From Dehalococcoidia bacterium (lineage in GTDB: Bacteria; Chloroflexota; Dehalococcoidia; Lucifugimonadales; UBA2962), in contig OZ244723.1 in NCBI GenBank assembly GCA_965219325.1, positions 1,130,158-1,194,157 of the forward strand: a DNA stretch of 64,000 nucleotides, written 5' to 3'. Shown here one piece after another: positions 1 through 64,000 of the stretch. How positions within the stretch are numbered: the stretch's first letter is position 1; every line of letters begins with the position of its first letter. A program made the position numbers and the translations under genes. Under the pieces are notes generated by a model that was given only the letters and a program-made list of their open reading frames with translations, made no database searches and had not been told where the DNA came from.

Positions 1-2
1 CG

Positions 3-407
3 ACCGTGATAGTCCATGCCAGGAGCGTTGGCCGGGAACTGGTCAAGATTGGGGAGTCAGAGCCCGGTACGGATAAGGGCGAACCGATCTGCGAATGGGT
101 GGTCTTCGCGGATGTGGAGGTGGGCGAGTACCTGAAGGGTGAAGGACCGGACACCCTGCGGGTCGCCCTGCCGGTGGCCGAGTTCCCCGTGGCAGATCGT
201 TCGGCCGCTGCGGTGGGGGAAATCCACGATGTTGAGGTCGGCTCCGAATACGTGCTCTTTCTGGACGACAGCCGGTTCACCAGGACGTGGGATCCGATCG
301 GACGGACCTGGATCGTCCTGTTCGAGTCCCATGGTCGCTGGGAGGTCCAGGCCGAGAGGCTGATGACCCGGCTTGAGCCGCCCGGGGAGGAGATGACGCT
401 CGACTAG
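3..407 (+). CDS. hypothetical protein, 5'-partial at window edge; tandem paralog of 441..1028
   Basis: Frame is open from base 3. Shares the blocks GEPICEWVVFADVEVGEYLKGEGPDTLRVAL, SEYVLFL and GRTWIVL..HGRW with the next ORF. Confidence 0.5.
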   Translation, partial: TVIVHARSVGRELVKIGESEPGTDKGEPICEWVVFADVEVGEYLKGEGPDTLRVALPVAEFPVADRSAAAVGEIHDVEVGSEYVLFLDDSRFTRTWDPIGRTWIVLFESHGRWEVQAERLMTRLEPPGEEMTLD

Positions 408-440
408 CTCAGAACGGCCATCTTCCCCCTCGGTCCTGGG

Positions 441-1028
441 GTGCTGCCGACGGTGGGACCGCTGGGTCGCTCCGTCGGTGAGGCGACGGAGTGCTCGTCT
501 GACCTGGCCGAGATATTCGCTTCCGATGAGGAGCGCATTGAGTTGGATACGACCGTCTCATACGTGCAATTTTCCCTGGAAGATCTGATAGACGAAGCGA
601 CCTTGATCGTGCATGTCAGGGGTGGTCCCCGTGAGCAGGTAAGCGTCCCGGGCGGGGACTCGCCCTTCTTCGAGGGTAAGCCCGTCTGCGAGTGGATGGC
701 GTTCGCGGAGGTGGAGGTGAAGGAGTACCTGAAGGGTGAGGGACCGGACAAGATTCGCGTAGCCCTGAAAGTGTCCAGCGGCCCCCGGCCTGACCGGCCG
801 CTCGTCAGGGTGGAACATGCTCAGAATGTCAGGGAGGGGCTTGAATACGTACTCTTCCTGCGGGGTCGACAGTTGCCGGACGAATGGGGACTGGACGGTC
901 GGACCTGGGCAATCTTGGGAGGCTCACAGGGCCGCTGGCCGGTGGCGGATGAGATATCCCGGACGCGCCTTGCGCCGCCTCTGGACGAGATTACTCTGAA
1001 CCAACTCCGGGAGGCCATCCCCCGTTAG
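441..1028 (+). CDS. hypothetical protein, tandem paralog of 3..407
   Basis: 195-aa ORF with the blocks GKPVCEWMAFAEVEVKEYLKGEGPDKIRVAL, LEYVLFL and GRTWAILGGSQGRW matching the upstream ORF. No family recognised. Confidence 0.55.
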   Translation: MLPTVGPLGRSVGEATECSSDLAEIFASDEERIELDTTVSYVQFSLEDLIDEATLIVHVRGGPREQVSVPGGDSPFFEGKPVCEWMAFAEVEVKEYLKGEGPDKIRVALKVSSGPRPDRPLVRVEHAQNVREGLEYVLFLRGRQLPDEWGLDGRTWAILGGSQGRWPVADEISRTRLAPPLDEITLNQLREAIPR

Positions 1029-1660
1029 CCAGTCGTCCCCACGGGTGGGAGAAGGAGTCAGGACAGCTGAAGTTTCTAGTATCGAAGCCGCCAGGCCTGC
1101 GAATGAGATGTGGCCTTTGTTGGGGATGAGGTTCAATTCGCTGCAGCACCCGTCACCTCTGAGGAGGTTAAGGCGCAGGGCGGGATAGAGGTGGAGGGAT
1201 TGGCCTGCGGGATTCGACTGGGTGCTTGGAGATGACCTGGCTGCCGTGCAGGAATCCAAGTCGCCTTGAGCCGTAGAATCAACGGACCCCTTGGTTTCTG
1301 CGGAGACCTGGACTGCGAGTTCAGGTCACACTTTTGGCCAGTCTTATTGGATGAAGCGCACGTGAATGGGTTGTCCAACGCACAGATTCATCGTGACGTT
1401 AGATTCGGTCTTTAGCTTTTTCATTAGCAGGTAGAAGGGGCTGAGTGATGAGTGGAGACACGGCGCCAGAATATGCAGCCTCAGCAGAACGAACTCCACA
1501 GGGGAAAACGGCGTCGGCCGCGGCGCCGCGGCCTCGTTGCGATGGCCTCAGGGCCCATTCGCGTCGACACGGGTACGGAAGCTACCTGTGTACATGGCGT
1601 TCCGAGCATGCGGCCACCTGAATCACTCGCAGAGTCGTCCCCGGGGGTGGATGTGCCCTA

Positions 1661-3337
1661 GTGAGATCTGCCGCCCTTATCGCCTCGATCGCCATGGTCC
1701 CACTTCTCGCGGGGGCCTGCGCCACCTCCACACCAACGGCGACACCCTCGCCGCCCGAAGACTTGGTCAACGACTGCAGCTACCGTGTTCCCGAGGCGAC
1801 GCCCACGCCGGACCTGACGGCGCACGCGGAAGATACGCCCGCAAGCACTGAGCCCGTCGTTTCGCCGGCGGAATCTCCGCCGGGGGATGTCATGGTCTTC
1901 CCCGACCTGCCGACGCCCGCGCTACCGCCGTCCGTCGAAGCCTGGCAGGAGGCTGTGGTGCGTGTGAGCGTCGAACTGGCCGGCGGCCGAGTTCGGAACC
2001 AGCAGGGTCTGATCGTCGCCGACAGAACCGTCCTCACCGTGCTCGACCTGACAGAGGAGATCGCATCTTTGTCTGTCGGTGTTTCAGGTCGGGGCGCCCT
2101 CGCCGCCGAGCTTGAGCGCTTCGATCCCCGAACTGGCGCCGCACTTCTGACCGTTGACATTGCCGACTTGCCCATTGCCCCTGGTGCGCGGGCGACCGTA
2201 TCGAACGGCGAGCCCGTGCTGCTCCTGAGCCGCGGTCTGGATGGTGATGGGTTGGCAGTGAAGGAGACATACGCCAGTCCCAGCCGCAATGCACCCAACC
2301 ATATCCTTGCGCTGCGGGCGAACTACACGACCCGCACCGATCGAGGCACATTGGTGTTGGCTTCTGACGGAACGCCAATTGGTCTTGCCGGTCACGGGCG
2401 AAGTTGGTACGGCCGACGGATCGTTTTTGGGATGATCGGCGGTACGGATCTTCCGGCCGTACTGTTGGCCTCCGCGCTCCAACTGCTTGAGTCCGCCCCG
2501 CGAAATGCCGACGCTACTCCGGCCGCAGTCACTTACAGCGGACCGGGTCTGAGACGGCACGTGGACGGACCGGAGACTAGGCAGCTGGTCGCGGCGCCAA
2601 TCCGTGCGAAGCTAGGGATTCTTGCGGAGGCGGTTCCACTCGAGGATCTGGGCCGGCACCCACGATACGTGCTCACACCCAATTCAGGCACGATGCTGGA
2701 GGTGCTCTACGCTGAGCCTCATGATCTGCTTCGGGCCGATGGCGAACTGCTGGGCAGTGCCCGGTACATCGTGCTGTGGTGGGACAGGGAGGACGGCGCG
2801 CCCGATCTCGTCCTGTGCGGCGAGGACAGGGAACACCTTGGTGCCGCCTTTGCCACGGACGGCCTGGACTCGCTCGAGGCGCTCATGGAGAGTGTGCCAT
2901 CCAGTTCGCCGCACTCGATGGTATCTGCCCGGCCTCTTCCCACCGCGGGGGATGTAAACGGCCCTGAGGACTACCAGTACCCTTATGTGTGGGAATTGAG
3001 GCCCGACAGGTCCGTGTACCACCGGGACGAGCTGGTGACTCTGACCTTCAAGATCGCCAACATCAGCGATTGGCCTGTTTCGTTGGCCTACGTGCCCCCT
3101 AGGGTAACGATTTACAGCGTTCAGGAAGGCCGCGAAGTTGCTGTCCTGCGCTACGGCGAGGGTCACCTCACCCTGCAACCCGGGGAGTCCACTTCCTTCA
3201 GCATGGAGTGGGACCAACTGCACTTCGAGGGTGGTCGGGCCGAGCCCGGTCAATACATTGCAAGTGTCCAACTGGCCAGCCTCGTTACCAAGCCGTTGCT
3301 GGATTGGGGCCCCCAGGCCGATGTGGTTCTGGAGTGA
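1661..3337 (+). CDS. putative secreted lipoprotein, function unknown
   Basis: GTG start. The N-terminus MRSAALIASIAMVPLLAGAC carries a lipobox-like LAGAC followed by a Thr/Pro-rich linker. 558-aa ORF. Confidence 0.6.
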   Translation: MRSAALIASIAMVPLLAGACATSTPTATPSPPEDLVNDCSYRVPEATPTPDLTAHAEDTPASTEPVVSPAESPPGDVMVFPDLPTPALPPSVEAWQEAVVRVSVELAGGRVRNQQGLIVADRTVLTVLDLTEEIASLSVGVSGRGALAAELERFDPRTGAALLTVDIADLPIAPGARATVSNGEPVLLLSRGLDGDGLAVKETYASPSRNAPNHILALRANYTTRTDRGTLVLASDGTPIGLAGHGRSWYGRRIVFGMIGGTDLPAVLLASALQLLESAPRNADATPAAVTYSGPGLRRHVDGPETRQLVAAPIRAKLGILAEAVPLEDLGRHPRYVLTPNSGTMLEVLYAEPHDLLRADGELLGSARYIVLWWDREDGAPDLVLCGEDREHLGAAFATDGLDSLEALMESVPSSSPHSMVSARPLPTAGDVNGPEDYQYPYVWELRPDRSVYHRDELVTLTFKIANISDWPVSLAYVPPRVTIYSVQEGREVAVLRYGEGHLTLQPGESTSFSMEWDQLHFEGGRAEPGQYIASVQLASLVTKPLLDWGPQADVVLE

Positions 3338-3748
3338 ACGCGATTGGGCAAAAAAGCCGGCGATGACCGCAGGGCCAGAGGTAGTCCGGCAGGTCCTCTA
3401 CCGGCTAATGGCCGGTGGCGGGCCGGATTTCAAGTACGAATTACTCAGGCTGGCGCCCTCCGAAGATAGTGTGGCAGATTTGAGAGCGGGTATCGAAAGG
3501 TACTATCTTCAGTCACCGAAAGCCGAAAATGTGGGCTGTGGGTGACTGAACGCAGAACCTTTCAATACGTAGTCTCAATTTAGTGCAAATGCACATGGAC
3601 CCGATGGTGGACTGATGGACGGCATTTGGAAGGCACGTAGGTGGCATCGAGCAGGCCACTAGAGCGACCTGACTCGTGCCCTATTACAGATTTCGTTTAC
3701 GGCCACAGAAGCCCTCGTCAAGTCAAACTGGCAACTAATACCAATTGA

Positions 3749-4854
3749 CTAAGAGGCGGCCGCCAAGTATGCGGGCAGGCGTCGGATGTTGTCGTCGATC
3801 CAGGTCCAGCCGGCGAGTGAGCGCACGCGGACGGGGTCAGATTCCAGTTCCCGCAGGTAGGCGTTGACGGCCTCCATCTTGTCCTCGATGGTCGGGTAGA
3901 TCCTGCCCTCCACCCATCGGCGGACCTCCTCAAACACGCGCTCGGCGGGGTTCAGCTCAGGACTGTACGGCGGCTGCACTATCGTCGGCAGTCCCACTCT
4001 CGCCACCTCCTCACCCCGGTGCCCCCGCGCTCCGTCCCACACCAGCGCACCCACATCGGTCTGCAGCCTCAAGCCCCTGACCGCCGACGCTATCGCCTCC
4101 GACCTCATCGAGTCGATCCACGTCCACAGCAGCCTTCCCCTGCGCCCGTCCACCACCAGGAAAAGGTACATCCACCGGTACGCCAGCTGCACTCGCTGGA
4201 CCACCTTCACACCGCGGCGGCCCCACACCCTGCGCACCATACCCCGCAGACCCACTCGCATCTCGTCGGCAAAGCCCAACTCCATCGCCGATGTCACCCC
4301 CGACTCTGCGAGCGCACTGGTGAGCCCCCTTTTTTCCAGGTCCTCTGCCTGGCTGCGTCCGACTTCTCGTGACGGGGCCTCGGCACCCTGCGGCTGCATC
4401 CCAGACGATTCAGCAAGTAGTACACGCTGTTGGGCGCGTAGCTGACTTCCCACTCGGACTCTATCCAGTCCCTGATCTCTCCCGCCGTGCGGAATCGACC
4501 CGTGGATACCTGCTCGACCAGCTCACGCTGCTGCTCTGCGCTCAGGAAGCTCGGCTGCCCCTTGCCCGCCTGCTTGTGGGCGGCCACCTCCTCCAGTCCT
4601 CCTCGCCTGTACCACCTCACCCACTCACCAACGGTGTCCTTGTGAACTCCCACCACCTCTGCCGCCTTCACTATCGGCCAGCCGTCTCGCACCAGCCACA
4701 ATCCTTGCAGACGGCTTCGCAGCCTGACGTCCCGTTCCGAAAGGTATCTTGCCCTCAGCGCCTCCGGTGTGTCCTCGGCACGCCACTCGATTCGAAGCGG
4801 TCTACCCTGCATCTGTGCTGACCTCCAACATCCCGTGTCGGACTCAGCTTCCAC
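3749..4854 (-). CDS. IS630-family transposase, two overlapping frames (4294..4854 and 3749..4453) probably joined by -1 frameshifting into about 368 aa
   Basis: The N-terminal frame has a wHTH-like region (VGVHKDTVGEWVRWYRRGG). The C-terminal frame has the DDE region ending ..QPPYSPELNPAERVFEEVRR. The frames overlap at an A6G5 run. Confidence 0.85.
4325..4337 (-). promoter_or_regulatory. putative programmed -1 frameshift site (GGAAAAAAGGGGG on the minus strand)
   Basis: In frame A the run reads W-K-K-G-G. The -1 frame reads E-K-R-G-L and continues into the DDE domain. A-rich slippery runs are typical of IS630/IS3 transposases. Confidence 0.55.
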
Positions 4855-4872
4855 CCATGCACTATCCCGCTC

Positions 4873-5814
4873 CTATACCTTTCTCGGCCTATTTACCTCT
4901 AATTGGTATAATTCACTTGTGCCCTCGACAGCGATTTGGACGTTAAATGCCGTGCCGCCGCCGGAGTTGCGCAGTGCTAGTCGGATTTCGATGTCCGCCT
5001 CGGCAGCGTGGAGCGGGTACTTCTTGTCGATCGGAGTTAAGCTGAGGGTGGCTGGCTGGGCCAGGTCCAATTTGCCGATTTCGAGATCAAGTGCCTTTTC
5101 TAGAGCGTGCGGAACTGACGCGATCAGAGAAGTGGAATAGGTTGTGCCGTGTTTGCGCAGTTCAGCCTGGACATCTGTGCATGCGTTCTTGGCATGGCGG
5201 TAGGTTTCAAGTATCGAGAGGTCATCTGCGTCCCGGAAGGCGTCTACCGAATCTAGCGATCTCTTGAGGGCTTCGTTCACAAGCGAGCGACTGGCAAATG
5301 CGTATAGAAGGCCAGCATTGCGAGGCGCATTAATGGTTGAGAGGAGAGTCTTCCGAAATTGGGCCAGAGTGTCGAAGGTGCGAAAGGTCACTGCTCCTTC
5401 AATTTCGAGTTCGATAGAAGGGACTACCTGGCTGAGAGCACTTTCTAGATCATGCGATTGGGAGTCAAAGTCAATTCGATGTACCTGGAGATCGTGCCCT
5501 ATTTGGGTCCGGATGAAAGTCAAGGCCTGCGGCCGGAGTTCGCGTGGCTCAGTAGGAAAGCCGCCGCAGCTTCCCAGAAATCTCATGAGTGCCCAGGCAA
5601 TGAGACGACGATATTCGGGGGCTATCGCTTCGCTTAGCGGGCCGAGTTCAATGGCGGTTTCAGGAGCAGCAAGGTTCCCATGCACTGCAGCTAGCAAGTT
5701 GAGCGAGAACTGAGTGTAGGATTCCTCGTCAGTCGCGTCCTGCGAAACAACCTTCCGCACAGCTTGGTCGATAAGCACTTGGACTGTCGGCACTTGCTGA
5801 CTTACCTCTGGCAA
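4873..5814 (-). CDS. hypothetical protein (313 aa), visibly lower G+C than neighbours; extreme 3' end replaced by IS630 sequence
   Basis: Long ORF with no recognisable motif. The last 11 codons (YQLEVNRPRKV) lie inside the IS630 right end. Confidence 0.5.
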   Translation of the reverse strand: MPEVSQQVPTVQVLIDQAVRKVVSQDATDEESYTQFSLNLLAAVHGNLAAPETAIELGPLSEAIAPEYRRLIAWALMRFLGSCGGFPTEPRELRPQALTFIRTQIGHDLQVHRIDFDSQSHDLESALSQVVPSIELEIEGAVTFRTFDTLAQFRKTLLSTINAPRNAGLLYAFASRSLVNEALKRSLDSVDAFRDADDLSILETYRHAKNACTDVQAELRKHGTTYSTSLIASVPHALEKALDLEIGKLDLAQPATLSLTPIDKKYPLHAAEADIEIRLALRNSGGGTAFNVQIAVEGTSELYQLEVNRPRKV

Positions 5815-5989
5815 GGAGTTTAACGCAGACGGGGCACGACGGGCAGCGGCGTGGACAACTTTGTGAGTTCAACTGGCGGTTTGGACGAGGGGTTGAGTCT
5901 GAGGTCGGTCCTTGCATGAAAGGAATGTAAATTGCTCGATGGCTTAGGGTTGCCAGAGGAGTGGTGAAGGACAAGCACTTTTAGCTTGT

Positions 5990-6200
5990 CGTGCACGAGG
6001 GACTGAAGGTCGGCCTCGGCTGGCACCACGATGAGCCGGGGGGCTGATCCAGGGGTCGTCGCCCGGCACGAATCTCCCCAAATGCAAGAAAGCCGCACAC
6101 ATGGAAGTCTGAGGGTGTGACCCCAACATGGAGCACATGATGACCCTGCTCCAAGTGGCCGAAGACCTTGGCCTCGCCCACATCTTCACCGAGTGGGAGA
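5990..6200 (+). pseudogene. decayed remnant of the small HTH paralog family (see 30981..31226, 53444..53704)
   Basis: MEHMMTLLQVAEDLGLAHIFTE aligns with PHLLALLDLAEGLGLAHTLP. An adjacent frame reads ARISPNARKPHTWKSEGV, resembling ARLIGSTELALWRWRNGV. Stops and frame changes interrupt it. Confidence 0.35.
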
Positions 6201-6251
6201 CTGCGAGAGCGCACGGGCCTGAACGCAAGAAAGACCCAATACATGGATGGC

Positions 6252-6290
6252 AGGGGGGAGGCTGTCGCACATTGGGCGACAGCCTCCCCC
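6252..6290. terminator. 16-bp perfect GC-rich hairpin (GGGGGGAGGCTGTCGC / GCGACAGCCTCCCCCC) just downstream of the helicase gene
   Basis: Inverted repeat read directly, with a 7-nt loop. It lies between the convergent HTH remnant and the stop of 6307..8700. Confidence 0.5.
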
Positions 6291-6306
6291 CTCGTATCTC
6301 TGCGGT

Positions 6307-8700
6307 CTAGCGTCCCGCGCCGACCGTCTCCTTCTCCCGCTCAAGCTCCATCGCCCACTCGAACATCGAGAGGGTCGAGGGCTGAGGCTTGCCCTTGCGA
6401 GCCTTCGGCTTCACCGGCTCCTCGGCCATGAACTCGGCCCAGGAGAACAGCGACTGCTGCGGCTCCTTGGCGTCTTCGTGGTGACCGTTGCCATTGCCGT
6501 TGGCGGGCGCGTGCCCGTTGACCGGGACCAACTCGACGGTTGGCACGATGCCGAGCAGATCGTCATTGCCGTTGCCGTTTGTTCCATTCCCGTTGGCCGA
6601 GACGATTTCCGGCTCGACCTCGACCGTCCTCCAGTCCACGTCCACCAGCAGTTCCTCGGCCTCGCTCTCGGCGTCCTTGGCCTGTGCGAAGACCGCCTCC
6701 ACCGCCTCCACCGCCTCCGCCTCGTCCTCCTCGCCGCTGACGATCTTCCTTGCCAGGGCCATCATCAGGTCGTCGCCGTCGTCTCCATAGGCGGCGAGTC
6801 CGTCCTCGGGCAACTCGCCCTCGACGGCCAGCGAGCTCTGGAGCTTTTTCGCCACCAGCTTCAGGGCGTCGGCCTGGAGGGTATTTCGGTAGCTCATGAA
6901 CACGACCCTGACGGGTTGCGTCTGCCCGATGCGCCAAGACCTGCGCGATGCCTGTCTCATCGTGTAGACGGAGTAGTCTGTTTCGTACCAGGCGATTGTT
7001 GGGAACTCCACGAGATCGAGGCCGGTCTGCACCAGCCGCGGGTGGCAGATCAGGACATCTATGCCCTCTTCCACCCTGTCCGCGACCCAGGCCTCGCGCC
7101 GGTCCGGGGGCACGGCGTCGGCCTTCATGACCGCGACGCGGAACCCGTGCCGGGTGAGGATGTCGCCCATGCGCCCTGTGATGTCGCGCGTGCCGGTGTG
7201 GGTGACGTAGACCAGCACCCTGCGTCCGGCCATGCGCTCGGCCGCGACGAGGTCGATCAATGCCCTTTCCTTTGGGTACAGCTTCTCTTCCGACAGCGGC
7301 GGTACCTGCGCGAGCACCTCTCCGGTCTCCGGATCCAGCACGGTCTCGCCCCTGGTGCACCCGTCCGGGAACGCGAGGAGGGTCTGAAGGTAGGCGGCGA
7401 GGAGTCGCCTCGAGCCCCTTGCGAGGGCGTCCGCCAGTGCGGCCCTGAGGGTCTCGAACAACGCCTCGTAGGCACTGCGCTGGGAGAGGCCGGTGGCGTC
7501 GGGTTCTGCGTCCATGCCCGATACCAGCACCTCCTCCGTGTAGGGAGGCAGGCCTGATGCGACGTCGGAGAGCCGCAGGAAGATTGACTGGCCTATCAAA
7601 TGGAAAAGCGCCGCCGGTGCGAGGCCGGGCCGTTCGCGGACGACCTTTCGGTAGCGCCTCCTTCGGCTGGCGCGTCCGTCCTCGTCGTGGCAGTCGCTGG
7701 GTTTGCCGATGGTGTGCTCTACGAAGCCGTAGCGTTCGACCCATCGGTGCTCGTCGGAGCGCCCGAACTCGCTGCGAATCTGCGGGCTGAACCTGTAGAG
7801 CAGGTGGAAGAGCGTGCTGGCGTACCCCCCGGACAGAGTGCCGGACAGGCTGAGTGTCCTGCCGCAGACGTCGGCGAGGATGCCTGCGGCGATGCCCTGG
7901 GCGGAGCCGCGCGATTTGTGCTCGTGGATCTCGTCTCCGATGAGCAAGTCGAAGAAGCCACTCATCCTGTGCTTTATGTAGTCGGCGAGAGGATATCGCC
8001 TGGGACCGGAGTTGTCGGCCTGCCACAGGGCGGATCCGCACGCGTTGCAGGTGCGCCGCCTGCGCGACAGGTCGCGGTCGGTGAGCGGCACGCCGTCGGT
8101 GTCCAGGACCATGGCGTAGCAGTCCGGGCAGCACGGGACCCGGAAGGGCTCCCCGGTCGCATCGTCCAGGAAGAGCCTGCCTCGCGCGGAGGCCCAGCGC
8201 TCGACAATGGCGGGCTGCCACCGGAACGACAGCTTCGCGCGTTCTCGACTCATCACTGCGAAGAGCGGCCCGTCGCCGCTGACCATGCGCAGTCGCTCGA
8301 GGTCGGTGATTGAGGTGACGATGGCGGCATGGGCGCCGGGAACGGTCTCCTTGATCTCCCTCTTCCATTTGCGCACCAGGTGCGGGGGAACAAGCACCAG
8401 CACCCTTCTGAAGCCGGCCACGTGCGCGGCGGCGGTTGCGATATAGGTCTTGCCTGTACCCATCTCGCCGACGACGGTGGTGCCGCGGTTGGCCCTGAGT
8501 GAGAGGGCGGCGCCCCTGATGGCGTCTGCCTGTGCCCCGAGCGGTGAGCGCAGGAGCTGGGGCAGGCGGAGTCCGTTTTCGGACGGCCTGTAGAGGGGCG
8601 GATAGGACTCGACCACCCGGTGGGCGATCGCTTCTCGGAAGTTGTCTATGAATTCAGCCAGGTTCACCGTGGAGTCTCCCGATTGTCGGAGAGGCCCCAC
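6307..8700 (-). CDS. SNF2/DEAD-like superfamily 2 helicase (797 aa)
   Basis: Walker A GEMGTGKT, motif II LLIGDEIHEHK, and a C-terminal helicase block ..QASRRSWRIGQTQPVRVVF. Acidic, Asn/Gly-rich low-complexity tail. Confidence 0.9.
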   Translation of the reverse strand: MGPLRQSGDSTVNLAEFIDNFREAIAHRVVESYPPLYRPSENGLRLPQLLRSPLGAQADAIRGAALSLRANRGTTVVGEMGTGKTYIATAAAHVAGFRRVLVLVPPHLVRKWKREIKETVPGAHAAIVTSITDLERLRMVSGDGPLFAVMSRERAKLSFRWQPAIVERWASARGRLFLDDATGEPFRVPCCPDCYAMVLDTDGVPLTDRDLSRRRRTCNACGSALWQADNSGPRRYPLADYIKHRMSGFFDLLIGDEIHEHKSRGSAQGIAAGILADVCGRTLSLSGTLSGGYASTLFHLLYRFSPQIRSEFGRSDEHRWVERYGFVEHTIGKPSDCHDEDGRASRRRRYRKVVRERPGLAPAALFHLIGQSIFLRLSDVASGLPPYTEEVLVSGMDAEPDATGLSQRSAYEALFETLRAALADALARGSRRLLAAYLQTLLAFPDGCTRGETVLDPETGEVLAQVPPLSEEKLYPKERALIDLVAAERMAGRRVLVYVTHTGTRDITGRMGDILTRHGFRVAVMKADAVPPDRREAWVADRVEEGIDVLICHPRLVQTGLDLVEFPTIAWYETDYSVYTMRQASRRSWRIGQTQPVRVVFMSYRNTLQADALKLVAKKLQSSLAVEGELPEDGLAAYGDDGDDLMMALARKIVSGEEDEAEAVEAVEAVFAQAKDAESEAEELLVDVDWRTVEVEPEIVSANGNGTNGNGNDDLLGIVPTVELVPVNGHAPANGNGNGHHEDAKEPQQSLFSWAEFMAEEPVKPKARKGKPQPSTLSMFEWAMELEREKETVGAGR

Positions 8701-8923
8701 GGCGTCTCAGGGCACTCCCGTGGCGGGAGACGCACCTCGCCCGTACAACCCTGTCCCCGCGGGAGTGGTGTGTGTCGGAGGGTGCGGGGTATGCCCTGGG
8801 GGAGTGCCGTGAGGCACCCTCCACTGATTTGTGTTGCGAGCGTTCACTGGGCGTGTGGGTTGCAGGGCCCCGCAGGTCGTCGCGATCGGCGAGGCCCCGT
8901 GTAGCGGCACTGCCGCAGGTCGC

Positions 8924-9118
8924 CTAAGCGACGATGGTGGCCGTCAAGGTCTGGTAGCCGCTTGCCCGCCACGCGTCCCGGCATGCACCGCCGGTGTGGT
9001 AGGAGCGTCCCGGCAGGGTGACGATCCGGCCGTCGCGAAGGTCGATGGGAGTCGTGTGGGCGGCCGGCTGGCCGGACCTTATGGGCAGGTTGCAGAGCGT
9101 GCATGTACTGGGGTTCAT
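8924..9118 (-). CDS. small Cys-containing hypothetical protein (64 aa)
   Basis: ATG preceded by AAGGAAGGGA. Has a CTLC motif near the N-terminus. Sits between the methyltransferase and helicase genes. Confidence 0.4.
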   Translation of the reverse strand: MNPSTCTLCNLPIRSGQPAAHTTPIDLRDGRIVTLPGRSYHTGGACRDAWRASGYQTLTATIVA

Positions 9119-9164
9119 AAGTGTGTCCCTTCCTTATACGTAGGTGTGCATGTCCTTGCTTCGG

Positions 9165-9212
9165 TCTGAGAAAGAGAGCGGGGCCCCTCCAGGTCTTGTC
9201 CGGAGGGGCCCC
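9165..9212 (-). terminator. hairpin GGGGCCCCTCC / GGAGGGGCCCC followed by a T-rich stretch on the minus strand
   Basis: 11-bp perfect stem read directly, located just after the methyltransferase stop codon. Confidence 0.45.
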
Positions 9213-9238
9213 GTGGGTGCGGCTGCGGCGAGAGCCGT

Positions 9239-10276
9239 CTATGCGGCGATGTCGGTGATCTGTCCGTCTTCGAGGTCGAGGGAGACGACGGTGGTGCGGA
9301 GTCTCTCGCGGTAGGTCTCCTTGTCCTCGGTGGCCTCGACGAGCACGAACTCCTTTGAGGTCCGGCCCTTTACGAGGATCCTTCGCCCCTCCGATTCCAG
9401 GCAGAGGTTGTCGAGGAATCCGGCGGCTACCAGCATGGCCATGTGCCCCTTGCGCAGGGGCATGAGCGGGCGTGTGCGCAGGTCACCCGCGGGCCACAGG
9501 GAGTCCGTGACCGCGGGGCTTGTCCACAGGCCGGAGCGCCGTGCCTCTGCGGCGGCGGCGACGGGATCCACTGTGCGGGTTGCGAACAGGACGTCCCCGG
9601 CGGGTGTGGTCGCTGCCGTGTAGATCGGGTAACGGTGGGCCGAGAGCGTCTCGGGCTCGCCGTCGGCCCACTCCCTTACCTGCTCCTCTGCATGCGGGTC
9701 GGAGTGCGGCTCGGCTTTTCTGTATCCGATGAGCATGACCTGGTCGAAGGCCTCGCGCTCGGGCTCGGGGAACGCCCAGCACCTGATCCTTCGGTAGTGG
9801 GAGGCGAGGTACCGCGCCGAGACGGCGAGGCGTTTTCGGGGGACGATGAAGATGAGCAGGCCGCCCTCTGCCAGGTACCTGGTGGTGTGCAGGAGAAAAC
9901 GGTGCTCGACCCGCTTCTCTTCACCTGGGTCCCAATCATACGGCGGGTTGAGAAGCAGCACGCCGAAGGCGCCGTTGGCTATGGAGGTGCCGAAGAGGTC
10001 GACGGCGAGGGTGCGGTCGAGCCGCTCCCGTGCCTGCTCGGCGCGTTCTGTGTGCAGCTCGACGCCGAAAGTTTCGACGGGCACTGCGCCGGGTTCGCCG
10101 AGCCGGTCGGCGAGCCGCGTCAGCGCCTCCCCGGCCCCGCAGCACGGGTCCAGGATGCGTACCGTCTCGCGGCAGCCGTAGTAGCTGGAGGGTACGTGGA
10201 CCAGTCCGGCGATAAGGTCCACGACGTTGATGGGGGTGGGATAGAACCCTCCTTTATATTGGGCGGCCAGTCTCAT
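9239..10276 (-). CDS. SAM-dependent DNA methyltransferase, probably N6-adenine type
   Basis: SAM-binding motif ILDPCCGAGE and catalytic-type motif LLLNPPYDW (NPPY). Confidence 0.8.
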   Translation of the reverse strand: MRLAAQYKGGFYPTPINVVDLIAGLVHVPSSYYGCRETVRILDPCCGAGEALTRLADRLGEPGAVPVETFGVELHTERAEQARERLDRTLAVDLFGTSIANGAFGVLLLNPPYDWDPGEEKRVEHRFLLHTTRYLAEGGLLIFIVPRKRLAVSARYLASHYRRIRCWAFPEPEREAFDQVMLIGYRKAEPHSDPHAEEQVREWADGEPETLSAHRYPIYTAATTPAGDVLFATRTVDPVAAAAEARRSGLWTSPAVTDSLWPAGDLRTRPLMPLRKGHMAMLVAAGFLDNLCLESEGRRILVKGRTSKEFVLVEATEDKETYRERLRTTVVSLDLEDGQITDIAA

Positions 10277-10331
10277 GCGTCATCTCCTTTTTGCTTGCTT
10301 AGTCTCCGACCGCGCCAATCTGCTCCGGTCG

Positions 10332-10718
10332 CTAGGCTGCCATCCTCGACGACTCTCTCCTGATCGCCCCGAGGGTCTTCGGCTTCCAGTACAGGTCGCG
10401 CTCGACGGCGGGAACGCCGCCGAACACGGTCGCCTCCGCCAGTTCGGTCAGGTCGAAATACCCCAACTCAACGGCGAACCCCTCGACGAGGCCGAAGCAC
10501 AGTCCGGTTTCGCGGTCCCACTCGGTCAAGTACCAGCGCCAGCCGTTGTAGGGCGAAAAGAGCTTGGCGTGCGCCAGGACCGAGTCGTAGTCCTTTACGT
10601 TCTCGTTTGCGTAGAGGGCGGGAATCGTGTCCCCGATCTCCTTCGTCATGAGCCTGTGCCTGCGGAGCCTGCTGTTTGGGTCCTGCCAGGTCGCGGCGGC
10701 TGTCTCTGCGCTGGTCAT
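10332..10718 (-). CDS. DUF2958-family protein (plasmid/ICE-associated)
   Basis: Motif ..LFSPYNGWRWYLTEWDRETGLCFGLVEGFAVELGYFDLTELA is characteristic of DUF2958. Internal ATG at 10718 is preceded by GGAAGGGAGAAACC. Confidence 0.7.
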   Translation of the reverse strand: MTSAETAAATWQDPNSRLRRHRLMTKEIGDTIPALYANENVKDYDSVLAHAKLFSPYNGWRWYLTEWDRETGLCFGLVEGFAVELGYFDLTELAEATVFGGVPAVERDLYWKPKTLGAIRRESSRMAA

Positions 10719-11113
10719 GGTTTCTCCCTTCCGTTTGGACTGATGCCGACGACCTCGCCGACGGCGGTGTTTCGCTGGTAGCACGCCACCTGGCGCGTGT
10801 TCATCTCCCGGGCGCATTCGGTGCAGAAGACGGTGATGAGTTCGGCGGCCCTTGCGACGACCATGCGCCTTAGCAGGACCTGTCCGTTCTCCGGTGTCTC
10901 GTGCCGGTAGAGCCTTACCGAGCGGCTGTGTCTCTCGGCGTCGGTTGCGGGCCGGTAAAAGATGGGTTGAGCTGAGGTACAGAGATGGGAAGGACCGCTA
11001 TGGGGGCAATACCTGCAGGTGTCACCGTCGGGTGAGAAGCCCTGCCACGCCGTGAGGTTTCGCTCCTGCCGCCGCCTGTTGCCGCGTCTGGATTTCCGCA
11101 GCGTTCTATCCAT
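10715..11113 (-). CDS. hypothetical Cys-rich protein, possible zinc-binding
   Basis: 132-aa ORF whose end overlaps the next start by 4 nt (ATGA). Contains CRYCPH and CTEC motifs. Confidence 0.45.
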   Translation of the reverse strand: MDRTLRKSRRGNRRRQERNLTAWQGFSPDGDTCRYCPHSGPSHLCTSAQPIFYRPATDAERHSRSVRLYRHETPENGQVLLRRMVVARAAELITVFCTECAREMNTRQVACYQRNTAVGEVVGISPNGREKP

Positions 11114-11735
11114 CCCCGCCTCCTTCGGCTAGCGTGAGAGCCCCTGCAGCGACCGCCTCCGACAGGTCGCTTCGGAGCCGCTCGCCGTCGGGCTGGCACA
11201 GGTACGCCACGATGCCCGCCGACTGCAGGGGAGCTATCTCGCCGTTTGCGATGCCCCTGTCCCAGAGCCAGTCCGCCCAGGAGCGATGGAGGGGCAGAGG
11301 GCTTCGGCGGTCCATGAATCGGTGGTGAAGCGCTGGCGCCTCGCGCTCGTCACCGGCCAGCAACAGGAACGAATCGGAGTCGTGGGAGAACTCGGCGAGT
11401 TTCGTGTACAGGAAGGCATGCCACCCTCCGGTCACCTGCAGGCGTGAGATCTTCGTGGTCCACGTTCCGACGGTCTGAGGCGGGATGGTGCAGCGTTGGT
11501 AGCCGCCCGAAAGGGCGGTGCCGTCTGCGCCTCGCATCAGGTGTGCGGCCTCGGGAGGCTGCTTGAGCAGAGCGGCCCATATGGCCTTGAGGGCAGTCTG
11601 TGAGCCGACCATGGAAAGGAACCAGAGGGTCTGGTCGCGGTCGTCCCGGGCGAAGGCGTCGACCGTGGCGGAAAATCCTCCGGCGCTGATCGTGTGAAGG
11701 TCCGCCGCGCCCGGCGGATCGCAGCTTGCTGTCAT
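11106..11735 (-). CDS. hypothetical protein (209 aa)
   Basis: ORF in the same operon-like minus-strand series. No motif recognised. Confidence 0.45.
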   Translation of the reverse strand: MTASCDPPGAADLHTISAGGFSATVDAFARDDRDQTLWFLSMVGSQTALKAIWAALLKQPPEAAHLMRGADGTALSGGYQRCTIPPQTVGTWTTKISRLQVTGGWHAFLYTKLAEFSHDSDSFLLLAGDEREAPALHHRFMDRRSPLPLHRSWADWLWDRGIANGEIAPLQSAGIVAYLCQPDGERLRSDLSEAVAAGALTLAEGGGDG

Positions 11736-11769
11736 GTGATATCTCCTGGGTGAGAGTTTCGGCGGTGTG

Positions 11770-12273
11770 CTAGGCCGGTATGTGGCCGCGGTCCCTGAGG
11801 CTGACGAAGTCGTCCGGGCCGCCGATAACTATGTGGTCGAGCAGGTCGATGCGAAGGAGCTTCGCGGCGTCGACCAGGTCCTGTGTGACGGCGATGTCCT
11901 CCGGGCTCGGAGTGGGGTCTTGTGAGGGATGATTATGCAGAACTATGACGTGGGGGACGGCCTCGACGACGGCGGGGCGGAAGACCTCTGCGGGCCTCAC
12001 GATCGCCGAGTACGCGTTGCCCATGTAGATCGTTCTCTGGCCGACGACGTGGTTCTTTCTGTCGAGGAGCAGGACGCGGACCTGCTCCTGTGCGAGCTGG
12101 GACATCTCGGGTCCGACGAGCCGGCACACGTCCTCGGGAGAGGAGACGGTGGGCGGGTCGGCCTCGCGCTCGGGGAGGGTCTCGACGTCGTACCGGATGG
12201 ACAGCTCGCTGAGCAGGTCGAGGTTGCGGCGCAGGGCGTCGAGCAGGGTGTCGGTGTGGGCTATCGTGGTCAT
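11770..12273 (-). CDS. radC: RadC-like JAB/MPN domain protein
   Basis: JAMM-type motif VLHNHPSQDPTPSPEDIAVT and the C-terminal block LLDHIVIG. Confidence 0.85.
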   Translation of the reverse strand: MTTIAHTDTLLDALRRNLDLLSELSIRYDVETLPEREADPPTVSSPEDVCRLVGPEMSQLAQEQVRVLLLDRKNHVVGQRTIYMGNAYSAIVRPAEVFRPAVVEAVPHVIVLHNHPSQDPTPSPEDIAVTQDLVDAAKLLRIDLLDHIVIGGPDDFVSLRDRGHIPA

Positions 12274-12317
12274 GTCTGTACTCCTGTAGCGGGTGTGCGA
12301 TGGGTCGGATAAGAAGG

Positions 12318-12357
12318 CGGGGCCGCTCCCTCATTCGGTCTGAGGCGAGCGGCCCCG
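12318..12357 (-). terminator. long GC-rich hairpin after ssb (CGGGGCCGCTCCCTCA / TGAGGCGAGCGGCCCCG)
   Basis: About 16-bp stem with one bulge and a 7-nt loop, read directly. Confidence 0.45.
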
Positions 12358-12399
12358 TGATGCGCCCGGAGATACCGGGCGGCGGAGTGCGGGCGGCTG

Positions 12400-12780
12400 C
12401 TAGAAGGGCGAGCTCTCGGCCTCTGCCTGCTCCACCTCGGCGCTCTTGCCGCTGCCGTTGCGCGAGTCGAGGAAGATGACCTCGTTTGCGTGGATCTCGG
12501 TGCGGAAGCGTCGCTGTCCGTCGGAGCCTTCGTAGGAGCTGTAGGAGATCCGTCCGGCGACGAAGATCCGGTCGCCCTTGCCGACGAACTGGTTGACGAC
12601 CTCGGCCGTCTTTCCCCAGCACGTGACTCCGTGCCAGTCGGTCTCCGTTTCGCCGTTCTGCCGTCGCCGGTCGGTGGCGACCCGCAGCTGCGTCACGGCG
12701 GTGCCGGACTGCGTGTACTTCATCTCGGGCTCGATTCCCACGCGTCCCAGCAGTTCTACCCTGTTGATTGTCCTTGCCAT
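12400..12780 (-). CDS. ssb: single-stranded DNA-binding protein
   Basis: MARTINRVELLGRVG..EMKYTQSG..V..L.VAT OB-fold N-terminus and an acidic tail ending ..SPF. ATG at 12780 is preceded by AAGGAGG. Confidence 0.9.
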   Translation of the reverse strand: MARTINRVELLGRVGIEPEMKYTQSGTAVTQLRVATDRRRQNGETETDWHGVTCWGKTAEVVNQFVGKGDRIFVAGRISYSSYEGSDGQRRFRTEIHANEVIFLDSRNGSGKSAEVEQAEAESSPF

Positions 12781-12884
12781 TTGTTTCCTCCTTACAGGTC
12801 CTTCGGTGCGGTCCGTCCGCACCCGGCGTATAGAAAGCGGGGCCGTGTTGGCGGCCCCGTCCGGCGCTCCGGCAATCGGAGCGG

Positions 12885-13907
12885 CTATGTCACGCGCACG
12901 TGCTCCGAGGTGTTTTCCGAAACGACCTCGGCCCGAGTCTCCGGGTCCAGCAATGCGCTGAGACGCCGGTGGTTGACGGTGAACCTGGTGGTCCGAACGA
13001 GGCTGACCGTCCGGCCCCCGATGCTCTCCTTTCCGTTGTTCCTTCCTCGCATCCACTCCTTCAGCGTTTCCAGCGCGGCCCGTTTGGCCCGCTCGGGCTC
13101 TCGCATCGCCTCCTGTGCCGCTGTGTATGAGGCCACCGCGGCGTGCGCCTCCTCATCCGTCACCTCGCTTTGCTGCACATCCGGCACGTCAGGTCCCGGC
13201 TCCGCGGGTTGGCAGACGGTCAGGAACGGGCAGGCGCCACAGCGCCAGCTTCCCGCAGTGAAGTCCCGCTCGGGCAGGGCGTCCGGGTCCGGCCCTGTGG
13301 CAGCGAGGTGCTCGGCCAGCGGAGCCAGCCATGACCGCGTCTTCTCCAGCGCCGCGGTCACCCGGGGAGACGGGATCACCTCGAAATCCCAGCCGCGGGA
13401 TCCCGTCTCCATGGTGGCGATGACGACGGGCCGGGCCTCGCCGAATCTCCCGTGGGAGTAGACTGCTGCCTGAGCGACCGAGTCCGGGTGGCTGATCTCG
13501 GCGCCCATCGCCTGCCAGCGCTTGAACGCGGCGGGTCCGCGGGTCTTGACCTCGACGATGAGCTCGTCCCCGCCGAAGACGGGTATGCGTCCGGTGGCGT
13601 CGGGGTGGCCGGACACGGTCAGGTTGGGGGCGAGCCTGACCGATACCCGCTCCGGGTTCTCCGGATCGCTGGGAGAGATCTCCCACCCGGCCCTTTCCAT
13701 GGCCCTCAGGACCACCGGTTCGAGTGCTCTGCCCGCCTCCATGATGGTTACGGGCTGGTCGGTCGGCTCGTTCGTGGGCGCGTGGCCGGTGGCCGCGTAC
13801 CACAGGGCCCTTCGGCAGCCCATCGCCGCCGAGGCCCTGACCTCGAGCCCGCCGCCATCGTCGATGCGTGCGGCGGGACGCGAGTATGCCCGGTCCATGT
13901 CGTTCAT
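12885..13907 (-). CDS. PD-(D/E)XK exonuclease, Cas4/RecB-like with a four-Cys cluster
   Basis: GHPDATG...DELIVEVKT (D..ExK), an N-terminal Cys (AMGCRRA), and a C-terminal CGACPFLTVC (C-x2-C-x5-C). Confidence 0.7.
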   Translation of the reverse strand: MNDMDRAYSRPAARIDDGGGLEVRASAAMGCRRALWYAATGHAPTNEPTDQPVTIMEAGRALEPVVLRAMERAGWEISPSDPENPERVSVRLAPNLTVSGHPDATGRIPVFGGDELIVEVKTRGPAAFKRWQAMGAEISHPDSVAQAAVYSHGRFGEARPVVIATMETGSRGWDFEVIPSPRVTAALEKTRSWLAPLAEHLAATGPDPDALPERDFTAGSWRCGACPFLTVCQPAEPGPDVPDVQQSEVTDEEAHAAVASYTAAQEAMREPERAKRAALETLKEWMRGRNNGKESIGGRTVSLVRTTRFTVNHRRLSALLDPETRAEVVSENTSEHVRVT

Positions 13908-13940
13908 CTCGTCTCCTTCCTTTTCCTGTAGCGGAGCGGC

Positions 13941-14321
13941 TCATGCGGCGATCGCGTGGACCCGCTCTCCGTCGTCCCCGGCGTACTCCCGCAGCACGTG
14001 CGCAATGCCGTCGGCGACTCCCCTGACCTGGACCGTCCTGCCACCTGGCATCCGGTTCGGCCATGGCTGCATCTCCCCGATCCCACGGCACTGGCCGACG
14101 ATCTCGGCAAGGGGCGTGCCGCGGCGAAGGTGCAGCGATATGAGCCTGCAGGCCGTCTCGACCATGCCGTGCTCGGGGCTGCCCGCCTTGCCGAGCGAGC
14201 CGAGGACCTCCACGGGCCGACCGTCGTCGTCGACGCAGACGGTGACGAAGAGGCTTCCGCGGTCGGTGGCCAGCCGTGTGGTGGTGCTCCGCAGCGTCCT
14301 GGGCCTGCCCTGCGCCGTCAT
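13941..14321 (-). CDS. stand-alone TSCPD-domain protein (resembles the class II ribonucleotide reductase C-terminal domain)
   Basis: GSLFVTVCVDDDGRPVEVLGSLGKAGS...RLISLHLRRGTPLAEIVGQCRGI... matches the pattern I know for NrdJ C-terminal/TSCPD domains. Confidence 0.6.
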   Translation of the reverse strand: MTAQGRPRTLRSTTTRLATDRGSLFVTVCVDDDGRPVEVLGSLGKAGSPEHGMVETACRLISLHLRRGTPLAEIVGQCRGIGEMQPWPNRMPGGRTVQVRGVADGIAHVLREYAGDDGERVHAIAA

Positions 14322-15082
14322 GACCCCTTGCCCTCACCGCCGGCCTGCCCGAGCTTGTCCGCTGCGCCCTCGATGAGGGGCGTCAGTTCTGCAGCGGTGA
14401 CCTCTTCGAGGTCCCTGCCGGTCTTGGCCCTGACCGCCGCCCGCACCTGCGCCTCGTCGAATCCCTGCATGATGCCGAGCCGCACCAACGTGGCGCGAAG
14501 CGACGGTGCCAGCGAGTCGGCCGAGCCCGCCCGGACGGGCGCCGGGTGCTCACCGTAGAGGCCATTGCCGAAACGGTCTCCGAAGCTGCGCAGCGCCCGC
14601 TTCATGCCGTCGGTGACGCAGCCCTTTATCGCCGTTTCGTGGCCGTCCGCCGTGTCGTCGGCCACAGCGTGGAAGCCGATGTCGGTCCGAGGCGGAGCAC
14701 CCGGTACGGTCACCCGGACTGGCGCCGAGTATGCGAGGATCCGCGTCACCTCGCCGGTGCCGCGGTCGACGGTCTCGATCTCGCGGAGAGTAACGTTCCC
14801 GGCGAGCTCATATGCCCATCCACCAAAGCCGAAAATCCTGTTGGCTTCGGCGATCGCAACGTGCCCTTCGATGTATGAGAAAGTCTTCCCGCCGCGGCCC
14901 CTGCGCTGCGATACGAGCGCCGGGTCGAGGGGGCGTGCAAGCTCCGCCGTGACTACCGGGGGCAGGGCGTCCCAGCCCAGGTCATGGTCGCCGGCGACCG
15001 GCGCGGTTTCTCTGTGGGTACCGTTGGTGCCGTTCTTCGCAGCGCCGTTTACGCTGCCGTTTCTTCGTGTTCCGTTGAGCAT
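14318..15082 (-). CDS. Rad52/22-family single-strand annealing protein
   Basis: KTFSYIEGHVAIAEANRIFGFGGW ... KGCVTDGMKRALRSFGDRFGNGLY, which are typical Rad52-family blocks. Confidence 0.75.
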   Translation of the reverse strand: MLNGTRRNGSVNGAAKNGTNGTHRETAPVAGDHDLGWDALPPVVTAELARPLDPALVSQRRGRGGKTFSYIEGHVAIAEANRIFGFGGWAYELAGNVTLREIETVDRGTGEVTRILAYSAPVRVTVPGAPPRTDIGFHAVADDTADGHETAIKGCVTDGMKRALRSFGDRFGNGLYGEHPAPVRAGSADSLAPSLRATLVRLGIMQGFDEAQVRAAVRAKTGRDLEEVTAAELTPLIEGAADKLGQAGGEGKGS

Positions 15083-15304
15083 GTCTGTCTCCTTCAGTCA
15101 TTCGCTGGAGATCGATGATCGATGCGGTTTCCGGTAGGAGGAAGCCGTGAGTGAACAGGGCCCCGGACGCGTGGATGGGCCCCTGGGGCCATGCACGCAG
15201 TGGAAGGGCGGGAGTGTGGGTCCGGGGTCCGCCGGTGGGGTTGAGGGTCCCGCATCACCGCCCGGGGTTCGGGCGGCCGGGACCTGTGGGGTGGGGGAGC
15301 GCCG

Positions 15305-16342
15305 CTACCGTGCGGCGCGGGCGGCTGCGCGGAGCGCATGCATGAAGGCGGTCCTGCCTCTGGGGAGGGACGCGAGCTCGGAGGCGTCCGATATGCCACC
15401 CGGAAGGGTGACGGACGCCGCCCTCCTACCGAGCAGCCCCTGGAGTTGCTCGGCGGCCTCACGGCCTGCTTCGTCCGCGTCGAAGGCGAGGAAGACGCGA
15501 CCGCAGCCCCGCAGGGACGCGGCGATGCGCTCTGCGCCCTGTATGCCGAGCGCGCTGCAGGCCGGGAGGCCCCACCCGGCGAGCGCGACCCAGTCGAACA
15601 GGCCCTCAGTGAGGACCACGAACGAGGGGGCGGCGCTGAGCCTTGCGAGACCGAGCACCGGCTTCGTACCAGGCAGAGCCTGGAACCGGTGCGAGGTGCC
15701 GGGATCGATGGCCCTTCCTGCAATCCAGCGCGCGAGCCCGCCGGCGGCGTCTGGGACGACGATCATGCCGGCGAAGCGTTCACCGCGGGCGGTCAGCAGA
15801 CCCGAGCGGCTGAGACGCTCGGCGCCGAAACCTGCGGACTCCAGGTGGGCCCGCAGTCCCTCTCCCGGCGCGTAGCCGAGCCCGAGACGGGCGGCCGCGC
15901 CGGCGCCGATGCCCCGCCACGCAAGGTACTTCCTCGCCTCCGGACAGCGCCTGAGCTGCCCTGCGTAGAACCTCATCGCCGCGGTGAGCGCTGCGGGATC
16001 GCAGGCGTATCCGCCGGCCGGGGTGCGGTCCCACGGGACGGCCCGAGGTCTCACGGCGCATCCACCATCGGACTGCAGCCTGCGAATCGCCTCCGGCAGC
16101 CCGACCCCCTGGGTGCGCTGGACGAAGTCCAGGACATCGCCTCCTGAGCCACAGCCGAAGCAGTACCACCTTTCGGTATCGCCGTACACGGTGAACGACC
16201 CCTCCGCCTCGGAGTGGAAGGGGCAGACGCCCTGCCGGACCCTGCCCCTCCCGGAAAGCTCGACCCCCGCCGCCTCGACGGTATCGCCGAGCGGGTGCCG
16301 GCACTTGAGCGCAGCCAGGTCTACCGGCGCCGAGGCTGTCAT
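15305..16342 (-). CDS. DNA primase, CHC2 zinc finger plus TOPRIM (DnaG-like, element-encoded)
   Basis: CPFHSEAEGSFTVY..WYCFGCG zinc finger. TOPRIM block VVLTEGLFD...FLAFDADEAG. The ATG at 16342 overlaps the upstream stop (ATGA). Confidence 0.85.
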   Translation of the reverse strand: MTASAPVDLAALKCRHPLGDTVEAAGVELSGRGRVRQGVCPFHSEAEGSFTVYGDTERWYCFGCGSGGDVLDFVQRTQGVGLPEAIRRLQSDGGCAVRPRAVPWDRTPAGGYACDPAALTAAMRFYAGQLRRCPEARKYLAWRGIGAGAAARLGLGYAPGEGLRAHLESAGFGAERLSRSGLLTARGERFAGMIVVPDAAGGLARWIAGRAIDPGTSHRFQALPGTKPVLGLARLSAAPSFVVLTEGLFDWVALAGWGLPACSALGIQGAERIAASLRGCGRVFLAFDADEAGREAAEQLQGLLGRRAASVTLPGGISDASELASLPRGRTAFMHALRAAARAAR

Positions 16343-16788
16343 CGAACGCCCCCGTCCAGCGGCCGGAGCCCCCGGACCGAGCGCCGCGAGACGAGCCGAC
16401 CGGGCTTCCACCGCATCCCTATCGCCGCCGCCACCTCGAGCATGCCGTCCGCAGTGGGGCGCAGCACCGCACCGCGGCCCGTGCCCTGGCCGTAGAGCAG
16501 GGCGCCGGAGCCGGCGAACCTCCTTCGCGCGAGCCCGAGCCACTCGGAGTACGCCCACCGGACCTCTCCGTCCGTGGCCCTGCGGATGTCCACACCACCC
16601 AGCACCGCCAGTGCGCCGTCCGTGTCCCCGGTCCGCCGCAGCCGCCGCGCGTCGTGGACGCTGCGCGCAACGCTCTGCGCCTCCCGGCAGGTCTGCCCGA
16701 GCAGGGCGTCCATCACCCGGTCGATCAGCTCCTCGATGCTGTGCCGGCTGCCACTCGTCGCCTGGTTCGTCACTGTCATCGTCGTCAT
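16339..16788 (-). CDS. hypothetical protein (149 aa)
   Basis: ORF translationally coupled to the primase gene. No motif recognised. Confidence 0.45.
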   Translation of the reverse strand: MTTMTVTNQATSGSRHSIEELIDRVMDALLGQTCREAQSVARSVHDARRLRRTGDTDGALAVLGGVDIRRATDGEVRWAYSEWLGLARRRFAGSGALLYGQGTGRGAVLRPTADGMLEVAAAIGMRWKPGRLVSRRSVRGLRPLDGGVR

Positions 16789-16827
16789 CGTTATCTCCTT
16801 CTCGGCAGTCCCGGCCGCCGTCTCTGA

Positions 16828-17010
16828 TTACTTGCCCTTGAGAGCCTTCAAAACCATGAATCCCAGGAACCCGATCGCCAGCCCGTTCACCGCGAACAGC
16901 GACAGCGAGCCTGTCAGCACCAGCGGCGCCACCAGCACCGCGACCGCTGCCGATCTCCTGTGTCTCCAGAGGAATCCCGGAACCCTGAGGGCCAAATTCA
17001 AAACCAGCAA
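16828..17010 (-). CDS. small two-helix membrane protein (about 60 aa)
   Basis: TTG start 7 nt after AAGGAGG. Has two hydrophobic segments. Confidence 0.35.
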   Translation of the reverse strand: MLVLNLALRVPGFLWRHRRSAAVAVLVAPLVLTGSLSLFAVNGLAIGFLGFMVLKALKGK

Positions 17011-17672
17011 AGTGCGCACCTCCTTATGCGTATGCGTGTGTCGCCCAGGTCGTCGATCAATAGATGGGGAAAGACACACCTCGCCCGATGCCGGATGCCA
17101 TGCACGGGGGCCGAGGTGTGGTGGGGGAAGATGAGGGGAGGCGGCCGGCCTATGACGCGGTCACAGGTCGGCGCGGATGGGGAAGGGAAGCCGTTGCCCG
17201 CCTGAGCATATGTCCCGGGAGACACGGTGGACCGGCGCCGGGACGTAGGGAACCAACGGACCAGCTCGGGGAGCCAGACCGCGGGCATGCGGGACCGGCG
17301 GCAGGGCGGTGGGCGCTCAGCCGGCGGCGTCTATGGGGCGATGCGCAACACGCGCGTTCGCCGTGGTGTCCGGGCCGCGAAAGACTCGGTCGACTCCGCA
17401 TACCGGACGGGGCCGCGGGCGAAGGACTGAGTCACTCCGTCACTGCGACGATGTTCCCCTTGGAAGCGGTTCAGGAGAGCAGAGCTCGATCCCTACTAAC
17501 GCTCCCGGGCACGGGAACAGGACCCCCAGGTTTCATTAATGGCGAAACTTGGAAAGCCGAACAACGAACTCAGTATTGGGGTGCCGGATGGGCCGACGCA
17601 AGGGTTTCGGGGCCAGGGACGCAGGATCATGAACTCCGGTTGACCGGGACTTGTACGGGACCCTAAGTGGCG

Positions 17673-18509
17673 GGTAGTGTCTGAGTTTGACTCTGCAAAC
17701 TTGGCTAGCCATTCGAGGTCGCGAGGTCGTAAGGTTCGGTCGTCAGGCTGGCAGCCAACGCTAGAGTCTTCCGGATGCTGACATGTGGCCTCACGAAGTT
17801 GTAGTAGGCGAGGTATAGGGCCAGCCCGTGGCTGTGGTTCTCAAAGCGCTTCGAGAAGGCGTTGGTCCTGGGGATGAACCGCTTCATGCTGGTCCCCATG
17901 GTTATGTTCTGGCGCTCAACGCAGGGGTTGGTGACGCCTTACCTGGTGTTCTGCAGAGAGTCGAGTTCATTCCCGAACGCGGCCTCGACCGCCAAGGGAT
18001 GGGACTTAAAGGCCCTGGCCGTCAGGACGACCCGTCCTGCGAGCCGCGCCGGAGGTCGTCTATAGACCTGATGACCGCCTCGGTGTCACGATTTCCCGCG
18101 TTCCAAGTTACGACGAGCCTGAAGCGGTAGGCGTATGACCTGGGCGACAACGTTTTTCCTGCTCGGGCTGTGGTGCGCATTCACTCTGGCGGCAGCGATC
18201 CTGGTGCTGGTCGGATTTGAGGGATCGCGGCTCTTCGGTTTCGTCGATCCCGATCTGATCGAGACCGAGACGGTTGGCGTGTGGGTCGAGACTTTCAAGG
18301 TGACATGGGCCGACGTGGTGGTGGGCCTCTCGGCCTGGCGCTATCATTTTCTGGAGACTTCCAATGCCATTGTGGGCGTCAGGATGATTACCCTCTGGCC
18401 GCTGACGGGCGCGGCCGTACTCGCGCTGGCGAGACTGGCGGTGACCGGTTTGACCATCGCAGTCTCGAGGGTCCGATCTAAGCTTGCAGAGTCAAACTGA
18501 GACACTACC
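17673..18509 (-). mobile_element. decayed IS (IS1595/IS1-like) with intact 26-bp terminal inverted repeats
   Basis: GGTAGTGTCTGAGTTTGACTCTGCAA at 17673-17698 versus the reverse complement of 18484-18509 (25 of 26 match). Transposase remnants lie inside in several frames. Confidence 0.6.
17705..17899 (-). pseudogene. transposase C-terminal fragment
   Basis: ..TNAFSKRFENHSHGLALYLAYYNFVRPH.. is the conserved C-terminal block of IS1/IS1595-type DDE transposases. An upstream GIDETE block (within 18108..18347) lies in a different frame. Confidence 0.55.
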
Positions 18510-18624
18510 AAGCTGCGAGGCTGGAGCTGCCCTCATCTCCTCGATCCCGCCAGCAATGTTCCTCCGAGCTACACCCAGCGGCCCAGGGTTTCTGGGCTAG
18601 CCGGCCCCACCGGCGCCGTACCCC

Positions 18625-19080
18625 CTAGCTTTTCCACACCCCGAACGTTAGCGCCCGCCGAAGCCGGCTGAGCAACTGAAGCCTCCTGCGCTCGGCCCTT
18701 ATGTCGTCCAGTTCCCGCATCCGCCAGTCGAGCTGGACGGCGCGTCTCGACGGGTGCAGCGGCTCGGTCTCCGGAGGCAGCGTGAGGTCGTGCTCGCCGA
18801 GCATGGCCACCTCCAGCTCCATGACCCTCTCCCTGTCGACCGCCTGCTCCAGCCTGGTCCCCTCGCCCCGTCGGTCCCTGAGGTCCCTCCACTCGGCGAC
18901 CAGCGCCATGCCCGCCCCGTAGGACTCCTCCTCGCCCGGGTGTGGCTCTTCGGTCACAAGGCCCGGCCTGACATCGCCGTGAGGGTGGCGCCCCCGGTCT
19001 CCGGTCGCCGGGGCGGCGTCTAACCGCAGCCCGCCGCCGCTGCGCTCCAGCACGGCGACCCTGCGCGCAAGCTCCCGCAC
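18625..19080 (-). CDS. coiled-coil protein; same reading frame as 19132..19446, separated from it by a single TAG
   Basis: GTG start, Glu/Arg/Leu-rich, third codon positions mostly G/C. See findings. Confidence 0.4.
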   Translation of the reverse strand: MRELARRVAVLERSGGGLRLDAAPATGDRGRHPHGDVRPGLVTEEPHPGEEESYGAGMALVAEWRDLRDRRGEGTRLEQAVDRERVMELEVAMLGEHDLTLPPETEPLHPSRRAVQLDWRMRELDDIRAERRRLQLLSRLRRALTFGVWKS

Positions 19081-19131
19081 CCGCCCCCCTCCGGTCCGCC
19101 CCTGACCTGCCTGCTCGACCGCGGCGCGGAT

Positions 19132-19446
19132 CTAGCCGAGCCCGCCGCGCACCTCCTTCTCCAGGGCGCCCACGCGGACATCCAGTGCCCTCACCCCCTT
19201 CTCCAGCGCCGCAAAGCGCTCGCGCTGCCTCGCCGCCGCGGACCCGCCGCCGACAAGCATCACCTTCTCCAGCGCGTCCGCCAGCCTTCGCGACAGCTCC
19301 CCGCGCTCCATGCTCCGCCACAGCGTCTTGCGGTCGACCTCAAGTACCTCGGCGGCTCCCCGCTGTCCGTGCCTGCGCACAAGGTCGTTGAGCAGCGACA
19401 TCAGCCGCACCCGGTGAAGGTCCACCTCGATCCCTGACGTTTCCAT
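19132..19446 (-). CDS. HTH-type regulator with coiled-coil tail (104 aa)
   Basis: ATG at 19446 is preceded by GGGAGGGAGG. HTH-like segment GAAEVLEVDRKTLWRSMERGE. Transcribed divergently from the T4SS operon. Confidence 0.6.
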   Translation of the reverse strand: METSGIEVDLHRVRLMSLLNDLVRRHGQRGAAEVLEVDRKTLWRSMERGELSRRLADALEKVMLVGGGSAAARQRERFAALEKGVRALDVRVGALEKEVRGGLG

Positions 19447-19468
19447 AAGTGCGCCTCCCTCCCGCAGG

Positions 19469-19559
19469 TGTTCCACGTGGAACATTCTGGGGGTTTTTGG
19501 AACACAACCCGCCGATTTGGAGTGTTCCAGATGGGCCATATGCGGGGGTTTTTGGAACG
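19469..19559. promoter_or_regulatory. operator-like array: 16-bp perfect palindrome plus repeated TGGAAC/GTTCCA half-sites
   Basis: TGTTCCACGTGGAACA at 19469-19484. GGGGGTTTTTGGAAC at 19489-19503 and 19544-19558. TGTTCCA at 19523-19529. Confidence 0.5.
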
Positions 19560-19824
19560 CCGCCCCGCAGCCGGGCCTTAAGAAAGATCGTTCACACATA
19601 GGGGGTCTGCCTGCCCGCTGCAGTCCTGTAGGGCCGCCTTCCGGGTCCTGCCTGGGCCCTCTTCGCAGGTACCGGATTCCTGTACACCCCTGCGGCATAG
19701 GAAGGGCCTGCCGTTCATTGGTGAACGCCCCCATGTGGCCTTGGCGGGATCTGGCCGGCACACGAGACTCGACCTCTACCGCAGAGCCCGAAAGGGCACA
19801 TATGTTCTGCAGGAGGAGGCGAGA

Positions 19825-20454
19825 GTGCCGCTTGAATCGACCATCGGGGCCGCAGGGATCACCGCAAGCAGGAGTGCCAGGCGACTGGCGCCGCTCGCTG
19901 CAGCGCTGGCCCTGGCGGCCCTCCTGGTCTTTCCCTCCGCCGGGGTAGCCCACGCGCAGGCCCCGCCGGACGGGATCGTCCTGGTGAACGCGTCCGACGG
20001 GGCCGTCGAGCGAAAGAAGGACGGGCGGTTCGTGGCAAGACCCATCTTCGACCGCAGGTTGGAGGGGCTCTTCTTCGGCATCCGTCACCCGGACACGGGT
20101 GATTGGCTGACGGCCGTCTACCGGGTGATCGGCGGGGAGACCCGGCTGATCGACGGCTGGCAGTACGAGTGGGAGTACCCCGTTCTCGCAGAGCAGCCCG
20201 ACCTTGAGCCCGACCGGGCCTACGTGCTGGTGATGCTCGCCGCCGAGACGCTGCCCGGTGATCCCCAGACGATCCGCGCGCTGGTGCCGGTGCATGAGCC
20301 GGGGAGCCTGTGGGAGCGGGTGATCAGGGCGATGGAACCCGCCCGCTGGGCGAGGGCCTTCGCACGGTGGGTGGTCGAGGGCGTTCACGGGACTCTGTGC
20401 GCCGTGCTCGAACGGGCGAGCGGGGCGGTCGCCGCCAACTGCGGCGGGGGCTGA
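19825..20454 (+). CDS. secreted hypothetical protein, first gene of the T4SS operon
   Basis: GTG start after AGGAGGAGG. Signal-peptide-like RRLAPLAAALALAALLVFPSAGVAHAQ. Confidence 0.5.
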   Translation: MPLESTIGAAGITASRSARRLAPLAAALALAALLVFPSAGVAHAQAPPDGIVLVNASDGAVERKKDGRFVARPIFDRRLEGLFFGIRHPDTGDWLTAVYRVIGGETRLIDGWQYEWEYPVLAEQPDLEPDRAYVLVMLAAETLPGDPQTIRALVPVHEPGSLWERVIRAMEPARWARAFARWVVEGVHGTLCAVLERASGAVAANCGGG

Positions 20455-21446
20455 TGGGCATGGGCGACATCATCACCGGGACCCCGGCGCACCTGACCTA
20501 CGAGCACGAGCTGGTCAGGCAGGCCTGGATCGTGGTCTGGGCCATCGCGTCCGGGGCGCTGGTGGTGGTGCTGGGCTGGATGGGGCTGACGATGATCGTT
20601 TCCGAGCACCTCGGGCGGCCGCAGGCGGGGTGGCGCGAGCTGGTGCCGCGCCTTGTGCTCGGTCTCGTTGCCGCGGCGACGTCGCTGTGGTGGTGCGCGC
20701 TGGTGATCGATGTGGCGGACGCGGTGTCCGGGTTCATCGCGGCGACGCTCGGGGTAACACCCGGTGACCTGCTGCGCTCCTCGATCCAGACCCTGATAAC
20801 GGCAGTGACCGCAGGGAGCGTGGGCATGGCGCTGCTGCTGGCTTTTTTGTACCTCGTCTACGGTTTCTTCGTCCTCTATGTCCTGGTGCAGATGCTGGTG
20901 CGGCTGGCGCTGATTGATCTCTTGCTGGCGCTGGCCCCCATCGCGCTCGGGCTGTGGATCCTGCCGCACACGGCGGGTTGGGGCAGGCACTGGCTGAAGC
21001 TCTTCATGACCACCGTGTTCCAGCAGGCGGTGCAGCTCATCGCGCTGGCGCTTGCGTTCGGGTTCCTGGCGGACTTTGCGGACATAGGCGAGTTCGAGCC
21101 GGTGCGGGACCTGGTGTGGAAGCTGCTGATGTCACTCGCGTTCGTGTACCTGACGACACGTGTGCCGTCGCTGATGGGCAACCCGGGCACGTTCGACGCG
21201 TGGCTTCACACGATGTACTTCGGGATGTCGCTCCCCGGTTCGATCGTGCGGTCGGCGAAGTCGATAGGGACGGTGGTTGGAGGAGCGATGGGTGGCGGTC
21301 CGGTCGGAGCCGGGGTGGCGGCGGCAGTTGCCGGCACGGGCATAGCGGCTGGAGCGACGGCCGCCATCCGTTCGATGGCCGACATGTCGACGCCCTCGTA
21401 CGCCGCCGCCAGCGATGCGCCCGCCCCGAGGAGCTCCAGCGAGTGA
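20454..21446 (+). CDS. polytopic membrane protein, TrbL/VirB6-like
   Basis: ATG overlaps the upstream stop (TGATG). At least six hydrophobic helices and an Ala/Gly-rich tail. Position is between the pilin-like genes and the first operon gene. Confidence 0.55.
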   Translation: MGMGDIITGTPAHLTYEHELVRQAWIVVWAIASGALVVVLGWMGLTMIVSEHLGRPQAGWRELVPRLVLGLVAAATSLWWCALVIDVADAVSGFIAATLGVTPGDLLRSSIQTLITAVTAGSVGMALLLAFLYLVYGFFVLYVLVQMLVRLALIDLLLALAPIALGLWILPHTAGWGRHWLKLFMTTVFQQAVQLIALALAFGFLADFADIGEFEPVRDLVWKLLMSLAFVYLTTRVPSLMGNPGTFDAWLHTMYFGMSLPGSIVRSAKSIGTVVGGAMGGGPVGAGVAAAVAGTGIAAGATAAIRSMADMSTPSYAAASDAPAPRSSSE

Positions 21447-21597
21447 ATGCGAAGGAGCGAGCCGACGTGATCAGGACCCACAGGGGTGAAGGGGGAGAGG
21501 CGATGTGCGGTTAGAGACGGGTCATGAGCGAAAGCAAGGAACGGAAAAGCGATGAAACGCCGGGCGGGGAGACCGCCCGGGGAGAGGAGAACAAGTT

Positions 21598-21891
21598 ATG
21601 GGTGATCTTACGCAGACGATCTCGAACATAGTCGGGATCCTCCTGGGCCTTGTGGGAGCGGTCGGAGTCGGGTTCTTTATCTACGGGGCCTACTTGTATC
21701 TGACCGCCTCCGGTGCGCCGCACCAGATGGAGCGCGGGAAGAGCGCGATGATGACGGCCCTGGCCGGCATCGTTCTCGCGATGGTCGGGTATGGAGTTGT
21801 CGAGCTGGTGATGAACGCCGTCGTCAACCCGGTGGTGGACATCGATTCGATACCGACCCCGGCCACTCCCACGACCACTCCGAGCGGTTGA
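21598..21891 (+). CDS. small two-TM protein, VirB2/TrbC pilin-like
   Basis: 97 aa with two hydrophobic helices separated by a short polar loop (TASGAPHQMERGKS) and a Thr/Pro tail. Confidence 0.5.
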   Translation: MGDLTQTISNIVGILLGLVGAVGVGFFIYGAYLYLTASGAPHQMERGKSAMMTALAGIVLAMVGYGVVELVMNAVVNPVVDIDSIPTPATPTTTPSG

Positions 21892-23585
21892 TGGGAGGTG
21901 GTGGCATGACGGAGCACGAGGTGCCGACGCACGTTCAGGCGGAGGACAGGGTGATCCTATGGTTCACGTTTCCGCAGATAGTCGCGATGACCGCTGTGTG
22001 CGCGCTGTCCTATGGCGCGTACCGCTACTCCCCGGTGGGGCCGTCCGAGGTCCGGATGGGCCTGGCGGTGATCCTGGCGCTGTTCGGAATGGCAATGGTG
22101 GTGGGCAAGGTGGGAGGCAGGCGGCTGCCGGTGGTGGCGGCCGACCTGCTGAGGTTCGGTCTCGGTCCCCGGCGCTACGCCGGGCCCGCGTCCGACCTGG
22201 TGCGCAGCGAGGCGCCCGCGCCACCGCCGATGCCCGAGAAGGACAGGCGTTCGGAGAGGTGGAGCCGCAGGCGTTCCCGGAGCCGGTCCCGGCGGACGTT
22301 CCGGCCGCACGGGTGGTTCGGAAAGCGGCGAAGGCGTCGCAGGCGAGACCGCGGGGTACGCAGGGTCGGGGAAGAAAGGCCCGGGCGAAGGTGGAAGTGG
22401 CTGATGGTAGCGGGGGTCGCCGCCGTTTCGGCGGCGGCCCTCGCGGCCATGTCGCTCACCGCCCCGGTCTCGGGACAGGAGCCCGAATTCGAAGACATCG
22501 GCCTGTGGGACATCGAGTCCGAGATCGATTTCGAGCCCCGCGAGCCGGTCCCGGGACGAAGGCTGTACTACGAGGAACTTCGGGTCGCGGGCGACCGTGC
22601 ACACGTCACGCTGCGCGCGGCGACCGACCTGGAGATACGGGTGAGGGCGTTCGGGGGCCTTGGGGGAAGAGAGCTGAGGTTCTGGAGCGCTGCGGCGCTG
22701 GATGAGGGCGAGACGGTCTCCTACTCCCTGCCGCTGGCTGGCGACGAGCCGTCGCTGACGTTCTCCTGGGAGGACGGGATAGGGCAGGGCGGGGCGGTGA
22801 CGGTCCGGGCGGAGCAGATCCCGTACCCGCTTCCGTCGGCAGGCGGCGAGCTGTGCGACCTGGAGGTTACATCCCTTGGCTGGACCCCGGGGGTCGTGGA
22901 GGGCGCCATCTTCTCTGACTGCGTGTCGAGGATAGACGAGGTGGCGAAGGTGTGGACGGCGGTGGGCCACGACCTGATCGGGGTGGACGCGGTGATCGAG
23001 TCAAAGGTGACAGCCATCACCGGGACCCTCGGTGTGACCGACGGCGGGTTCAGCCTGGCCGTGCCGTTCGTGCCGGACGGGGAGACGACCTTCCGTTTCC
23101 CGGTCGCCCGGGGCGAGGTCATCCGGACCGTGGAGATCGGGGCGGACCTTGAGGCGACGCTCCAGGTGCCCATGCCGGACATGGTGAGGCTGACGCACCA
23201 CCCGGCGCGGACCGAGCGGCGCACCGAGAGTGTGAGGCTGTGGCGTCCGGGCACCGGGAGGACCGTGTCCAGGACGGTCTCCATCACGCACGGCGACGGG
23301 ACGACCACCTCGCACACGATCTCGGCATACCTGTCGGTCCCGGGCGCGACGGTCACCAGGAACGTGACGCTGACGATCGAGCACGAGGAGCACGTGCGGG
23401 CGGTGGTGGAGAGCCAGGAGCCGATCGAGCGCACGAGGACGGAATCGCTGGCCCTCCCGGCGAGCCTGGGTGCCGATGCGGCGTTCCGCGTCATGGTCTA
23501 CCCGGAGACGGAGCCCGAGGTGCGGCCTGCCGAGCAGAGGCAGGTGTCCGCGGAGCAGATGGAGGACCTGTTCGGGTGGCGCTGA
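21888..23585 (+). CDS. PrgI/VirB3-like N-terminal domain fused to an Arg-rich linker, a third TM helix and a roughly 370-aa extracytoplasmic domain
   Basis: N-terminus AEDRVILWFTFPQIVAMTAVCAL.. with two TM helices. Then RRSERWSRRRSRSRSRR...KRRRRRRRDRG, a TM segment and a large C-terminal region. Confidence 0.55.
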   Translation: MMGGGGMTEHEVPTHVQAEDRVILWFTFPQIVAMTAVCALSYGAYRYSPVGPSEVRMGLAVILALFGMAMVVGKVGGRRLPVVAADLLRFGLGPRRYAGPASDLVRSEAPAPPPMPEKDRRSERWSRRRSRSRSRRTFRPHGWFGKRRRRRRRDRGVRRVGEERPGRRWKWLMVAGVAAVSAAALAAMSLTAPVSGQEPEFEDIGLWDIESEIDFEPREPVPGRRLYYEELRVAGDRAHVTLRAATDLEIRVRAFGGLGGRELRFWSAAALDEGETVSYSLPLAGDEPSLTFSWEDGIGQGGAVTVRAEQIPYPLPSAGGELCDLEVTSLGWTPGVVEGAIFSDCVSRIDEVAKVWTAVGHDLIGVDAVIESKVTAITGTLGVTDGGFSLAVPFVPDGETTFRFPVARGEVIRTVEIGADLEATLQVPMPDMVRLTHHPARTERRTESVRLWRPGTGRTVSRTVSITHGDGTTTSHTISAYLSVPGATVTRNVTLTIEHEEHVRAVVESQEPIERTRTESLALPASLGADAAFRVMVYPETEPEVRPAEQRQVSAEQMEDLFGWR

Positions 23586-23893
23586 GGAGGTTTGCGGCCA
23601 TCGTTCCGGTCACCCTTGCCGCCCTGGCGTCGATGGCTGCCGAGCCGCCGGGCGACGCGGAGATGATCTATCAGTTCGACCGTGTGCTCACGGCGATGGC
23701 CTACGCGGCCGGCGGCCTTGCGCTCTTCTCGATCGTGTGGGCCGGGTTCGTGCTGATGGCCGAGGGGAGCGAGGAGCGAGGCGGGGGTCGGGCGCGTGCC
23801 GCCGTGATGGGCTCGGTCATCGGCCTTGTGCTGGTGCTGTCCGCCAAGGGCGTGGCGTTCGCGCTCACGAAGGCCGTCGGCACGGTCCCGTAG
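23576..23893 (+). CDS. second small two-TM protein, VirB2-like
   Basis: GTG start overlapping the previous gene. Signal-like RRFAAIVPVTLAALASMAA followed by two hydrophobic helices. Confidence 0.4.
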   Translation: MALRRFAAIVPVTLAALASMAAEPPGDAEMIYQFDRVLTAMAYAAGGLALFSIVWAGFVLMAEGSEERGGGRARAAVMGSVIGLVLVLSAKGVAFALTKAVGTVP

Positions 23894-23911
23894 GAGAAGG
23901 AGAACCCCAGA

Positions 23912-26194
23912 GTGAAGATCCCGTTTCGATTAAGAACTGGGCCAGGCCCAGGAGAAGGGAAGGGGCAGCCCGACCAGGAGATCGGACCGCCCCAGAGCAC
24001 CCAGGCTAGTCACCCGGACGCAGGTTGGCACACGTCATCGGCACCGGCGGAGAGGCCGCCTGCTCCGCTGCCGTTCTTGTTCCTGCTCTCGCACCTGGAG
24101 GACGACGGCCCGGTGCGCATCGACGGCGTGAAGGTCGGGGTGTGCGAGGTGATGGGACTGGAGCTCGACGGGCCGAAGCTCGGGGCGTTCGCCGGCGCGC
24201 TCAACGCGCTCGACTTTCCGCTTCAGCTGCTGGTGCGCCAGCACCCTCCGGGCCTTTCGGGTATGCGCGCAAGGCTCGGCGAGGAGCAGCCTGATGGACT
24301 ACCGGACAGGACGCGAGAGGCGGCCGAGTCCCTGCTGCGGCTACTCACTGACCTTGAGACGAGGGACGGAATCCTGGACCGTCGCTTCTACGCCGTGTGC
24401 GCGGCGGACCGGCTCGACGACCTGTGCGGGCTGCTGGCGAGGGCGGGACTGTCGGTGCATATCCTGGGGGGACGCCAACTCAGGATGCTGCTGCTTGCCT
24501 CGGCGCTGGGCGGCTCGCCGAGGGAGATGGACGAGGCAGAGCCGGTGGAGATCGAGGTCGGCCGCCGCGACATACGCATCGGCGATCGCCTTACTCGCTC
24601 GCTGCACCTTGGCAACTGGCCGCGCTCCCTTTCGCCGGGCTTCCTGCAGGGGCTGATGGCCGCGGGAGCTCCGATGGACCTTTCGATCCACCTCGGGGCG
24701 ATACCCGCAGAGCAGGCTGCGCGGACGCTGGAGTGGCAGAAGGTGCGCTTCGAGTCTGCGCAGAGCCTGTCGCTGCGGCGCGGCAAGACCATGTCGCCGG
24801 AGGCGGAGATCGCCCTGGAGGACGTGTCGCGCCTGAGAGATGAGGTGCAGCGCGGGCGCGAGAGGCTGTTCCACGCCTCGCTGTCGGTGAGGCTGCACGC
24901 CAGGGACGAGGGGTCCCTGAAGGAGATGACGCAGCGTGCCCGGGCGCACTTCGGGGCGACGCTCGGCAAGCTCGATGCTCTTTCGTTCCGACAGCGCGAG
25001 GGACTGGTCTCGACGCTGCCGCTGGGACTGAACGCGGTTGGTGTCTGGAGAACGCTGGACACCTCGTCGGTGGCCAGGCTGTTCCCGTTCTCACCGCCGG
25101 ACATGGATACCCGCAGCGGTACGTTGTACGGGATAGACCTGCGGGCGTGCTCGCCCGTGGTCTACGACCCATTCGACGGCACGCACCTCAACGCGAACAC
25201 GGCGGTGCTGGCCCGGTCGGGCAGCGGCAAGTCCTTTTCAACCAAGCTCGGCGTGCTGCGCGGCCTGTGCCGCGGGGTGACCGCGTACGTGATCGACCCG
25301 GAGGGGGAGTATGCGGACATGGCAAGGGCCGCCGGCGGGCGCGTGCTGTCCCCGGGTGTGCCGGGTCAGGGCATGAACCCGTTCGTGATCGACAGGGGCG
25401 ACTCTGAGGAGCTTCTCCAGCGCATAGGGAGCCTGCGGCGGCTGATCGAGGTGATGGTGGGCGAGCGGCTCAGCGCCGAGCGCAGGGCCTTGCTCGACCA
25501 CTTCCTGGCCACCTATTACGCCCGGCCCCGCGAGCGGACGGGTTTTCGCGACTTCTACGCATTCCTTACAGAGGAGGGGGACAGTGACCTCGCCATGCTG
25601 CTGCGGCCATTCGCTACGGGAAGCCTGAGACACCTGCTGACCGACGAGGGCGACGACCTGCTGGGCAAAGAGGCGCTGGTCACCGTCTTTGATCTGCGGC
25701 TGCTGGAGCCCGAGCTTCGTCCGGCCGCGGCGATGGTGTGCACCGAGACGGTGTGGGCGGCCGCGGCGCGTGATCCACGGCCCCGCCTGCTGGTGGTCGA
25801 CGAGGTGTGGAGCATCATGCAGCACCCCGAGGGAGCGGCGTTCATGGTCAGCATGGCCAAGCGCGCCCGCAAGCACAGGTTGGGTCTTCAGTTCATCACC
25901 CAGGACGTTCAGGACCTGCTCAGCGAGGACACCTCGCGTGCGATCACCGGCCACTCGGGAAGGGCGCTGCTGCAGAACGCCGCCTTCAAGCTGCTGCTCC
26001 AGCAGGACGCGGCGGCCATATCCACGGTGTGCGACGCGTTCGACCTGCCGGACGAGCTTGGCCGGTGGCTGCTGTCGTGCCCGCGGGGCGACGGGCTGCT
26101 GCTGGCCCGCGGCAACCGCATCCCGATACGCATCGAGGCGACGGCCGAGGAGAAGGACGTGGTCGATTGGCGGCCTGTGAGCCACGGGAAGTGA
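23912..26194 (+). CDS. VirB4/TraC/PrgJ-type conjugative transfer ATPase
   Basis: Walker A ARSGSGKSF, Walker B LLVVDEVWSIM, and the downstream block RKHRLGLQFITQDVQDL. Confidence 0.85.
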   Translation: MKIPFRLRTGPGPGEGKGQPDQEIGPPQSTQASHPDAGWHTSSAPAERPPAPLPFLFLLSHLEDDGPVRIDGVKVGVCEVMGLELDGPKLGAFAGALNALDFPLQLLVRQHPPGLSGMRARLGEEQPDGLPDRTREAAESLLRLLTDLETRDGILDRRFYAVCAADRLDDLCGLLARAGLSVHILGGRQLRMLLLASALGGSPREMDEAEPVEIEVGRRDIRIGDRLTRSLHLGNWPRSLSPGFLQGLMAAGAPMDLSIHLGAIPAEQAARTLEWQKVRFESAQSLSLRRGKTMSPEAEIALEDVSRLRDEVQRGRERLFHASLSVRLHARDEGSLKEMTQRARAHFGATLGKLDALSFRQREGLVSTLPLGLNAVGVWRTLDTSSVARLFPFSPPDMDTRSGTLYGIDLRACSPVVYDPFDGTHLNANTAVLARSGSGKSFSTKLGVLRGLCRGVTAYVIDPEGEYADMARAAGGRVLSPGVPGQGMNPFVIDRGDSEELLQRIGSLRRLIEVMVGERLSAERRALLDHFLATYYARPRERTGFRDFYAFLTEEGDSDLAMLLRPFATGSLRHLLTDEGDDLLGKEALVTVFDLRLLEPELRPAAAMVCTETVWAAAARDPRPRLLVVDEVWSIMQHPEGAAFMVSMAKRARKHRLGLQFITQDVQDLLSEDTSRAITGHSGRALLQNAAFKLLLQQDAAAISTVCDAFDLPDELGRWLLSCPRGDGLLLARGNRIPIRIEATAEEKDVVDWRPVSHGK

Positions 26195-26241
26195 ACGGAT
26201 GCCGGTCGGCCCCAGGACCGTCCGGAGAGGAGGTGCGAACG

Positions 26242-28833
26242 ATGAAACTTGATCCGAGGAAGATATTCTCCGGCGGAGAGCGGCGCAGGCGTGTCCCGGT
26301 CCTGCTCGCGGTGACGCCCCCGCGCAAGGGCGAGCGAACGCTGCTGGGCGTCGAGAACCTGCTGGGTTCGATCGCCATCCCCGAGCCCTTCTCGCTGGAG
26401 ATGGCCGGCGATGCCGACGGGGTGACGCTGATGGCCCGGTGCATCGACAGGGAGGTGGTGCGGGGGCAAATAGCCGTGCGCTACCCGCAGGCCCGGATCA
26501 GCGAGTTGACGGAGGCGGATGACCCCCTGCGGGTCCGGGAAGGCGAGCAGGCCTGGGGCATGACGCTCCGGTCGGAGGGGCCCGACGAGGCCCCGCTGCG
26601 CACCTTTCGCGACGACGACCTGCTCGATCCCGGCTCCGACCCCCTGATGGCCATCATCGGGGCGCTGTCCTCTCTGCATCCCGGCGAACGGGTGGTGGCC
26701 CGGCTGCTGCTGCGGTCCCTGGGGCCGGACTGGGCCGAGGGCCACCGGGAGCAACCCCAGAAGGGCGGCACGCGGCAGCCGGACACCGGGGCTCCGGCTG
26801 AACAGCCGGCCAGCCACGGGGCCGAGGGCCTGAAGATGGCGGTGCTGGCCCTGGGCGGGCTGGCGGCCCTGAAGGGCTATTTCTGGGTACGGGACGGCGA
26901 GGTCTGGAAGGCCGTGCTGCTCGGACTCGGGTTGACGGCCGTCCTGGCCATCGGCGGCTGGGCGTGGGCGCGGTGGAAGAGGTCGCGCGACCGGGTGTGC
27001 GACCCGCTGCAGATCAGGGAGAAGGTGTCGCGTATCGCCTTTGACGCCGAGGTCCAGGTCACCGCGATCCTTCCGGCGGGAGACCAGCGCCGGCGCGCGG
27101 GGGACCTGCTCGGGAAGATCGAGGCTGCGTACCGCCACTACGACAACCCTGCCGGAGCCAGGCTGCGGGCGAGCAGGATACGACCGGTCCAGCCTGCCGC
27201 CTCCCTGCATCCGTCCGGCCCCGGGCTGTTCGGGCGGCGCAGCATCCTGGGCGTTCGCGAGGCTGCGGCGCTGTGGCACCCGCCCGGGGCGGCCGACGAG
27301 ACGCCGCTGGTGGCGAGGTCGGGTGCGAAGGTGCTGCTCCCCTCCGCCGCCAGCGTCAGGGGCGGGGCCCACGTCGGGGACACGACGACGGGGACTCCCA
27401 GCGAGATCCGCTTCCCGGCGGACCTGCTGCGGCGCCACCACCTGTACGTTGCCCGCACGCGTATGGGCAAGTCCACGCTCATGCACCACATAGTCGCCCA
27501 CAAGATGCGCGAGAAGGCGGCGGGAAGGGACACCGACGCCATAGTGGTGATCGATCCCCACGCGGACCTGGTGGAAGGACTGCTGGAGCACGTGCCCGAA
27601 TCCCTGGCGGGCCGGGTGCGCCTCATAGACCTTGCCGACGACGACAGGGCCCCGGGCATCAACCTGCTCGATACGAGGATCTTCGCCGACAGGGACCGGA
27701 CCGCCGATTCGGTGGTGCGGGTGGCAAAGGGGCTGTGGGAGCAGTGGGGTCCCAGGATGCAGTCGATCCTTGAGCACACGGTAAAGAGCCTGCACGAGGC
27801 GAACGAGGAGCTGGACGAGCGAGACCAGTACACGATCCTTGACGGTCTGCCGCTGCTCACCGACGAGGTGTTCCGGGCCGAGGTGCTAGGCAAGGTGGAT
27901 GACCCGTACCTGATTCGCTGGTGGGCCAGGGTATTCGGCAACTGGCATGAGAACCAGCACGCAGAGGCGATCGCCCCGGTGCAGACGCGCCTTTCGTACT
28001 ATGCGTCCTCGCGGCGGGCCCGCGCCATCCTGGGCCAGCCGCGCTCGACGATCGACGTGCGCCGGACGATCCTTGACGGGGGCGTGCTGCTGGTCTCCAC
28101 GGCGCAGGGAAGTGCGGGAAGGGATGTCGCGGCGCTGGTCGGTGCATCGCTGCTGAACCTGGTTGACGCGGTGATACGCGAGCAGGGGGCCCTGCCTGCC
28201 GGACGTCGTCGGGGCGTGCTCGTGGTCGTCGACGAGATGCAGTCGATGCCCGGTGTGGCCTACGAGTCGATGCTGAGCGAGCTCGGAAAGTTCGGTGCGA
28301 ACTTCATCCTGGCGACCCAGAGCCTGGCAAAGCTCGGGGACCTCTCGCTCACGATGCGCGACACGGTGCTGGCGAACGTCGGGTGCCTGGCGGTGTTCCA
28401 GGTGGCGGGCGCGGACGCGAGGGACCTTGTGTGGGAGCTGGGTCGCGAGCGCGTGACCGAGGACGACATCACCTCGCTGCCGGTGCACCACTGCTACGTC
28501 CGTGCGACGGTGGGCGCTGAGCGCATGCCGACGTTCTCGATGATGGTCAGGAAGCCGGAACCGGGTGATCCGGGCGTAGCCGCACGCATCGTGGGGGAGA
28601 CCGAGGGTTACACGACCTCGGCCGGGGACCTTGCCGCCCTCAGCGAGGAGACCGAGAAGATGGTCGCCGAGTACCGGGAGAAGCTGGCCGAGATCAGGAA
28701 GAGGGGGGCCTCGACCACTCAGAGGAAGAAACGCCGGGGCAGGCGCGGCAGGGCCGGGAAGGGGAGCGCCGCAGGGGCGGGATCCGGGCAGGCGGGCCAG
28801 GCATCTCCGGGCCACGGCGGAGGGGCCACATGA
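26242..28833 (+). CDS. type IV coupling-protein-like ATPase (VirD4/TraD/FtsK-HerA superfamily)
   Basis: ATG after GGAGAGGAGG. Two TM helices (residues about 200-250 of this CDS). Walker A ARTRMGKST, Walker B VLVVVDEMQSM, and GANFILATQS. Confidence 0.7.
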   Translation: MKLDPRKIFSGGERRRRVPVLLAVTPPRKGERTLLGVENLLGSIAIPEPFSLEMAGDADGVTLMARCIDREVVRGQIAVRYPQARISELTEADDPLRVREGEQAWGMTLRSEGPDEAPLRTFRDDDLLDPGSDPLMAIIGALSSLHPGERVVARLLLRSLGPDWAEGHREQPQKGGTRQPDTGAPAEQPASHGAEGLKMAVLALGGLAALKGYFWVRDGEVWKAVLLGLGLTAVLAIGGWAWARWKRSRDRVCDPLQIREKVSRIAFDAEVQVTAILPAGDQRRRAGDLLGKIEAAYRHYDNPAGARLRASRIRPVQPAASLHPSGPGLFGRRSILGVREAAALWHPPGAADETPLVARSGAKVLLPSAASVRGGAHVGDTTTGTPSEIRFPADLLRRHHLYVARTRMGKSTLMHHIVAHKMREKAAGRDTDAIVVIDPHADLVEGLLEHVPESLAGRVRLIDLADDDRAPGINLLDTRIFADRDRTADSVVRVAKGLWEQWGPRMQSILEHTVKSLHEANEELDERDQYTILDGLPLLTDEVFRAEVLGKVDDPYLIRWWARVFGNWHENQHAEAIAPVQTRLSYYASSRRARAILGQPRSTIDVRRTILDGGVLLVSTAQGSAGRDVAALVGASLLNLVDAVIREQGALPAGRRRGVLVVVDEMQSMPGVAYESMLSELGKFGANFILATQSLAKLGDLSLTMRDTVLANVGCLAVFQVAGADARDLVWELGRERVTEDDITSLPVHHCYVRATVGAERMPTFSMMVRKPEPGDPGVAARIVGETEGYTTSAGDLAALSEETEKMVAEYREKLAEIRKRGASTTQRKKRRGRRGRAGKGSAAGAGSGQAGQASPGHGGGAT

Positions 28834-30479
28834 GCACCGGGAGCCGGTCCCGGGCGATGCTGGCGCTGGCCGAGATGCCCCTGATCGATTGCCCGTCGCT
28901 GGCCGCAGTGTGCGGCATGGCTGAGCGCTCTGCCTACGAGGCCGTCGCCGGTCTCGAGCGGATCGGACTCGCCGCGCACGTCCCGCACACCACGAGCCTC
29001 CTCAACCCGACGCGGCGGTTCCATCTCACCGGCGCGGGGCTGAGGCTGCTGGCGCTGGAGCGGGATATTGCGCTTGACGAGGTGCTCGGGGCATACCCGG
29101 TCTCCCGCGCGTGGCGGCGGATCCTGCTCGAGAGACTCGATGCCGTGGCCGTCATATACAGGCTGGCGGCCGCGATCGCCGGGGAGCAGGGGCCGGTGGG
29201 GCTGCGCTGGTACAGGGCGCTCCCGCTGGACGCCGCGATCGTGCTCCCCGGAGGCCGGCCGGTCGGGGTGGTCAGGCAGGGACCGACCGCAGATCGGACG
29301 GGGTTTGCCAGGCGGCTGTGGAGGCTGCGCGAATTGCCGCGCATGAGTGGGGTACTGGTGCTCGCCTCCGACGAGATGCGTCTGCGCCACTCGATCAGGC
29401 TGCTCGCCGGCACGCCCCTGGTCTCCCTGGTCGCCCTGGAGAGGGACGCCGCAGGGGTGGGGCCGGGTGACCCGGTCTGGAAGCTGCCCTCGACCGCGGC
29501 CGCCATGGACCTTCGGCGCATGCTCTCTCACATCGAGAGGGCCGGTTCGCTTCCGGAGGAGAGGAGACTCTCACGGGCCTCCATGCCCGGGGACATCGCG
29601 GCCGACGGACCCGGGGATGACTTTCCCGCCTGCGTCCTGCCCGCGCTCCTTGGGTCCGCCGAGAAGCGCACGCTCGACATCCTGTTCGACTGGCCCTGGA
29701 TGGCGCAGAAGGACATGGCGGGTCTGCTGGGCGTCTCGGCCGCGCGCGCGTCCCAGCTCACGGCGTCCCTGGAGAGATTCGGCCTGGTCTCCCGCGCTCC
29801 CGACGCGGGTCGCCGCCTGGCGCTCACCGACCGTGGCCTCGGTCTGCTGGTCCGCAGGGACCGCGCGTCCTGGGGCGTTGCCAGGGGACGCTGGAGCATC
29901 TCGCCCGTCGACCCGGGCGAGCCGTTCTCCTGGCGCAATGTGTCCGGGGCCAGGAGCCGGCAGCTGCTCAGGAACCTTGCGCACACGGCAGCGGTACACG
30001 GCTTCATGGCCGCGCTGGCCGGACAGGCCCGGTCGTCCGGCTGGGAGGTGGTGCAGGTCGACCCGCCCACCCGGGCGTCGAGGTACTTCTGGCATGGGGG
30101 AACCCTGCGGTCCGTGCATCCCGACGCGTTCGGCATCCTGCGCAGGGGAGCCGAGACGTGGCCGTTCTTCCTGGAGTGGGAGCGGCGTGCGGTGAGGCCG
30201 GTCACGATGGCGGCGCGGCTCGCGCCCTATGTCCGTTACTACTCGACCCGCCGGCCCATCGACGACCACGGCGTGCGTCCCGCAGTCATGATCGTGTTCG
30301 ACGACGACCTGGCCGCTGCGGGCTTCCTCAGGGTGGCCCGCCGGGAGATCGAGGGGGCCGGGGTTTCGGTGCCCATCCTTGTTTCCGACAGGAGCACTGT
30401 GGACAGACTGGGGCCACTGGGTCCGGCGTGGCGCAAGGTTGGGGAGTGGTCATCCTGCCACGCTCTCCCCGCTGTTTAG
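28830..30479 (+). CDS. Replic_Relax (replication-relaxation) family protein with N-terminal wHTH repeats; putative relaxase
   Basis: ATGA overlap with the coupling-protein gene. C-terminal block ..LAHTAAVHGF...HPDAFGIL......WPFFLEWERR.. is as I know it for the replication-relaxation family. Confidence 0.7.
   Translation: MSTGSRSRAMLALAEMPLIDCPSLAAVCGMAERSAYEAVAGLERIGLAAHVPHTTSLLNPTRRFHLTGAGLRLLALERDIALDEVLGAYPVSRAWRRILLERLDAVAVIYRLAAAIAGEQGPVGLRWYRALPLDAAIVLPGGRPVGVVRQGPTADRTGFARRLWRLRELPRMSGVLVLASDEMRLRHSIRLLAGTPLVSLVALERDAAGVGPGDPVWKLPSTAAAMDLRRMLSHIERAGSLPEERRLSRASMPGDIAADGPGDDFPACVLPALLGSAEKRTLDILFDWPWMAQKDMAGLLGVSAARASQLTASLERFGLVSRAPDAGRRLALTDRGLGLLVRRDRASWGVARGRWSISPVDPGEPFSWRNVSGARSRQLLRNLAHTAAVHGFMAALAGQARSSGWEVVQVDPPTRASRYFWHGGTLRSVHPDAFGILRRGAETWPFFLEWERRAVRPVTMAARLAPYVRYYSTRRPIDDHGVRPAVMIVFDDDLAAAGFLRVARREIEGAGVSVPILVSDRSTVDRLGPLGPAWRKVGEWSSCHALPAV
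29962..30479 (+). repeat. direct repeat copy 1 (3' end of the relaxase gene); diverged copy at 49399..49915
   Basis: Encoded peptides are about 90% identical (..GWEVVQVDPPTRASRYFWHGG.. versus ..GWDVVQVDPPTRASRYFRHGG..). Confidence 0.8.
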
Positions 30480-30483
30480 GCTG

Positions 30484-30894
30484 TCAGCCGGGTATGGAAG
30501 CCACCGCGAGGAGGCCGCCGAGCCGGCTAGGCCCAGAGGCCGCAGGCCCAGGCCCGCCGCCCCGTCTCTGTTCGATTGGGCGCTCAGCCTGGAGCAGGAG
30601 AGGGAGCTGGTCGACGTGCCTGATGATGAACAGGTCGTCAAAGTTGGCCACGCGGAGCACCTGCTGAAGACGCCTCCGCATCTGAGGCGAGGGACTGCGC
30701 TTGCCGGACACAAGGTTGGACATGTAGCCCGACGAGGTGCCGACCAGCCGCGCCAGTGCGTTCTGGGAGATCTCGCGCCGGTCGAGAAGCCGCCACAGGG
30801 CTACGGCGTTCAACACGACGCGCGAGGACTGTTGCCTGCGCTCCTCTCCCGACTCACCGGACTCCGTTGGGAACAGACCGTCGAGTGAGCACAT
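30484..30894 (-). CDS. XRE-family HTH regulator
   Basis: ..LLDRREISQNALARLVGTSSGYMSNLVSGKRSPS..RRRLQQVL...FDDLF. Paralog of 52844..53119. Confidence 0.7.
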   Translation of the reverse strand: MCSLDGLFPTESGESGEERRQQSSRVVLNAVALWRLLDRREISQNALARLVGTSSGYMSNLVSGKRSPSPQMRRRLQQVLRVANFDDLFIIRHVDQLPLLLQAERPIEQRRGGGPGPAASGPSRLGGLLAVASIPG

Positions 30895-30980
30895 ACCATT
30901 TCCCCCTGCACGGCCATGTATGCGGCCCCTTTTTGCGTTTTCGGCCCTGCGGTCGTGGGCGCTGCCTGAGCGCCGACTCC

Positions 30981-31226
30981 CTAGTCGGTGAACAGGTGGG
31001 CGAGGCCCAGGGGTCTCGCCAGGGCCACCAGCGCCATCATGTTCCGCATGCTGGGGCGAGCCCGTCCCTTCCTCCAGCGCCGCAGCGTCTCGTGGTGGAC
31101 GTCGAGACGACGGGCGATCTCCGCCCACGACAGGCCCGACTCCTCCTTGAACCGCTCCAGCCGCTCCGGGAAGTCGTGGGGGACCTGGTAGGTAACTCTG
31201 CTGTGATAAATGCGCTGTCGCGGCAT
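30981..31226 (-). CDS. small HTH protein (81 aa), member of a five-copy family in this window
   Basis: MPRQRIYHS..VPHDFPERLERFKEESGLSWAEIARRLDVHHETLRRWRKG...LGLAHLF. Confidence 0.65.
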   Translation of the reverse strand: MPRQRIYHSRVTYQVPHDFPERLERFKEESGLSWAEIARRLDVHHETLRRWRKGRARPSMRNMMALVALARPLGLAHLFTD

Positions 31227-32306
31227 CGGTCCTTCCGGAAGACGGCTGCAAGCTCCCTCCTACGGGGATGTCCGGGGCCGTCCGATATCCCCAGGCAGGA
31301 CGGTATGCGGAACGCAAGCTCACGCGGTCAGCCCGTCCCGGAGTCCTGTGGGAGGCCGCCGCTCTGCTTGTCGGAGGGCTGGGGCGGCCTCCCCCAGCTT
31401 CATCCATGTGTGCGGGCTTTCTTGTTGCCCTTCCTGCGGGCGGGGTCCGCGCGGGTACGCGTACACCCGCGCGGACCTTCCTCTCCTCCCGACGCCACAT
31501 GCCATCAGGAATTATCCGGCGGATCGGGCCCTTCCACGCATGGCCCCTCACCGAGTTCGTTGACCGCCGCCACACCGAATTTGACGGGTCCCACATAGAC
31601 GATCTTGAAGTATTTGAAACCCGTCGGGGTGCCGTCGGGGTGCTCTGGTGGCGTGGTGGATCCAGGGTGCTCCACCTCGTATTCGTCCAGCAGGTAGCCG
31701 CCGCAGCCCTCGCTGGCTGAGCCGTAGATGCGGAACTCCGTGATCCATTGCGCGCCGGTTCCGGTCTCGTCCGGCGCGTCCCACGACACGATTTGCCCAC
31801 CAATGCCGCTGACGGGCGAGTAGGACACAGACACATTGCGGACCGCGCCCGGGATCTCCGAGGGGCCCAGACCACCGGGCGGAACGGCAACTGCCAGCAA
31901 AATTTCACGCACCGACAGCGTGTAGGTGCCTGGGTCCAAGCCCGCTACTTCCAGGTGGTAGATGCCGGTCGCGGTCGCCGTGTAGGTCAGTCGGCTGTTA
32001 AGTCCCTCGCCGCCGTCGTCGTCCTCACTGATGTAGTGGGAGACGTTGAAGGAGTCGCCGTAGAGCGCCAGGATCGGGTCCGCCTGGGAGCCGCGGCCGG
32101 TGTCCGCGCCCTCCAGGTCGAACCGGTATCGCTTGCCCGCCTCCAGATTGACACGGAACCCGTCCAAATCCTCGCCAGGGTCGATGTTGCCCGTGGCCGA
32201 GGCCCCGACCTCGACCCGGCCGGTGGTGGTGGTGTCTCTGGGAAAGTCCGTGTCGGCCTCCGAGGCGCCGTTCGCGCCCAGCACGATCACCGACAGCGTG
32301 TAGGTG
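31197..32306. repeat. about 1.1-kb near-identical direct repeat, copy 1 (HTH 5' end, 279-bp spacer, last 267 codons of the giant gene)
   Basis: Matches 40309..41418 at a constant offset of 9112 nt, with only a handful of mismatches read by eye. Confidence 0.85.
31444..31477 (-). terminator. 12-bp GC hairpin GGTCCGCGCGGG / CCCGCGCGGACC 30 nt downstream of the giant gene 1 stop; identical copy at 40556..40589
   Basis: Perfect inverted repeat read directly. There is no clear U-tract, so terminator function is uncertain. Confidence 0.4.
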
Positions 32307-35300
32307 CCGGTCATGGTGGCTGTGCCGGCCGCAGCTATGTAGTAGGTCCCGTCCGCCGTGGGCGTGTAGATAACCCGGCCGTTTTTGCCCACACCGCCAT
32401 CGTTGCTCCTCGCATCGGATATCGCCTGTCCTCCCGCATCATACAACCCCCAAAGAAACGGATCCGCCAAGTTGCCTCGGCCGGTATCCGCCCCCTCCAC
32501 GTCGAACTGGTATCGCTTGCCCTTCTTCAGCTCGACCGCGAACCAGTCGACGTCGGCGTCCCTATCGACGTTCCCCGTGACCGAGCCGCCCACCTCGACC
32601 TCGCCGGTGGTGGTGGTGTCGGCGGGCAGGTCTTCGCCGTCGGGCTCCGAGACGTTGGTGGGCAGGTCCGTGGCGCCCTCGGCGACCCCTTGCGCGGGGA
32701 CGGCCGCGCCGCTGACGCTGAACTTCGTATACTCGCCGCTTTCTCCCGACCAATCGCCTAGGTCGGTGTGACTACGGGTTAGCCGCGCACCGGCGACGCT
32801 CCATCCCGTCGAATCGTCGTCAGCGGACCCTGAAGCCGTTACGCGTAGGGTGAGATGCGCCCGAGCGCCGCTGTAGGACTGAACCACAAAGTACGTCGTG
32901 CCGGGGTCCAGTACCGTGCCCCCTGGGGCGTTGAACGTGTTGACGCCGGTGGCCCAGGTATCCGTGGAATGCGTCAGCGTGGCGACCGGGGCGTCGGGCG
33001 TCGGTGGGGAGTCGCTGGTCGCGGACCACAGCGAGACCGTGACGTCGGCCGGGGTTTTGGGGACCGTGTCCACATCCAAGCTGATGCTGGCCAGGAAGTA
33101 TCCGTAGCGATCTGAGCCGGTGGTGAACCCCTGGGCGTTCTCAAAATCGCCAACGATTATTGCAAAATTCAGGTTGTTGGCTTGCCCGAGGTTGGTCAGG
33201 AGGTCGGTGACGGAATCCGGGACATTGCCGGAATCGTCCGGGGGATCGTCGGGCGTCATCTCCGCCGCCCGCGTCACGGTCACCGTGTAGGTCTGCGTCG
33301 AGGTGTCGTCCTCGGCCGTCACCTTCACCTTGATGACGGTGTCGCCCACCTCCAGCGCCACCTGGAAGTCGTCCTCCATGTCGTCCGCGTCGTCGAGCTC
33401 GTTGTCGTCCGTGTCTAGAATCTCGACCGTCGCGCTGGCGTGGTTCGTGGTCGGCGTCACCGTCACCTCGTCGACGCTGTTGGCGACCGACGCCGTGTAG
33501 ATGGCCGTGCCCGAGGCGAAGGCCGGGCTCAGCGTCACCCCCATGCCCAGCGACAGCCCGCTCAGCGTCGCGTCCGTCGAGAGCGCCGTCGCGTCGTCGT
33601 CCTCGATGGTTCCCGTCGCGGTCGGGTCCGTCTCCAGCTTCGCGTTCGACGACGGGCTCGACAGCGTCACCGTGAAGGTCTCGTCGCCCTCCTCGGTGGC
33701 GTCGTTCACCACCGGCACCTCGAACGTTCCCGTCGTGTCGCCGATCGCGACGGTCACCGTCCCCGTCTTCGTCGCCCCGAGGTCCGCCGCGACCGCCGTG
33801 TCGCCGGCCTCGATCGACGCCGTCCAGGTCGCCGTCACGGCCGTCGCGGCCGCTTCCGACAGCGTCACCGTGAACTCCACTTCCCCATCGTTCTCGGCGT
33901 CCGAGGCATCCGCGACGCTCAGCGTCCGCGGGCGCACACGAATCGTGACGGTGTCCCCCGCAGACCAGGTCAGGCCCGACAGACCCCAAGAGTAGAGGCC
34001 GGTGGTGCTTTTCGTGGCACCGCTGAACTCGAATGGGGTGGCGGCGCCGTCGACCGTGAGCAGCAGGCCCGCCTTGTCATCGTCGGTGAGATCGGCGGTG
34101 AGCAAGACGTACAGGGTGCCCGTGGGGGTGGTCCCAGTTGGGACTTGGACGTAAGCGCCTTGGATCGTGTAGTCGTTGTCCCCGACCGAGAACACCGTTT
34201 CGTCAGGGTTGCCGGCAAGGCTGCCCGCGCTGAGGCCAGCTCCATCAGCAAAACCGTGTCCGACAAGCGCGTCGGCGGGGCTGGTCTTGATCTCTGCCAC
34301 CGTCACCGCGCCGCACCAGATGTCGCCGGTGTTCAGCGTGCACGGCGGCGGCTGCGTGATTTCACGCACCGACAGCGTGTAGGTGCCAGTAGTGGGGGCC
34401 GCGGTCTCGACAACCAGGTAGTAGGCGCCGGCCGCGGTCGGCGTGAAGACCAACTGGCTGTTTAGGTTCGCGGTGCTGATGTCGTCGTCTTCAGCAAGTT
34501 TGTTACTTCCAGACGCGTCGAAGATCTGTAGGAACGGGTCTCCCAGGGAGCCGCGGCCGGTCGGCGAACCCTCCAGGTCGAACTGGTAGGTCTTGCCGGC
34601 CTCCAGATCGACGCGGAACCAGTCTTTATCCGATGTGCTGGCGATGTTGCCCGTGGCCGAGGCCCCGACCTCGACGCGGCCAGAGGTCGTGTTGTCGGCG
34701 GGAAAGTCCGTGTCGGCCTCCGAGGCGCCGTTCGCGCCCAGCACGATCACCGACACCGTGTAGGTGCCGGTATCACTGGTTGCTGAGTCCGCGACCACGT
34801 AGTAGGTGCCGGTCGCCGTGGGCGTGTTGATAATCCGGGCGTTCTTGCCCACGCCCGCGTCATCGTTACCACTAATCAGGCTAGTCGCGTAGAGGCTTGC
34901 GGCCGGGTCCGGCAAGGTGCCGCGCCCGGTATCCGCCCCCTCCACGTCGAACTGGTATCTCGTGCCCGCCTCCAGTTCGACCTTGAACCAGTCTTTGTCC
35001 GTGCTAGGTTTGATGGCGCCCGTGACCGAGCCGCCCACCTCGACCTCGCCGGTGGTGGTGTTGTCGTTGGGAAAGTCGTCGCGCGTCACGGTCACCGTGT
35101 AGGTCTGCGTCGCGGTGCTGTCCTCGGCCGTCACCTTCACCTTGATGACGGTGTCGCCCACCGACAGCGCCACCTGGAAGTCGTCCTCCATGTCGTCCGC
35201 GTCGTCGAGCTCGTTGTCGTCCGTGTCCAGAATCTCGACCGTCGCGCTGGCGTGGTTCGTCGTCGGCGTCACCGTCACCTCGTCGACGCTGTTGGCGACC

Positions 35301-38300
35301 GACGCCGTGTAGGTGACCGTGCCCGAGGCGAAGGCCGGGCTCAGCGTCACCCCCGTGCCCAGCGACAGCCCGCTCAGCGTCGTTGGGCCGGTCGAGAGAG
35401 GTATCGCTTCGGTGCGCTGTTTGCCGTAAACGAGCATCTTCACCACCCAATTCTCGCCACTCCAGTTTGTTCCGTCCCTGGACTTCTGTGACTCATTGGC
35501 CACAAAGATGTTACTGTTCCCATCCTGGTCGTTGCTTGCTGTGTTCCGGAGTCGTATCCAACCGCCACTGAGACGTTGGATTACGATCGCATATCTCCCC
35601 TGTGGTCTGAGCGTCGTTCCTTCCGGCGCCGTGAATGCGTTGTCATGGCCTTCCCTGAACGCCGGTGGATCGCGAAAGTCGAACAGTTTTTCGTCGGGAA
35701 CCGGATCGCCGCCTCCTTCTTGTTTTCCGGTGTAAAGCGACACGATGATTTCGTCCGGGCTGTCCGGTATACCTGAGTCGGCGGATGCAATGTATTCAAG
35801 GGCCAATGCAACGCTGTGCAGTTTGAAGCCGATGAAGCTGTCAGCCCCCTGGATGACATTAAAACTCTGAGCCCACCAGTTATAGTTGTCTTCACCCACC
35901 TTAAAGTTGTCCTGATCACTCTCACTGGTGGTGTAGGTAAGCCGGTCGAGATCGTAGCCGTGGATCGTGAAGACAGGAATCCGCGTCGGGGTTTGCGTGA
36001 CGGAGTCCGGCCACGGGTCGTCGGGGTTGCTTAGATCCTGGTATCGCACGGCTGAGTTAAGGATCCACCAGTTGCTGTCAACGCGGCTTTGACCGTCCGC
36101 GTCAGTGTTCGTTATGTAATATTCCGTGCTGCCCGAGCCATCTGATTCGATGACCACGAAGTAGACCCTATCGTCGTGCAGGTAAAAGGGCTCGGGCGGA
36201 GTGAAGGTGTTGATTTGGTTGTTACCGTCTTTGAATGCCGATGGATTATCGAACTCGAAATATTTATTATTCGGTCGCCAATCATCATCTCCATCATCAT
36301 TACCACCTGGTCTATACCCGTCCCAAAGAGACACCGTAACGGGAACGACCGGCTTGGCGCTAAACATCAAATCGAGCGCGGTGAGCGCGTAGCCGCCAGT
36401 GTCATCGCCAATCTGAAAACCGACAGCGAAGCTGATTGATCCAACGGTGGTCTGCTCGAAGGTAGTGGTTTGCGTAGTGTTGCCCACCATTGCCGCCGCC
36501 GCCGTCGCCCGGTTGTTGATCGTGCCCGTCGCGGTGGTGTCCGTGGTCAGCGTCGCGTTATTCGGGTTTGAAATCGTCAGCGTGAAGGTCTCGGCGCTCT
36601 CGCTCGCGTCGTCCTCCGTCGTCTGGACCTCGATCGTCCCGGTGGCGGTATTGTCGGCCGCCGCGATGGTCAGCGTGCCGCTCTTCGTCGTGAAGTCCAC
36701 GCCCGAGGTGGCGTCGTCTCCGGTCGCCACCGACGTCGCGTAGTCCACCATCACGTCGCGGCCGCTCACCGCCGACAGCGTCACCACGAACTCCACCGCG
36801 TCACCCTCGGTCGCCGCCGCGTTGGCCACCGTCACGGTCGGCGTCGGGTCGTCGTCCTCGATGGTTCCCTTCGCCGTCGGGTCCGTCTCCAGCTTGGCGT
36901 TCGACGACGGGCTCGACAGCGTCACCGTGAAGGTCTCGTCGCCCTCGTCGGTGGCGTCGTTCACCACCGGCACCGTAAACGTTTCCGTCGTGTCGCCGAT
37001 CGCGACGGTCACCGTCCCCGTCTTCATCGACCCGAGGTCCGCCGCGGCCGCCGTGTCGCCGGTCTTGATCGAGGCCGTCCAGGTCGCCGTCACCTCCTCT
37101 GTGGCCGCTTCCGACAGCGTCACCGTGAATTCCACTTCCCCATCGTTCTCGGCGTCCGAGGCATCCGCGACGCTCAGCGTCCGCGGGCGCCGCACACGAA
37201 TCGTGACGGTGTCCCCCGCAGACCAGCTCAGGCCCGACAGACCCCAAGAGTAGAGGCCGGTGGTGCCTTTCGTGGCACCGCTGAATGCGAACGTGGTGGC
37301 GGCGCCGTCGACCGTGAGCACCAGGCCCGCCTTGTCATCGTCGGTGAGGTCGGCGCTGAGCAAGACGTACAGGGTGCCCGTGAGGGTGGTCCCAGTTGGG
37401 ACTTGGATATAAGCGGCACTGATCGTGTAGTCGTTGTCCCCGACCGAGAACATCGTGGCGTCAGGGTAGCCGGCAAGGCCGCCCGCGCTGAGGCCAGCTC
37501 CATCAGCAAAACCGTGTCCGACAAGCATGTCGGCGCTAGACTTGAGCTCTCCCACCGTCACCACGCCGCACCAGATGTCTCCGGTGTTCAGCGTGCATGG
37601 CGGCGTCGTGATGTCACGCACCGACAGCGTGTAGGTGCCCGTCCCCCCGGTGACCCCGCTAACCGCTACCAGGTAGTAGGTGCCGGCCGCGGTCGGCGTG
37701 TAGACGGTCTGGCTGTCGTAGATGTCGTTAGAGGGGTCGACATCGTCATTCTCGGTGCCGTCAATCTCGGTGCCGGATGAGTCGCGGATATTGAGCAGAT
37801 AAGGGTTTTCCAAGGTGCCGCCGCCGCCACCAATGCCCTTCAGGTCGATCTGGTAGGTCTTGCCCGCCTCCAGATCGACGCGGAACCAGTCATAGTCATT
37901 GGCGATGCCGATGTTGCCCGTGGCCGATGCGCCGACCTCGACGCGGCCAGAGGTCGTGTTGTCGGCGGGAAAGTCCGTGTCGGCCTCCGAGGCGCCGTTC
38001 GCGCCCAGGAGGATCACCGACAGCGTGTAGGTGCCTGTAAGATTGTCATTGATTTCGGTCACCACTGGGTAGAAGTCGCCGGACGCGGCCGGGGTGTAGA
38101 TCATCCGGGCGTTGGCGCCCACGCCGCTGTTGTCGTCGCCCTGTTGGCCGTTGTCACCCTGAAGCTGGCTCCCGATATTGTCGTAGAGGCCCAGGTGCGG
38201 GTCCGCCAGGGTGCCCCGGCCGGTGTCCGCGCCCTCCAGATCCAACTGGTATCGCGTGCCCGCCTCCAGTTCCACTTTGAACCGGTCGTAGTCGCCGACC

Positions 38301-40249
38301 GTCCCGATGTTGCCCGTTACTGTGCCGCCCACCTCGACCTCGCCGGTGGTGGTGTTGTCGTTGGGAAAGTCGTCGCGCGTCACGGTCACCGTGTAGGTCT
38401 GCGTCGAGGTGCCGTCCGCGGCCGTCACCTTCACCTTGATGACGGTGTCGCCCACCGACAGCGCCACCTGGAAGTCGGCCGCATTGTCGTCCGCGTCCGC
38501 GAGCGCATTGCCGTCCGCGTCCTGAATTTCGGAATCGGCGCTGGCGTGGTTCTCCGTCACCGTCACTGTCACCTCGTCGACGCTGTTGGCGACCGACGCC
38601 GTGTAGGTGACCGTGCCCGAGGCGAAGGCCGGGCTCAGCGTCACCCCCGGGCCCAGCGACAGCGCGCTCAGCGTCGCGTCCGTCGAGAGCATGGGCGTGA
38701 TGTCACGCACCGACAGCGTGTAGGTGCCCGTGAGGTTGGCAGCACCAGTGGTGGCCCTGAGGTAGTGGGCGCCGGCCGAGGCCGCAGTGTAGACCATCTG
38801 GCTGTTGAGGTCCGTGCCGCTGTCGTCGTCTACGAGAAGGAAGGTTGCGGACCCGTCATAGAGCGACAGGAACGGGTCTACCAAGGTGCCGCGGCCGGAA
38901 TCCGCCCCTTCCAGGTCGAACTGGTAGGTCTTGCCCGCCTCCAGATCGACGCGGAAATAGTCTTTATCCGATGTGCTGGCGATGTTGCCCGTGGCCGAGG
39001 CCCCGACGTCGACGCGGCCGGTGGTGGTGGCGGTGGCGGGGAAGTCCGTGTCGGCCTCCGAGACGCCGTTTGCGCCCAGCACGATCACCGACAGCGTGTA
39101 GGTGCCGGTCGTGGTGGCTGTGCCGGACGCAGCTATGTAGTAGGTGCCGTCCGCCGTGGGCGTGTAGATAACGCGGCCGTTTTTGCCCACACCGCCATCG
39201 TTGCTCCTCGCACCGGATATCGCCTGTCCTCCCGCATCATACAACCCCCAAAGAAACGGATCCGCCAAGTTGCCGCGGCCGGTATCCGCCCCCTCCACGT
39301 CGAACTGGTATCTCGTGTCCGCCTCCAACTCGACGCGGAACCAGTCGACGTCGGCGTCCCTATCGACGTTCCCCGTGACCGAGCCACCGACGTCCACCTC
39401 GCCGGTGGTGGCGGTGCCTTCGGGCAGGTCTTCGCCGTCGCCCTCCGAGACGTTCGCCCGCCCGCCGGGACCGGGCGGCGTGGCATGGCCGGGCGCTCCG
39501 CCGCCGTCCTCCCCGTCCTGGTCGTCGCCTTCGACGGCCTCCGGCGCGGTCGGCGTGTCGATGTGGAACCAGCGGGAGCGCGGGCTCACCCCGTGCTCGT
39601 TGATGGCCTTGATGCGGTAGGTGTAGGTGGTCTCAGCAACCACTGTGTCGTCGGTATAGGTGGTGGCGGCGGTGCCCGTGTCCGCGACCAATTCTCTGAA
39701 CTCGCCCTTTCTGTCGGTATCCCGGTTACGGCGCAGGATCACGTAGCCGGTGATGGTGTCGTCGCCCGGCTCGTCCCAGGTGAGGACCACCTGGTCGTGG
39801 GTCGCCGTGGCGTCCAGGCCCCTGGGCTTGTCGGGCCGCTCGGGGGCCGCCGGTATGTCGATGTGGAACCAGCGGGAGCGCTCGCTCACCCCGTGCTCGT
39901 TGGTCGCCTTGATGCGGTAGGTGTAGGTAGTATTGGCCTTTACGCTGTCGTCGGTATAGGTGGTCGCCGCCGTCCCAGTGTCCGCCACGAGCTCACTGAA
40001 CTCGCCCCCGGTATCGTTCACGCGGACGCGCCGCAGGATCACGTAGCCGGTGATGGTGTCGTCGCCCGGGTCGTCCCAGGTCAGCACCACCGAGTCGTGG
40101 GTCGCCGTGGCGGAAAGGCCCGTGGGCTTGTCGGGCGCCGAGCCCTCCTGGGCCTGCACCGTGGAGAACAGCAGGGCCATCGCCAGGGCCAGGGCCGCTA
40201 TGGCGGCGAACAGGATGGGGAATCGTCGTCTATCGGTGCGAGTCATCAT
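31505..40249 (-). CDS. giant secreted repeat protein (2914 aa): signal peptide, 2 FN3-like domains, 8 PPC-type repeats in 4 pairs, 3 cadherin-like beta-sandwich repeats, Calx-beta-like repeats, unknown domains, C-terminal FN3-like domain
   Basis: N-terminus MMTRTDRRRFPILFAAIAALALAMALLF..VQAQ. FN3-like P.GL.A.A....V.L.WD.P...ITGY...R. PPC-type D.DWFRV.LEAG..YQFD.EG....GTL.DP.L.LYD......TYTLSV. Calx-like LSVADASDAENDGEVEFTVTLS. Confidence 0.9.
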   Translation of the reverse strand: MMTRTDRRRFPILFAAIAALALAMALLFSTVQAQEGSAPDKPTGLSATATHDSVVLTWDDPGDDTITGYVILRRVRVNDTGGEFSELVADTGTAATTYTDDSVKANTTYTYRIKATNEHGVSERSRWFHIDIPAAPERPDKPRGLDATATHDQVVLTWDEPGDDTITGYVILRRNRDTDRKGEFRELVADTGTAATTYTDDTVVAETTYTYRIKAINEHGVSPRSRWFHIDTPTAPEAVEGDDQDGEDGGGAPGHATPPGPGGRANVSEGDGEDLPEGTATTGEVDVGGSVTGNVDRDADVDWFRVELEADTRYQFDVEGADTGRGNLADPFLWGLYDAGGQAISGARSNDGGVGKNGRVIYTPTADGTYYIAASGTATTTGTYTLSVIVLGANGVSEADTDFPATATTTGRVDVGASATGNIASTSDKDYFRVDLEAGKTYQFDLEGADSGRGTLVDPFLSLYDGSATFLLVDDDSGTDLNSQMVYTAASAGAHYLRATTGAANLTGTYTLSVRDITPMLSTDATLSALSLGPGVTLSPAFASGTVTYTASVANSVDEVTVTVTENHASADSEIQDADGNALADADDNAADFQVALSVGDTVIKVKVTAADGTSTQTYTVTVTRDDFPNDNTTTGEVEVGGTVTGNIGTVGDYDRFKVELEAGTRYQLDLEGADTGRGTLADPHLGLYDNIGSQLQGDNGQQGDDNSGVGANARMIYTPAASGDFYPVVTEINDNLTGTYTLSVILLGANGASEADTDFPADNTTSGRVEVGASATGNIGIANDYDWFRVDLEAGKTYQIDLKGIGGGGGTLENPYLLNIRDSSGTEIDGTENDDVDPSNDIYDSQTVYTPTAAGTYYLVAVSGVTGGTGTYTLSVRDITTPPCTLNTGDIWCGVVTVGELKSSADMLVGHGFADGAGLSAGGLAGYPDATMFSVGDNDYTISAAYIQVPTGTTLTGTLYVLLSADLTDDDKAGLVLTVDGAATTFAFSGATKGTTGLYSWGLSGLSWSAGDTVTIRVRRPRTLSVADASDAENDGEVEFTVTLSEAATEEVTATWTASIKTGDTAAAADLGSMKTGTVTVAIGDTTETFTVPVVNDATDEGDETFTVTLSSPSSNAKLETDPTAKGTIEDDDPTPTVTVANAAATEGDAVEFVVTLSAVSGRDVMVDYATSVATGDDATSGVDFTTKSGTLTIAAADNTATGTIEVQTTEDDASESAETFTLTISNPNNATLTTDTTATGTINNRATAAAAMVGNTTQTTTFEQTTVGSISFAVGFQIGDDTGGYALTALDLMFSAKPVVPVTVSLWDGYRPGGNDDGDDDWRPNNKYFEFDNPSAFKDGNNQINTFTPPEPFYLHDDRVYFVVIESDGSGSTEYYITNTDADGQSRVDSNWWILNSAVRYQDLSNPDDPWPDSVTQTPTRIPVFTIHGYDLDRLTYTTSESDQDNFKVGEDNYNWWAQSFNVIQGADSFIGFKLHSVALALEYIASADSGIPDSPDEIIVSLYTGKQEGGGDPVPDEKLFDFRDPPAFREGHDNAFTAPEGTTLRPQGRYAIVIQRLSGGWIRLRNTASNDQDGNSNIFVANESQKSRDGTNWSGENWVVKMLVYGKQRTEAIPLSTGPTTLSGLSLGTGVTLSPAFASGTVTYTASVANSVDEVTVTPTTNHASATVEILDTDDNELDDADDMEDDFQVALSVGDTVIKVKVTAEDSTATQTYTVTVTRDDFPNDNTTTGEVEVGGSVTGAIKPSTDKDWFKVELEAGTRYQFDVEGADTGRGTLPDPAASLYATSLISGNDDAGVGKNARIINTPTATGTYYVVADSATSDTGTYTVSVIVLGANGASEADTDFPADNTTSGRVEVGASATGNIASTSDKDWFRVDLEAGKTYQFDLEGSPTGRGSLGDPFLQIFDASGSNKLAEDDDISTANLNSQLVFTPTAAGAYYLVVETAAPTTGTYTLSVREITQPPPCTLNTGDIWCGAVTVAEIKTSPADALVGHGFADGAGLSAGSLAGNPDETVFSVGDNDYTIQGAYVQVPTGTTPTGTLYVLLTADLTDDDKAGLLLTVDGAATPFEFSGATKSTTGLYSWGLSGLTWSAGDTVTIRVRPRTLSVADASDAENDGEVEFTVTLSEAAATAVTATWTASIEAGDTAVAADLGATKTGTVTVAIGDTTGTFEVPVVNDATEEGDETFTVTLSSPSSNAKLETDPTATGTIEDDDATALSTDATLSGLSLGMGVTLSPAFASGTAIYTASVANSVDEVTVTPTTNHASATVEILDTDDNELDDADDMEDDFQVALEVGDTVIKVKVTAEDDTSTQTYTVTVTRAAEMTPDDPPDDSGNVPDSVTDLLTNLGQANNLNFAIIVGDFENAQGFTTGSDRYGYFLASISLDVDTVPKTPADVTVSLWSATSDSPPTPDAPVATLTHSTDTWATGVNTFNAPGGTVLDPGTTYFVVQSYSGARAHLTLRVTASGSADDDSTGWSVAGARLTRSHTDLGDWSGESGEYTKFSVSGAAVPAQGVAEGATDLPTNVSEPDGEDLPADTTTTGEVEVGGSVTGNVDRDADVDWFAVELKKGKRYQFDVEGADTGRGNLADPFLWGLYDAGGQAISDARSNDGGVGKNGRVIYTPTADGTYYIAAAGTATMTGTYTLSVIVLGANGASEADTDFPRDTTTTGRVEVGASATGNIDPGEDLDGFRVNLEAGKRYRFDLEGADTGRGSQADPILALYGDSFNVSHYISEDDDGGEGLNSRLTYTATATGIYHLEVAGLDPGTYTLSVREILLAVAVPPGGLGPSEIPGAVRNVSVSYSPVSGIGGQIVSWDAPDETGTGAQWITEFRIYGSASEGCGGYLLDEYEVEHPGSTTPPEHPDGTPTGFKYFKIVYVGPVKFGVAAVNELGEGPCVEGPDPPDNS

Positions 40250-40338
40250 GGTTCCTCCTTGAACCGCACCAGCCGCTCAGGAAAGTCGGCTGGGAAGCCA
40301 GGGGGTCTTCTGCTGTGATAAATGCGCTGTCGCGGCAT
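40246..40338 (-). pseudogene. 30-codon 5' fragment of the small HTH gene, fused to and overlapping the giant gene 1 start
   Basis: MPRQRIYHSRRPPGFPADFPERLVRFKEEP*. Its AAGGAGGAA codons double as the RBS of the ATG at 40249. Confidence 0.7.
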
Positions 40339-41418
40339 CGGTCCTTCCGGAAGACGGCTGCAAGCTCCCTCCTACGGGGATGTCCGGGGCCGTCCGATAT
40401 CCCCAGGCAGGACGGTATGCGGAACGCAAGCTCACGCGGTCAGCCCGTCCCGGAGTCCTGTGGGAGGCCGCCGCTCTGCTTGTCGGAGGGCTGGGGCGGC
40501 CTCCCCCAGCTTTATCCATGTGTGCGGGCTTTCTTGTTGCCCTTCCTGCGGGCGGGGTCCGCGCGGGTACGCGTACACCCGCGCGGACCTTCCTCTCCTC
40601 CCGACGCCACATGCCATCAGGAATTATCCGGCGGATCGGGCCCTTCCACGCATGGCCCCTCACCGAGTTCGTTGACCGCCGCCACACCGAATTTGACGGG
40701 TCCCACATAGACGATCTTGAAGTATTTGAAACCCGTCGGGGTGCCGTCGGGGTGCTCTGGTGGCGTGGTGGATCCAGGGTGCTCCACCTCGTATTCGTCC
40801 AGCAGGTAGCCGCCGCAGCCCTCGCTGGCTGAGCCGTAGATGCGGAACTCCGTGATCCATTGCGCGCCGGTTCCGGTCTCGTCCGGCGCGTCCCACGACA
40901 CGATTTGCCCACCAATGCCGCTGACGGGCGAGTAGGACACAGACACATTGCGGACCGCGCCCGGGATCTCCGAGGGGCCCAGACCACCGGGCGGAACGGC
41001 AACTGCCAGCAAAATTTCACGCACCGACAGCGTGTAGGTGCCTGGGTCCAAGCCCGCTACTTCCAGGTGGTAGATGCCGGTCGCGGTCGCTGTGTAGGTC
41101 AGTCGGCTGTTAAGTCCCTCGCCGCCGTCGTCGTCCTCACTGATGTAGTCGGAGACGTTGAAGGAGTCGCCGTAGAGCGCCAGGATCGGGTCCGCCTGGG
41201 AGCCGCGGCCGGTGTCCGCGCCCTCCAGGTCGAACCGGTATCGCTTGCCCGCCTCCAGATCGACACGGAACCCGTCCAAATCCTCGCCAGGGTCGATGTT
41301 GCCCGTGGCCGAGGCCCCGACCTCGACCCGGCCGGTGGTGGTGGTGTCTCTGGGAAAGTCCGTGTCGGCCTCCGAGGCGCCGTTCGCGCCCAGCACGATC
41401 ACCGACAGCGTGTAGGTG
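40309..41418. repeat. about 1.1-kb near-identical direct repeat, copy 2
   Basis: See 31197..32306. Confidence 0.85.
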
Positions 41419-44400
41419 CCCGTCGTGCTGTCTGCGCCGGCCACAGCTATGTAGTAGGTGCCTTCCGCGTCGGGCGTGTTGATGACCCGGCCGTTCTTCC
41501 CCACACCGCCGTCGTTACTCCTCGCACCGGAGACCGCCTGTCCTCCCGCATCCTGCAACCCCCAAAGATGCGGATCCGCCAAGTTGCCTCGGCCGGTATC
41601 CGCCCCCTCCACGTCGAACTGGTATCGCTTGCCCTTCTTCAGCTCGACCGCGAACCAGTCGACGTCGAGAGCTGGGGCGATTTCGCCCGTGACCGAACCG
41701 CCGACCTCAACTCTACCGGTGGTGGTGATGCCTTCGGGCAGGTCTTCGCCGTCGGGCTCCGAGACGTTGGTGGAATCGGCTGGCGGGTCGGCGGAATCGT
41801 CGGGCGGCGGCGTGATGTCGCGCACCGACAGCGTGTAGGTGCCGGTGTCGGTTTCATCAAAATCTGCCACACGTAGGTAGTACGTGCCAGCCGTGGTCGG
41901 AGTGAATATCCCCCGGCTGTTCGCACCAATACCGCTGTTGACATCATCCAGAAGGTTGTCCTCGGACTCGTCGTAGAGTGTTAGCGCCGGGTCCGCCAGG
42001 GTACCGCGGCCGGTCGGCGCCCCCTCCAGGTCGATCTGGTAGCGCGTGCCCGCCTCCAGGACGACGCGGAAATAGTCTCGGTCGGCGAAGGAGCCGATGT
42101 TGCCCGTGACCGAGGCCCCGACGTCGACCCGGCCGGTGGTGGCGGTGGTGGCGGGCAGGTCCGTGTCGGCCTCCGAGACGCCGTTCGCGCCCAGCACGAT
42201 CACCGACAGCGTGTAGGTGCCTGTCACGCCGTTCGAGGAGGCGACTACGTAGTGAGAGCCGTCCGCGGGCGCCGTGAAGATCCTCCGGGCGTTGTTCCCT
42301 ATGCCGCTGTCAAGCGCGTCGGTGACTACATTGCCCAACGCATCGCGCATCCTGCTAAGAACCGGGTCTGTCAGGGTGCCCCGGTTGGTGTCCGCGCCCT
42401 CCAGGTCGATCTGGTATCGCTTGTCCTTCTTCAGATCGACGCGGAACCAGTCAATGTCGAAGACGCTGTCCATGTTGCCCGTGACCGAGCCGCCGACGTC
42501 GACCTGGCCGGTGGTGGTGTTGTCGGAGGGAAAGTCGTCGGGCGTCGTCGACCCCGACAGACGGACCGTGACCGTGGTCGTCGACGACCAGTCCAGGCCC
42601 GTATTCGCCCAAGAGTAGAGGCCGGTGCTCAATCTACTGGCATCGCTGAGCGCGCGGTCGGTAGTGACGCCGTCGATCTTGAAAACCAGGTTCTCCTTGT
42701 CATCGTCGGAGAGATCGGCGGTGAGCAATAAGAACAGGGAGCCATCGTTGTTGCCCCCTGGGGCTCCGACATAAAGGCCCCTGATCGTGTAGTCGTTGTC
42801 CCCGACCGAGAACATCGTGTCGCCGGGGTTGCCGACAAGACCGCCCGCGCTGAGACTACTGGTATCCGCAAACCCGTGTGAGACAAGCACGTCGGCGCTA
42901 GTCTTGAGCTCTCCCACCGTCACCACGCCGCACCAGAGGTCGCCGATGTTCAGCGTGCACGGTGGCGGGATCTCACGCACCGACAGCGTGTAGGTGCCCG
43001 TCCCCCCGGTCTCTGTCGTACTCGGTTCCAAGGTGTAGGTGCCGGTCGTGGTCGGCGTGTAGACTATCTGACTGTTTTTGTTCGTGCTGCTGATGTTCTC
43101 GTTGAACCCCACGACCGTTACGAATCGGTAGAGTTTTAGGTACGGATTCTCCAGGGTGCCGCGGCCGTTATGCGATCCTTCCAGGTCGAACTGGTAGGTC
43201 TTGCCCGCCTCCAGAGCGACATTGAACAAGTCCGTATCGCCGTTGAACCCGATCGTCCCCGTGACCGAGGCCCCGACGTCGACAGTGCTAACGTTGGTGT
43301 TGGAAAAGTCCGTGTCGGCCTCCGAGGCGCCGTTCGCGCCCAGCACGATCACCGACAGCGTGTAGGTGCCCGTCACGCCGTTCGAGGCGGCGACTACGTA
43401 GTGAGTGCCGTCCGCGGTCGCCGTGAAGATCGTCCGGGCGTTGTTCCCCACGCCGCTGTCATCGTTCTGCGTGCCCGTGATCGTATTGCCCCCCGCATCA
43501 CGCACTGCGTTGATAGTCGGGTCCGACACTGTGCCGCGGCCGGTAGGCGCACCCTCCAGGTCGATCTGGTATCGCGTGGTCTCCTCCAGCTCGACGAGGA
43601 ACCAGTCCGCGTCGCCGACGGACTCGATGTTGCCCGTGACCGAGCCGCCGATGTCGACCTTGCCGGTGGTGGTGGTGCCGGCGGGAAAGTCGTCGGGCGG
43701 CGACAGACGAACCGTAACCGTGGTCGTCGCAGACCAGTCCAGGCCCGACAGACCCCAAGAGTAGAGGCCGGTGGTGCCTTTCGTGGCGCCGCTGAACGCG
43801 AACGTGAGGGTGGTGTCGTCGACCGTGAGCACCAGGCCCGCCTTGTCATCCTCGCTGAGATCGGCGCTGAGCAAGACGTACAGGGTGCCCGTGACGGTGG
43901 ACCCAGTTGGGACTTGGATATAAGCGGCACTGATCGTGTAGTCGTTGTCCCCGACCGAGAACATCGTGTCGTCAGGGTAGCCGGCAAGGCTGCCCGCGCT
44001 GAGGCCAGCTCCATCAGCAAAACCGTGTGCGACAAGCACGTCGGCGTTAGTCTTGACCTCTGCCACCGTCACCACGCCGCACCAGACGTCGCCCGTGTTC
44101 AGCGTACACGGCGGCGGCGTGATGTCACGCACCGACAGCGTGTAGGTGCCGGCCGCGCTATTCGAGGCTGCCACCAGGTAGTAGACGCCGGCCGCGGTCG
44201 GCGTGAAGGTTATCTGGCTTTCGTAGATGTCGTTGTCCGGATCGACGTCGTCATTCTCGGTGCCGCTAATCGCGTTGCCGGATGAGTTGCGGATATTGAG
44301 CAGATAAGGGTCTTCCAAGGTGCCGCCGCCGCTATCTTCGCCCTTCTGGTCGATCTGGTAGGTCTTGCCCGCCTCCAGATCGACCTTGAACCAGTCCGCG

Positions 44401-45662
44401 TCGGTATCGGGGTCGATGTTGCCCGTGACCGAGCCGCCCACGTCCACCTCGCCGATGGTGGCGGTGGTGGCGGGAAAGTCCGTGTCGGCCTCCGAGGCGC
44501 CGTTCGCGCCCAGCAGGATCACCGACAGCGTGTAGGTGCCGGTATCTGACCCATTGGCATTCTGTGCCCGCACGTAGTAGGCGCCGGCCGCGGTCGGCGT
44601 GTAAATCCGCCGGGCGTTTTTGCCCACGCCCTCGTCGTTGCTCAAAGAACCGACAACTGCGTTGCTATAGTAGAGAGCCATCCTCGGGTCCGGTAGGGTA
44701 CCGCGGCTGGTATCCGCACCTTCAAGATCGATCTGGTATCTCGTGCCCGCCTCCAGCACGACCTTGAACCAGTCCCCGTCCGTCCCGGTTCCGATGTTGC
44801 CCGTGACCGAGCCGCCGACGTCCACCTCGCCGGTGGTGGTGTCGTCGGTCGGCAGGTCTTCGCCGTCGGGCTCGGAGACGTTGGCCCGCTTGCCGGGACC
44901 GCCGGGCGCGCCGTCGTCGTCCTCCCCGTCCTGGTCGTCGCCTTCGACGGCCTCCGGCGCGGCCGGCGTGTCGATGTGGAACCAGCGGGAGCGCTCGCTC
45001 ACACCGTGCTCGTTGATCGCCTTGATGCGGTAGGTGTAGGTAGTATTGGCCTGTACGCTGTCGTCGGTGTAGGTGGTCGCCGCCGCCCCCGTGTCCGCCA
45101 CCAGCACACTGAACTCGCCCCCGGTATCGTTCACGCGGACGCGCCGCAGGATGACGTAGCCGGTGATGGTGTCGTCGTCAGGGTCGTCCCAGGTGAGGAC
45201 CACCTGGTCGTGGGTCGCCGTGGCGTCCAGGCCCGTGGGCTTGTCGGGCCGCTCGGGGGCCGCCGGAATGTCGATGTGGGACCAGCGCGAGCGTTCGCTC
45301 ACCCCGTGCTCGTTGATCGCCTTGATGCGGTAGGTGTAGGTAGTGTTGGCCTTTACGGTAGCGTCGGTGTAGGTGGTCGCCGCTGTGCCCGTGTCCGCCA
45401 CGAGCTCACTGAACTCGCCCCCGGTATTGTTCACGCGCACGCGCCGCAGGATGACGTAGCCGGTGATGCTGGCGTCGCCCGGGTCGTCCCAGGTGAGGAC
45501 CACCTGGTCGTGGGTCGCCGTGGCGGAGAGGCCCGTGGGCTTGTCGGGCACCGAGCCCTCCTGGGCCTGGACCGGAGAGAACAGCAGGGTCATCGCCAGG
45601 GCCAGCGCCGCTATGGCGGCAATCAGGATGGGGAATCGTCGTCTATCGGTGCGAGTCATCAT
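40617..45662 (-). CDS. giant secreted repeat protein (1681 aa): signal peptide, 2 FN3-like domains, 8 PPC-type repeats in 4 pairs, two copies of the CTLNxGDxWCG domain, C-terminal FN3-like domain
   Basis: The first roughly 270 aa and last roughly 270 aa are highly similar or near-identical to giant protein 1. It has the same RBS context, AAGGAGGAACCATGATG. Confidence 0.9.
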   Translation of the reverse strand: MMTRTDRRRFPILIAAIAALALAMTLLFSPVQAQEGSVPDKPTGLSATATHDQVVLTWDDPGDASITGYVILRRVRVNNTGGEFSELVADTGTAATTYTDATVKANTTYTYRIKAINEHGVSERSRWSHIDIPAAPERPDKPTGLDATATHDQVVLTWDDPDDDTITGYVILRRVRVNDTGGEFSVLVADTGAAATTYTDDSVQANTTYTYRIKAINEHGVSERSRWFHIDTPAAPEAVEGDDQDGEDDDGAPGGPGKRANVSEPDGEDLPTDDTTTGEVDVGGSVTGNIGTGTDGDWFKVVLEAGTRYQIDLEGADTSRGTLPDPRMALYYSNAVVGSLSNDEGVGKNARRIYTPTAAGAYYVRAQNANGSDTGTYTLSVILLGANGASEADTDFPATTATIGEVDVGGSVTGNIDPDTDADWFKVDLEAGKTYQIDQKGEDSGGGTLEDPYLLNIRNSSGNAISGTENDDVDPDNDIYESQITFTPTAAGVYYLVAASNSAAGTYTLSVRDITPPPCTLNTGDVWCGVVTVAEVKTNADVLVAHGFADGAGLSAGSLAGYPDDTMFSVGDNDYTISAAYIQVPTGSTVTGTLYVLLSADLSEDDKAGLVLTVDDTTLTFAFSGATKGTTGLYSWGLSGLDWSATTTVTVRLSPPDDFPAGTTTTGKVDIGGSVTGNIESVGDADWFLVELEETTRYQIDLEGAPTGRGTVSDPTINAVRDAGGNTITGTQNDDSGVGNNARTIFTATADGTHYVVAASNGVTGTYTLSVIVLGANGASEADTDFSNTNVSTVDVGASVTGTIGFNGDTDLFNVALEAGKTYQFDLEGSHNGRGTLENPYLKLYRFVTVVGFNENISSTNKNSQIVYTPTTTGTYTLEPSTTETGGTGTYTLSVREIPPPCTLNIGDLWCGVVTVGELKTSADVLVSHGFADTSSLSAGGLVGNPGDTMFSVGDNDYTIRGLYVGAPGGNNDGSLFLLLTADLSDDDKENLVFKIDGVTTDRALSDASRLSTGLYSWANTGLDWSSTTTVTVRLSGSTTPDDFPSDNTTTGQVDVGGSVTGNMDSVFDIDWFRVDLKKDKRYQIDLEGADTNRGTLTDPVLSRMRDALGNVVTDALDSGIGNNARRIFTAPADGSHYVVASSNGVTGTYTLSVIVLGANGVSEADTDLPATTATTGRVDVGASVTGNIGSFADRDYFRVVLEAGTRYQIDLEGAPTGRGTLADPALTLYDESEDNLLDDVNSGIGANSRGIFTPTTAGTYYLRVADFDETDTGTYTLSVRDITPPPDDSADPPADSTNVSEPDGEDLPEGITTTGRVEVGGSVTGEIAPALDVDWFAVELKKGKRYQFDVEGADTGRGNLADPHLWGLQDAGGQAVSGARSNDGGVGKNGRVINTPDAEGTYYIAVAGADSTTGTYTLSVIVLGANGASEADTDFPRDTTTTGRVEVGASATGNIDPGEDLDGFRVDLEAGKRYRFDLEGADTGRGSQADPILALYGDSFNVSDYISEDDDGGEGLNSRLTYTATATGIYHLEVAGLDPGTYTLSVREILLAVAVPPGGLGPSEIPGAVRNVSVSYSPVSGIGGQIVSWDAPDETGTGAQWITEFRIYGSASEGCGGYLLDEYEVEHPGSTTPPEHPDGTPTGFKYFKIVYVGPVKFGVAAVNELGEGPCVEGPDPPDNS

Positions 45663-45923
45663 GGTTCCTCCTTGTGCTTGTGCGGGGATACGGGACGCAG
45701 CCCGTCCCGTCCCCAGGCGTCAGCGGACGCGGAGGACGCGGGCGTCGGGCGTTGCATGGTCGAAGGCTGTTTCGGGTGAGTGCGGGACGTGCGAAGCCCG
45801 CCGCAAGGCGTCCTTCAAGGACACTGAGAACTTCGGGCGCACGCAGAGAGAGCGGCGATGGGAGAGGATCGGGCCTGCCGGTATGAGCCGGAGGCGGCGA
45901 GGGGGCCAGAGCGGAGGGAAATC

Positions 45924-45936
45924 GGGGGGGGGGGGG
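45924..45936. repeat. homopolymeric G13 (C13 on the minus strand) tract in the divergent intergenic region
   Basis: Read directly. Lies 262 nt upstream of the giant gene 2 ATG and 324 nt upstream of the kinase-regulator ATG. Confidence 0.9.
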
Positions 45937-46139
45937 TGAACGTCTGTGCTAGACCGCGACGGAGGACGGACCGGGTCGCGGAGACCACGTCAACACGGGC
46001 CGCTGCGACCAGTTTCTCCACTCCGTCTATCGGCCTGTCGAATCCCACGTTAAACCCTCCCCGCCGTACGTTGGGGCAAAGTGCCCATCAGTATGACGGA
46101 CAAAGTTGTGGAAAGTCAGTGTAATATCTGCATTTTAGC

Positions 46140-46158
46140 GACCAATCGAGGACCAATC
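46140..46158 (+). promoter_or_regulatory. direct repeat GACCAATC-N3-GACCAATC (11-bp phasing), candidate OmpR/PhoB-type response-regulator box
   Basis: Two perfect 8-mers at 46140-46147 and 46151-46158, 4 nt upstream of a -35-like hexamer. Confidence 0.4.
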
Positions 46159-46162
46159 CTGC

Positions 46163-46192
46163 TTGTGTAATGTGCCGTATGGCCTCTATAAT
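46163..46192 (+). promoter_or_regulatory. sigma-70-like promoter candidate for 46260..48641
   Basis: TTGTGT (46163-46168), an 18-nt spacer, then TATAAT (46187-46192), about 68 nt upstream of the ATG. Confidence 0.4.
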
Positions 46193-46259
46193 GGGCGCGC
46201 CGGGCCGTGTGGGACTAGGGGGGCCGCGGGCCGTCCATGCCTGAACGGAGGTCGAGAGG

Positions 46260-48641
46260 ATGAAGAACGCCGGGGAGCTTGAGCGGGAGAACGAGGCCCT
46301 TCGCGACCGCCTCTCCAGGCTGAGCCAGGCCAGCCTGCGCATCAACGAGAGCCTGGACTTCGATGGCGTCCTTCAGGAGGTGGTGGACAGCGCCCGCGCC
46401 ATCACGGACGCCCGCTTCGGAGGGCTCACCACCGTGGACGGCTCGGGGCAGCTGGAGAGTTTCCTGAGCTCCGGCCTGACGCCCGAGCAACACGAGGCGC
46501 TGTACACCCCGGAGGGTCCGGCCATCTACGACCTCTTCCTGAATATGAAAGAGCCGCTGCGAGTCGACGACCTCACCGCCTACGTCAAGTCACTCGGCTA
46601 CCCCGGCAACTCGGCGTATCTGAAGAGCTTTCTGGGGACGCCGATCCTGCATCGCGGCGTGCCCGTTGGCCTGTGCTGTGTCGCCAACAAAGAGGGTGGG
46701 GGCGGGTTCACCCCCGAGGACGAGGCGACCCTGGTGATGTTCGCCTCCCAGGCGGCGCTGGTCATCGCCAACGCCCGCAGGCACCGGGAGGAGCAGCGGG
46801 CCAGGACCGACCTGGAGACCCTGGTGAACACCACACCTGTGGGCGTCTTGGTGTTCGACGCCAAGACGGGCGGCGTGACGTCGGTCAACCGGGAGGCCAG
46901 GAGGATCGTCAGCGACCTGTGTGCGCCCGGCGGCTCGGCGGAGCAGCTGCTGGAGGTGCTGACCTTCCGGCGGTTCGACGGGAGGGATGTCTCTCTGGAG
47001 GAGTTCCCCCTGGCCCTGGCGCTGAGCACGGGGGAGACGGTGCGAGCGGAGGAGATCGTCCTGCAGGGTCCCGAGGGTCGCAGCGTCACCACCCTGATCA
47101 ACGCCACGCCCATCTTCTCCGAGGAGGGCGAGGTCGAGTCGGTGGTCGTGACCCTACAGGACATGACGCCGATGGAGGAGCTTGAGCGGCTGCGGGCCGA
47201 GTTCCTGGGCATGGTGAGCCACGAGTTGCGGACGCCCCTGGCCGCCGTCAAGGGATCGGTGGATACCCTTCTGGAATCCGCCTCCGACCTGGACTCTGCC
47301 GAGATGACGCAGTTCTTCAGGATCATCCGCGACCAGTCGGAGAACATGCGTTACCTGATAGGCGACCTGCTGGACGTGGCCCGCATCGAGACGGGCACCC
47401 TGCCGGTTTCCCCCGAACCCGTAGAGGCGGGCGTCCTGGTGGACGAGGCCAGGAGCAGGTTCCAGAGCGGGGGCGGAAGGAGCAACCTCGTTATCGACCT
47501 GCCGCCGGATCTGCCCCGGGTCATGGCGGACCGGCGGCGCATCGTCCAGGCACTGGGCAACCTGCTCTCCAACGCGGCCCACCACTCGAACGAACTGTCC
47601 CCCATCCGGGTGGCCGCAGTGCGGGATGGCGTCCACGTCGCCTTCTCGGTGGCGGACGACGGCGTGGGCGTGCCCGCCGAGCGGCTGCCGCACCTGTTCC
47701 GCAAGTTCTCCCGGCTCGACGGCGAGGAGCGGGGACGTGAGATAGCCGGGTCGGGCCTGGGACTCGCCATCTGCAAGGGGATCGTGGAGGCCCACGGCGG
47801 CCGCATTCGGGCCGAGAGCGACGGGCTTGGTCTGGGAAGCCGGTTCACCTTCACCGTTCCGGCGGTGGAGGAGGCCGTCGCCCTTCCCCCTCCACGGTCA
47901 CGCCGGCGCAGGAGCAAGACCGCGGAGCGGCCCCGCGTCCTGTGCGTGGACGACGACCCGCAGACGCTCCGGTACGTGCGGGACGCCCTCACCAAGGCGG
48001 GCTACACGCCCGTCGTGACCGGAGACCCGGAGGAGGTCTCCCGGCTCATGGCGGAGGAAGCGCCCCGCCTGGTCCTGCTGGACATGATGCTGCCGGGCAG
48101 CGACGGCATGGAGCTGATGAAGGACATCCGGGAAGTCTCCGACGTGCCGGTCATCTTCCTGTCCGTCAACGGCCAGGAGGAGGTCGTCGCCCGGGCCTTC
48201 GACATGGGAGCGGCCGACTACGTGGTCAAGCCCTTCTCGCCGACGGAGCTTGCGGCCAGGATCAGGGCGGCCCTGCGCAAGCTGCGCAAGCGCGCGGCGC
48301 CGGAGCTGGCCCAGCCCTCCGAGCCCTACGTGCGTGGAGACCTGACCATCGACTATGCCCAGCGCAGGGTTACGGTGGCCGGCCGCCCGGTCGAGCTCAC
48401 CTACACCGAGTACCGGATGCTGGTCGAGCTTTCGGTGAACGCGGGGCGGGCGCTGACCCACGTGCACCTGCTGCAACGGGTCTGGGGACCGGACAAGGGC
48501 GAAGACACCGGGCCGGTGAGGAACATCGTCAAGAGGCTGCGCCGCAAGCTGGGCGAGGACGCGTCCAACCCGGCCTTCATCTTCGCCGTGCCCAGGGTCG
48601 GCTATCGGATGGAGAAGGGGGAGGGGCAGGAGGATGCGTGA
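46260..48641 (+). CDS. single-polypeptide two-component system: coiled coil, GAF, PAS, HisKA, HATPase_c, REC, OmpR/PhoB-type winged-helix DNA-binding domain
   Basis: H-box FLGMVSHELRTPL, N-box LGNLLSNAAHH, G-boxes VADDGVGV and GSGLGLAICKGIVEAHGG. REC: VLCVDDD...LVLLDMMLPGSDG...KPF. wHTH: ELTYTEYRMLVEL...VRNIVKRLRRKL...VGYRM. No TM segment seen. Confidence 0.9.
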   Translation: MKNAGELERENEALRDRLSRLSQASLRINESLDFDGVLQEVVDSARAITDARFGGLTTVDGSGQLESFLSSGLTPEQHEALYTPEGPAIYDLFLNMKEPLRVDDLTAYVKSLGYPGNSAYLKSFLGTPILHRGVPVGLCCVANKEGGGGFTPEDEATLVMFASQAALVIANARRHREEQRARTDLETLVNTTPVGVLVFDAKTGGVTSVNREARRIVSDLCAPGGSAEQLLEVLTFRRFDGRDVSLEEFPLALALSTGETVRAEEIVLQGPEGRSVTTLINATPIFSEEGEVESVVVTLQDMTPMEELERLRAEFLGMVSHELRTPLAAVKGSVDTLLESASDLDSAEMTQFFRIIRDQSENMRYLIGDLLDVARIETGTLPVSPEPVEAGVLVDEARSRFQSGGGRSNLVIDLPPDLPRVMADRRRIVQALGNLLSNAAHHSNELSPIRVAAVRDGVHVAFSVADDGVGVPAERLPHLFRKFSRLDGEERGREIAGSGLGLAICKGIVEAHGGRIRAESDGLGLGSRFTFTVPAVEEAVALPPPRSRRRRSKTAERPRVLCVDDDPQTLRYVRDALTKAGYTPVVTGDPEEVSRLMAEEAPRLVLLDMMLPGSDGMELMKDIREVSDVPVIFLSVNGQEEVVARAFDMGAADYVVKPFSPTELAARIRAALRKLRKRAAPELAQPSEPYVRGDLTIDYAQRRVTVAGRPVELTYTEYRMLVELSVNAGRALTHVHLLQRVWGPDKGEDTGPVRNIVKRLRRKLGEDASNPAFIFAVPRVGYRMEKGEGQEDA

Positions 48642-49099
48642 CAGAGCCGAAAGAGGAAACGGAGCCACTGTGTTCCCTCTTTGCGGCCCTCAGCCCTGTC
48701 ACGCCATAATAGTCAAGCCCCGGTTAGGCTCCGGGCTTTGGTAGGTGCCCCGAGCCACATCTCGAAGATAGTGCCATCTACCGTCCACTTAGGCCCACCT
48801 ATGGGGACTCGAACCGCATTTCATCCACGGCGAGCTACCCCACAACGACCAAGGATCCTCCCTAACTTGCCAAATGGTCTACGACCGCAAAGTGCCAACG
48901 GCGATGAGACGCCCGTATTGGGGAAACTCTGCAAGCTGATAGGCAACAAGCTCAAAGACCGCAGTCGGTTTGCCACCAAATCCCTTTTGGCCCAGTAGCT
49001 AACTCATTTGACTCGTGTTGAGCGTCGTCATGAGATGCTCCCGCCGGGTTGAACTATCTTAGGCCGAGATGAATATCGAGATCGGAGGAATCACTACCC

Positions 49100-49390
49100 A
49101 TGCCACAGTTCACTACGACAACTCTGGAAGAAGCGCAGAGGCTCACGGGCGGCGGAAAGAGGGAGAAGGAACTGGCCGCATACCTTGAGAGCGTCAACGG
49201 CCTGTCCGCTGGAACTGCGGGCAAAGTGGTCCCGTCGGAGGGCGAGAGCCTATCGACGGTGAGGCGCAGGCTGGGCGACGCTGTGCGCAGGTCGGGTCGG
49301 GACATCGAGATAAGACGAACGGATGACGCCGTCCATTTCTGGATCAAGGAGGGGCGTCGCCGGGGTCGCCCGAGGTCCCGTCGCGAATAG
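49100..49390 (+). CDS. small AT-hook-like DNA-binding protein (96 aa), copy 1
   Basis: ATG after GGAGGAA. C-terminus RRRGRPRSRRE (RGRP core). About 90% identical to 51508..51798. Confidence 0.6.
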   Translation: MPQFTTTTLEEAQRLTGGGKREKELAAYLESVNGLSAGTAGKVVPSEGESLSTVRRRLGDAVRRSGRDIEIRRTDDAVHFWIKEGRRRGRPRSRRE

Positions 49391-49398
49391 AGCCGCCA

Positions 49399-49915
49399 AC
49401 TGCCAAGGAACCTTGCGCACACGACGGCGGTAGACGGTTTCGTCGCGGCGCTGGCCGTGCAGGCCCGATCGACCGGCTGGGATGTGGTGCAAGTCGACCC
49501 TCCCACCCGTGCGTCCAGGTACTTTCGGCACGGGGGGATCCTGCGGTCCGTGCACCCGGACGCGTTCTGCATCCTGCGCAGGGGAGCCGTGACGTGGCCG
49601 TTCTTCCTGGAGTGGGAGCGGCGAGCGGTACGGCCGGTCACCATGGCGGCGCGGCTCGCGCCCTACGTGCGTTACTACTCGACCCGCCGTCCCATCGACG
49701 ACCACGGCGTGCGGCCCACGGTTATGATCGTGTTCGACGACGACCTGGCCGCCGCGGGCTTTCTTCGGGTGGCCCGCCGGGAGATGGAGAGGGCCCGGGC
49801 TGTGGTACCCCTCCTTGTCTCGGACAGGGGAACGGTGCACAGGCTGGGGCCGCTGGGACCGGCGTGGCGCAAGGCTGGGGAGTGGTCGTCCTGCCATGCT
49901 CTACCCGCGGCCTGA
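49399..49915 (+). pseudogene. 3' fragment (last roughly 170 codons) of a second, diverged Replic_Relax relaxase gene
   Basis: ..RNLAHTTAVDGFVAALAVQARSTGWDVVQVDPPTRASRYF... is collinear with residues about 378-549 of 28830..30479. It has no N-terminal part and starts directly after the stop of 49100..49390. Confidence 0.75.
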
Positions 49916-49918
49916 GCA

Positions 49919-51301
49919 TTAGGATTCTCCCGGGTCATCGTAACTCTCATCCAATGCGACCTCCTGTTCGGGCCAAACAAATGGAGAGTACGTGTAGTCT
50001 TCTTCCCGCGTTTCGCCAACCGACCAAGTGTCGAATACTACGTCGAGTAGCCAAATCAGCGCAGATTCCAGATCGAGAGGTCCGGATTCCGGGTCATACT
50101 TCTCGTCCCAGCCAAGCAGTTCCTCCAGCTTCTCACTCAGGTGCAGTGCTGACCGGTATACATTCCCGACACTCTCCGCAGATCCGTCCACCAAAGAGTA
50201 AATGTGTCGATCGTAAGCGGTGCTGAGTTCGTCGTATCTCTCTGCCTCCTCTAGGCTCAGTTTGCGTTTGTGAACTTCCGCTCGGGGACCAAAGGGTTCA
50301 CTCTTGAACCAGTACATGACTGTAGCCCAGTGAAACTCGAAGCGCAGGGCTGTTCGGGGTGTCTGCAGATGCTTTTCCTCATAGGCTCCCTCCAGCATGC
50401 GGCAAACGAGGCGTTTAACTGCGTCCGGGATTTTCTCTTCCGCGCCCATGAAATCTACGTTCTCCAAAGGCATGACAGCGTATTCAGCATCTTCGTCTAT
50501 GACTTCGGTCCACAGATTCTTATATGCCGCCAAGTTCCTGTACGGGAACGTCCATCGGAACGGGAATCGCGTCGCGTCGTACCTGAGGTGTCCCGACCCA
50601 CGTGCAACGAAGTCCTGTCCTTCGCTGCTGAGCGCTTCTAGCTTCATCGCTATCTTTACAGGCCGTTCCACGTCGGTACCGATTTGCGCGCGAATGTGTT
50701 CAAAGATATCCGTGGCGGGCTCCGCACTTGTGCCAGATTGACGAAGTACCTTTTCCAACCTCTCACGTGACCTCAATTCTGAAAGCCGACAGACAGGAAT
50801 GCCCCTACTCCTAGCGGTATGTGAGAGGTCCCAATCTCTGGTAATGAGCAGGGTCGAGGTTTCAGGAAACGCTCGTGAACAGTCGTCTGCCAGCTTGAGC
50901 AGCGAAGTGTCGACCTTCCCTAAGATCATGCGGAACCGTTCATCCTCCAGCTTGCTGCCATTGGAGGGCTTTGCGGAGTCAACCGTGATCAAGAAATGTC
51001 CGTTGTTAAGCTCGATCCCGGTAGCTGCATTCCCTCGCTTGTAAATCCTGTCAGTCAAGCTGCAGGCCCTATAGGCTTTCTCCTGAGTCTCTTTGTCTTT
51101 GCCGCCTCGCTTCAGTTTCATTAGTTCACTGACCACCAGGACAGGAACAACCATCAGGAATTTGCCTTCTGTGTTTATCTCATACAAGTCCAACCTTGGG
51201 GCGTCCATTATCGTGTTGGTGTCCAAGAGCAATATCCCGCGCGGGTTCAAACGGCTAACGGCGTCCACAAGGTTGTCAGGTGATTCCATCTCAGGCTCCA
51301 A
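49919..51301 (-). CDS. PIN-domain protein (N-terminal about 190 aa) with a roughly 270-aa C-terminal domain of unknown function
   Basis: PIN acidic positions: ILLLDTN, VVSELMKLK, DTSLLKLA, LLITRDWDL. Markedly lower G+C than flanking DNA. Confidence 0.7.
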   Translation of the reverse strand: MEPEMESPDNLVDAVSRLNPRGILLLDTNTIMDAPRLDLYEINTEGKFLMVVPVLVVSELMKLKRGGKDKETQEKAYRACSLTDRIYKRGNAATGIELNNGHFLITVDSAKPSNGSKLEDERFRMILGKVDTSLLKLADDCSRAFPETSTLLITRDWDLSHTARSRGIPVCRLSELRSRERLEKVLRQSGTSAEPATDIFEHIRAQIGTDVERPVKIAMKLEALSSEGQDFVARGSGHLRYDATRFPFRWTFPYRNLAAYKNLWTEVIDEDAEYAVMPLENVDFMGAEEKIPDAVKRLVCRMLEGAYEEKHLQTPRTALRFEFHWATVMYWFKSEPFGPRAEVHKRKLSLEEAERYDELSTAYDRHIYSLVDGSAESVGNVYRSALHLSEKLEELLGWDEKYDPESGPLDLESALIWLLDVVFDTWSVGETREEDYTYSPFVWPEQEVALDESYDDPGES

Positions 51302-51507
51302 CTGTCGAAGATCTCAAGTTAAATCCGAATTCAGCCGTTTCTTGAAGGCTTCACTTCACTCACCTAAGTGTAAGGCAGTCTTTAATCATCTCTCTGTTTC
51401 TCGGGTAGCATGGCAGGTGGCCATCTGGAATCTCTTCCCGGTAGTCTCGAGGTCTTGTACAACGTACGCTCCGATACCTCATAATCTGATTGGAGGAACC
51501 ACTAACG

Positions 51508-51798
51508 ATGCCACAGTTCACGACGACGACCCTGGAGGAAGCGCTAAGGCTCACGGGCGGCGGCAAGAGGGAGAAGGACCTGGCCGCGTACCTTGAGAGC
51601 GTCAACGGCCTGTCCGCCGGGACCGCCGGCAAGGTGGTCCCGGCGGAGGGAGAGACCCTATCGACGGTCAGGCGCAGGCTGGGGGACGCCGTCCGCAGGT
51701 CGGGCCGGGACATCGAGATAAGGCGAACGGACGCCGCCGTCTTTTTTTGGGTCAAGGATGGCCGTCGCAGGGGTCGCCCGAGATCCCGCCGCGAATAG
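51508..51798 (+). CDS. small AT-hook-like DNA-binding protein (96 aa), copy 2
   Basis: MPQFTTTTLEEALRLTGGGKREKDLAAYLESVNGLSAGTAGKVV... with an RRRGRPRSRRE tail. RBS GGAGGAA. Confidence 0.6.
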   Translation: MPQFTTTTLEEALRLTGGGKREKDLAAYLESVNGLSAGTAGKVVPAEGETLSTVRRRLGDAVRRSGRDIEIRRTDAAVFFWVKDGRRRGRPRSRRE

Positions 51799-51938
51799 AA
51801 CCACCGGCTTCTCGTCCTAACGTGGGTGGCATTCCGGGCGGGTAGCCCGGGCGAGGGTAGGGGCTGGACGACTATAGTTCTCTTGCCGCTGGCCGGTTCA
51901 CCCGTCCCGCCGATGGGCATTGCGGCCAGCCGTTCGCG

Positions 51939-52367
51939 TCAATCCAACTTCAGTGGCACCTGGAGCCTTAAGACCTCTTCGGGCACCCCGAAGTGCTCGG
52001 CGACTTGCCAAGAGTGGGTGAATCCCCGCTCGACAACCTCGCGCACGTCCAGCAGAAGTGTGTGGGCAAAGTCCTCGGCCTCCCGCTCGAACTTGTGGGC
52101 GAGACCGGTGTGTTTGCGAATCCAGAGGTGGTTGCCCGGGTGCATGAGCAGGTGCCCGATGGCGTGAGCCATGCACCATCGCTTCCACTCCGGCTCAAGC
52201 CTGTGCGCGATGCATACGAATTCGCCGAGCTTAAGCTCCTTATGTTTGCGCAGGGGCCGCTGCCATATCTCCAGTTCCAGGATGTCGGCCACTCCCTTAG
52301 CGTCGACCCGGCCGTGGAGCCTGAGCATGCGGCGAAGCTCCACGGCCCTTCGCTGCGCACGGTTCAT
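51939..52367 (-). CDS. ImmA/IrrE-like metallopeptidase-fold protein with a variant zinc motif (HAIGH instead of HExxH)
   Basis: ..WCMAHAIGHLLMHPGNH.. aligns with the ..AHELGH..LH.. core of the family. Its ATG overlaps the stop of the upstream XRE gene. Confidence 0.6.
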   Translation of the reverse strand: MNRAQRRAVELRRMLRLHGRVDAKGVADILELEIWQRPLRKHKELKLGEFVCIAHRLEPEWKRWCMAHAIGHLLMHPGNHLWIRKHTGLAHKFEREAEDFAHTLLLDVREVVERGFTHSWQVAEHFGVPEEVLRLQVPLKLD

Positions 52368-52744
52368 CAGCCACCCTGCTTCTTCCTCCTCCGGCGCTCC
52401 CGCACGAATCGTATGAATTCCCGTATCTCCTCGAGGTCCTCGATCGGAAGGCCTGTGACGGAGTCCCTGAAGGAGACGTCGGCCTCCTTGAGAAGCTCGG
52501 CCTCGACGACGTCCATGCCAAACAGCGACTCGGTGCTGACCTCGAACAGATAGGCGAGCTCGAGCAGGTGGTCGGCGTTGGGCTTCATCTTCCCGGCCTC
52601 CCAGCACCAGACGGAGTGATTGCTGACGCCGACCAGCCTGGCGACCTGCTTCTGGGTCAGGCCGGCCCTGTTCCTGGCCTCCCTGATGCGGGCGCCGATG
52701 TCCTTCCACTTGTAGCCGTCGTCCTGCGGCGTGTTCGCGGTCAA
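52367..52744 (-). CDS. XRE-family HTH repressor (ImmR-like partner)
   Basis: IGARIREARNRAGLTQKQVARLVGVSNHSVWCWEAGKMKP. Confidence 0.8.
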   Translation of the reverse strand: MTANTPQDDGYKWKDIGARIREARNRAGLTQKQVARLVGVSNHSVWCWEAGKMKPNADHLLELAYLFEVSTESLFGMDVVEAELLKEADVSFRDSVTGLPIEDLEEIREFIRFVRERRRRKKQGG

Positions 52745-52804
52745 GGCTGACGATCGGCTCGGGGAAGGGATGTGGTCACGGGGAAAGGGTCAGCACGAAC
52801 GTTC

Positions 52805-52833
52805 TTGTGTTGCTGTCAATCCTATCATAGAAT
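52805..52833 (+). promoter_or_regulatory. sigma-70-like promoter candidate in the divergent XRE/XRE intergenic region
   Basis: TTGTGT (52805-52810), a 17-nt spacer, then TAGAAT (52828-52833). Confidence 0.35.
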
Positions 52834-52843
52834 GAAGCTCTAA

Positions 52844-53119
52844 GTGCACTTATGGTATCACCACGAGGAGCGAATTCACCGCATGGCGCGCACGGGACGG
52901 ACGGTCGTCCTACTGAAGAGACGGGTCCTCTGGGACCGGCTGGATCTGCTGAACAGGTCGCAGAGCTGGCTGGCCCGCGAGGTTGGGATCAGCCCCAGCT
53001 ACCTGTCGAGGCTGCTGCGGGACGGACGTGCTCCGTCCGGGCGCATCCGGCGCCGGTTGCAACACGTTCTGGGCTTCGACGGCTTCGACGACCTGTTCGA
53101 GCTGGAGCGCCCGGGTTGA
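52844..53119 (+). CDS. XRE-family HTH regulator (start uncertain: GTG 52844 or ATG 52883)
   Basis: ..LLNRSQSWLAREVGISPSYLSRLLRDGRAPS..RRRLQHVLG...FDDLF. Paralog of 30484..30894. Confidence 0.65.
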   Translation: MHLWYHHEERIHRMARTGRTVVLLKRRVLWDRLDLLNRSQSWLAREVGISPSYLSRLLRDGRAPSGRIRRRLQHVLGFDGFDDLFELERPG

Positions 53120-53439
53120 AGCGGCGCTGGCGCTTTCTTCCCCCCGCTTCCTGCTGCGGCGGGCTCAGGATCGATGACCGTCTGCTCGTCTATGCCACGG
53201 CCCAGTTGCCGGAGGACTTCCCCCAGCGTCTGTGCCGGTTCAAGGAGATGACCGGGCTGAGCTGGAACCAGCTCTGCGACGTCCTGGGGGTGAGCAGCAA
53301 GCAGATGCGCCGGTGGCGGAAGGGGATCGAGCCGTGCGGCGGTGCGATGCTGGCGATCATCTGGGTTGCATCCCAGGTTTCGGGCGGCCTGGACGTGATC
53401 ATGGGCGAGGGATTCGCGGCGTCCTTCGCGACGGTCTGA
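53116..53439 (+). CDS. small HTH protein, paralog family member (start uncertain; TTG overlapping the upstream stop is proposed)
   Basis: ..LPEDFPQRLCRFKEMTGLSWNQLCDVLGVSSKQMRRWRKG.. Confidence 0.45.
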   Translation: MKRRWRFLPPASCCGGLRIDDRLLVYATAQLPEDFPQRLCRFKEMTGLSWNQLCDVLGVSSKQMRRWRKGIEPCGGAMLAIIWVASQVSGGLDVIMGEGFAASFATV

Positions 53440-53443
53440 CAGC

Positions 53444-53704
53444 ATGCCCCGTCAGCGGAGGACATACAGGAAGCTGAGACACGTCGTTCCCGAGGAGTTC
53501 GGGGAGAGCCTTGTTCGCTTCAAGGAGGCCTCGGGCCTGCCGTGGGGAGAGATCGCGCGGCTCATCGGGAGCACCGAGTTGGCGCTGTGGCGGTGGCGGA
53601 ACGGGGTGCATCCCAACTGGCCGCACCTGCTTGCCCTGCTGGACCTTGCGGAGGGCCTGGGGCTGGCGCACACGCTTCCCATACGCAGGGTACGTCCCCG
53701 GTAG
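53444..53704 (+). CDS. small HTH protein, paralog family member (86 aa)
   Basis: MPRQRRTYRKLRHVVPEEFGESLVRFKEASGLPWGEIARLIGSTELALWRWRNG...LGLAHTL. Confidence 0.6.
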   Translation: MPRQRRTYRKLRHVVPEEFGESLVRFKEASGLPWGEIARLIGSTELALWRWRNGVHPNWPHLLALLDLAEGLGLAHTLPIRRVRPR

Positions 53705-53995
53705 GGCTCCGCAACCGAACCCCACCTCGCATGGATGGCTGCCGTCGCCGAACGGCCGGCGGCTTATGAGCTGACGTCCTTTCCCACATCGTCAGGCGCC
53801 TTCGCCCGTGGTCCGGGTGTGTCCCTTCGATCAACCGACCTCTCTCCAGGTGGACCGTTCATCGGTGAACGCGCCTAAGGGACCTTATCGCGGGGTTCTA
53901 CCGGGCGACACACTTGCCATACAGAACGGTAGTTCTTTCGTGCGTCCGGAGCAATTCGCCTCGGACGCCGGGTGGCCGGTGACGAGGAGGTTGTC

Positions 53996-54208
53996 ATGCA
54001 AGGCGGGAAGAGGCCGAACGAAACTAGAGCTAAACGCGGGCAGTCGCCGGAGCCGCATATAGGTACGGTCACCTTCAATCCCGGTCCCGACGCCGAGGAC
54101 CGGTTGCGCAGGCTGTTCATCCTGCTGCTGGGCTTGGCGAACGAGGCCCGGACACCTGGGGAGGGTAGGGACGGGGGTGCCTGTAGCGATGCCGGGGGAG
54201 GGGAATGA
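53996..54208 (+). CDS. small hypothetical protein (70 aa)
   Basis: ATG after GAGGAGG. ATGA overlap with the next gene. Confidence 0.4.
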   Translation: MQGGKRPNETRAKRGQSPEPHIGTVTFNPGPDAEDRLRRLFILLLGLANEARTPGEGRDGGACSDAGGGE

Positions 54209-55044
54209 CGGCGCCGGATCCTTCCCTCACGGTCATCAGCCTGGGCGGAGGCGTGCAGTCCTCTGTCATGGCCCTGATGGCAAGCGAAGGCGCATTCGAC
54301 AGGATTCCCGACTGCGCCATCTTCGCCGACACCGGGTGGGAGCCTCCCAGCATCTATGAACACCTCGACTGGCTCTCAGGCCGGCTCCGGTTTCCGCTCC
54401 ACATCGTGGACAATGGCCGGAGTCTGCGTGACGACACCAGGGCCCTCACCAACCACTCGGACTCTCTCAACTACGTAGACATCCCCGTGTATCTCAGGGG
54501 ACGCGACGGTCAGGCCGACGGCATAGGCAGGCGCCAGTGCACCCAGAACTACAAGATCAGGCCGGTCCGGACCATGATCCGCGAGCTGTTGGGGGTGGGG
54601 AAGGGAGAGCGGGTTCCGGCCGGCACCACTGTCGAGTTGTGGCTCGGCATTTCGACCGACGAGTTCAGCCGCACACGCCCATCTCGCGAGCGGTGGATGC
54701 ACAACCGCTATCCGCTGATCGAGGCGCGGATGTCGCGGCGGGACTGCACGGACTGGTGGGAGGCGCGTTACGACAGGCCGCTGGAGAGATCGGCATGCGT
54801 GGCCTGTCCCTACCAGTCACGCAAGCGGTGGGTGGAGACGATGCACAGATGGCCCGAGCTGTTCGCCGAGGCTGTGGAGATTGACGCCAGGATGCGTGGC
54901 AGGCTGGCGTTTGCGAAGGAGCCGTACCTTCATCCCCGCCGTATACCGCTGGCCGAGGCGGTGAAGCTTGACGAGGCGGAAGTCGGCGCAGGCGGGCAGG
55001 CCGACGGCTTTGGCAACGAGTGCGAGGGGCACTGCGGAGTCTGA
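54205..55044 (+). CDS. PAPS-reductase/PP-loop family protein (phage/ICE type)
   Basis: N-terminal PP-loop-like VISLGGGVQSSVMAL. C-terminal Cys pair CVACPYQS. Confidence 0.65.
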   Translation: MTAPDPSLTVISLGGGVQSSVMALMASEGAFDRIPDCAIFADTGWEPPSIYEHLDWLSGRLRFPLHIVDNGRSLRDDTRALTNHSDSLNYVDIPVYLRGRDGQADGIGRRQCTQNYKIRPVRTMIRELLGVGKGERVPAGTTVELWLGISTDEFSRTRPSRERWMHNRYPLIEARMSRRDCTDWWEARYDRPLERSACVACPYQSRKRWVETMHRWPELFAEAVEIDARMRGRLAFAKEPYLHPRRIPLAEAVKLDEAEVGAGGQADGFGNECEGHCGV

Positions 55045-55184
55045 AAGGTCCGACAGGGTTTTGACCTTCGTTCACGACCCCCGCTAAGATGCTGGGAGCA
55101 GGTGGCCCGGCGATGCGGCAAACATCCCGGGCCGTGACACCACCTGAAAGAGGCAGGTGATGCGAACGGGATTGTAATGCGCAA

Positions 55185-55220
55185 AGACCCGCTTCCGACA
55201 GGTGGCGGGTCTTTTTGTTT
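55185..55220 (+). terminator. rho-independent terminator
   Basis: AGACCCGC, a 12-nt loop, then GCGGGTCT followed by TTTTGTTT. Confidence 0.7.
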
Positions 55221-55251
55221 CGTGCGAATGTGAATCGGCAGGAGGCGAACC

Positions 55252-56865
55252 TTGACGGAAAAGGGAAAAGCGAACGCGGAGCCGAATCGCGCGGCGGTCT
55301 ACGCCCGGGTGTCGGACAAGAGCCAGGCTGCCGAGGACAGGACCTCCATCTCGGAGCAGGTCGCGGACATGGAGGCGTACTGCGAGCGCAGGGGGCTGAC
55401 CATCGTCGCGCGCTACCAGGAGGTGGGCAGGGGCTGGTCGAAGAAGCGTCCTGAGTTCCAGAGGATGCTCGAGGAAGCCCGCCAGGGGCGATTCGACACG
55501 ATCGTTTGCTGGAAGTCGGACCGTCTAAGTCGGGGAGTATACCCGGCCGCGGTGCTCATGGAGGTGGTCGAGGCCTACGGTATCACCATCGAGTCGGTGA
55601 TGGACTCCATGGACATGAAGTACTTCGGGCTGATGGCAGCGATCGGCAAGATCGAGATCGACAACTTTCGCGAGCGTGCGTCGATGGGCAAGCGGGGAGC
55701 GGCCAAGCGGGGGCGCATACCGATCGGGGGGTTGCCCTACGGATATCGCAACGGGGAGGACGGGAAGGCCGAGGTGGAGGAGACGGAGGCGGCCGTCGTC
55801 GGGCGCATCTTTCGCCAGTACGTGCATGAGGGCGTGGGTACGCGAACGATCGCCCGGATGCTGGAGGATGACGGAGTACGTCCTCACCAGGGCGGGAGGC
55901 GGTGGCACCAGTCCCATGTCTATCGCATCCTGGGGAACGAGACCTACAGGGGAGTGTGGAACTACGGCCAGACGCGTACGACGAGGACAGATCAGGGCAA
56001 GAAGGTTCGTAATCGGCCGCGCGAGACCTGGATATCGGTGGCGGTGCCGCCACTGGTGGACGAGGAGACATGGGACCGCGCCCAGAGGCTCAAGAAGGAA
56101 CGCCTGAGGGGCTCAAGGCGGAACACGAAGGTCTTCTATCTTCTACAGCACATGATGAGGTGCGCCGAGTGCGGGACGCTGCTTGGGGCCAGGTCCACCT
56201 GGACCACGACCAGAACGCGCAACGGCAAAAGGCAGCGCTACAGGATGCCCAGTCCCCGCCGGTACTACTGCTGCTACGGCTCGGCTCGACGTGTGACCTG
56301 TCGTGAGCGATCACACATCAGGGCGGAGCAGTTGGAGGGATTGGTGTGGCGCGAGGTGAGCGAGGTGCTGAGAAACCCCGAACTGATCCTGTCCGGCATC
56401 GATGTGGTTGATTCGGTGGCGGGCAACGGGGTGGCTGAGAAGGCGGTCAGCGTAGAGCGTGAGCTGCGGACGGTCCAGAGACAGGAGGACCGGGCGATCG
56501 ACCTGTATGTGGCGGGCAGGATAGACGAGCGGCAGTTCGAGCGGCAGCGTGGGCGGATCACCGAAAGGCTTGATGTCCTGCGGACGAAGCTGGAGCATAT
56601 CCGCGTCCAGGAGGCAACCGCCGCCGACAGGCGGCTGGCGGCGGAGAACATCATCGCCTGGATGGATAAGATCGGGAATGACCTGGACGAGCTTGCTCCC
56701 GAGGAGCGCAGAGAGATCCTGATGACGATCGTTGAGGGGATCACCGTGGACCGGCACAACAGGGTGGATATCGCCCTGGCCGTGCCGACCGGGGAGGCGT
56801 TGTCGATTGATTCTCAGTCATCGACATGTCCGGCTATTCGTTCACGCCCGACGAGGCCACCCTAA
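55252..56865 (+). CDS. large serine recombinase (integrase of the element)
   Basis: TTG start after GGAGG. Resolvase-type N-terminus AAVYARVSDKSQ...ICWKSDRLSRG, a recombinase domain, a Cys-rich zinc-ribbon region (CAECG...CCYG) and a coiled-coil tail. Confidence 0.9.
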   Translation: MTEKGKANAEPNRAAVYARVSDKSQAAEDRTSISEQVADMEAYCERRGLTIVARYQEVGRGWSKKRPEFQRMLEEARQGRFDTIVCWKSDRLSRGVYPAAVLMEVVEAYGITIESVMDSMDMKYFGLMAAIGKIEIDNFRERASMGKRGAAKRGRIPIGGLPYGYRNGEDGKAEVEETEAAVVGRIFRQYVHEGVGTRTIARMLEDDGVRPHQGGRRWHQSHVYRILGNETYRGVWNYGQTRTTRTDQGKKVRNRPRETWISVAVPPLVDEETWDRAQRLKKERLRGSRRNTKVFYLLQHMMRCAECGTLLGARSTWTTTRTRNGKRQRYRMPSPRRYYCCYGSARRVTCRERSHIRAEQLEGLVWREVSEVLRNPELILSGIDVVDSVAGNGVAEKAVSVERELRTVQRQEDRAIDLYVAGRIDERQFERQRGRITERLDVLRTKLEHIRVQEATAADRRLAAENIIAWMDKIGNDLDELAPEERREILMTIVEGITVDRHNRVDIALAVPTGEALSIDSQSSTCPAIRSRPTRPP

Positions 56866-57782
56866 GGGGCCTGTGGGACCGGCCCTACACGATGGACATG
56901 GTTGGAACCTACCAGCGCATCGTCTGGTTCAACCGCGATCTCATGCAGCTCTACAGCGAGCAGGAGGCCCTAGGCGAGGTGAGACGCTTCATGCTCGCCG
57001 GGGGTGGAACCGTGGTCGACACGACCAACTGGGACCTCGGGCGCAGCCCGGGGACCCTGGCCCGCATCTCCCGCGCGACCGGGCTGAACATCGTCATGGG
57101 CTGCAGCCACTACGTTCCCCTGCTGCGCCCGCCCGACATGGACGAGCGCACGGAGGAATCCATATGCGATCGCATCGTGGCCGACATCACCGTCGGAGTG
57201 GGTGATACGGGCATAAAGTCGGGGGTGATCGGCGAGGTCGGCAACGTGCACCCGCTGGACGACAATCAGCGCAAGGTCCTGCGTGCCTCCGCCCAGGCCC
57301 ATCTGGATACCGGCGCCCCGATCTCGATACACCCCGGCGGCGTGGACGAATCTCCCATGGCCATCTTGGAGGTCCTGGCTGAGGCGGGCGTCGACCTTAC
57401 ACGGGTGATCATGGGCCACCTCGATTTCGCGGTCCGCGATAACGCGGTCCTAAAGTCGGTCGCAGAGACCGGGTGCTTTCTGGAGTACGACACCGTCGGC
57501 GCGGAGGACAGCGGAATGAGCTACATGGGGGCCGAGCTCCGGATGCCCACCGACGGCGAGCGGCTCTCGGCACTGGACTTCCTGATGGAGGAGGGATACG
57601 GGGACCGAATACTGCTCGCCCAGGACGTGTGCTTTAAGAAGATGCACGTGGCCAGCGGCGGCAAGGGCTTTGCGCACATAGTCGAGTCGATCGTGCCGCG
57701 CCTGCGAAAGCGCGGCTATACCCAGGACCAGATCGACGGCTTTCTGGTAAGGAACCCCGCCGCTGCATTGGCCTTCAGCTAG
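56826..57782 (+). CDS. phosphotriesterase-family (PTE/PHP-like) hydrolase, apparently 5'-truncated
   Basis: Has GEVG, APISIHPGG, IMGHLD and LLAQDVC metal-ligand blocks but lacks the N-terminal HxH block. The frame is closed by a stop at 56808, inside the recombinase 3' end. Confidence 0.7.
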   Translation: MSGYSFTPDEATLRGLWDRPYTMDMVGTYQRIVWFNRDLMQLYSEQEALGEVRRFMLAGGGTVVDTTNWDLGRSPGTLARISRATGLNIVMGCSHYVPLLRPPDMDERTEESICDRIVADITVGVGDTGIKSGVIGEVGNVHPLDDNQRKVLRASAQAHLDTGAPISIHPGGVDESPMAILEVLAEAGVDLTRVIMGHLDFAVRDNAVLKSVAETGCFLEYDTVGAEDSGMSYMGAELRMPTDGERLSALDFLMEEGYGDRILLAQDVCFKKMHVASGGKGFAHIVESIVPRLRKRGYTQDQIDGFLVRNPAAALAFS

Positions 57783-58121
57783 AGATACCGGCCCCTGCTG
57801 TCGGTCTCCCACAGGCGAGCGGAGAACCCAGTTCGCCCGACCGCCTAGCGCCTGCTTCGCAAGACCTCCCGACTGTCGCGTCTACTCGACGATGGGTAAC
57901 CAATCGGCAAGCAAAGTGGCGATACTCGTGGCGTTCGAAACTTGGTGGATCTACTTAGGTAGTTGTGCCGATTCTTGCTTTCCAAGAGCTAGTGTGTGTC
58001 AGGACTAAGGATTCAAGATGCGCTGGAGTCAGCCCCGTTGCGTTGGAGGAACCGGTGGCGACGAACCTGGGTCGCCCTAGTAGCACCTAGTAAAGGGTGA
58101 GAGTAATTGATTAGCGGGGTG

Positions 58122-59640
58122 TTAGTACTACTTTGTTAGATCATGGTGGGCGGTTTCGAGGACGCATGAGATCTTCGATGACCTGGGAGAACATCCGCTC
58201 AAGTACCAGTCGTCTGATCGATGCCAGGCTCTGACGCTGCTGTGGGGGGGGAACCCCCGGGTCGGCCCCGGCACTTCCGTCGATCTGTGGTCCTCGCCGA
58301 GGCCGGAGGGTTCGTGCTCTTCGATGTCCGATCCGTAGTCCTGGAGGAGTGCCAGGTAACAGTGGGCCAGCATGCACAGCGCCACATGGCGGTGGAACCC
58401 GGACCATAGCCTGCCCTCGTAGTCGTCGAGTCCCACCTCACCCTTCGCGTCCTGGTAGAAGCGCTCGATTATCCAGCGGCTGTGAGCCAGCTCGACAATA
58501 TCCTCCAGGCCCACCCGGTCCATTCCCCAGGCGAAGTGGTACTTGACTTCTCCACGATCTCCATCCACGGGACGTTCGCCGATCAGCCACCCCACGGACG
58601 ACAGGTGTGTCCCGCGATACCCTGCTCGATACACTCTTGTCCTGGTGCACAGCTTGCGCAGAACGCCCCTGGTTCCCTTCCTCCAGGCGACGATGCGCCA
58701 ACTGTCCTGCTCAAGTCCTTCCAGTAAGGAACTGGCGTCTTTGACGGGTACCCTGTCCTCGAGCCGCTTCGCTTTTCTCGGGCGACCGATGCCACGATAC
58801 GGCGGAGGAGGTTCATCCCCCGGATACCGCTCAACTTGATCTGCGATACGGAACCGGGCGATGGATGGCACACCTACGACATACGGCAGCCGTCGATCTT
58901 CAAGGCCGTCCAAAAAGGGTGGCTGATCGCCATAGCCCGCATCCGCCACCACCGCCCTCGTCCGTACGCCGGCATCCATCCCGGCATCTATCAGTCCCAG
59001 GGCGATCTCACCCTTGGTCTCAAAGGCCAACCCCGCAGGCACCCCGGCCACAGACCTGCGCTCGCCATCCTCGACCCAGGACTGTGGAAGATACACCCGG
59101 GACGTGAGCGGCCAGTCATACACCCGGTCCACATAGTGGGTCGACACCAGCACCTCGCAGTTGTCCACACGACCCAGGGTTCCCGAGTACTGACGCGCTA
59201 CTCCAACCGACTGGCTCCCCTTCTTGGCGATGCCGGTGTCGTCCACGATCTGAACGCCCCCACCCACGCTGGCATGAACCATCATGTGCCCGATCCTGAG
59301 CCGGTCCATCTCCTGCGGGTCCCATCTCGTCCGGGTCAGAAACTCCTGCAGACGCTGCGAGTTGGTTCCCGCAACCGCCCTGCCAATCTCCGATGCGGTC
59401 TTGCGCCGAAGGTCTGACAGGAGCCCCGTCGTGTAGCGCTCCATCGCGTGCCGACTCTCCGCCCTGCGCACCAGCGAGCCGAACGGCCTCAGAAACTCGT
59501 CAAGGTCATCCAGGGGTGAGGCCGCAGCCTTCAAGATCGTCATCGCGCCTCTCCGTCAAATGGTGCGATAACAACCTGCCACCACGACTCTCACTATCAC
59601 CAGCTCTTCTGAGGTCTCTATCTAACAAAATAGTATTAGA
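58122..59640 (-). mobile_element. IS701-family insertion sequence (about 1.5 kb), apparently intact
   Basis: Imperfect terminal inverted repeats TTAGTACTACTTTGTTAGAT (58122-58141) and ATCTAACAAAATAGTATTAGA (59620-59640). Flanked on both sides by CGGGGTG (58115-58121 and 59641-59647). Confidence 0.8.
58128..59543 (-). CDS. IS701-family DDE transposase (471 aa)
   Basis: ..VQIVDDTGIAKKGSQSVGVARQYSGTLGRVDNCEVLV.. is the hallmark block of IS701/IS4-like transposases. Confidence 0.85.
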   Translation of the reverse strand: MTILKAAASPLDDLDEFLRPFGSLVRRAESRHAMERYTTGLLSDLRRKTASEIGRAVAGTNSQRLQEFLTRTRWDPQEMDRLRIGHMMVHASVGGGVQIVDDTGIAKKGSQSVGVARQYSGTLGRVDNCEVLVSTHYVDRVYDWPLTSRVYLPQSWVEDGERRSVAGVPAGLAFETKGEIALGLIDAGMDAGVRTRAVVADAGYGDQPPFLDGLEDRRLPYVVGVPSIARFRIADQVERYPGDEPPPPYRGIGRPRKAKRLEDRVPVKDASSLLEGLEQDSWRIVAWRKGTRGVLRKLCTRTRVYRAGYRGTHLSSVGWLIGERPVDGDRGEVKYHFAWGMDRVGLEDIVELAHSRWIIERFYQDAKGEVGLDDYEGRLWSGFHRHVALCMLAHCYLALLQDYGSDIEEHEPSGLGEDHRSTEVPGPTRGFPPHSSVRAWHRSDDWYLSGCSPRSSKISCVLETAHHDLTK

Positions 59641-59816
59641 CGGGGTGGCGGTGTCAGACTCGATGGTGAGGGTGCGAACGGGTCGGAGGACACCCGTATA
59701 GTTGGCCTGCTGTGGGCGCGCTGTGGGCGCGATGCCAATGGCAGGGATACGTGTGGATCTGAGCGATTCGATGCCCGTGTAGGGGTTGTGGTGGTGGATG
59801 GGAGATATCTTAGGCT

Positions 59817-60098
59817 TTGGGTATGTGTGAGGCCAAAGCCTTCCCTCCCTGTGAACGCGACGAGCTGATGGCGTTGGTCAAGAGGCTGCAGGGACAGAAC
59901 GCCCAGTTGCAACGGCAGGTTGCCCAGTTGGCGGCGGCCAACGAACGGTTGAGCAAGCAACTCGCAGAGCTGCAGCGAGCCGGAAAGCGTCAGGCGGCTC
60001 CGTTCTCCAAGGGCAGGCGGACCTCCAGCCCCAGGCGGCCTGGGCTCGGGCCAGATTGCCAAGCCGATGGGCGCTTGCGCGAAGACACCCAGGAGTGA
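59817..60098 (+). pseudogene. N-terminal coiled-coil fragment of an IS66-like transposase
   Basis: ..LQGQNAQLQRQVAQLAAANERLSKQLAELQRAGKRQAAPFSKG... then no catalytic domain. It runs into the SDR gene. Confidence 0.4.
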
Positions 60099-60103
60099 AG
60101 GAA

Positions 60104-60925
60104 GTGAGCGGTGAGCGGCTACCAGAGTTTTCACTCGACGGCCGCGTCGCCCTGGTTACCGGCGGGGGCCGGGGCATCGGACGTGCCATCGCCTCGACGC
60201 TGGCGGAGGCTGGCGCTGACGTCGCCGTGGCCGCCCGAACCCGCTCTGAGATAGATTCGGTGGCGGACGAGATACGGGCGCTCGGCCGCCGGTCCGTTGC
60301 CATTCCCACCGACGTCTGTGTCTCCTCCGAGGTGGACGCGATGGTGGCGATGGCGGAGCGTGAGCTAGGGCCGTTGGACATCCTCGTCAACAACGCCGGA
60401 GCCCACATCACGGTGCCCCTAGTACCGATACCCGGCCGTCCGCTGGGGCCGCCGCAAGTAAGCCGCGTCGCCGATCACCCGTTAACGAACGGGGAGTGGG
60501 ATTTGATCTACACCACCAACGTCAACTCCGTAATGTTCGGCTGCCGCGCCGTCGCGCCAGGCATGCTGGACAGGCGCTACGGCAAGATCATCAATATCTC
60601 GTCCAGAACCGCACAGCAGGCCGTCGAGTACGCGGCCCCGTACAACGCTTCCAAGGCCGCGGTCAACATGCTTACCCGGGTACTCGCGCTGGAGTGGGCA
60701 TCCTACGGCATCCGGGTAAACGCCATCGGCCCGGGCGATTTCAAGACCCAAATGAACCCCCTGGACGACCCCCGTGAGCGTGACCGCATGATGGCCCGCG
60801 TCCCCTTGGGCGTGGCGGGGAGCCTGCGGGACCTCGGCCTCTTGGCGGTCTACCTGGCCAGCCCCGCGTCCGACTACATGACCGGTCAGGTGGTCTACCT
60901 GGACGGCGGCGATACCGCAAGATGA
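60104..60925 (+). CDS. short-chain dehydrogenase/reductase (SDR)
   Basis: VALVTGGGRGIG, NNAG, YNASKAAV. GTG start after AGGAG is proposed. Confidence 0.85.
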   Translation: MSGERLPEFSLDGRVALVTGGGRGIGRAIASTLAEAGADVAVAARTRSEIDSVADEIRALGRRSVAIPTDVCVSSEVDAMVAMAERELGPLDILVNNAGAHITVPLVPIPGRPLGPPQVSRVADHPLTNGEWDLIYTTNVNSVMFGCRAVAPGMLDRRYGKIINISSRTAQQAVEYAAPYNASKAAVNMLTRVLALEWASYGIRVNAIGPGDFKTQMNPLDDPRERDRMMARVPLGVAGSLRDLGLLAVYLASPASDYMTGQVVYLDGGDTAR

Positions 60926-61082
60926 CTTACCTAGACCTGCTCAATACCGACCGAGTGCCAGGCGTGTCGACGACGGCATCGCCTCGCGTGCACGACCCAA
61001 AAGGGGACCGGCCTCGGCGTGTGGTACCGCATCGTCAAGCAGCAAAGCGGCGATCTGTGGGCCCGGCGCCGGTGGTGGGATA

Positions 61083-62159
61083 CTAGTCAACCTGCCCCCG
61101 CGACGGCGTACCGCCGGGGACGGGCGCCTGTGCGGAGATCAGACCTTCGACCTTCATCTCCGTCCACACGTCCGCCGGGATGGGAAGGGTCGCCATCACC
61201 GCGTTCTCCTCCGCCTCCGCCGCACTGCGAGCGCCCGGCACGGTGGACACGACCGCCGGGTGGGCGATGCCGAACTGGAGCGCTGCCGCCTTCAGCGGGA
61301 CGCCGTGCCGGTCACAAACGGCCTTAAGGGCACGCGCCCGGCCGACCACTTCACCGGATGCCCTCTGGTAGTTGTGTCGTGCGCCGACGTCCGTCTCGAC
61401 GTCTGGGTCGGAGGCCAGCAGCCCGCTGGCATAGGGAGCGCCGAGGAATACACCGATGTTCCGCTCGGTGCAGAACGGCAGCAGATCATTGAGCGCGCTG
61501 TGATCGAGCAGGTTGTACCGCATGGCTATGAGGACGCAGTCGTATTTGCCATGCTCCGCCATCTCGATGAACTTGTAACTGTTGTCTACGCCCGCGCCAA
61601 TGGCCCGCACCGTGCCGTCGGCGCGAAGCTCCTCGAGCGCAGCGTAGGCCTCGGTCGTGATCGTGTCTTTGACCTCTTTCCATTCTTTCGCCGGAGCGGG
61701 GTCGTGGACCAGGACGACATCGATACGGTCGAGGCCCAGGCGGCCCAAACTCTCTTCGATCGACCGGAGAACACCGTCACGCGAGTAGTCGAGGTGCTCG
61801 AACGCCGGAGGTAGGTCGGAGAAGGGGGGGGGGTAGTCGGTCCCCTCTCGCTCCGGCGCATCGACCAGTAGCCGCCCCACCTTGGTGGACAGCACGAACG
61901 AGTCGCGGTCGACCGTGCTCAGCACCGAGCCCACGACGGCCTCGCTGCGGCCGAAGCCATACCCGGGTGCGGTGTCAAAAAAGTTGACCCCGACGCCGAG
62001 GGCGGCACGTATGGCCCCCGCCGCCGCGTCAGGGTCGAAAGTCGTGTACATGCCGGCCAGGCCGGAGCCGCCCTGGCCCATGGCGGTTACGTCCAGGCCA
62101 GTGTTGCCGATACGCCGCTTCTCTAACTTCGACATTCGCCGCTCGATCGATTCGGTCAC
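61083..62159 (-). CDS. aldo/keto reductase family oxidoreductase
   Basis: ..IGNTGLDVTAMGQG...FFDTAPGYGFGRSE..VG....STKVGR.. Confidence 0.8.
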   Translation of the reverse strand: MTESIERRMSKLEKRRIGNTGLDVTAMGQGGSGLAGMYTTFDPDAAAGAIRAALGVGVNFFDTAPGYGFGRSEAVVGSVLSTVDRDSFVLSTKVGRLLVDAPEREGTDYPPPFSDLPPAFEHLDYSRDGVLRSIEESLGRLGLDRIDVVLVHDPAPAKEWKEVKDTITTEAYAALEELRADGTVRAIGAGVDNSYKFIEMAEHGKYDCVLIAMRYNLLDHSALNDLLPFCTERNIGVFLGAPYASGLLASDPDVETDVGARHNYQRASGEVVGRARALKAVCDRHGVPLKAAALQFGIAHPAVVSTVPGARSAAEAEENAVMATLPIPADVWTEMKVEGLISAQAPVPGGTPSRGQVD

Positions 62160-62173
62160 TTCACTTTGCGTGC

Positions 62174-63082
62174 ATGAATGGCAGTATATCGACTGTTATA
62201 GTGGCCGGGAACAGGGGGATTGAAGTGACCGAATCGATCGACATGACCGGGCAAGTGGCCCTGGTGACCGGCGCCAGCCGTGGGCTGGGCCGCGAGTTCG
62301 CCCAGGCGATAGCTGGAGCCGGAGCCACGGTGGCGCTGGTGGCCCGTTCGGAGTCGGGTCTAAAAGAGACGGCGGCGGCGATAGAGGCCGTCGGTGGCCG
62401 GACCATTGCCCTGGCCTGCGACGTGGCCGACCAAGACTCGGTGCGGGCGACCGCGCAAGAGGCCGAGCAACGGCTGGGCCCGCTTAACGTGCTGGTCAAC
62501 AACGCGGGCGTTGCGGGACCGACGGGCCATGACTGGGAGCTCGACCCGGCCGAGTGGTGGCGGGTATTCGAGGTCAACGTGCTGGGTCAGTTCTACTTCG
62601 CCCAGGCGGCCATGCCCGGCATGGTGGCTCGCGGCCGCGGCCGCGTGGTCAACGTCTCCAGCGCCGCGGCCGGATTCCCCAGCCCGGGTTACTCCGCCTA
62701 CTGCGCCGCCAAGGCCGCACTCACCTTTTGGACCGAGTGTTTGGCGGGCTCGGCTGCCCACTACGGTGTTACGGTCATGGCCTACCACCCCGGCACTGTG
62801 AGGACTGACATGACCGAGTACTCGGCGGCCCGGCCGGATACGAAAGTCGGCAACCCCATCGTCGACTACATACGCGACGCGTTCGCCGCCGGCACGGACG
62901 ACTCGATGGAGGACGCGGTGGAGCGGCTTTTGCAGGTTGCGGCCGGAGTCTATGACGCCCTCCCGGGCCGCCAGATCGGGGTCAACGACCCGCCCGAGTT
63001 GCTGCTGCCTAGGGCCGCCGAGATCGAGGAGCGCGGCCTCTACGCCGTCCGCATCAACGATCTCGAAGGAGGCTACGCGTGA
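62174..63082 (+). CDS. short-chain dehydrogenase/reductase (SDR); true start may be ATG 62243
   Basis: VALVTGASRGLG, NNAGV, YCAAKAAL. Confidence 0.8.
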   Translation: MNGSISTVIVAGNRGIEVTESIDMTGQVALVTGASRGLGREFAQAIAGAGATVALVARSESGLKETAAAIEAVGGRTIALACDVADQDSVRATAQEAEQRLGPLNVLVNNAGVAGPTGHDWELDPAEWWRVFEVNVLGQFYFAQAAMPGMVARGRGRVVNVSSAAAGFPSPGYSAYCAAKAALTFWTECLAGSAAHYGVTVMAYHPGTVRTDMTEYSAARPDTKVGNPIVDYIRDAFAAGTDDSMEDAVERLLQVAAGVYDALPGRQIGVNDPPELLLPRAAEIEERGLYAVRINDLEGGYA

Positions 63083-63182
63083 ACGTCAACCCGGAAGTCG
63101 GCTCCTGGTTCGCCGAAGCCGAGTTGGTGTTTCGGGAGTAGTTCGACCCTCACCGGTCTCCACTACTCTGTAACTGGACAGG

Positions 63183-63704
63183 CTAGGTGCCGAGCGGTCT
63201 GGTCAGCCACAGTTGGCGACCGCCGCTCAGTTCGGCAGCCGGGCCGCCGCCGCAGGAGAATCCTAGACTCTCGTAAAGGGCAATCGCTGGGCCGTTTCGC
63301 TCGTTGGTGTCGAGCGTTACGAGCGAGCATCCTCGGGCCCGGGCCCTCTCCACAGCCGCCTCTACCAGCCGTCCGCCAAGACCGCGGCGCCGACTCCCGC
63401 TTGCCACGAACAGATCCTCAATATACGCCTCGCCACCCGTGGTCCAGATGTCGCGGCGGTATCGCTGCTGCAGGAACCCGGCGCACGCCCCGCCCTCGTC
63501 GAAGGCCACCAGGTAGTCGGTGTCCGGGTCGTCGATCAGGCCGGCGATCCTCTCGGCGAACTCGGCCCGGGAGGGCTGCCGGCGCCCAAGTTCACGCCGA
63601 AACGCGTCGGCCATGGCCGAGATGCACGGCACGTCTGCCTCTGCGCCCAACCTGATGTGAAAGCCGTCGTCCAAGTTTCGATTCTGGCCTGCGTTTCTCT
63701 CCAT
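63183..63704 (-). CDS. GNAT-family N-acetyltransferase
   Basis: ..YIEDLFVASGSRRRGLGGRLVEAAVERARARGCSLVTLDTNERNGPAIALYESLGF.. Internal ATG at 63704 chosen as start. Confidence 0.8.
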   Translation of the reverse strand: MERNAGQNRNLDDGFHIRLGAEADVPCISAMADAFRRELGRRQPSRAEFAERIAGLIDDPDTDYLVAFDEGGACAGFLQQRYRRDIWTTGGEAYIEDLFVASGSRRRGLGGRLVEAAVERARARGCSLVTLDTNERNGPAIALYESLGFSCGGGPAAELSGGRQLWLTRPLGT

Positions 63705-63784
63705 TAGCCCTGCGGTCCGGCGGCTGTATAATAGCCGACCGCAGGCGACCTCGCCGTCGCCGCGGCAGACTGGAGGAGGGATGG

Positions 63785-64000
63785 TTGGAGAAGCTCGGGA
63801 CACACCTTCTGCTGGAGCTCGAGGGCTGCAGGTCTGATCTCCTTGACGACCTCGAACACATAAAGAGGTCGATGGTCAGTGCCGCCGAAGAGACCGGCGC
63901 GACCATCGTCGGGCAGACTTTTCACAAGTTCTCGCCCACAGGCGTTACCGGGGTCGTCGCCATCGCCGAGTCGCACCTGTGCATACACACCTGGCCCGAG
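63785..64000 (+). CDS. speH: S-adenosylmethionine decarboxylase proenzyme (small bacterial/archaeal type), 3'-partial at window edge
   Basis: TTG start after GGAGGAGGG. ..GTHLLLELEGC...ATIVGQTFHKFSPTGVTGVVAIAESHLCIHTWPE contains the ES processing site and the HTWPE block. Confidence 0.75.
   Translation, partial: MEKLGTHLLLELEGCRSDLLDDLEHIKRSMVSAAEETGATIVGQTFHKFSPTGVTGVVAIAESHLCIHTWPE

What the first reader, a model, noticed from the sequence alone, without database searches (positions are those of the whole stretch)
29945..49915. Diverged ~520-bp direct repeats of the relaxase 3' end bracket the 19-kb giant-gene/regulator cargo
The last ~170 codons of the Replic_Relax gene (to 30479) recur at 49399-49915 with about 90% peptide identity. 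The second copy has no N-terminal part and starts immediately after the stop of an unrelated small gene. The XRE/HTH pair, both giant genes, the fused two-component gene and an AT-hook gene all lie between the two copies. Because the copies are diverged, this is not a recent duplication. It fits better with tandem accretion or recombination between two related elements. Homologous recombination between the repeats could still delete or exchange the whole cargo block as a unit.
Basis: partly seen in the sequence, partly recalled or inferred. Interest (0 to 1): 0.7.

Follow-up and report, generated by a model that had tools for sequence, protein, structure and literature searches.

The report
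Recombination scar stacking two ICE cargoes
A half-kilobase leftover of a second relaxase gene, joined directly to a duplicated small gene, shows that two related conjugative elements of an uncultured Dehalococcoidia bacterium merged their cargo regions into one element; this is an ordinary kind of mobile-element evolution, here preserved unusually cleanly.

Summary
The repeat is real. Window 29954-30479 and 49390-49915 align without gaps at 87.5% nt identity and 87% aa identity over 174 codons. This is a 96-aa gene with its ribosome-binding site, at 49080-49397 and again at 51488-51805.

Close relatives all show one order: T4SS genes, coupling protein, relaxase, variable cargo, 96-aa gene, ImmA/XRE regulators, recombinase. 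The window carries two such cargo slots in series. Slot 1 (30480-49079) holds the giant genes and the regulators. Slot 2 (49916-51487) holds a PIN gene. The slots meet at one non-homologous joint, 49390-49397.

The partial copy did not arise from its neighbour. It is closest to another element's relaxase, and the two window copies are never sisters in 1000 bootstraps. Its dN/dS of 0.19 matches that of intact genes, so it was part of a working relaxase until recently. It now lacks a start codon and shows an excess of private amino-acid changes.

The best reading is recombination between two related ICEs, by tandem accretion plus deletion or an equivalent route. Three other loci carry similar relics. 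This is a new member of a known kind, of modest interest.

The parts
23912..26194 (+). VirB4/TraC-like T4SS ATPase gene (conserved ICE backbone)
   Evidence: Pfam P-loop_TraG, AAA_10, DUF87. Collinear at 80-87% nt with relatives L001, L002, L004, L006.
25807..28833 (+). Type IV coupling protein gene. This is the longest ORF; relatives-864 aa, so the true start is probably near 26.2 kb.
   Evidence: Pfam TrwB_AAD_bind. Gene calls in L001, L002 and L004.
28830..30479 (+). Intact relaxase gene R1 (549 aa, Replic_Relax = MOBC class)
   Evidence: PF13814 at 37.9 bits against a cut-off of 25.3. More than 2768 homologues of about 550 aa. PF13814 is equated with MobC in PMC5357655.
29954..30479 (+). 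Repeat copy 1: the last 174 codons plus stop of R1
30480..49079 (.). Cargo slot 1 (18.6 kb): small HTH genes, two giant surface-protein genes, the sensor kinase-response regulator fusion gene
   Evidence: Homology to every close relative stops at 30466-30481 and resumes only at the small gene. Pfam annotations.
30981..31226 (-). XRE-type HTH gene at the left edge of slot 1
   Evidence: Pfam HTH_31/HTH_3.
31505..40249 (-). Giant gene 1 (2914 aa; fn3, cadherin-like, PPC, Calx-beta repeats)
40617..45662 (-). Giant gene 2 (1681 aa; fn3, PPC repeats), a paralogue of giant gene 1
   Evidence: Repeats 31141-32661 / 40253-41773 (95.7%) and 38694-40261 / 44116-45674 (80%).
46260..48641 (+). GAF-PAS-HisKA-HATPase-REC-OmpR fusion gene (793 aa)
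   Evidence: Homologues at 57-59% aa in the cargo of L005 and L061.
49080..49397 (+). Small-gene repeat copy a (S_a): ribosome-binding site plus the 96-aa gene at 49100-49390. This is the right border of slot 1.
   Evidence: 318 bp, 87.4% to 51488-51805. dS 0.43, dN/dS 0.10. GGAGGA lies 8 nt before the ATG. Orthologues sit in L001, L004, L006, L007, L093 and L094.
49390..49397 (.). Non-homologous joint. The S_a homology ends and the relaxase-tail homology begins here, with about 8 bp of imperfect microhomology (AGxCCxCC).
   Evidence: Three-way comparison.
49390..49915 (+). Repeat copy 2: relaxase tail fragment (codons 376-549 of a second relaxase). It has no start codon or SD and is probably a young pseudogene fragment. 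It is the left border of slot 2.
   Evidence: PF13814 profile positions 91-189 only. Nearest relative is L006. Private changes are 7 non-synonymous to 1 synonymous, against 37:47 in relatives, Fisher p = 0.026. No SD is visible in the sequence.
49916..51487 (.). Cargo slot 2 (1.6 kb): PIN-domain gene at 49919-51301 (-), with low G+C (54%)
   Evidence: Pfam PIN_4. G+C. An 81%-identical copy of exactly 49916-51374 lies in an unrelated defence-like context in L088.
51488..51805 (+). Small-gene repeat copy b (S_b; gene at 51508-51798). This is the right border of slot 2 and the start of the conserved right arm.
   Evidence: Collinear with relatives from 51393-51503 onward.
51968..55044 (.). Conserved right arm: ImmA-like gene (-), XRE (-) at 52367-52744, XRE (+) at 52844-53119, small genes, PAPS_reduct-like gene at 54205-55044
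   Evidence: 80-89% nt to L001, L004, L006, L007. Pfam.
55252..56865 (+). Large serine recombinase gene (presumed integrase at the right end of the element)
   Evidence: Pfam Resolvase + Recombinase + Zn_ribbon_recom. Hits in 52 places in the family loci, nearly all 1.1-8 kb downstream of the relaxase.

Best explanation
The window holds one integrative conjugative element (ICE) of a family common in Dehalococcoidia genomes. In this family the stop codon of the relaxase gene (R) and the ribosome-binding site of a conserved 96-aa gene (S) are the fixed borders of a variable cargo slot. The window element carries two such slots in series: R1 | cargo 1 (regulators, two giant surface-protein genes, sensor-regulator fusion) | S_a | tail of R2 | cargo 2 (PIN) | S_b | right arm | serine recombinase. 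It arose when two related elements, about 12.5% diverged, were joined. One element (E1) contributed R1, cargo 1 and S_a. The other (E2) contributed the R2 tail, PIN and S_b; the lineage of the right arm could not be assigned. One joint is non-homologous, linking the end of S_a to codon 376 of R2 at 49390-49397. The second event was homologous recombination or deletion in the shared backbone. A tandem E1-E2 array followed by an illegitimate deletion would give this product. So would Campbell-type insertion of a circular fragment. Sequence alone cannot separate these routes. The R2 tail is a non-expressed relic that has begun to decay. The practical consequence, which is inferred, is that the two staggered repeat pairs allow two alternative deletions. 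R1 x R2-tail removes cargo 1 and S_a. S_a x S_b removes the R2 tail and PIN. Each deletion restores a canonical single-slot element with an intact, in-frame chimeric gene.
For: Shown. The two repeats, their ungapped alignments and the sharp joint. Equal synonymous divergence of the two repeat pairs, dS 0.40 and 0.43, with dN/dS 0.16 and 0.10. The canonical order R | cargo | S | ImmA/XRE in L001, L004, L006, L007 and L094, with different cargo in each (256-aa gene, HD protein, AAA_14/DUF4143, 179-aa gene; CRISPR-Cas I-E follows R in L002), and homology breaking exactly at the R stop and just upstream of S. Copy 2 is nearest to L006 and copy 1 to L005; the W1+L005 split has 100% bootstrap support and W1+W2 has 0%. 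dN/dS of copy 2 against relatives is 0.19, against 0.16 among intact genes. Copy 2 has an excess of private non-synonymous changes, 7:1 against 37:47, p = 0.026. No SD or start codon precedes the tail. Several related elements occur per genome: four in OZ244718.1, two back to back in L024, and relaxase P0010 sits on a contig of the same length as the one carrying the window's PIN protein. Similar relaxase-3' relics in direct orientation lie downstream of an intact relaxase in L093 (after its S gene, at a different junction, decayed), in L030 (decayed) and in L089 (174 bp, 88%). The relaxase-to-recombinase distance is 1.1-8 kb in the family loci that carry a recombinase hit, against 24.8 kb here. 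Inferred: the order of events, the tandem intermediate and the deletion potential.
Against: No parental element was recovered. None of the 93 related loci has PIN next to a relaxase. The closest relative of R1 (L005, 95%) carries a different cargo with only a 57%-identical sensor-regulator gene in the opposite orientation. No relic att site or second recombinase marks a former tandem array, though this was not searched for systematically. Apart from the W1-L005 pair, the clade tree is nearly star-like, so the placement of copy 2 with L006/L001 is weak (21-35% bootstrap). The lineage of the right arm (E1 or E2) could not be assigned. The joint rests on a single assembly, and I could not inspect reads.
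Confidence: 0.75

Rival explanations
1. In-place tandem duplication of the segment [relaxase tail - cargo - small gene] within a single element (unequal crossing-over or over-length conjugative replication), followed by long divergence and replacement of one cargo.
For: A tandem duplication of the slot would give the same topology, including an S|R-tail joint and equal divergence of both repeat pairs.
Against: Copy 2 would have been non-coding throughout its divergence, yet dN/dS is 0.16-0.19, the same as between intact orthologues. Copy 1 is much closer to L005 than to copy 2, and W1+W2 is never recovered in 1000 bootstraps. The two slots share no cargo.
Confidence: 0.07
2. The tail is a working gene: a stand-alone C-terminal nuclease half of the MOBC relaxase. 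It keeps the HPD...LEWE residues that could be the DEE metal-binding motif. It would be made from an internal GTG (49457), or as a fusion with the AT-hook-like small protein by read-through of the in-frame TAG.
For: 174 codons without a stop or frameshift, low pairwise dN/dS, and retained candidate catalytic residues. The small gene and the tail are in the same frame, separated by a single TAG. MOBC relaxases use a DEE motif and resemble PD-(D/E)XK enzymes (PMC6736028).
Against: No SD or ATG. The private substitutions are mostly non-synonymous and hit otherwise invariant positions, including G->C two residues after the candidate catalytic D. The N-terminal 375 residues, including the MarR-like winged helix, are missing. 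The equivalent relics in L093 and L030 are riddled with stops and indels. None of 51 homologues of the small protein is fused to PF13814. Open frames are long by chance at 65-70% G+C.
Confidence: 0.08
3. Assembly artefact: the assembler or a chimeric read joined two ICE variants from co-existing strains.
For: The source is a metagenome-assembled genome. Related elements are abundant in the same sample series.
Against: Assemblers mis-join at shared sequence, but this joint links two unrelated sequences with at most 8 bp of imperfect microhomology. Independent contigs from other samples (L093, L089, L030) show the same kind of relic.
Confidence: 0.05

Closest known systems
SXT/R391 ICE hybrids and their variable-DNA hotspots (tandem arrays resolved by RecA or by the ICE's own Bet/Exo; reviewed in PMC5812530)
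   Same: Related ICEs meet in one cell and recombine into a mosaic. Cargo sits in fixed slots between conserved backbone genes. The window element also encodes its own Rad52/22-family annealing protein at 14318-15082.
   Different: SXT/R391 hybrids form by crossovers at homologous positions and leave no duplicated gene fragments. Here one joint is non-homologous and leaves a relaxase tail plus a second copy of the small gene, so two cargoes of the same slot are stacked rather than exchanged. No role of the Rad52-like protein was tested.
Site-specific tandem accretion of ICESt1/ICESt3-type elements and CIMEs in Streptococcus (Pavlovic 2004 and Bellanger 2011, as cited in PMC5812530)
   Same: Composite elements are built from two related elements side by side, followed by deletions that leave non-autonomous remnants.
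   Different: In accretion the joint is an att site made by the integrase. Here no internal att site or second recombinase was seen, and the joint lies inside a relaxase gene.
MOBC relaxases (TraX of pAD1, MobC of CloDF13; Pfam Replic_Relax PF13814)
   Same: The intact 549-aa protein passes the PF13814 threshold. It has the candidate D...E.E residues in its C-terminal third, and it lies directly after a T4SS coupling-protein gene.
   Different: It is about twice as long as the Pfam domain, with a long N-terminal extension that carries a MarR-like motif. No member of this Dehalococcoidia family has been studied experimentally as far as I could find. Its oriT is unknown.

Membership tests
T4SS-type integrative conjugative element (ICE) | VirB4-type ATPase and type IV coupling protein | tested here: met
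   Pfam P-loop_TraG/AAA_10 at 23912-26194 and TrwB_AAD_bind at 25807-28833. TrbL_3 and a T4SS pilin lie upstream in relatives.
T4SS-type integrative conjugative element (ICE) | Relaxase | tested here: met
   PF13814 at 37.9 bits against a cut-off of 25.3.
T4SS-type integrative conjugative element (ICE) | Integrase or recombinase at one end | tested here: met
   A large serine recombinase at 55252-56865, with hits at the same relative position in the family loci (52 places).
T4SS-type integrative conjugative element (ICE) | Defined att sites, excision and transfer | not testable with these tools
   The boundaries were not mapped. No empty site or circular form was available.
Hybrid or composite ICE from two related parents | Segments of two distinguishable lineages in one element | tested here: met
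   Copy 1 groups with L005 (100% bootstrap). Copy 2 is nearest to L006. W1+W2 is recovered in 0% of bootstraps.
Hybrid or composite ICE from two related parents | Related elements co-resident in one genome | tested here: inconclusive
   This is common in the family: four copies in OZ244718.1 and back-to-back copies in L024. For the source genome the only evidence is that P0010 (63% relaxase) and P0121 (100% PIN) lie on contigs of identical length, 3,247,277 bp.
Hybrid or composite ICE from two related parents | Crossovers at homologous positions (SXT/R391-type hybrids) | tested here: not met
   The joint at 49390-49397 links the end of the small gene to relaxase codon 376, with only about 8 bp of imperfect microhomology.
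Hybrid or composite ICE from two related parents | Internal att site or second integrase left from a tandem array (accretion) | not tested
   The self-comparison shows no second recombinase gene between 30 and 55 kb, but short att relics were not searched for.
ICE variable-region hotspot | The same two conserved flanks with unrelated content in different relatives | tested here: met
   The slot from the relaxase stop to the small-gene RBS holds different genes in L001, L004, L006, L007, L093 and L094.
Functional truncated relaxase paralogue | Translation signals, and conservation of the short form in relatives | tested here: not met
   No SD or ATG. The relics in L093 and L030 carry stops and indels. 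There is an excess of private non-synonymous changes.

The most novel reading that the evidence does not exclude
The relaxase 3' third and the 96-aa gene may act as standing homology arms of a cargo-exchange and cargo-stacking system. In that case inter-element recombination at this slot, possibly promoted by the element's own Rad52-family annealing protein, would be a regular way for these Dehalococcoidia ICEs to gain and shed cargo. The relaxase-tail relics (4 of 94 loci) would be its footprints. The two staggered repeat pairs would make the stacked cargoes individually removable.
Probability: 0.2. Interest if true: 0.5.

Novelty: new member of a known kind. Interest (0 to 1): 0.3.

Why it matters
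The structure is a clean, datable record of how a conjugative element in an uncultured soil or sediment lineage (Dehalococcoidia) acquired about 19 kb of surface-protein and regulatory genes in addition to a PIN gene. It defines the cargo slot of a large ICE family (more than 2700 relaxase homologues) that I did not find described, to the nucleotide: from the relaxase stop codon to the ribosome-binding site of the small gene. This helps in annotating cargo in these genomes. It also predicts two specific deletion variants that can be looked for in long-read data. It does not reveal a new mechanism.

Tried and rejected
1. Search for a parent with PIN directly after a relaxase. There were no PIN hits in 87 related loci. 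The 79%-identical PIN protein (L088) lies between ScoMcrA_N and DUF7662/Vsr genes, not in an ICE.

2. Exact look-ups of the window's relaxase, its small protein and the 100% PIN match. None is on record, so the source contig could not be read beyond the window.

3. The metagenome scan with the relaxase gave only four distant loci. The genome scan gave 80 loci at no more than 61% identity.

4. Hypothesis that the relic's left edge marks a nic site or oriT inside the relaxase gene (the end of an incoming T-strand). The relic edges differ between loci (nt 1125, about 1006, about 1258, about 1447). There is no extra nucleotide conservation around nt 950-1100 and no notable inverted repeat in either tail. 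I dropped this idea for lack of support.

5. Hypothesis that the window and L093 share one ancestral S|R-tail module. The L093 relic is equidistant (74-76%) from all clade members, including copy 2, and its junction is about 100 nt further from the small gene. The two are treated as independent.

6. Assigning S_a and S_b to lineages. Nucleotide and protein identities are all within 83-93% and are not decisive.

7. NCBIfam and PADLOC gave nothing for the small protein, the PIN protein or the tail. Promoter and terminator scans were at chance level.
Full report
OBSERVATION

A self-comparison of the window finds 29954-30472 and 49390-49908 aligned over 519 bp without gaps at 87.5% identity (E = 0). 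In the reading frame of the 549-aa gene at 28830-30479, codons 376-549 match 49391-49912 at 87.4% amino-acid identity. The similarity starts abruptly and ends at the two stop codons. Pfam places the intact protein in Replic_Relax (PF13814, above the curated threshold). The fragment matches only the C-terminal half of that domain. PF13814 corresponds to the MOBC relaxase class (PMC5357655).

- an XRE gene;
- two giant genes of 2914 and 1681 aa with fn3, cadherin-like, PPC and Calx-beta repeats;
- a GAF-PAS-kinase-receiver-OmpR fusion gene.

A second direct repeat of the same divergence lies at 49080-49397 and 51488-51805 (318 bp, 87.4%). It covers the ribosome-binding site and the whole of a 96-aa gene (S). 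Both copies of S are intact (dS 0.43, dN/dS 0.10).

The two repeats overlap by 8 bp at 49390-49397. Up to that point the sequence follows the S_b locus. From that point it follows the relaxase. Only an imperfect AGxCCxCC is shared. The segment 49080-49915 is therefore a mosaic: S_a, its TAG stop, and then, in the same frame, the relaxase tail.

CONTEXT

The window is an integrative conjugative element. Its annotated genes are:

| Position | Gene |
|---|---|
| 6-10 kb | helicase and methyltransferase |
| 11-17 kb | RadC, Rad52/22-family protein, primase |
| 23912-26194 | VirB4-like ATPase |
| 25807-28833 | coupling protein |
| 28830-30479 | relaxase |
| 55252-56865 | large serine recombinase |

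No tRNA gene is present.

The relaxase has more than 2768 homologues of about 550 aa. Eighty genomic loci were retrieved, nearly all in Dehalococcoidia/Chloroflexota MAGs, and several genomes carry more than one copy (four in OZ244718.1).

COMPARATIVE ANATOMY

Eight close relatives (80-95% relaxase identity) were read in context: L001, L002, L004-L007, L093 and L094. They share TrbL, pilin, VirB4, coupling protein and relaxase at 80-95% nt identity with the window. The homology stops at 30459-30481, at or within about 20 nt of the relaxase stop codon. It resumes 0-30 nt upstream of S (95 nt in L001) and continues through an ImmA-like gene, XRE genes and a PAPS_reduct-like gene.

What lies between the relaxase and S differs in every relative:
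- a 256-aa gene in L001;
- an HD-domain protein in L004;
- AAA_14/DUF4143 in L006;
- a 179-aa gene in L007;
- NYN and OGG genes in L093;
- a full type I-E CRISPR-Cas system directly after the relaxase in L002.

The interval from the relaxase stop to the S ribosome-binding site is therefore a cargo slot with fixed borders. The window has two such slots in series. Slot 1 is 30480-49079 (18.6 kb) and slot 2 is 49916-51487 (the PIN gene, G+C 54%). The PIN module is itself mobile. Exactly 49916-51374 recurs at 81% identity in L088 between ScoMcrA_N and DUF7662/Vsr genes.

Across the wider family the recombinase gene lies 1.1-8 kb after the relaxase (52 hits). In the window the distance is 24.8 kb.

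ORIGIN OF COPY 2

If copy 2 had been duplicated in place, it should be closest to copy 1 and should have evolved without constraint. Neither holds.
- Copy 2 is closest to the relaxase of L006 (89.5% nt, dS 0.29), against 86.7% and dS 0.40 to copy 1.
- Copy 1 is closest to L005 (91.4% nt, dS 0.23).
- In 1000 neighbour-joining bootstraps, copy 1 + L005 is recovered every time and copy 1 + copy 2 never.
- dN/dS of copy 2 against the seven other sequences (copy 1 and six relatives) averages 0.19, against 0.16 among the seven intact genes. Nearly all of its divergence therefore accrued while it was part of a working gene in another element.

Copy 2 also shows signs of recent release from constraint.
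- Its private substitutions, at sites invariant in the seven other sequences, are 7 non-synonymous to 1 synonymous, against 37:47 pooled for the others (Fisher p = 0.026).
- They include G->C two residues after the D of the HPD motif, which I take to belong to the MOBC DEE site (PMC6736028). This is an inference from the sequence.
- Nothing resembling a start codon with an SD precedes it, whereas S_a has GGAGGA 8 nt before its ATG.

The equal dS of the two repeat pairs fits two parents about 12.5% apart. E1 gave R1, cargo 1 and S_a. E2 gave the R2 tail, PIN and S_b; the right arm could not be assigned to either parent.

MECHANISM

Shown: one non-homologous joint, with flanking homology to two lineages.

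Inferred: the route. Two routes give the same product.
- E1 and E2 sat in tandem. Tandem arrays of related ICEs and their resolution into hybrids are documented for SXT/R391, and site-specific accretion is documented for ICESt1/3 (PMC5812530). An illegitimate deletion then removed E1's right arm, the att junction and E2's left arm up to codon 376.
- A circular fragment with an S|R-tail joint inserted by a single homologous crossover.

Stacking two cargoes of the same slot necessarily places an S-side remnant next to an R-side remnant. Long duplicated backbone would be collapsed by homologous recombination, so short relics are what should survive.

This matches the other cases found.
- L093 has S, then about 100 nt, then a decayed relaxase relic (nt about 1006-1564; 74-76% identity to every clade member; in-frame stops), followed by DndB-family cargo.
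- L030 has a frameshifted relic of residues 420-539, located 2.3 kb after its intact relaxase.
- L089 repeats the last 174 bp of its relaxase at 88% identity, 0.65 kb downstream.

That makes 4 of 94 loci, each with a different left edge. In addition, the mismatch density between R1 and L005 triples (2.9% to 9.0%) near relaxase nt 1047-1160, at about the repeat's left edge at nt 1125 (likelihood ratio 25). The relaxase 3' third has therefore served as a recombination arm more than once.

CONSEQUENCES (INFERRED)

Both repeat alignments are ungapped and in frame. Recombination between R1 and the tail would delete 19,436 bp (cargo 1 plus S_a) and leave an intact chimeric relaxase followed by PIN. 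Recombination between S_a and S_b would delete 2,408 bp (the tail plus PIN) and leave a canonical element carrying cargo 1. The longest identical runs are 33, 29 and 23 bp in the relaxase repeat and 29 bp in the S repeat, so such events should be rare. The element's Rad52/22-family protein might promote them, as Bet/Exo does in SXT, but this was not tested.

RIVALS
- In-place duplication is disfavoured by the tree and by dN/dS.
- A functional short relaxase, or an S-tail read-through fusion, is disfavoured by the missing translation signals, the private changes, the decayed relics elsewhere, and the absence of any S-PF13814 fusion among 51 S homologues.
- An assembly artefact is unlikely because the joint links unrelated sequences and independent contigs show similar relics. 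I could not check reads.

VERDICT

It needs one refinement: the structure is a pair of stacked cargo slots with two staggered repeat pairs, not a single bracketed block. It is a new member of a known kind, a composite ICE made by recombination between related elements. It is of modest interest, chiefly as a precise definition of the cargo slot in a large ICE family of Dehalococcoidia that I did not find described.

Noticed in passing
window 31141-32661 vs 40253-41773; 31197-31496 vs 40309-40608; 38694-40261 vs 44116-45674: The two giant genes are tandem paralogues with a period of 9112 bp. Their 3' ends plus about 365 bp downstream are 95.7% identical, and a 300-bp stretch is 100% identical. 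Their 5' ends are 80% identical. The perfectly identical stretch suggests recent gene conversion, or a conserved element downstream of each gene (an ORF of 117 aa at 31210-31563 / 40322-40675 has no Pfam hit).
   Followed up: partly
L093 6824-7756: A close relative from another sample has the small gene followed, about 100 nt later, by a decayed relaxase 3' relic (nt about 1006-1564, 74-76% identity, in-frame stops). DndB-family cargo follows, before the ImmA gene. This is the same kind of scar as in the window, at a different junction.
   Followed up: yes
L089 11447-11620 vs 12271-12443; L030 13950-14305: Two more distant family members carry direct-repeat relics of the relaxase 3' end downstream of the intact gene. 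L089 has 174 bp at 88%, with one ORF between. L030 has a frameshifted relic of residues 420-539.
   Followed up: partly
L002 13837-21650: In one close relative the slot directly after the relaxase holds a complete type I-E CRISPR-Cas system (Cas3, Cse1, Cse2, Cas7, Cas5, Cas6e, Cas1, Cas2). This would be an ICE-borne CRISPR-Cas system in Dehalococcoidia.
   Followed up: no
window 28830-30479 vs L005 2450-4099: The mismatch density between the window relaxase and its 95% relative jumps from 2.9% to 9.0% near nt 1047-1160 of the gene (maximum-likelihood change point 1159, LR 25), close to the repeat's left edge at nt 1125. One of the two lineages has replaced its relaxase 3' third by recombination.
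   Followed up: partly
window 57886-58102 vs L005 4230-4445: The sequence about 130 nt after the relaxase stop in L005 is 75% identical to a window segment beyond the recombinase and phosphotriesterase genes, next to an IS (DDE_5 transposase at 58128-59543). This is unexplained. It might be an element-end or IS-associated sequence.
   Followed up: no
window 30628-31226 vs 52907-53605: The small HTH genes at the left edge of cargo 1 are about 50% identical at the protein level to the HTH genes of the conserved right arm, but lie on the opposite strand. Several distant family loci match 30625-30842 at 69-76% nt. Cargo 1 may begin with a fragment of a third element's regulatory module.
   Followed up: no
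L024 10001-19351; L012 17682-19187; L081 12907-14289: Some genomes have two elements of the family back to back (L024: relaxase, PAPS-like gene and recombinase, then an inverted recombinase and relaxase). Others have a second, 30-33% identical, full-length relaxase just downstream of the first.
   Followed up: no
window 51968-52360 (-): The ImmA-like gene of the right arm is 130 aa and fails the Pfam Peptidase_M78 model. Its 142-aa orthologues in L001, L004, L006 and L007 pass. It may be damaged in the window element.
   Followed up: no
window 55252-56865 and 56826-57782: The serine recombinase ORF overlaps the start of a phosphotriesterase-family ORF by 40 nt. This may mark the right attachment site within or next to that gene. 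The element boundaries were not mapped.
   Followed up: no
window 49100-49390 and 51508-51798: The conserved 96-aa slot-border protein ends in GRRRGRPRSRRE, an AT-hook-like RGRP core. It has only 51 homologues, all about 96 aa, and no Pfam, NCBIfam or PADLOC match. Its function is unknown.
   Followed up: partly

What the first reader, a model, noticed from the sequence alone, without database searches (positions are those of the whole stretch)
31197..45662. Tandem pair of giant secreted PPC-repeat proteins with near-identical ends and mosaic middles, carried as cargo of a conjugative element
Two adjacent minus-strand genes (2914 and 1681 aa) start with the same RBS/ATGATG context. Their first ~270 aa (signal peptide plus two FN3-like domains) are highly similar. 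Their last ~267 codons plus 279 bp of downstream spacer and the first 10 codons of the next gene are almost base-for-base identical (31197-32306 versus 40309-41418, constant 9112-nt offset, only a handful of mismatches by eye). Between these conserved ends the genes differ strongly. Both carry 8 PPC-type repeats in 4 pairs and two copies of an unassigned ~135-aa domain (CTLNxGDxWCGxVTV...). Only gene 1 adds three cadherin-like beta-sandwich repeats, Calx-beta-like repeats and a low-G+C domain pair. Gene 1 also contains an internal ~1.1-kb segmental duplication (about 33.3-34.4 kb versus 35.1-35.4 plus 36.8-37.6 kb). Conserved ends, shuffled repeat cassettes and a sharp identity boundary suggest ongoing gene conversion or recombination that diversifies a surface or extracellular protein. 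I recognise no characterised protein with this architecture. Function (adhesin, S-layer-like, Ca-binding matrix protein) is inference only.
Basis: partly seen in the sequence, partly recalled or inferred. Interest (0 to 1): 0.8.

Follow-up and report, generated by a model that had tools for sequence, protein, structure and literature searches.

The report
Recombining giant adhesin genes on ICE
Two neighbouring giant genes for secreted, sticky-looking repeat proteins sit inside a conjugative element, belong to a family that keeps swapping whole domain cassettes by recombination, and occur as near-identical DNA in genomes labelled as different bacterial phyla.

Summary
g1 (31505-40249, 2914 aa) and g2 (40617-45662, 1681 aa) are adjacent minus-strand genes. 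31197-32306 and 40309-41418 differ at 4 of 1110 positions.

Profile searches support fn3 x2 and PPC x8 in both genes. g1 also has cadherin-like x3, Calx-beta x3 and choice-of-anchor-R x3.

The genes lie inside a roughly 50-kb integrative conjugative element (ICE) with pilin, VirB6, VirB4, coupling protein, relaxase, an ImmA/Xre module and a large serine recombinase.

Comparison with 60+ related loci shows a modular family with many architectures and tandem arrays of two to at least four genes. Most loci are complete Dehalococcoidia MAG (metagenome-assembled genome) chromosomes.

Window g1 is a mosaic of two alleles seen elsewhere, with breakpoints at domain borders. It also carries a 141-nt ectopic conversion patch. 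The tandem-duplication junction is a 30-codon remnant of the downstream HTH gene fused to g1's ribosome-binding site (RBS), and it is shared with other genomes.

The 'CTLN' domain is a real family without a Pfam model: 723 representative proteins, a pLDDT 93.5 model and no Foldseek PDB neighbour.

An adhesin role is inferred, not shown. I rate this a new variant of a known kind.

The parts
40617..45662 (-). g2, 1681 aa. Order: signal peptide, FN3 x2, PPC pair, CTLN, PPC pair, CTLN, PPC pair, PPC pair, C-terminal domain (CTD).
   Evidence: ORF; Pfam PPC and fn3; domain map from HMMs built on the window's repeats. Orthologues with 3 FN3 domains (SFFFabXabXababT) occur in L006, L007 and L013.
31505..40249 (-). 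g1, 2914 aa. Order: signal peptide, FN3 x2, PPC pair, cadherin-like, PPC pair, CTLN, Calx x2, choice-of-anchor-R x2, cadherin-like, PPC pair, CTLN, Calx, cadherin-like, choice-of-anchor-R, PPC pair, CTD.
   Evidence: It is 99-100% identical to L016 from 40338 to about 34350, and 100% identical to L008 over 33272-34330.
31197..32306 (-). Near-identical block, copy 1. Contains the first 10 codons of the HTH gene, the 278-nt spacer, the CTD, PPC-B and the end of PPC-A of g1.
   Evidence: 4 mismatches in 1110 nt against 40309-41418. 27-31 differing columns against the nearest other genomes, and 3 private shared variants.
40309..41418 (-). Near-identical block, copy 2. The same content at the 3' end of g2.
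40246..40338 (-). 30-codon remnant of the HTH gene (MPRQRIYHSRRPPGFPADFPERLVRFKEEP*). Its TGA overlaps g1's ATG (ccATGA). This is the tandem-duplication junction, at the AAGGAGGA sequence that serves both as K-E-E codons of the HTH gene and as the RBS of the giant gene.
   Evidence: Sequence read directly. The same junction lies upstream of the L016 and L011 genes.
30981..31226 (-). 81-aa Xre-type HTH gene downstream of g1. It is conserved downstream of family members. The window allele is recombinant: L020-type from 31196 leftwards.
   Evidence: Pfam HTH_31/HTH_3; locus maps.
31227..31504 (-). Conserved 278-nt spacer with a perfect 14-bp G+C hairpin starting 29 nt after the stop codon. A duplicate lies at 40339-40616.
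   Evidence: 97-99% identical in 7 other loci. RNA fold z = -3.56.
32325..32465 (-). Ectopic conversion patch in g1's last PPC-A cassette.
   Evidence: 97.2% identical to g1's first PPC-A (39123-39263), against 86.5% to positional homologues in g2 and L016. The 19 clustered sites are private to g1.
33584..35382 (-). Internal segmental duplication of g1, copy 1 (Calx, CTLN, PPC pair, cadherin-like). The partner is 36839-38676.
   Evidence: 84.4% over 1852 nt.
36839..38676 (-). Internal segmental duplication of g1, copy 2.
46260..48641 (+). Divergently transcribed hybrid sensor-regulator (GAF-PAS-HisKA-HATPase-REC-OmpR DNA-binding domain). Recurrently linked to the family.
   Evidence: Pfam. 81-93% DNA matches beside family genes in L001, L022, L026, L029 and L032.
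20310..30479 (+). ICE transfer module: TrbL/VirB6, T4SS pilin, a 565-aa ORF, VirB4/TraC-like ATPase, coupling protein and Replic_Relax relaxase.
51939..56865 (.). ICE regulation and integration end: ImmA-like M78 peptidase, Xre HTHs and a large serine recombinase.

Best explanation
g1 and g2 are two paralogues of a modular family of giant, acidic, Sec-exported extracellular or cell-surface proteins.

Architecture. The N-terminus (signal peptide plus titin-like FN3 pair) and the C-terminus (last PPC pair plus a family-specific domain, CTD) form a conserved frame. Between them, beta-sandwich cassettes are gained, lost, duplicated and exchanged. The cassettes are PPC A/B pairs, cadherin-like, Calx-beta, choice-of-anchor-R and a domain with no Pfam or NCBIfam model, here called 'CTLN'.

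Location. The genes are accessory cargo of a roughly 50-kb integrative conjugative element, in a genome that is most likely a Dehalococcoidia MAG.

Shown:
- The array arose by tandem duplication of [gene + spacer + 5' end of the downstream HTH gene]. The junction is at an 8-nt microhomology (AAGGAGGA).
- Afterwards, homologous recombination between the 80-95% identical cassettes and between alleles on different elements produced mosaics, with breakpoints at domain borders.
- Short ectopic conversion tracts occur.
- The 3' ends of the two window copies were recently homogenised.
- Family DNA is 93-99% identical in genomes assigned to different species and to three phyla. This means recent horizontal spread.

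Inferred:
- The proteins act as Ca2+-dependent adhesins that bind host matrix or other cells.
- Cassette shuffling, together with hypervariable PPC loops, diversifies what they bind.
- The community is probably a sponge holobiont.
For: Architecture.

Secretion features: the only hydrophobic segment is at residues ~8-34. D+E is 15% against K+R 5-6%. There is no LPXTG, RTX or C-terminal membrane segment.

ICE context. The family is linked to the same backbone genes in other loci.

Architectural diversity and tandem arrays: seen in L007, L008, L011, L012, L017 and L018.

Duplication junction. It is shared with L016 and L011. A second, different HTH-remnant junction in L011 shows that duplication is recurrent.

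Mosaicism: g1 is about 100% identical to L016 over 6 kb. It then matches L008 at 100% over exactly the cadherin-Calx-CTLN trio, 33272-34330.

Conversion: an ectopic patch; 4 versus 27-31 differences and 3 private shared variants.

Different rates of divergence: cargo is 90-99% identical across loci while the ICE backbone is 75-78%.

Cross-phylum copies: L017 (Latescibacterota) is 93.7% identical over 5.4 kb. L014 (Binatia) is 98.8% identical over 726 nt and sits among chromosomal respiratory genes.

PPC cassettes: conserved framework with an indel-rich variable segment.

Selection: dN/dS among paralogous cassettes is 0.6-1.45, against 0.34 for FN3.

Literature: cadherin and FN3 genes are enriched in sponge MAGs and laterally transferred between lineages (PMC8163846).
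Against: - No experimental or expression data exist. Nothing here shows surface exposure, Ca2+ binding or any ligand.
- No recognised anchoring signal was found, so 'cell-surface' cannot be told apart from 'released'.
- dN/dS is inflated by strong GC3 codon bias, so diversifying selection is not demonstrated.
- 'Ongoing' recombination is inferred from a few recent events, not from population data.
- The sponge origin is inferred. The evidence is co-occurring MAG taxa, contig names that I recognise as metaMDBG-style (my own knowledge), and one genome note that describes metaMDBG assembly of sponge metagenomes. The accessions could not be traced.
- The phylum labels of the MAGs are taken from record titles.
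Confidence: 0.62

Rival explanations
1. The giant proteins are not general colonisation factors. They are part of the conjugation machinery: mating adhesins or aggregation substances that hold donor and recipient together. Cassette shuffling would then change which recipients the ICE can reach. This resembles PrgB of pCF10, or PilV adhesin switching by the R64 shufflon.
For: - The family is tightly and recurrently linked to the same ICE backbone in at least 10 genomes.
- The genes sit directly beside the relaxase and are flanked by regulators.
- Family DNA is found in three phyla.
- The element encodes its own Rad52-type annealing protein.
Against: - In Binatia (L014) and Latescibacterota (L017), family genes lie with no ICE gene within 10 kb.
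- The cargo is far more conserved than the backbone. This fits an exchangeable accessory module.
- There is no invertible segment or shufflon-type recombinase. All cassettes are in direct orientation.
- No similarity to PrgB-type adhesin domains appeared in Pfam.
Confidence: 0.15
2. The pair is simply a decaying tandem duplicate. The high identity of the ends reflects purifying selection on a conserved frame, not gene conversion. The 'mosaic' reflects old divergence.
For: - The 3' block, including the spacer, is 96-99% conserved in all family members, not only within the window.
- The duplication junction is ancestral.
Against: - The non-coding spacer is as conserved as the coding parts.
- The two window copies are about 7-fold closer to each other than to any other copy, and they share private variants.
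- The 141-nt patch has an identifiable donor inside the same gene and is absent from the otherwise ~100% identical L016 gene.
- There are abrupt switches between 100% and under 50% identity at domain borders.
Confidence: 0.08
3. The tandem arrangement, or the near-identical block, is an artefact of metagenome assembly: repeat expansion or a chimeric join.
For: - The region is highly repetitive.
- The sequence appears to come from a metagenome-assembled chromosome.
- Reads could not be inspected.
Against: - The two copies have unique flanks, 4 fixed differences and a specific junction.
- That junction is found independently in L016 and L011.
- Comparable arrays occur in at least 6 independent assemblies.
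- The identical block is only 1.1 kb. That is short compared with the long accurate (PacBio) reads used for comparable assemblies, as described in PMC12586988. That the window's contig is such an assembly is my assumption.
Confidence: 0.04
4. The proteins are structural envelope or S-layer-like components, or extracellular matrix of the bacterium itself, rather than adhesins.
For: - They are large, acidic, Thr/Gly-rich, all-beta secreted proteins.
- From general knowledge, cultivated Dehalococcoides lack a peptidoglycan wall and carry a proteinaceous surface layer.
Against: - No SLH or other S-layer anchoring family was hit.
- Copy number and architecture differ between close relatives, and the genes ride on a mobile element. 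This is unusual for a core envelope component.
Confidence: 0.08

Closest known systems
Eukaryote-like adhesion proteins (FN3- and cadherin-domain proteins) of marine sponge symbionts
   Same: - Same domain vocabulary. The FN3 pair's best solved-structure sequence matches are animal titin FN3 (E = 2.5e-24).
- These genes are enriched in Chloroflexota and laterally transferred between lineages, according to PMC8163846.
- Related proteins carrying the CTLN domain also carry SRCR, LRR and Calx-beta domains.
   Different: - Here a specific vehicle is visible: an ICE with a complete transfer module.
- The family has a defined conserved frame.
- Cassette-level recombination and tandem amplification can be followed base by base.
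Mosaic repeat adhesins and surface proteins that evolve by intragenic and intergenic recombination (for example the streptococcal Alp/Rib/alpha-C family and pneumococcal PspA/PspC). Named from my own general knowledge.
   Same: Conserved ends, variable numbers of near-identical repeat modules, chimeric alleles, and horizontal exchange of segments.
   Different: - Different domains.
- No LPXTG or choline-binding anchor.
- Much larger proteins, carried on an ICE, and found in an uncultivated Chloroflexota lineage.
Giant Ca2+-binding T1SS adhesins (SiiE, LapA, MpIBP)
   Same: Multi-kilobase genes, acidic beta-sandwich repeats and Calx-beta or cadherin-type Ca2+-binding modules.
   Different: - N-terminal signal peptide instead of a C-terminal T1SS signal.
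- No RTX repeats.
- No T1SS genes among the neighbours scanned.
R64 shufflon (PilV) and pCF10 aggregation substance PrgB: adhesins encoded by conjugative elements
   Same: A conjugative element carries a surface adhesin whose sequence is rearranged by DNA recombination (shufflon), or which mediates cell aggregation (PrgB).
   Different: - No inverted sfx-like repeats and no Rci-type recombinase. The rearrangements look like homologous recombination between direct repeats.
- No evidence that these proteins take part in mating.
Clostridial collagenase collagen-binding domains (ColG/ColH s3, PPC superfamily)
   Same: - The Pfam PPC model matches every cassette.
- The best, though non-significant, PDB profile hit is the ColH collagen-binding domain 3jqw (E = 0.2).
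- The cassettes come in tandem pairs.
   Different: - No protease domain.
- 8 copies per protein.
- The similarity is too weak to transfer a ligand. Collagen binding is only a lead.

Membership tests
Integrative conjugative element (T4SS type) | Relaxase, type IV coupling protein, VirB4-family ATPase and other mating-pore components | tested here: met
   Replic_Relax 28830-30479; TrwB_AAD_bind/DUF87 protein about 26.2-28.8 kb; TraG P-loop/AAA_10/TraC protein 23912-26194; TrbL/VirB6 20310-21446; T4SS_pilin 21598-21891.
Integrative conjugative element (T4SS type) | Integrase at one end and a defined integration site | tested here: inconclusive
   A large serine recombinase lies at 55252-56865 and overlaps the start of a phosphotriesterase-family ORF. 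The att sites and the left end were not located.
Pfam PPC (PF04151), fn3 (PF00041), Cadherin-like (PF12733), Calx-beta (PF03160); NCBIfam choice_anch_R (NF041539) | Score above the curated cut-off for the whole protein | tested here: met
   g1: Cadherin-like 135 bits (cut-off 24.2), PPC 112 (25.9), fn3 71 (25), Calx-beta 48 (27), choice_anch_R 128 (30). g2: PPC 157, fn3 74.
T1SS/RTX giant adhesins (LapA, SiiE, MpIBP) | C-terminal RTX nonapeptide repeats and secretion signal; adjacent T1SS genes | tested here: not met
   No GGxGxD motif and no RTX Pfam hit. An N-terminal signal-like segment is present instead. No ABC, MFP or TolC genes among the ORFs scanned.
Sortase-anchored Gram-positive adhesins / aggregation substance | C-terminal LPXTG motif, hydrophobic segment and charged tail | tested here: not met
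   No LPXTG-like motif. No hydrophobic 19-mer outside residues 8-34.
Programmed antigenic variation by gene conversion (pilE/pilS, vlsE, tprK type) | One expression site plus promoterless silent cassettes that donate segments | tested here: not met
   Both genes are complete, with identical RBS and start. Segmental conversion does occur, but the donor is another cassette of the same expressed gene. No silent cassette array is present in 30-47 kb.
Shufflon | Invertible segments bounded by short inverted repeats, plus an Rci-type tyrosine recombinase | tested here: not met
   All strong self-matches in 30.5-46.5 kb are direct. The only recombinase found among the ORFs scanned is a large serine recombinase at the element's end.
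Diversity-generating retroelement | Reverse transcriptase with template and variable repeats that differ at adenines | tested here: inconclusive
   No RT domain was found in any window ORF scanned, but not every ORF was scanned. The mismatches between repeats are not adenine-specific.
CTLN domain (no curated family) | Membership of any Pfam or NCBIfam model, or a solved structural neighbour | tested here: not met

The most novel reading that the evidence does not exclude
The ICE uses these genes as a self-diversifying recipient-binding device. Recombination among the cassettes, possibly helped by the element's own Rad52-type annealing protein, would continually re-target a mating or host adhesin. 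That would let one conjugative element and its cargo cross between Chloroflexota, Latescibacterota and Binatia inside a sponge. In function this would be a homologous-recombination analogue of the R64 shufflon. It would involve a domain ('CTLN') that may have a new fold.
Probability: 0.1. Interest if true: 0.85.

Novelty: new variant of a known kind. Interest (0 to 1): 0.6.

Why it matters
Work on sponge symbionts has reported that FN3- and cadherin-type 'eukaryote-like' adhesion genes are enriched and laterally transferred, but without naming vehicles or mechanisms.

This locus supplies a concrete case:
- A complete ICE carries such genes.
- The duplication junction is readable.
- Conversion tracts have identifiable donors.
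- Alleles are about 100% identical over kilobases in other genomes, and 93-99% identical in other phyla.

It also exposes a widespread extracellular domain that has no Pfam or NCBIfam model: 723 representative proteins, a confident model, and no Foldseek neighbour in the PDB. That domain could be curated and solved.

If the adhesins bind host matrix or recipient cells, the family is a tractable handle on how uncultivated symbionts attach and exchange DNA.

Tried and rejected
- Exact look-up of g2 in the assembly index returned nothing. The cluster look-up nevertheless shows both proteins on a 3.25-Mb NCBI/ENA contig.
- The word-indexed search with the CTLN domain returned only 8 fragmentary proteins. 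That wrongly suggested rarity, and the exhaustive profile search corrected it to 723.
- The first CTLN model, from 12 sequences, was mediocre (pLDDT 74) and its fold matches were noise. It was redone with 42 sequences.
- The PDB sequence search with one PPC pair found nothing. The PPC profile gave only non-significant collagenase collagen-binding-domain hits.
- No tRNA or Rfam family lies in the window. Promoter and terminator scans were at background level.
- The JGI metagenome scan found only distant PPC proteins. The MAG accessions were not found in the paper library. The habitat therefore remains inferred.
- I first read the 66%-identical stretch at 31141-31196 as decay of the HTH remnant. 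That was wrong. The remnant carries the common allele, and the window's functional HTH gene carries a different (L020-type) allele.
- The homopolymer C13 tract upstream of g2 was considered as a phase-variation switch. Only one other locus has a comparable tract, so this was not pursued.
- Polymorphic-toxin, shufflon and DGR readings were considered and found unsupported (see the membership tests).

Full report
**1. Observation**

The mechanical ORF list contains 31505..40249(-) of 2914 aa and 40617..45662(-) of 1681 aa. A base-by-base comparison at offset 9112 gives 4 mismatches in the 1110 nt of 31197-32306 versus 40309-41418. Identity is at random level left of 31150. It is 68-100% per 50-nt window, mostly 82-100%, from 32300 to about 32650, and falls to random level beyond about 32700. 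BLAST joins this into 95.7% over 1523 nt.

Both genes start with the same cAAGGAGGAAccATGATGACTCGC. Their first 270 residues share 233 identities.

Pfam supports PPC and fn3 in both genes, and Cadherin-like x3 and Calx-beta x3 in g1 only, all far above the curated cut-offs. NCBIfam adds three choice-of-anchor-R domains in g1.

HMMs built from the window's own repeats give these architectures:
- g1: S-FF-ab-C-ab-X-KK-RR-C-ab-X-K-C-R-ab-T
- g2: S-FF-ab-X-ab-X-ab-ab-T

Key: S signal, F FN3, a/b PPC pair, C cadherin-like, X 'CTLN' domain, K Calx-beta, R choice-of-anchor-R, T C-terminal domain.

The internal duplication of g1 is real and larger than described. The unit C-ab-X-K is repeated: 33584-35382 versus 36839-38676, 84.4% over 1852 nt.

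**2. Context**

The window carries a complete conjugative element.
- Leading-region type genes: helicase 6307-8700, DUF6094 methyltransferase 9239-10276, DUF2958, RadC 11770-12273 and a Rad52/22-family annealing protein 14318-15082.
- Transfer module: TrbL/VirB6, T4SS pilin, VirB4/TraC-like ATPase, coupling protein and Replic_Relax relaxase, at 20.3-30.5 kb.
- Cargo: the HTH gene, g1, g2 and a divergent hybrid sensor-regulator (GAF-PAS-HK-REC-OmpR, 46260-48641).
- Right end: a PIN protein, an ImmA-like M78 peptidase with Xre regulators (51.9-53.1 kb) and a large serine recombinase (55252-56865). Ordinary metabolic genes follow.

The giant genes therefore lie inside the element. No tRNA or Rfam family is present.

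**3. Relatives**

A scan of one genome per species found 63 loci. The closest are complete or near-complete Dehalococcoidia MAG chromosomes, at 75-91% protein identity over the full length. Further copies occur in MAGs labelled Binatia (L014) and Latescibacterota (L017, L025).

Annotating all loci with the same HMMs shows one family with a conserved frame (S-FF...ab-T, usually followed by the HTH gene) and many different interiors:
- SFFFabXabXababT
- SFFFabXababT
- SFFabT
- SFFCCXababT
- SFFabCabXKKRRCabXabRabT

Some variants end in FN3 pairs instead of T. Tandem arrays of two to at least four genes occur in L007, L008, L011, L012, L017 and L018. The same helicase, methyltransferase, TrbL and ORF565 genes flank the family in at least 10 loci.

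At the DNA level the cargo is 90-99% identical between loci, while backbone genes are only 75-78% identical.

In L014 the gene lies among chromosomal genes (alternative complex III, PQQ dehydrogenase, a Tsx-type outer-membrane channel). In L017 it lies beside other FN3/cadherin giants with a clearly higher GC3 (0.93-0.95 against 0.83). Neither locus has ICE genes within 10 kb. Identity to the window is 93.7% over 5.4 kb for L017 and 98.8% over 726 nt for L014.

**4. How the pair arose**

Downstream of g1 lie a 278-nt spacer and the 81-aa HTH gene. Downstream of g2 lies the same spacer, followed by 30 codons of that HTH gene. These end in a TGA that overlaps g1's ATG.

The join is at AAGGAGGA. 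This sequence encodes K-E-E in the HTH gene and is the Shine-Dalgarno sequence of the giant gene. That is the signature of a tandem duplication of [gene + spacer + HTH 5' end] by illegitimate recombination at an 8-nt microhomology.

The identical junction precedes the g1-type gene of L016 and the first gene of L011, so it predates this genome. L011 and L017 show a second, different HTH-remnant junction, so such duplications recur.

**5. Recombination since then**

(a) Informative sites in a six-sequence alignment show segments of different ancestry:
- 32556-32700 and 32309-32323: g1 follows the L016 type and g2 follows the L006 type.
- 32331-32458: g1 alone differs, at 19 clustered sites.
- 31197-32306: g1 equals g2.

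(b) The 19-site patch is 97.2% identical to g1's own first PPC-A cassette (39123-39263). It is 86.5% identical to its positional homologues, including the L016 gene, which is otherwise about 100% identical to g1. This is an ectopic, intragenic conversion tract.

(c) Across 12 copies of the block, the two window copies differ at 4 sites. They differ from the nearest other copies at 27-31 columns and share 3 private variants. This indicates recent homogenisation in this lineage.

(d) g1 is 99-100% identical to L016 from 40338 to about 34350. It then becomes unalignable. The interval 33272-34330 is exactly the cadherin-Calx-CTLN trio, and there g1 is 100% identical to L008, a second locus of the same MAG as L016. 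The breakpoints fall within about 15 nt of the domain borders.

(e) The 'sharp boundary' at 31197 is another breakpoint. Left of it, the window's functional HTH gene carries an L020-type allele, whereas the remnant keeps the common allele.

All strong self-matches are direct repeats. The mechanism therefore looks like homologous recombination and unequal exchange, not site-specific inversion.

**6. The proteins**

The only hydrophobic segment is at residues ~8-34 and follows a basic stretch (RTDRRR). No LPXTG, RTX or C-terminal membrane segment is present. The proteins are strongly acidic: D+E 15%, K+R 5-6%.

The FN3 pair is most similar to animal titin FN3 among solved structures (E = 2.5e-24).

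The 16 PPC cassettes share a conserved framework and a variable, indel-rich segment. Their profile's best PDB matches are clostridial collagenase collagen-binding domains, but these are not significant (E = 0.2).

Nei-Gojobori dN/dS among paralogous cassettes is 0.34 for FN3 and 0.6-1.45 for PPC, CTLN, cadherin-like and Calx. This is suggestive only, because GC3 is 0.84.

The C-terminal domain has no Pfam match and was found only in close family members by the word-indexed search.

**7. The CTLN domain**

No Pfam or NCBIfam model matches it.

An exhaustive profile search of 1.84 billion representatives finds 723 proteins at E <= 1e-3 and 104 at E <= 1e-30. Proteins carry up to five copies by the window-derived CTLN HMM. 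The domain is combined with cadherin-like, Calx-beta, FN3, PPC, choice-of-anchor-R, LRR and SRCR domains.

Invariant residues include C3, D9, W11, C12, W127, S128 and R136.

**8. Interpretation**

Shown:
- a real tandem pair
- membership of a modular family associated with an ICE
- a duplication junction
- mosaic alleles
- conversion tracts
- near-identical DNA in genomes labelled as different species and phyla

Inferred:
- export by the Sec pathway
- extracellular or surface location
- Ca2+-dependent adhesion
- diversification of binding by cassette exchange

The habitat is probably a marine sponge. The related MAGs include Entotheonella, Binatia and Latescibacterota. The ENA contig names have a form that I recognise as metaMDBG output (my own knowledge). 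A sponge genome note describes metaMDBG assemblies of sponge metagenomes (PMC12586988). I could not link the accessions to a sample.

The published finding that cadherin and FN3 genes are enriched in sponge MAGs and laterally transferred between lineages (PMC8163846) fits, and this locus offers a vehicle.

The main rival reading is that the proteins serve conjugation itself, as mating adhesins. It is not excluded.

**9. Verdict**

This is a real, well-resolved and biologically interesting locus. It is a new variant of a known kind: recombination-diversified giant adhesin genes, here carried on an ICE and spread across phyla. It also contains a domain family that has no Pfam or NCBIfam model.

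Noticed in passing
window 29954-30472 vs 49390-49908; 49080-49397 vs 51488-51805: The last 519 nt of the relaxase gene are repeated in direct orientation, at 87.5% identity, on the far side of the HTH-g1-g2-sensor block. The 18.9-kb cargo block is therefore bracketed by diverged relaxase 3' ends. A second 318-nt direct repeat (87.4%) brackets the relaxase fragment and the PIN gene. This suggests module capture or accretion of two related ICEs by homologous recombination.
   Followed up: partly
window 14318-15082(-) and 11770-12273(-): The ICE encodes a Rad52/Rad22-family single-strand annealing protein and a RadC-like JAB protein. An element-borne annealing protein could promote recombination between the diverged cassettes. 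This is speculation.
   Followed up: no
window 40246-40338(-); also L016 about 9910-10000 and L011 7392-7481: The 30-codon HTH remnant keeps an intact reading frame in three genomes. It ends in a TGA overlapping the giant gene's ATG (ATGA), like a translationally coupled upstream ORF. Whether it is still translated or merely young is unknown.
   Followed up: partly
window 45924-45936: A 13-nt homopolymer (C13 on the gene strand) lies about 270 nt upstream of g2, in the divergent promoter region shared with the sensor-regulator. L013 has a C-run at the same place, with the preceding A replaced by C: 10 C by my pattern match, about 12 in all. It is a candidate slipped-strand switch, with too few comparisons to judge.
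   Followed up: partly
window 31227-31504 (and 40339-40616): The 278-nt spacer after the stop codon is 97-99% identical in seven other loci, at least as conserved as the coding sequence. It folds with z = -3.56, including a perfect 14-bp G+C hairpin. It may be a terminator or stabiliser, or the promoter or leader of the HTH gene.
   Followed up: partly
window 55252-56865(+) / 56826-57782(+): The large serine recombinase gene overlaps the start of a phosphotriesterase-family ORF. The Pfam match of that ORF begins only at residue 50. The ICE may therefore have integrated into the 5' end of that gene. The other half of the target was not found.
   Followed up: no
L002/L003 10001-10456; L004 8796-10848: In low-coverage long-read contigs the CTLN domain appears as short stand-alone ORFs within an ICE-like context. 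These are probably frameshift fragments of larger genes rather than true single-domain proteins.
   Followed up: no
L052, L053, L055, L056 (Alphaproteobacteria / Paracoccaceae MAGs): Proteins with 15-17 consecutive FN3 domains related to the window's titin-like FN3 pair occur in alphaproteobacterial MAGs of the same accession series.
   Followed up: no
window 58128-59543(-) and 3749-4453(-): DDE_5 and DDE_3 transposase genes flank the element region on both sides.
   Followed up: no

What the first reader, a model, noticed from the sequence alone, without database searches (positions are those of the whole stretch)
40246..40338. Duplication junction: truncated HTH gene fused through an AAGGAGGA microhomology that now serves as the RBS of giant gene 1
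Downstream of giant gene 2 the small HTH gene restarts (ATG 40338, MPRQRIYHS...). It ends after 30 codons in ...CGG TTC AAG GAG GAA CCA TGA, where CCATGATG contains the start of giant gene 1. The intact HTH gene reads CGGTTCAAGGAGGAGTCG at the same point, and the region upstream of giant gene 2 reads GCACAAGGAGGAACCATGATG. The crossover therefore falls exactly in the shared AAGGAGGA. Codons 11-17 of the fragment (RPPGFPA versus VTYQVPH) are much more diverged than the adjacent 1.1 kb. That places a gene-conversion boundary at about codon 10. This is a readable molecular scar of how the tandem array formed and was later homogenised.
Basis: seen in the sequence. Interest (0 to 1): 0.6.

Follow-up and report, generated by a model that had tools for sequence, protein, structure and literature searches.

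The report
Recombination scar between two surface-protein genes
A 30-codon stump of a small regulator gene is fused, through a shared 9-base CAAGGAGGA, to the ribosome-binding site of a giant surface-protein gene in a Dehalococcoidia mobile element; it is a genuine but ordinary illegitimate-recombination scar, and its "diverged" codons are the original sequence, because it is the neighbouring intact regulator gene that was later overwritten by another allele.

Summary
A truncated HTH gene (40338..40246, minus strand) ends in a TGA that overlaps the ATG of the 2914-aa gene. The sequence switches parent inside a 9-nt CAAGGAGGA. That string occurs only three times in the window: the HTH site, the junction and the RBS of the 1681-aa gene.

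The same junction is present in two other Dehalococcoidia assemblies (L029, L048), so it is inherited and not an assembly artefact. There it follows a different upstream gene. Single-copy relatives (kinase, one giant gene, intact HTH) are the common state and carry both CAAGGAGGA sites. This fits a head-to-tail, duplication-type illegitimate exchange.

The "gene-conversion boundary at codon 10" is wrong. The fragment is 100% identical in protein, and differs at 1 of 78 nt, from the intact "F" HTH allele of relatives L028 and L029 (L030: same protein, 3 of 78 nt). The window's intact HTH is the recombinant. It is F-type up to CDS nt 21 and a different "V" allele from nt 31 to about 75 nt past the stop.

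Homogenisation of the adjacent 1.1 kb is modestly supported (7 shared window-specific sites against 2 orthology sites). This is a known kind of event, of low to moderate interest.

The parts
40246..40338 (-). Truncated HTH gene: 29 sense codons of the 'F' allele plus a CCA codon and a TGA. It lacks the helix-turn-helix domain.
   Evidence: tblastn gives 100% identity to residues 1-29 of the intact F-HTH of L029. The Pfam HTH_31 match of the intact protein spans residues 21-75.
40253..40261 (-). CAAGGAGGA, the 9-nt microhomology at the join point. It is also the Shine-Dalgarno sequence of the 2914-aa gene.
   Evidence: Three-way alignment. Only 3 copies in the window against 0.58 expected.
31141..31149 (-). 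Parental site 1: CAAGGAGGA inside the intact HTH gene (codons F-K-E-E). It is conserved across the HTH family.
45666..45674 (-). Parental-type site 2: CAAGGAGGA at the RBS of the 1681-aa gene, preceded by the native 5'UTR.
   Evidence: The same RBS and 5'UTR are found in single-copy relatives L050, L052 and L053.
31505..40249 (-). Giant gene 1 (2914 aa; fn3, cadherin-like, PPC and Calx-beta domains). It is 99.1-99.4% identical to the orthologue in L029.
40617..45662 (-). Giant gene 2 (1681 aa; fn3 and PPC domains). Orthologues lie in L028 and L030, where it is followed by an intact F-HTH.
30981..31226 (-). Intact 81-aa XRE-type HTH gene. It is a recombinant: F lineage in codons 1-7 and upstream, V lineage from codon 11.
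   Evidence: Pfam hits. Informative-site alignment. It differs from V-type proteins of L001, L003 and L004 only by H7Y, an F-lineage residue.
31197..31205 (-). Crossover interval of the F-to-V switch (CACAGCAGA, CDS nt 22-30).
   Evidence: Last F-specific site is at CDS nt 21 (ATTTATCAC). First V-specific site is at nt 31 (GTT).
30908..31196 (-). V-allele tract: HTH codons 11-81 plus about 75 nt downstream. Beyond it the window matches neither F nor V loci.
   Evidence: Nearest V DNA is 93-94% identical (L003, L009, L005).
31197..32290 (-). Unit-1 copy of the near-identical tract: the 3' end of gene 1, the 278-nt spacer and the first 30 nt of the HTH.
   Evidence: 4 mismatches to 40309-41402. 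7 window-specific shared substitutions against 2 orthology sites.
40309..41402 (-). Unit-2 copy of the near-identical tract. Identity declines to ~90% by 41650 and is lost by ~41810.
40556..40589 (-). GC-rich hairpin (13 complementary bases in each arm by sequence; the fold draws a 14-bp stem) just after the gene-2 stop. It is terminator-like but has no U tract. A twin lies at 31444-31477.
   Evidence: The consensus terminator scan found none.
45681..45762 (-). Native 5'UTR of the gene-1/2 family. It is present once, before unit 2 only, as expected for a head-to-tail join.
   Evidence: 98.9-99.4% identical to L028 and L030. Also found in L050, L052 and L053.

Best explanation
The feature is the join point of an illegitimate, microhomology-mediated recombination.

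**Setting.** In these soil-type Dehalococcoidia the usual locus, which lies next to conjugative-transfer genes, reads: hybrid histidine kinase, one hypervariable giant surface-protein gene, a spacer, then an 81-aa XRE-type HTH gene. The string CAAGGAGGA occurs twice in such a unit: as the Shine-Dalgarno sequence of the giant gene, and as codons 26-29 (F-K-E-E) of the HTH gene.

**The event.** An unequal exchange between these two sites (sister copies, or two different alleles of the element) joined the end of one unit to the start of the next. This left a 29-codon HTH stump fused to the RBS of the downstream giant gene (inferred mechanism; the structure is shown). The event predates this genome, because the identical junction in front of a 99%-identical gene 1 occurs in two other assemblies.

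**Later changes in this genome.**
- The 3' 1.1 kb, spacer and HTH 5' end of the two units are nearly identical. This reflects either gene conversion or retention since the join (inferred).
- The intact HTH downstream was recombined with a different family allele. The crossover lies in a 9-nt conserved stretch at codons 8-10, next to a rearranged conjugation-gene block (shown).
- This second change, not decay of the fragment, creates the 'diverged patch'.

**Likely consequence (inferred, untested).** Gene 1 has lost its own 5'UTR. It now sits behind the HTH gene's spacer and start. The stump ORF ends in an ATGA overlap with the gene-1 start. Gene 1 may therefore be expressed from the HTH promoter or by read-through, with translational coupling.
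For: - **Junction anatomy:**
- **Specificity of the microhomology:** (3 copies, 0.58 expected).
- **Same junction elsewhere:** L029:873-898 and L048:2529-2554.
- **Gene 1 is 99.1-99.4% identical to L029**.
- **Intact F-HTH in relatives:** in L028-L030 it is identical in protein to the fragment; at DNA level L028/L029 differ at 1 of 78 nt and L030 at 3 of 78.
- **F-to-V switch** delimited to CDS nt 21-31. Y7 is unique among V-type genes.
- **Single-copy loci** with both CAAGGAGGA sites: L050, L052 and L053. L051, L001 and L049 are also kinase - gene - HTH.
- **Other genomes have different join points at the equivalent place:** L028/L030 at HTH codon ~47 joined to the 5'UTR at -88; L049 at spacer nt 32 joined at -10; L042 at codon ~35. 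In L042 the post-join sequence is a copy of the region upstream of the preceding unit.
- **Concerted pattern in the 1.1 kb:**
- **Experimental precedent:** 9-bp microhomology gives precise tandem duplication with promoter capture (PMC11111574; PMC6614815).
Against: - In L029 and L048 the unit upstream of the same junction is a different gene ('gene 3') with a different spacer. A single simple duplication of gene 1 or gene 2 therefore cannot explain all genomes. Either the upstream unit was later exchanged, or the same 9-nt join formed more than once.
- Gene 1 and gene 2 differ by about 7% in the first 500 nt and by more than 20% beyond, with rearranged domains. They were not recent identical copies.
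- No promoter or terminator was detected by the consensus scans, so the expression consequence is unsupported.
- The V donor was not found (best DNA match 93.8%).
- Only a few informative SNPs separate the fragment variants.
Confidence: 0.7

Rival explanations
1. A tandem duplication arose in this lineage, the copies then diverged for a long time, and a recent gene-conversion tract homogenised the 1.1 kb and stopped at HTH codon 10. On this view codons 11-29 of the fragment are an old diverged relic.
For: 17 of 78 mismatches between the fragment and the local intact HTH, against 4 in ~1100 nt upstream. The two 1.1 kb copies share 7 window-specific substitutions.
Against: - The fragment is not diverged. 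It differs at only 1 of 78 nt from the intact HTH genes of L028 and L029 and is 100% identical in protein.
- The local intact gene matches a different allele class (V) from nt 31 to beyond the stop. It keeps the F-lineage Y7 and the F-lineage upstream spacer.
- The fragment carries the SNP states of intact F genes up to nt 60. Any conversion tract therefore ran on towards the junction rather than stopping at codon 10.
Confidence: 0.04
2. Deletion scar. An older array had a complete HTH gene and a full 5'UTR between two neighbouring giant genes. A deletion between the two CAAGGAGGA direct repeats removed the HTH 3' part and the next gene's leader. It may have happened more than once.
For: - The same junction sits behind different upstream genes (the window against L029 and L048).
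- The fragment variants differ at 3 of 78 nt while gene 1 is 99.4% identical.
- Breakpoints in L028/L030, L049 and L042 look like nested losses of an internal HTH.
Against: - Among about 55 loci, no genome shows an intact internal HTH followed by a giant-gene leader.
- The common state is a single gene.
- The native 5'UTR is present only once in the window, as a head-to-tail join predicts.
- L042's post-join sequence is a copy of the upstream region of the preceding unit.
Confidence: 0.2
3. Assembly artefact. The tandem arrangement or the chimeric HTH was created by mis-joining reads from two strains across repeats.
For: - The source appears to be a metagenome-type assembly.
- 1.1 kb repeats are present.
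- The gene 2 - stump - gene 1 order was seen only in this window.
Against: - The junction itself is reproduced in two independent assemblies.
- The switch points lie in identical stretches of only 9 nt (F/V) and at most 26 nt (fragment SNPs to the junction). These are too short to mislead an assembler.
Confidence: 0.03
4. Programmed cassette system. The conserved HTH 5' end, or the flanking ...AAAGCCCGCACACATGG... motif, is a recombination site used by an element-encoded recombinase to swap or stack surface-protein cassettes.
For: - Recombination boundaries recur at the first ~30 nt of the HTH gene: the window F/V switch, the IGx-to-F switch in L029, and the V/F mosaics in L019 and L042.
- A motif flanks the HTH gene on both sides.
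- A serine recombinase lies at 55252-56865.
- Giant genes are hypervariable between conserved flanks.
Against: - Join points differ between genomes (codon 29, 35, 47, or none), unlike site-specific recombination.
- The junction shows plain microhomology with no inverted-repeat core.
- Patchy homologous recombination in conserved segments explains the mosaics.
Confidence: 0.05

Closest known systems
Short-homology-dependent illegitimate recombination join points of bacterial tandem duplications (Li & Bock 2019, PMC6614815; TDAH system, PMC11111574; the classical Salmonella and E. coli work cited there)
   Same: - A novel junction joins the distal end of a unit to its proximal start.
- A few bases of identity (9 bp here, and 9 bp in the TDAH design) are present once at the join and once at each parental site.
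- The downstream copy is placed behind a promoter-bearing segment from the other end of the unit (promoter capture).
   Different: - This is a natural, old join, inherited by several genomes.
- The two units are now different alleles rather than identical copies.
- The microhomology is itself a Shine-Dalgarno sequence.
- Promoter capture is only inferred here.
Concerted evolution by gene conversion between tandem paralogues (own knowledge: for example tufA/tufB, rRNA operons, surface-antigen families)
   Same: The two 1.1 kb 3' tracts in one genome are closer to each other (0.6%) than to their orthologues (1.6-2.3%). They share 7 private substitutions.
   Different: - The tract is already ~98% conserved across genomes and across gene types, so the extra homogenisation is small.
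- Retention since a recent join, followed by replacement of the gene interior, explains it equally well.
Mosaic alleles of small XRE/Cro-like regulators at the edges of mobile elements (own knowledge: lambdoid immunity regions, ICE regulators)
   Same: - An 81-aa HTH gene lies next to conjugation genes.
- Segments recombine between alleles at conserved stretches (window F/V; L019 and L042 V/F; P0041).
   Different: The function of this HTH family is unknown. No operator or target has been defined, and the family is confined to Dehalococcoidia/Chloroflexota assemblies in the searches made.
ATGA stop-start overlap giving translational coupling (own knowledge)
   Same: The TGA of the stump ORF (40248..40246) overlaps the ATG of gene 1 (40249..40247).
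   Different: The overlap is an accident of the ATGATG start, which is also present at gene 2 where no upstream ORF exists. Coupling has not been tested.

Membership tests
Microhomology-mediated duplication-type join point | The junction sequence matches one parent on the left and another on the right, and homology does not continue past the join on either side. | tested here: met
   Three-way alignment. To the intact HTH region, identity is 61 of 78 nt up to the junction (100% to the F allele in relatives) and noise after it. To the gene-2 RBS region, it is noise before and 78 of 80 after.
Microhomology-mediated duplication-type join point | A short identical string is present at both parental sites and once at the join, beyond chance expectation. 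| tested here: met
   The 9-nt CAAGGAGGA occurs at 31141, 40253 and 45666 and nowhere else in the window on either strand. Expected 0.58.
Microhomology-mediated duplication-type join point | Head-to-tail units, with the upstream leader present only before the first unit and the distal remainder only after the last. | tested here: met
   The 5'UTR 45681-45762 occurs only before gene 2. HTH codons 30-81 occur only after gene 1.
Microhomology-mediated duplication-type join point | A single-copy arrangement carrying both sites exists in relatives. | tested here: met
   L050, L052 and L053 read kinase - one giant gene - intact F-HTH, with gcaCAAGGAGGA at the RBS and TTCAAGGAGGAG in the HTH.
Microhomology-mediated duplication-type join point | The two units were copies of one another when joined (a true duplication, rather than a join of two alleles or a deletion). 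| tested here: inconclusive
   The units differ by 7% to more than 20% outside the 3' tract. The same join follows a different gene in L029 and L048. No pre-deletion intermediate was found.
Gene-conversion (concerted evolution) tract | Paralogues within the genome are more similar than orthologues, with shared private substitutions. | tested here: met
   0.62% against 1.6-2.3%. Site patterns: aabbb 7 against ababb 2. The effect is modest.
   The identity drop at codon 10 comes from the F-to-V allele switch in the intact gene. The fragment carries intact-F SNP states up to nt 60.
XRE-type helix-turn-helix regulator (Pfam HTH_31 / HTH_3) | Profile match above the curated cut-off. | tested here: met
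   Intact gene: HTH_31 34.0 bits (cut-off 27) and HTH_3 33.1 bits (cut-off 23), residues 21-75. The fragment ends at residue 29 and so lacks the domain.
Recombinant (mosaic) allele | Contiguous blocks of informative sites agree with two different allele lineages, with a single switch point. | tested here: met
   At least 300 nt upstream plus CDS nt 1-21 match F loci (one difference, CDS nt 7). CDS nt 31 to the stop plus 75 nt matches V loci. The switch lies within CACAGCAGA.
Site-specific recombination cassette system (integron- or shufflon-like) | The same precise recombination site at every cassette boundary. | tested here: not met
   Join points differ among genomes: HTH codon 29, ~35, ~47, or within the spacer.

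The most novel reading that the evidence does not exclude
The kinase - giant surface-protein gene - HTH locus next to the conjugation genes of Dehalococcoidia is a dedicated diversification hotspot. Conserved flanks act as portable homology for swapping whole adhesin-like cassettes between strains. These flanks are the leader and signal peptide on one side, and the C-terminal 1.1 kb, spacer and first ~30 nt of the HTH gene on the other. The SD-like CAAGGAGGA inside the HTH gene makes head-to-tail stacking recurrent. Each stacked gene is thereby placed under the HTH gene's promoter with translational coupling, tying adhesin expression to the element's regulator.
Probability: 0.2. Interest if true: 0.5.

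Novelty: new member of a known kind. Interest (0 to 1): 0.3.

Why it matters
This is a clean natural example of a microhomology join point whose history can be read from relatives, in an uncultured lineage where almost nothing is known about genome dynamics. It shows that giant surface-protein genes next to conjugative elements of Dehalococcoidia are exchanged, stacked and homogenised. It also shows that a small regulator gene at the element edge is a recurrent crossover site. Methodologically, it is a caution: a "diverged patch" next to a duplication may mean that the intact copy changed, not the relic. It does not reveal a new mechanism.

Tried and rejected
- **Annotated relatives:** a megablast of 28000-47000 against plasmids found no match.
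- **Exact-protein look-ups:** the window's HTH and both giant proteins are not on record.
- **Pattern scans:** the junction and the F-patch patterns gave 0 hits in JGI metagenome contigs and 0 in viral contigs.
- **RNA elements:** an Rfam scan of 30400-46300 at E<=1 found nothing, and the window has no tRNA. No known RNA or tRNA integration target explains the spacer.
- **Promoters and terminators:** the sigma-70 and terminator consensus scan of 40150-40750 found none.
- **Giant-gene N-terminus search:** it returned mostly short, frameshift-split fragments. Only L048 and L049 were useful.
- **Inversion hypothesis:** I considered an inversion between two inverted HTH paralogues as the source of the F/V chimera. 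No reciprocal V5'/F3' gene is present in the window, although the conjugation block is inverted relative to relatives. This is left open.
- **Scar age:** I considered that the scar is much younger than the gene 1 / gene 2 split. This is not significant once the first 500 nt are used for comparison (7% divergence against 1-5%).
- **First script:** my first regex survey of HTH starts was too strict and had to be redone.


Full report
**Observation**

All relevant genes lie on the minus strand. Reading 5' to 3' on that strand, the order is as follows:
- a native leader (45762..45681);
- CAAGGAGGAACCATGATG and a 1681-aa gene ("gene 2", 45662..40617);
- a 278-nt spacer;
- an ATG at 40338 that opens MPRQRIYHSRRPPGFPADFPERLVRFKEEP*;
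- a 2914-aa gene ("gene 1", 40249..31505);
- the same spacer again;
- an intact 81-aa HTH gene (31226..30981).

The stump's TGA (40248..40246) overlaps the first ATG of gene 1 in an ATGA arrangement.

A gapless three-way alignment shows that the junction sequence follows the HTH region up to CAAGGAGGA and the gene-2 RBS region from CAAGGAGGA onward. There is no homology beyond the join on either side. The shared string is 9 nt. It occurs only at these three places on both strands of the window, against 0.58 expected.

**What the genes are**

- The small gene is an XRE-type HTH (HTH_31 34 bits, HTH_3 33 bits).
- The giant genes encode secreted multi-domain proteins with fn3, PPC, cadherin-like and Calx-beta domains.
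- They are diverged paralogues: about 93% identical for the first 500 nt, 75-85% over the next few hundred nt, no colinear alignment through the repeat-rich middle, and near-identical at the 3' end.
- On one side lie conjugation genes: VirB4/TraG-like, a coupling protein, Replic_Relax and TrbL.
- On the other side lie a GAF-PAS hybrid histidine kinase, a PIN protein, an ImmA/IrrE-like peptidase and a large serine recombinase.
- All relatives found are Dehalococcoidia MAGs.

**The decisive comparison**

A genome-collection scan with the HTH protein gave 45 loci. Three of them (L028, L029, L030) carry sequence 97-99% identical to the 3' end of gene 2, the spacer and the stump, including the "diverged" codons. 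There it continues into an intact 81-aa HTH gene: MPRQRIYHSRRPPGFPADFPERLVRFKEESDLPWAEIHRRL.... I call this the F allele.

The stump is 100% identical in protein to F residues 1-29. It differs from the L028 and L029 genes at 1 of 78 nt. So the stump is not diverged.

The window's intact HTH is the odd one:
- Its upstream spacer and its CDS up to nt 21 (ATTTATCAC, giving Y7) match the F lineage; the only difference is CDS nt 7, which the stump shares.
- From nt 31 to about 75 nt past the stop it follows a different allele class, V (VTYQVPH...ERLERF...), found in L001, L003-L015 and others.
- Its protein equals the V proteins of L001, L003 and L004 except for H7Y. No other V-type gene has Y7.

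The crossover therefore lies within the 9-nt CACAGCAGA (31205..31197). Immediately beyond the V tract the window matches neither group. The 383-aa gene that follows the HTH in nearly all relatives is absent. The conjugation block is inverted relative to the HTH compared with L050 and L029.

Mosaicism is common in this family. L019 and L042 combine a V-type N-terminus with an F-type remainder, and P0041 combines V with a third type.

**Age and context of the junction**

The identical junction (GCGGTTCAAGGAGGAACCATGATGAC) is present in L029 and in an independent, low-coverage contig, L048. This rules out an assembly artefact for the join.

Gene 1 is 99.1-99.4% identical between the window and L029. 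In L048 and L029, however, the unit upstream of the stump is a different gene ("gene 3", with an fn3-fn3 C-terminus) and a different spacer (IGx). In L029 gene 3 is internally deleted.

The stump variants differ at 3 of 78 nt. At those sites the window's stump carries the states of the intact F genes of L028 and L029.

L028 and L030 have gene 2 alone, followed by the intact F-HTH.

**Single copy is the norm**

- Four further assemblies (L050-L053) read kinase - one giant gene of 1496-2222 aa - intact F-type HTH - conjugation genes. L001 and L049 are similar.
- L050, L052 and L053 carry both partners: gcaCAAGGAGGA at the RBS and TTCAAGGAGGAG in the HTH. The substrate for an unequal head-to-tail exchange therefore exists in the ordinary locus.
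- Other genomes with two or more giant genes have different join points at the equivalent place:
  - L028/L030: HTH codon ~47 joined to the leader at -88.
  - L049: spacer nt 32 joined about 10 nt before the RBS.
  - L042: HTH codon ~35, followed by a copy (86%) of the region upstream of the preceding unit.
- Variable join points argue against site-specific recombination. They fit recurrent illegitimate duplication-type joins.
- Nested deletions from a larger array are not excluded, but no intact internal HTH was seen.

**Homogenisation**

In the last 1.1 kb (gene 3' end, spacer and HTH start) all five copies are within 1.6-2.3% of one another. These are the two window units plus L028, L029 and L030. 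That holds even between gene-1-type and gene-2-type genes in different genomes. The window pair differs by 0.62%.

Seven substitutions are private to, and shared by, the two window copies. Only two sites show the orthology pattern. Within-genome homogenisation, or retention since a recent join followed by replacement of one gene's interior, is therefore supported but modest. It probably extends to the junction.

**Mechanism and consequence**

- Shown: the structure, the microhomology, the inheritance of the junction, the recombinant HTH, and the single-copy relatives.
- Inferred: RecA-independent short-homology exchange as the mechanism. Experiments show that 9-bp borders give precise tandem duplication with promoter capture (PMC11111574; PMC6614815).
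- Inferred: the order of events, with homogenisation before the F-to-V replacement.
- Untested: that gene 1, which lacks its own leader and follows a strong GC hairpin (40589..40556), is expressed from the HTH promoter with ATGA coupling. The consensus scans found no promoter or terminator.

**Verdict**

The microhomology join is supported. The codon-10 gene-conversion reading is refuted and replaced by an allele switch in the intact gene. This is a well-documented instance of known processes in an uncultured lineage, of low to moderate interest.

Noticed in passing
window 45924-45936 (minus strand): A run of 13 C about 260 nt upstream of the gene-2 start. The homologous tract in L029 has 9 C. 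It could be a slipped-strand phase-variation tract in the leader or promoter of the giant gene, or a homopolymer sequencing error.
   Followed up: no
window 30914-30931, 31404-31421, 40516-40533 (minus strand): A conserved motif (GAAAGCCCGCACACATGG / AAGGGGCCGCATACATGG) flanks the HTH gene upstream and downstream. There are 3 matches against 0.02 expected. It is also present upstream of HTH genes in L001, L002, L028 and L029. It may be an operator or an element boundary.
   Followed up: partly
window 6310-24459 compared with L050 and L029: The conjugation and accessory block is inverted relative to the HTH gene compared with relatives. Homologues of the L050 718-aa and 206-aa genes lie at 8421..6310 (-) and 19933..20442 (+). 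The 383-aa gene that normally follows the HTH is missing. A rearrangement breakpoint lies about 75 nt downstream of the HTH stop (~30908).
   Followed up: partly
window 29954-30253 vs 49390-49689; 49080-49379 vs 51488-51787: 88%-identical direct repeats. One lies inside the Replic_Relax gene and has a partner on the far side of the giant-gene array. This suggests partial duplication or a composite of two related mobile elements around the array.
   Followed up: no
window 53194-53388 and 53444-53671 (+ strand); 6116-6193 (+ strand): Two tandem distant paralogues of the HTH family (40-48% identity), and a 26-residue C-terminal HTH remnant next to the 718-aa gene homologue.
   Followed up: partly
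window 38676..36842 vs 35382..33587 (minus strand): An internal segmental duplication of about 1.8 kb (85% identity, ~3.26 kb spacing) inside gene 1, plus many ~380-nt domain repeats. This accounts for part of the size difference between gene 1 (2914 aa) and gene 2 (1681 aa).
   Followed up: partly
window 51939-52709, 54205-55044, 55252-56865: An ImmA/IrrE-like peptidase (M78), a PAPS-reductase-like protein and a large serine recombinase lie on the kinase side of the array. The whole region looks like an integrated conjugative element.
   Followed up: partly
L029:520-545 vs L048:2170-2195 vs window 45871-45890: A second microhomology join. The 14-nt CATACCGGCGGCCC links a 5' remnant of a surface gene to the last codons of gene 3 in L029, giving an internal deletion of gene 3. 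The window shares the 5' remnant.
   Followed up: partly
L050:2453-3787: Five tandem 84-codon ORFs (270-nt period) lie between the kinase gene and the giant gene in a single-copy relative. Their nature is unknown.
   Followed up: no
L028:4351-9722: The gene-2 orthologue is split into two ORFs (4351..6168 and 6201..9722). This is either a pseudogene or a long-read frameshift error.
   Followed up: no
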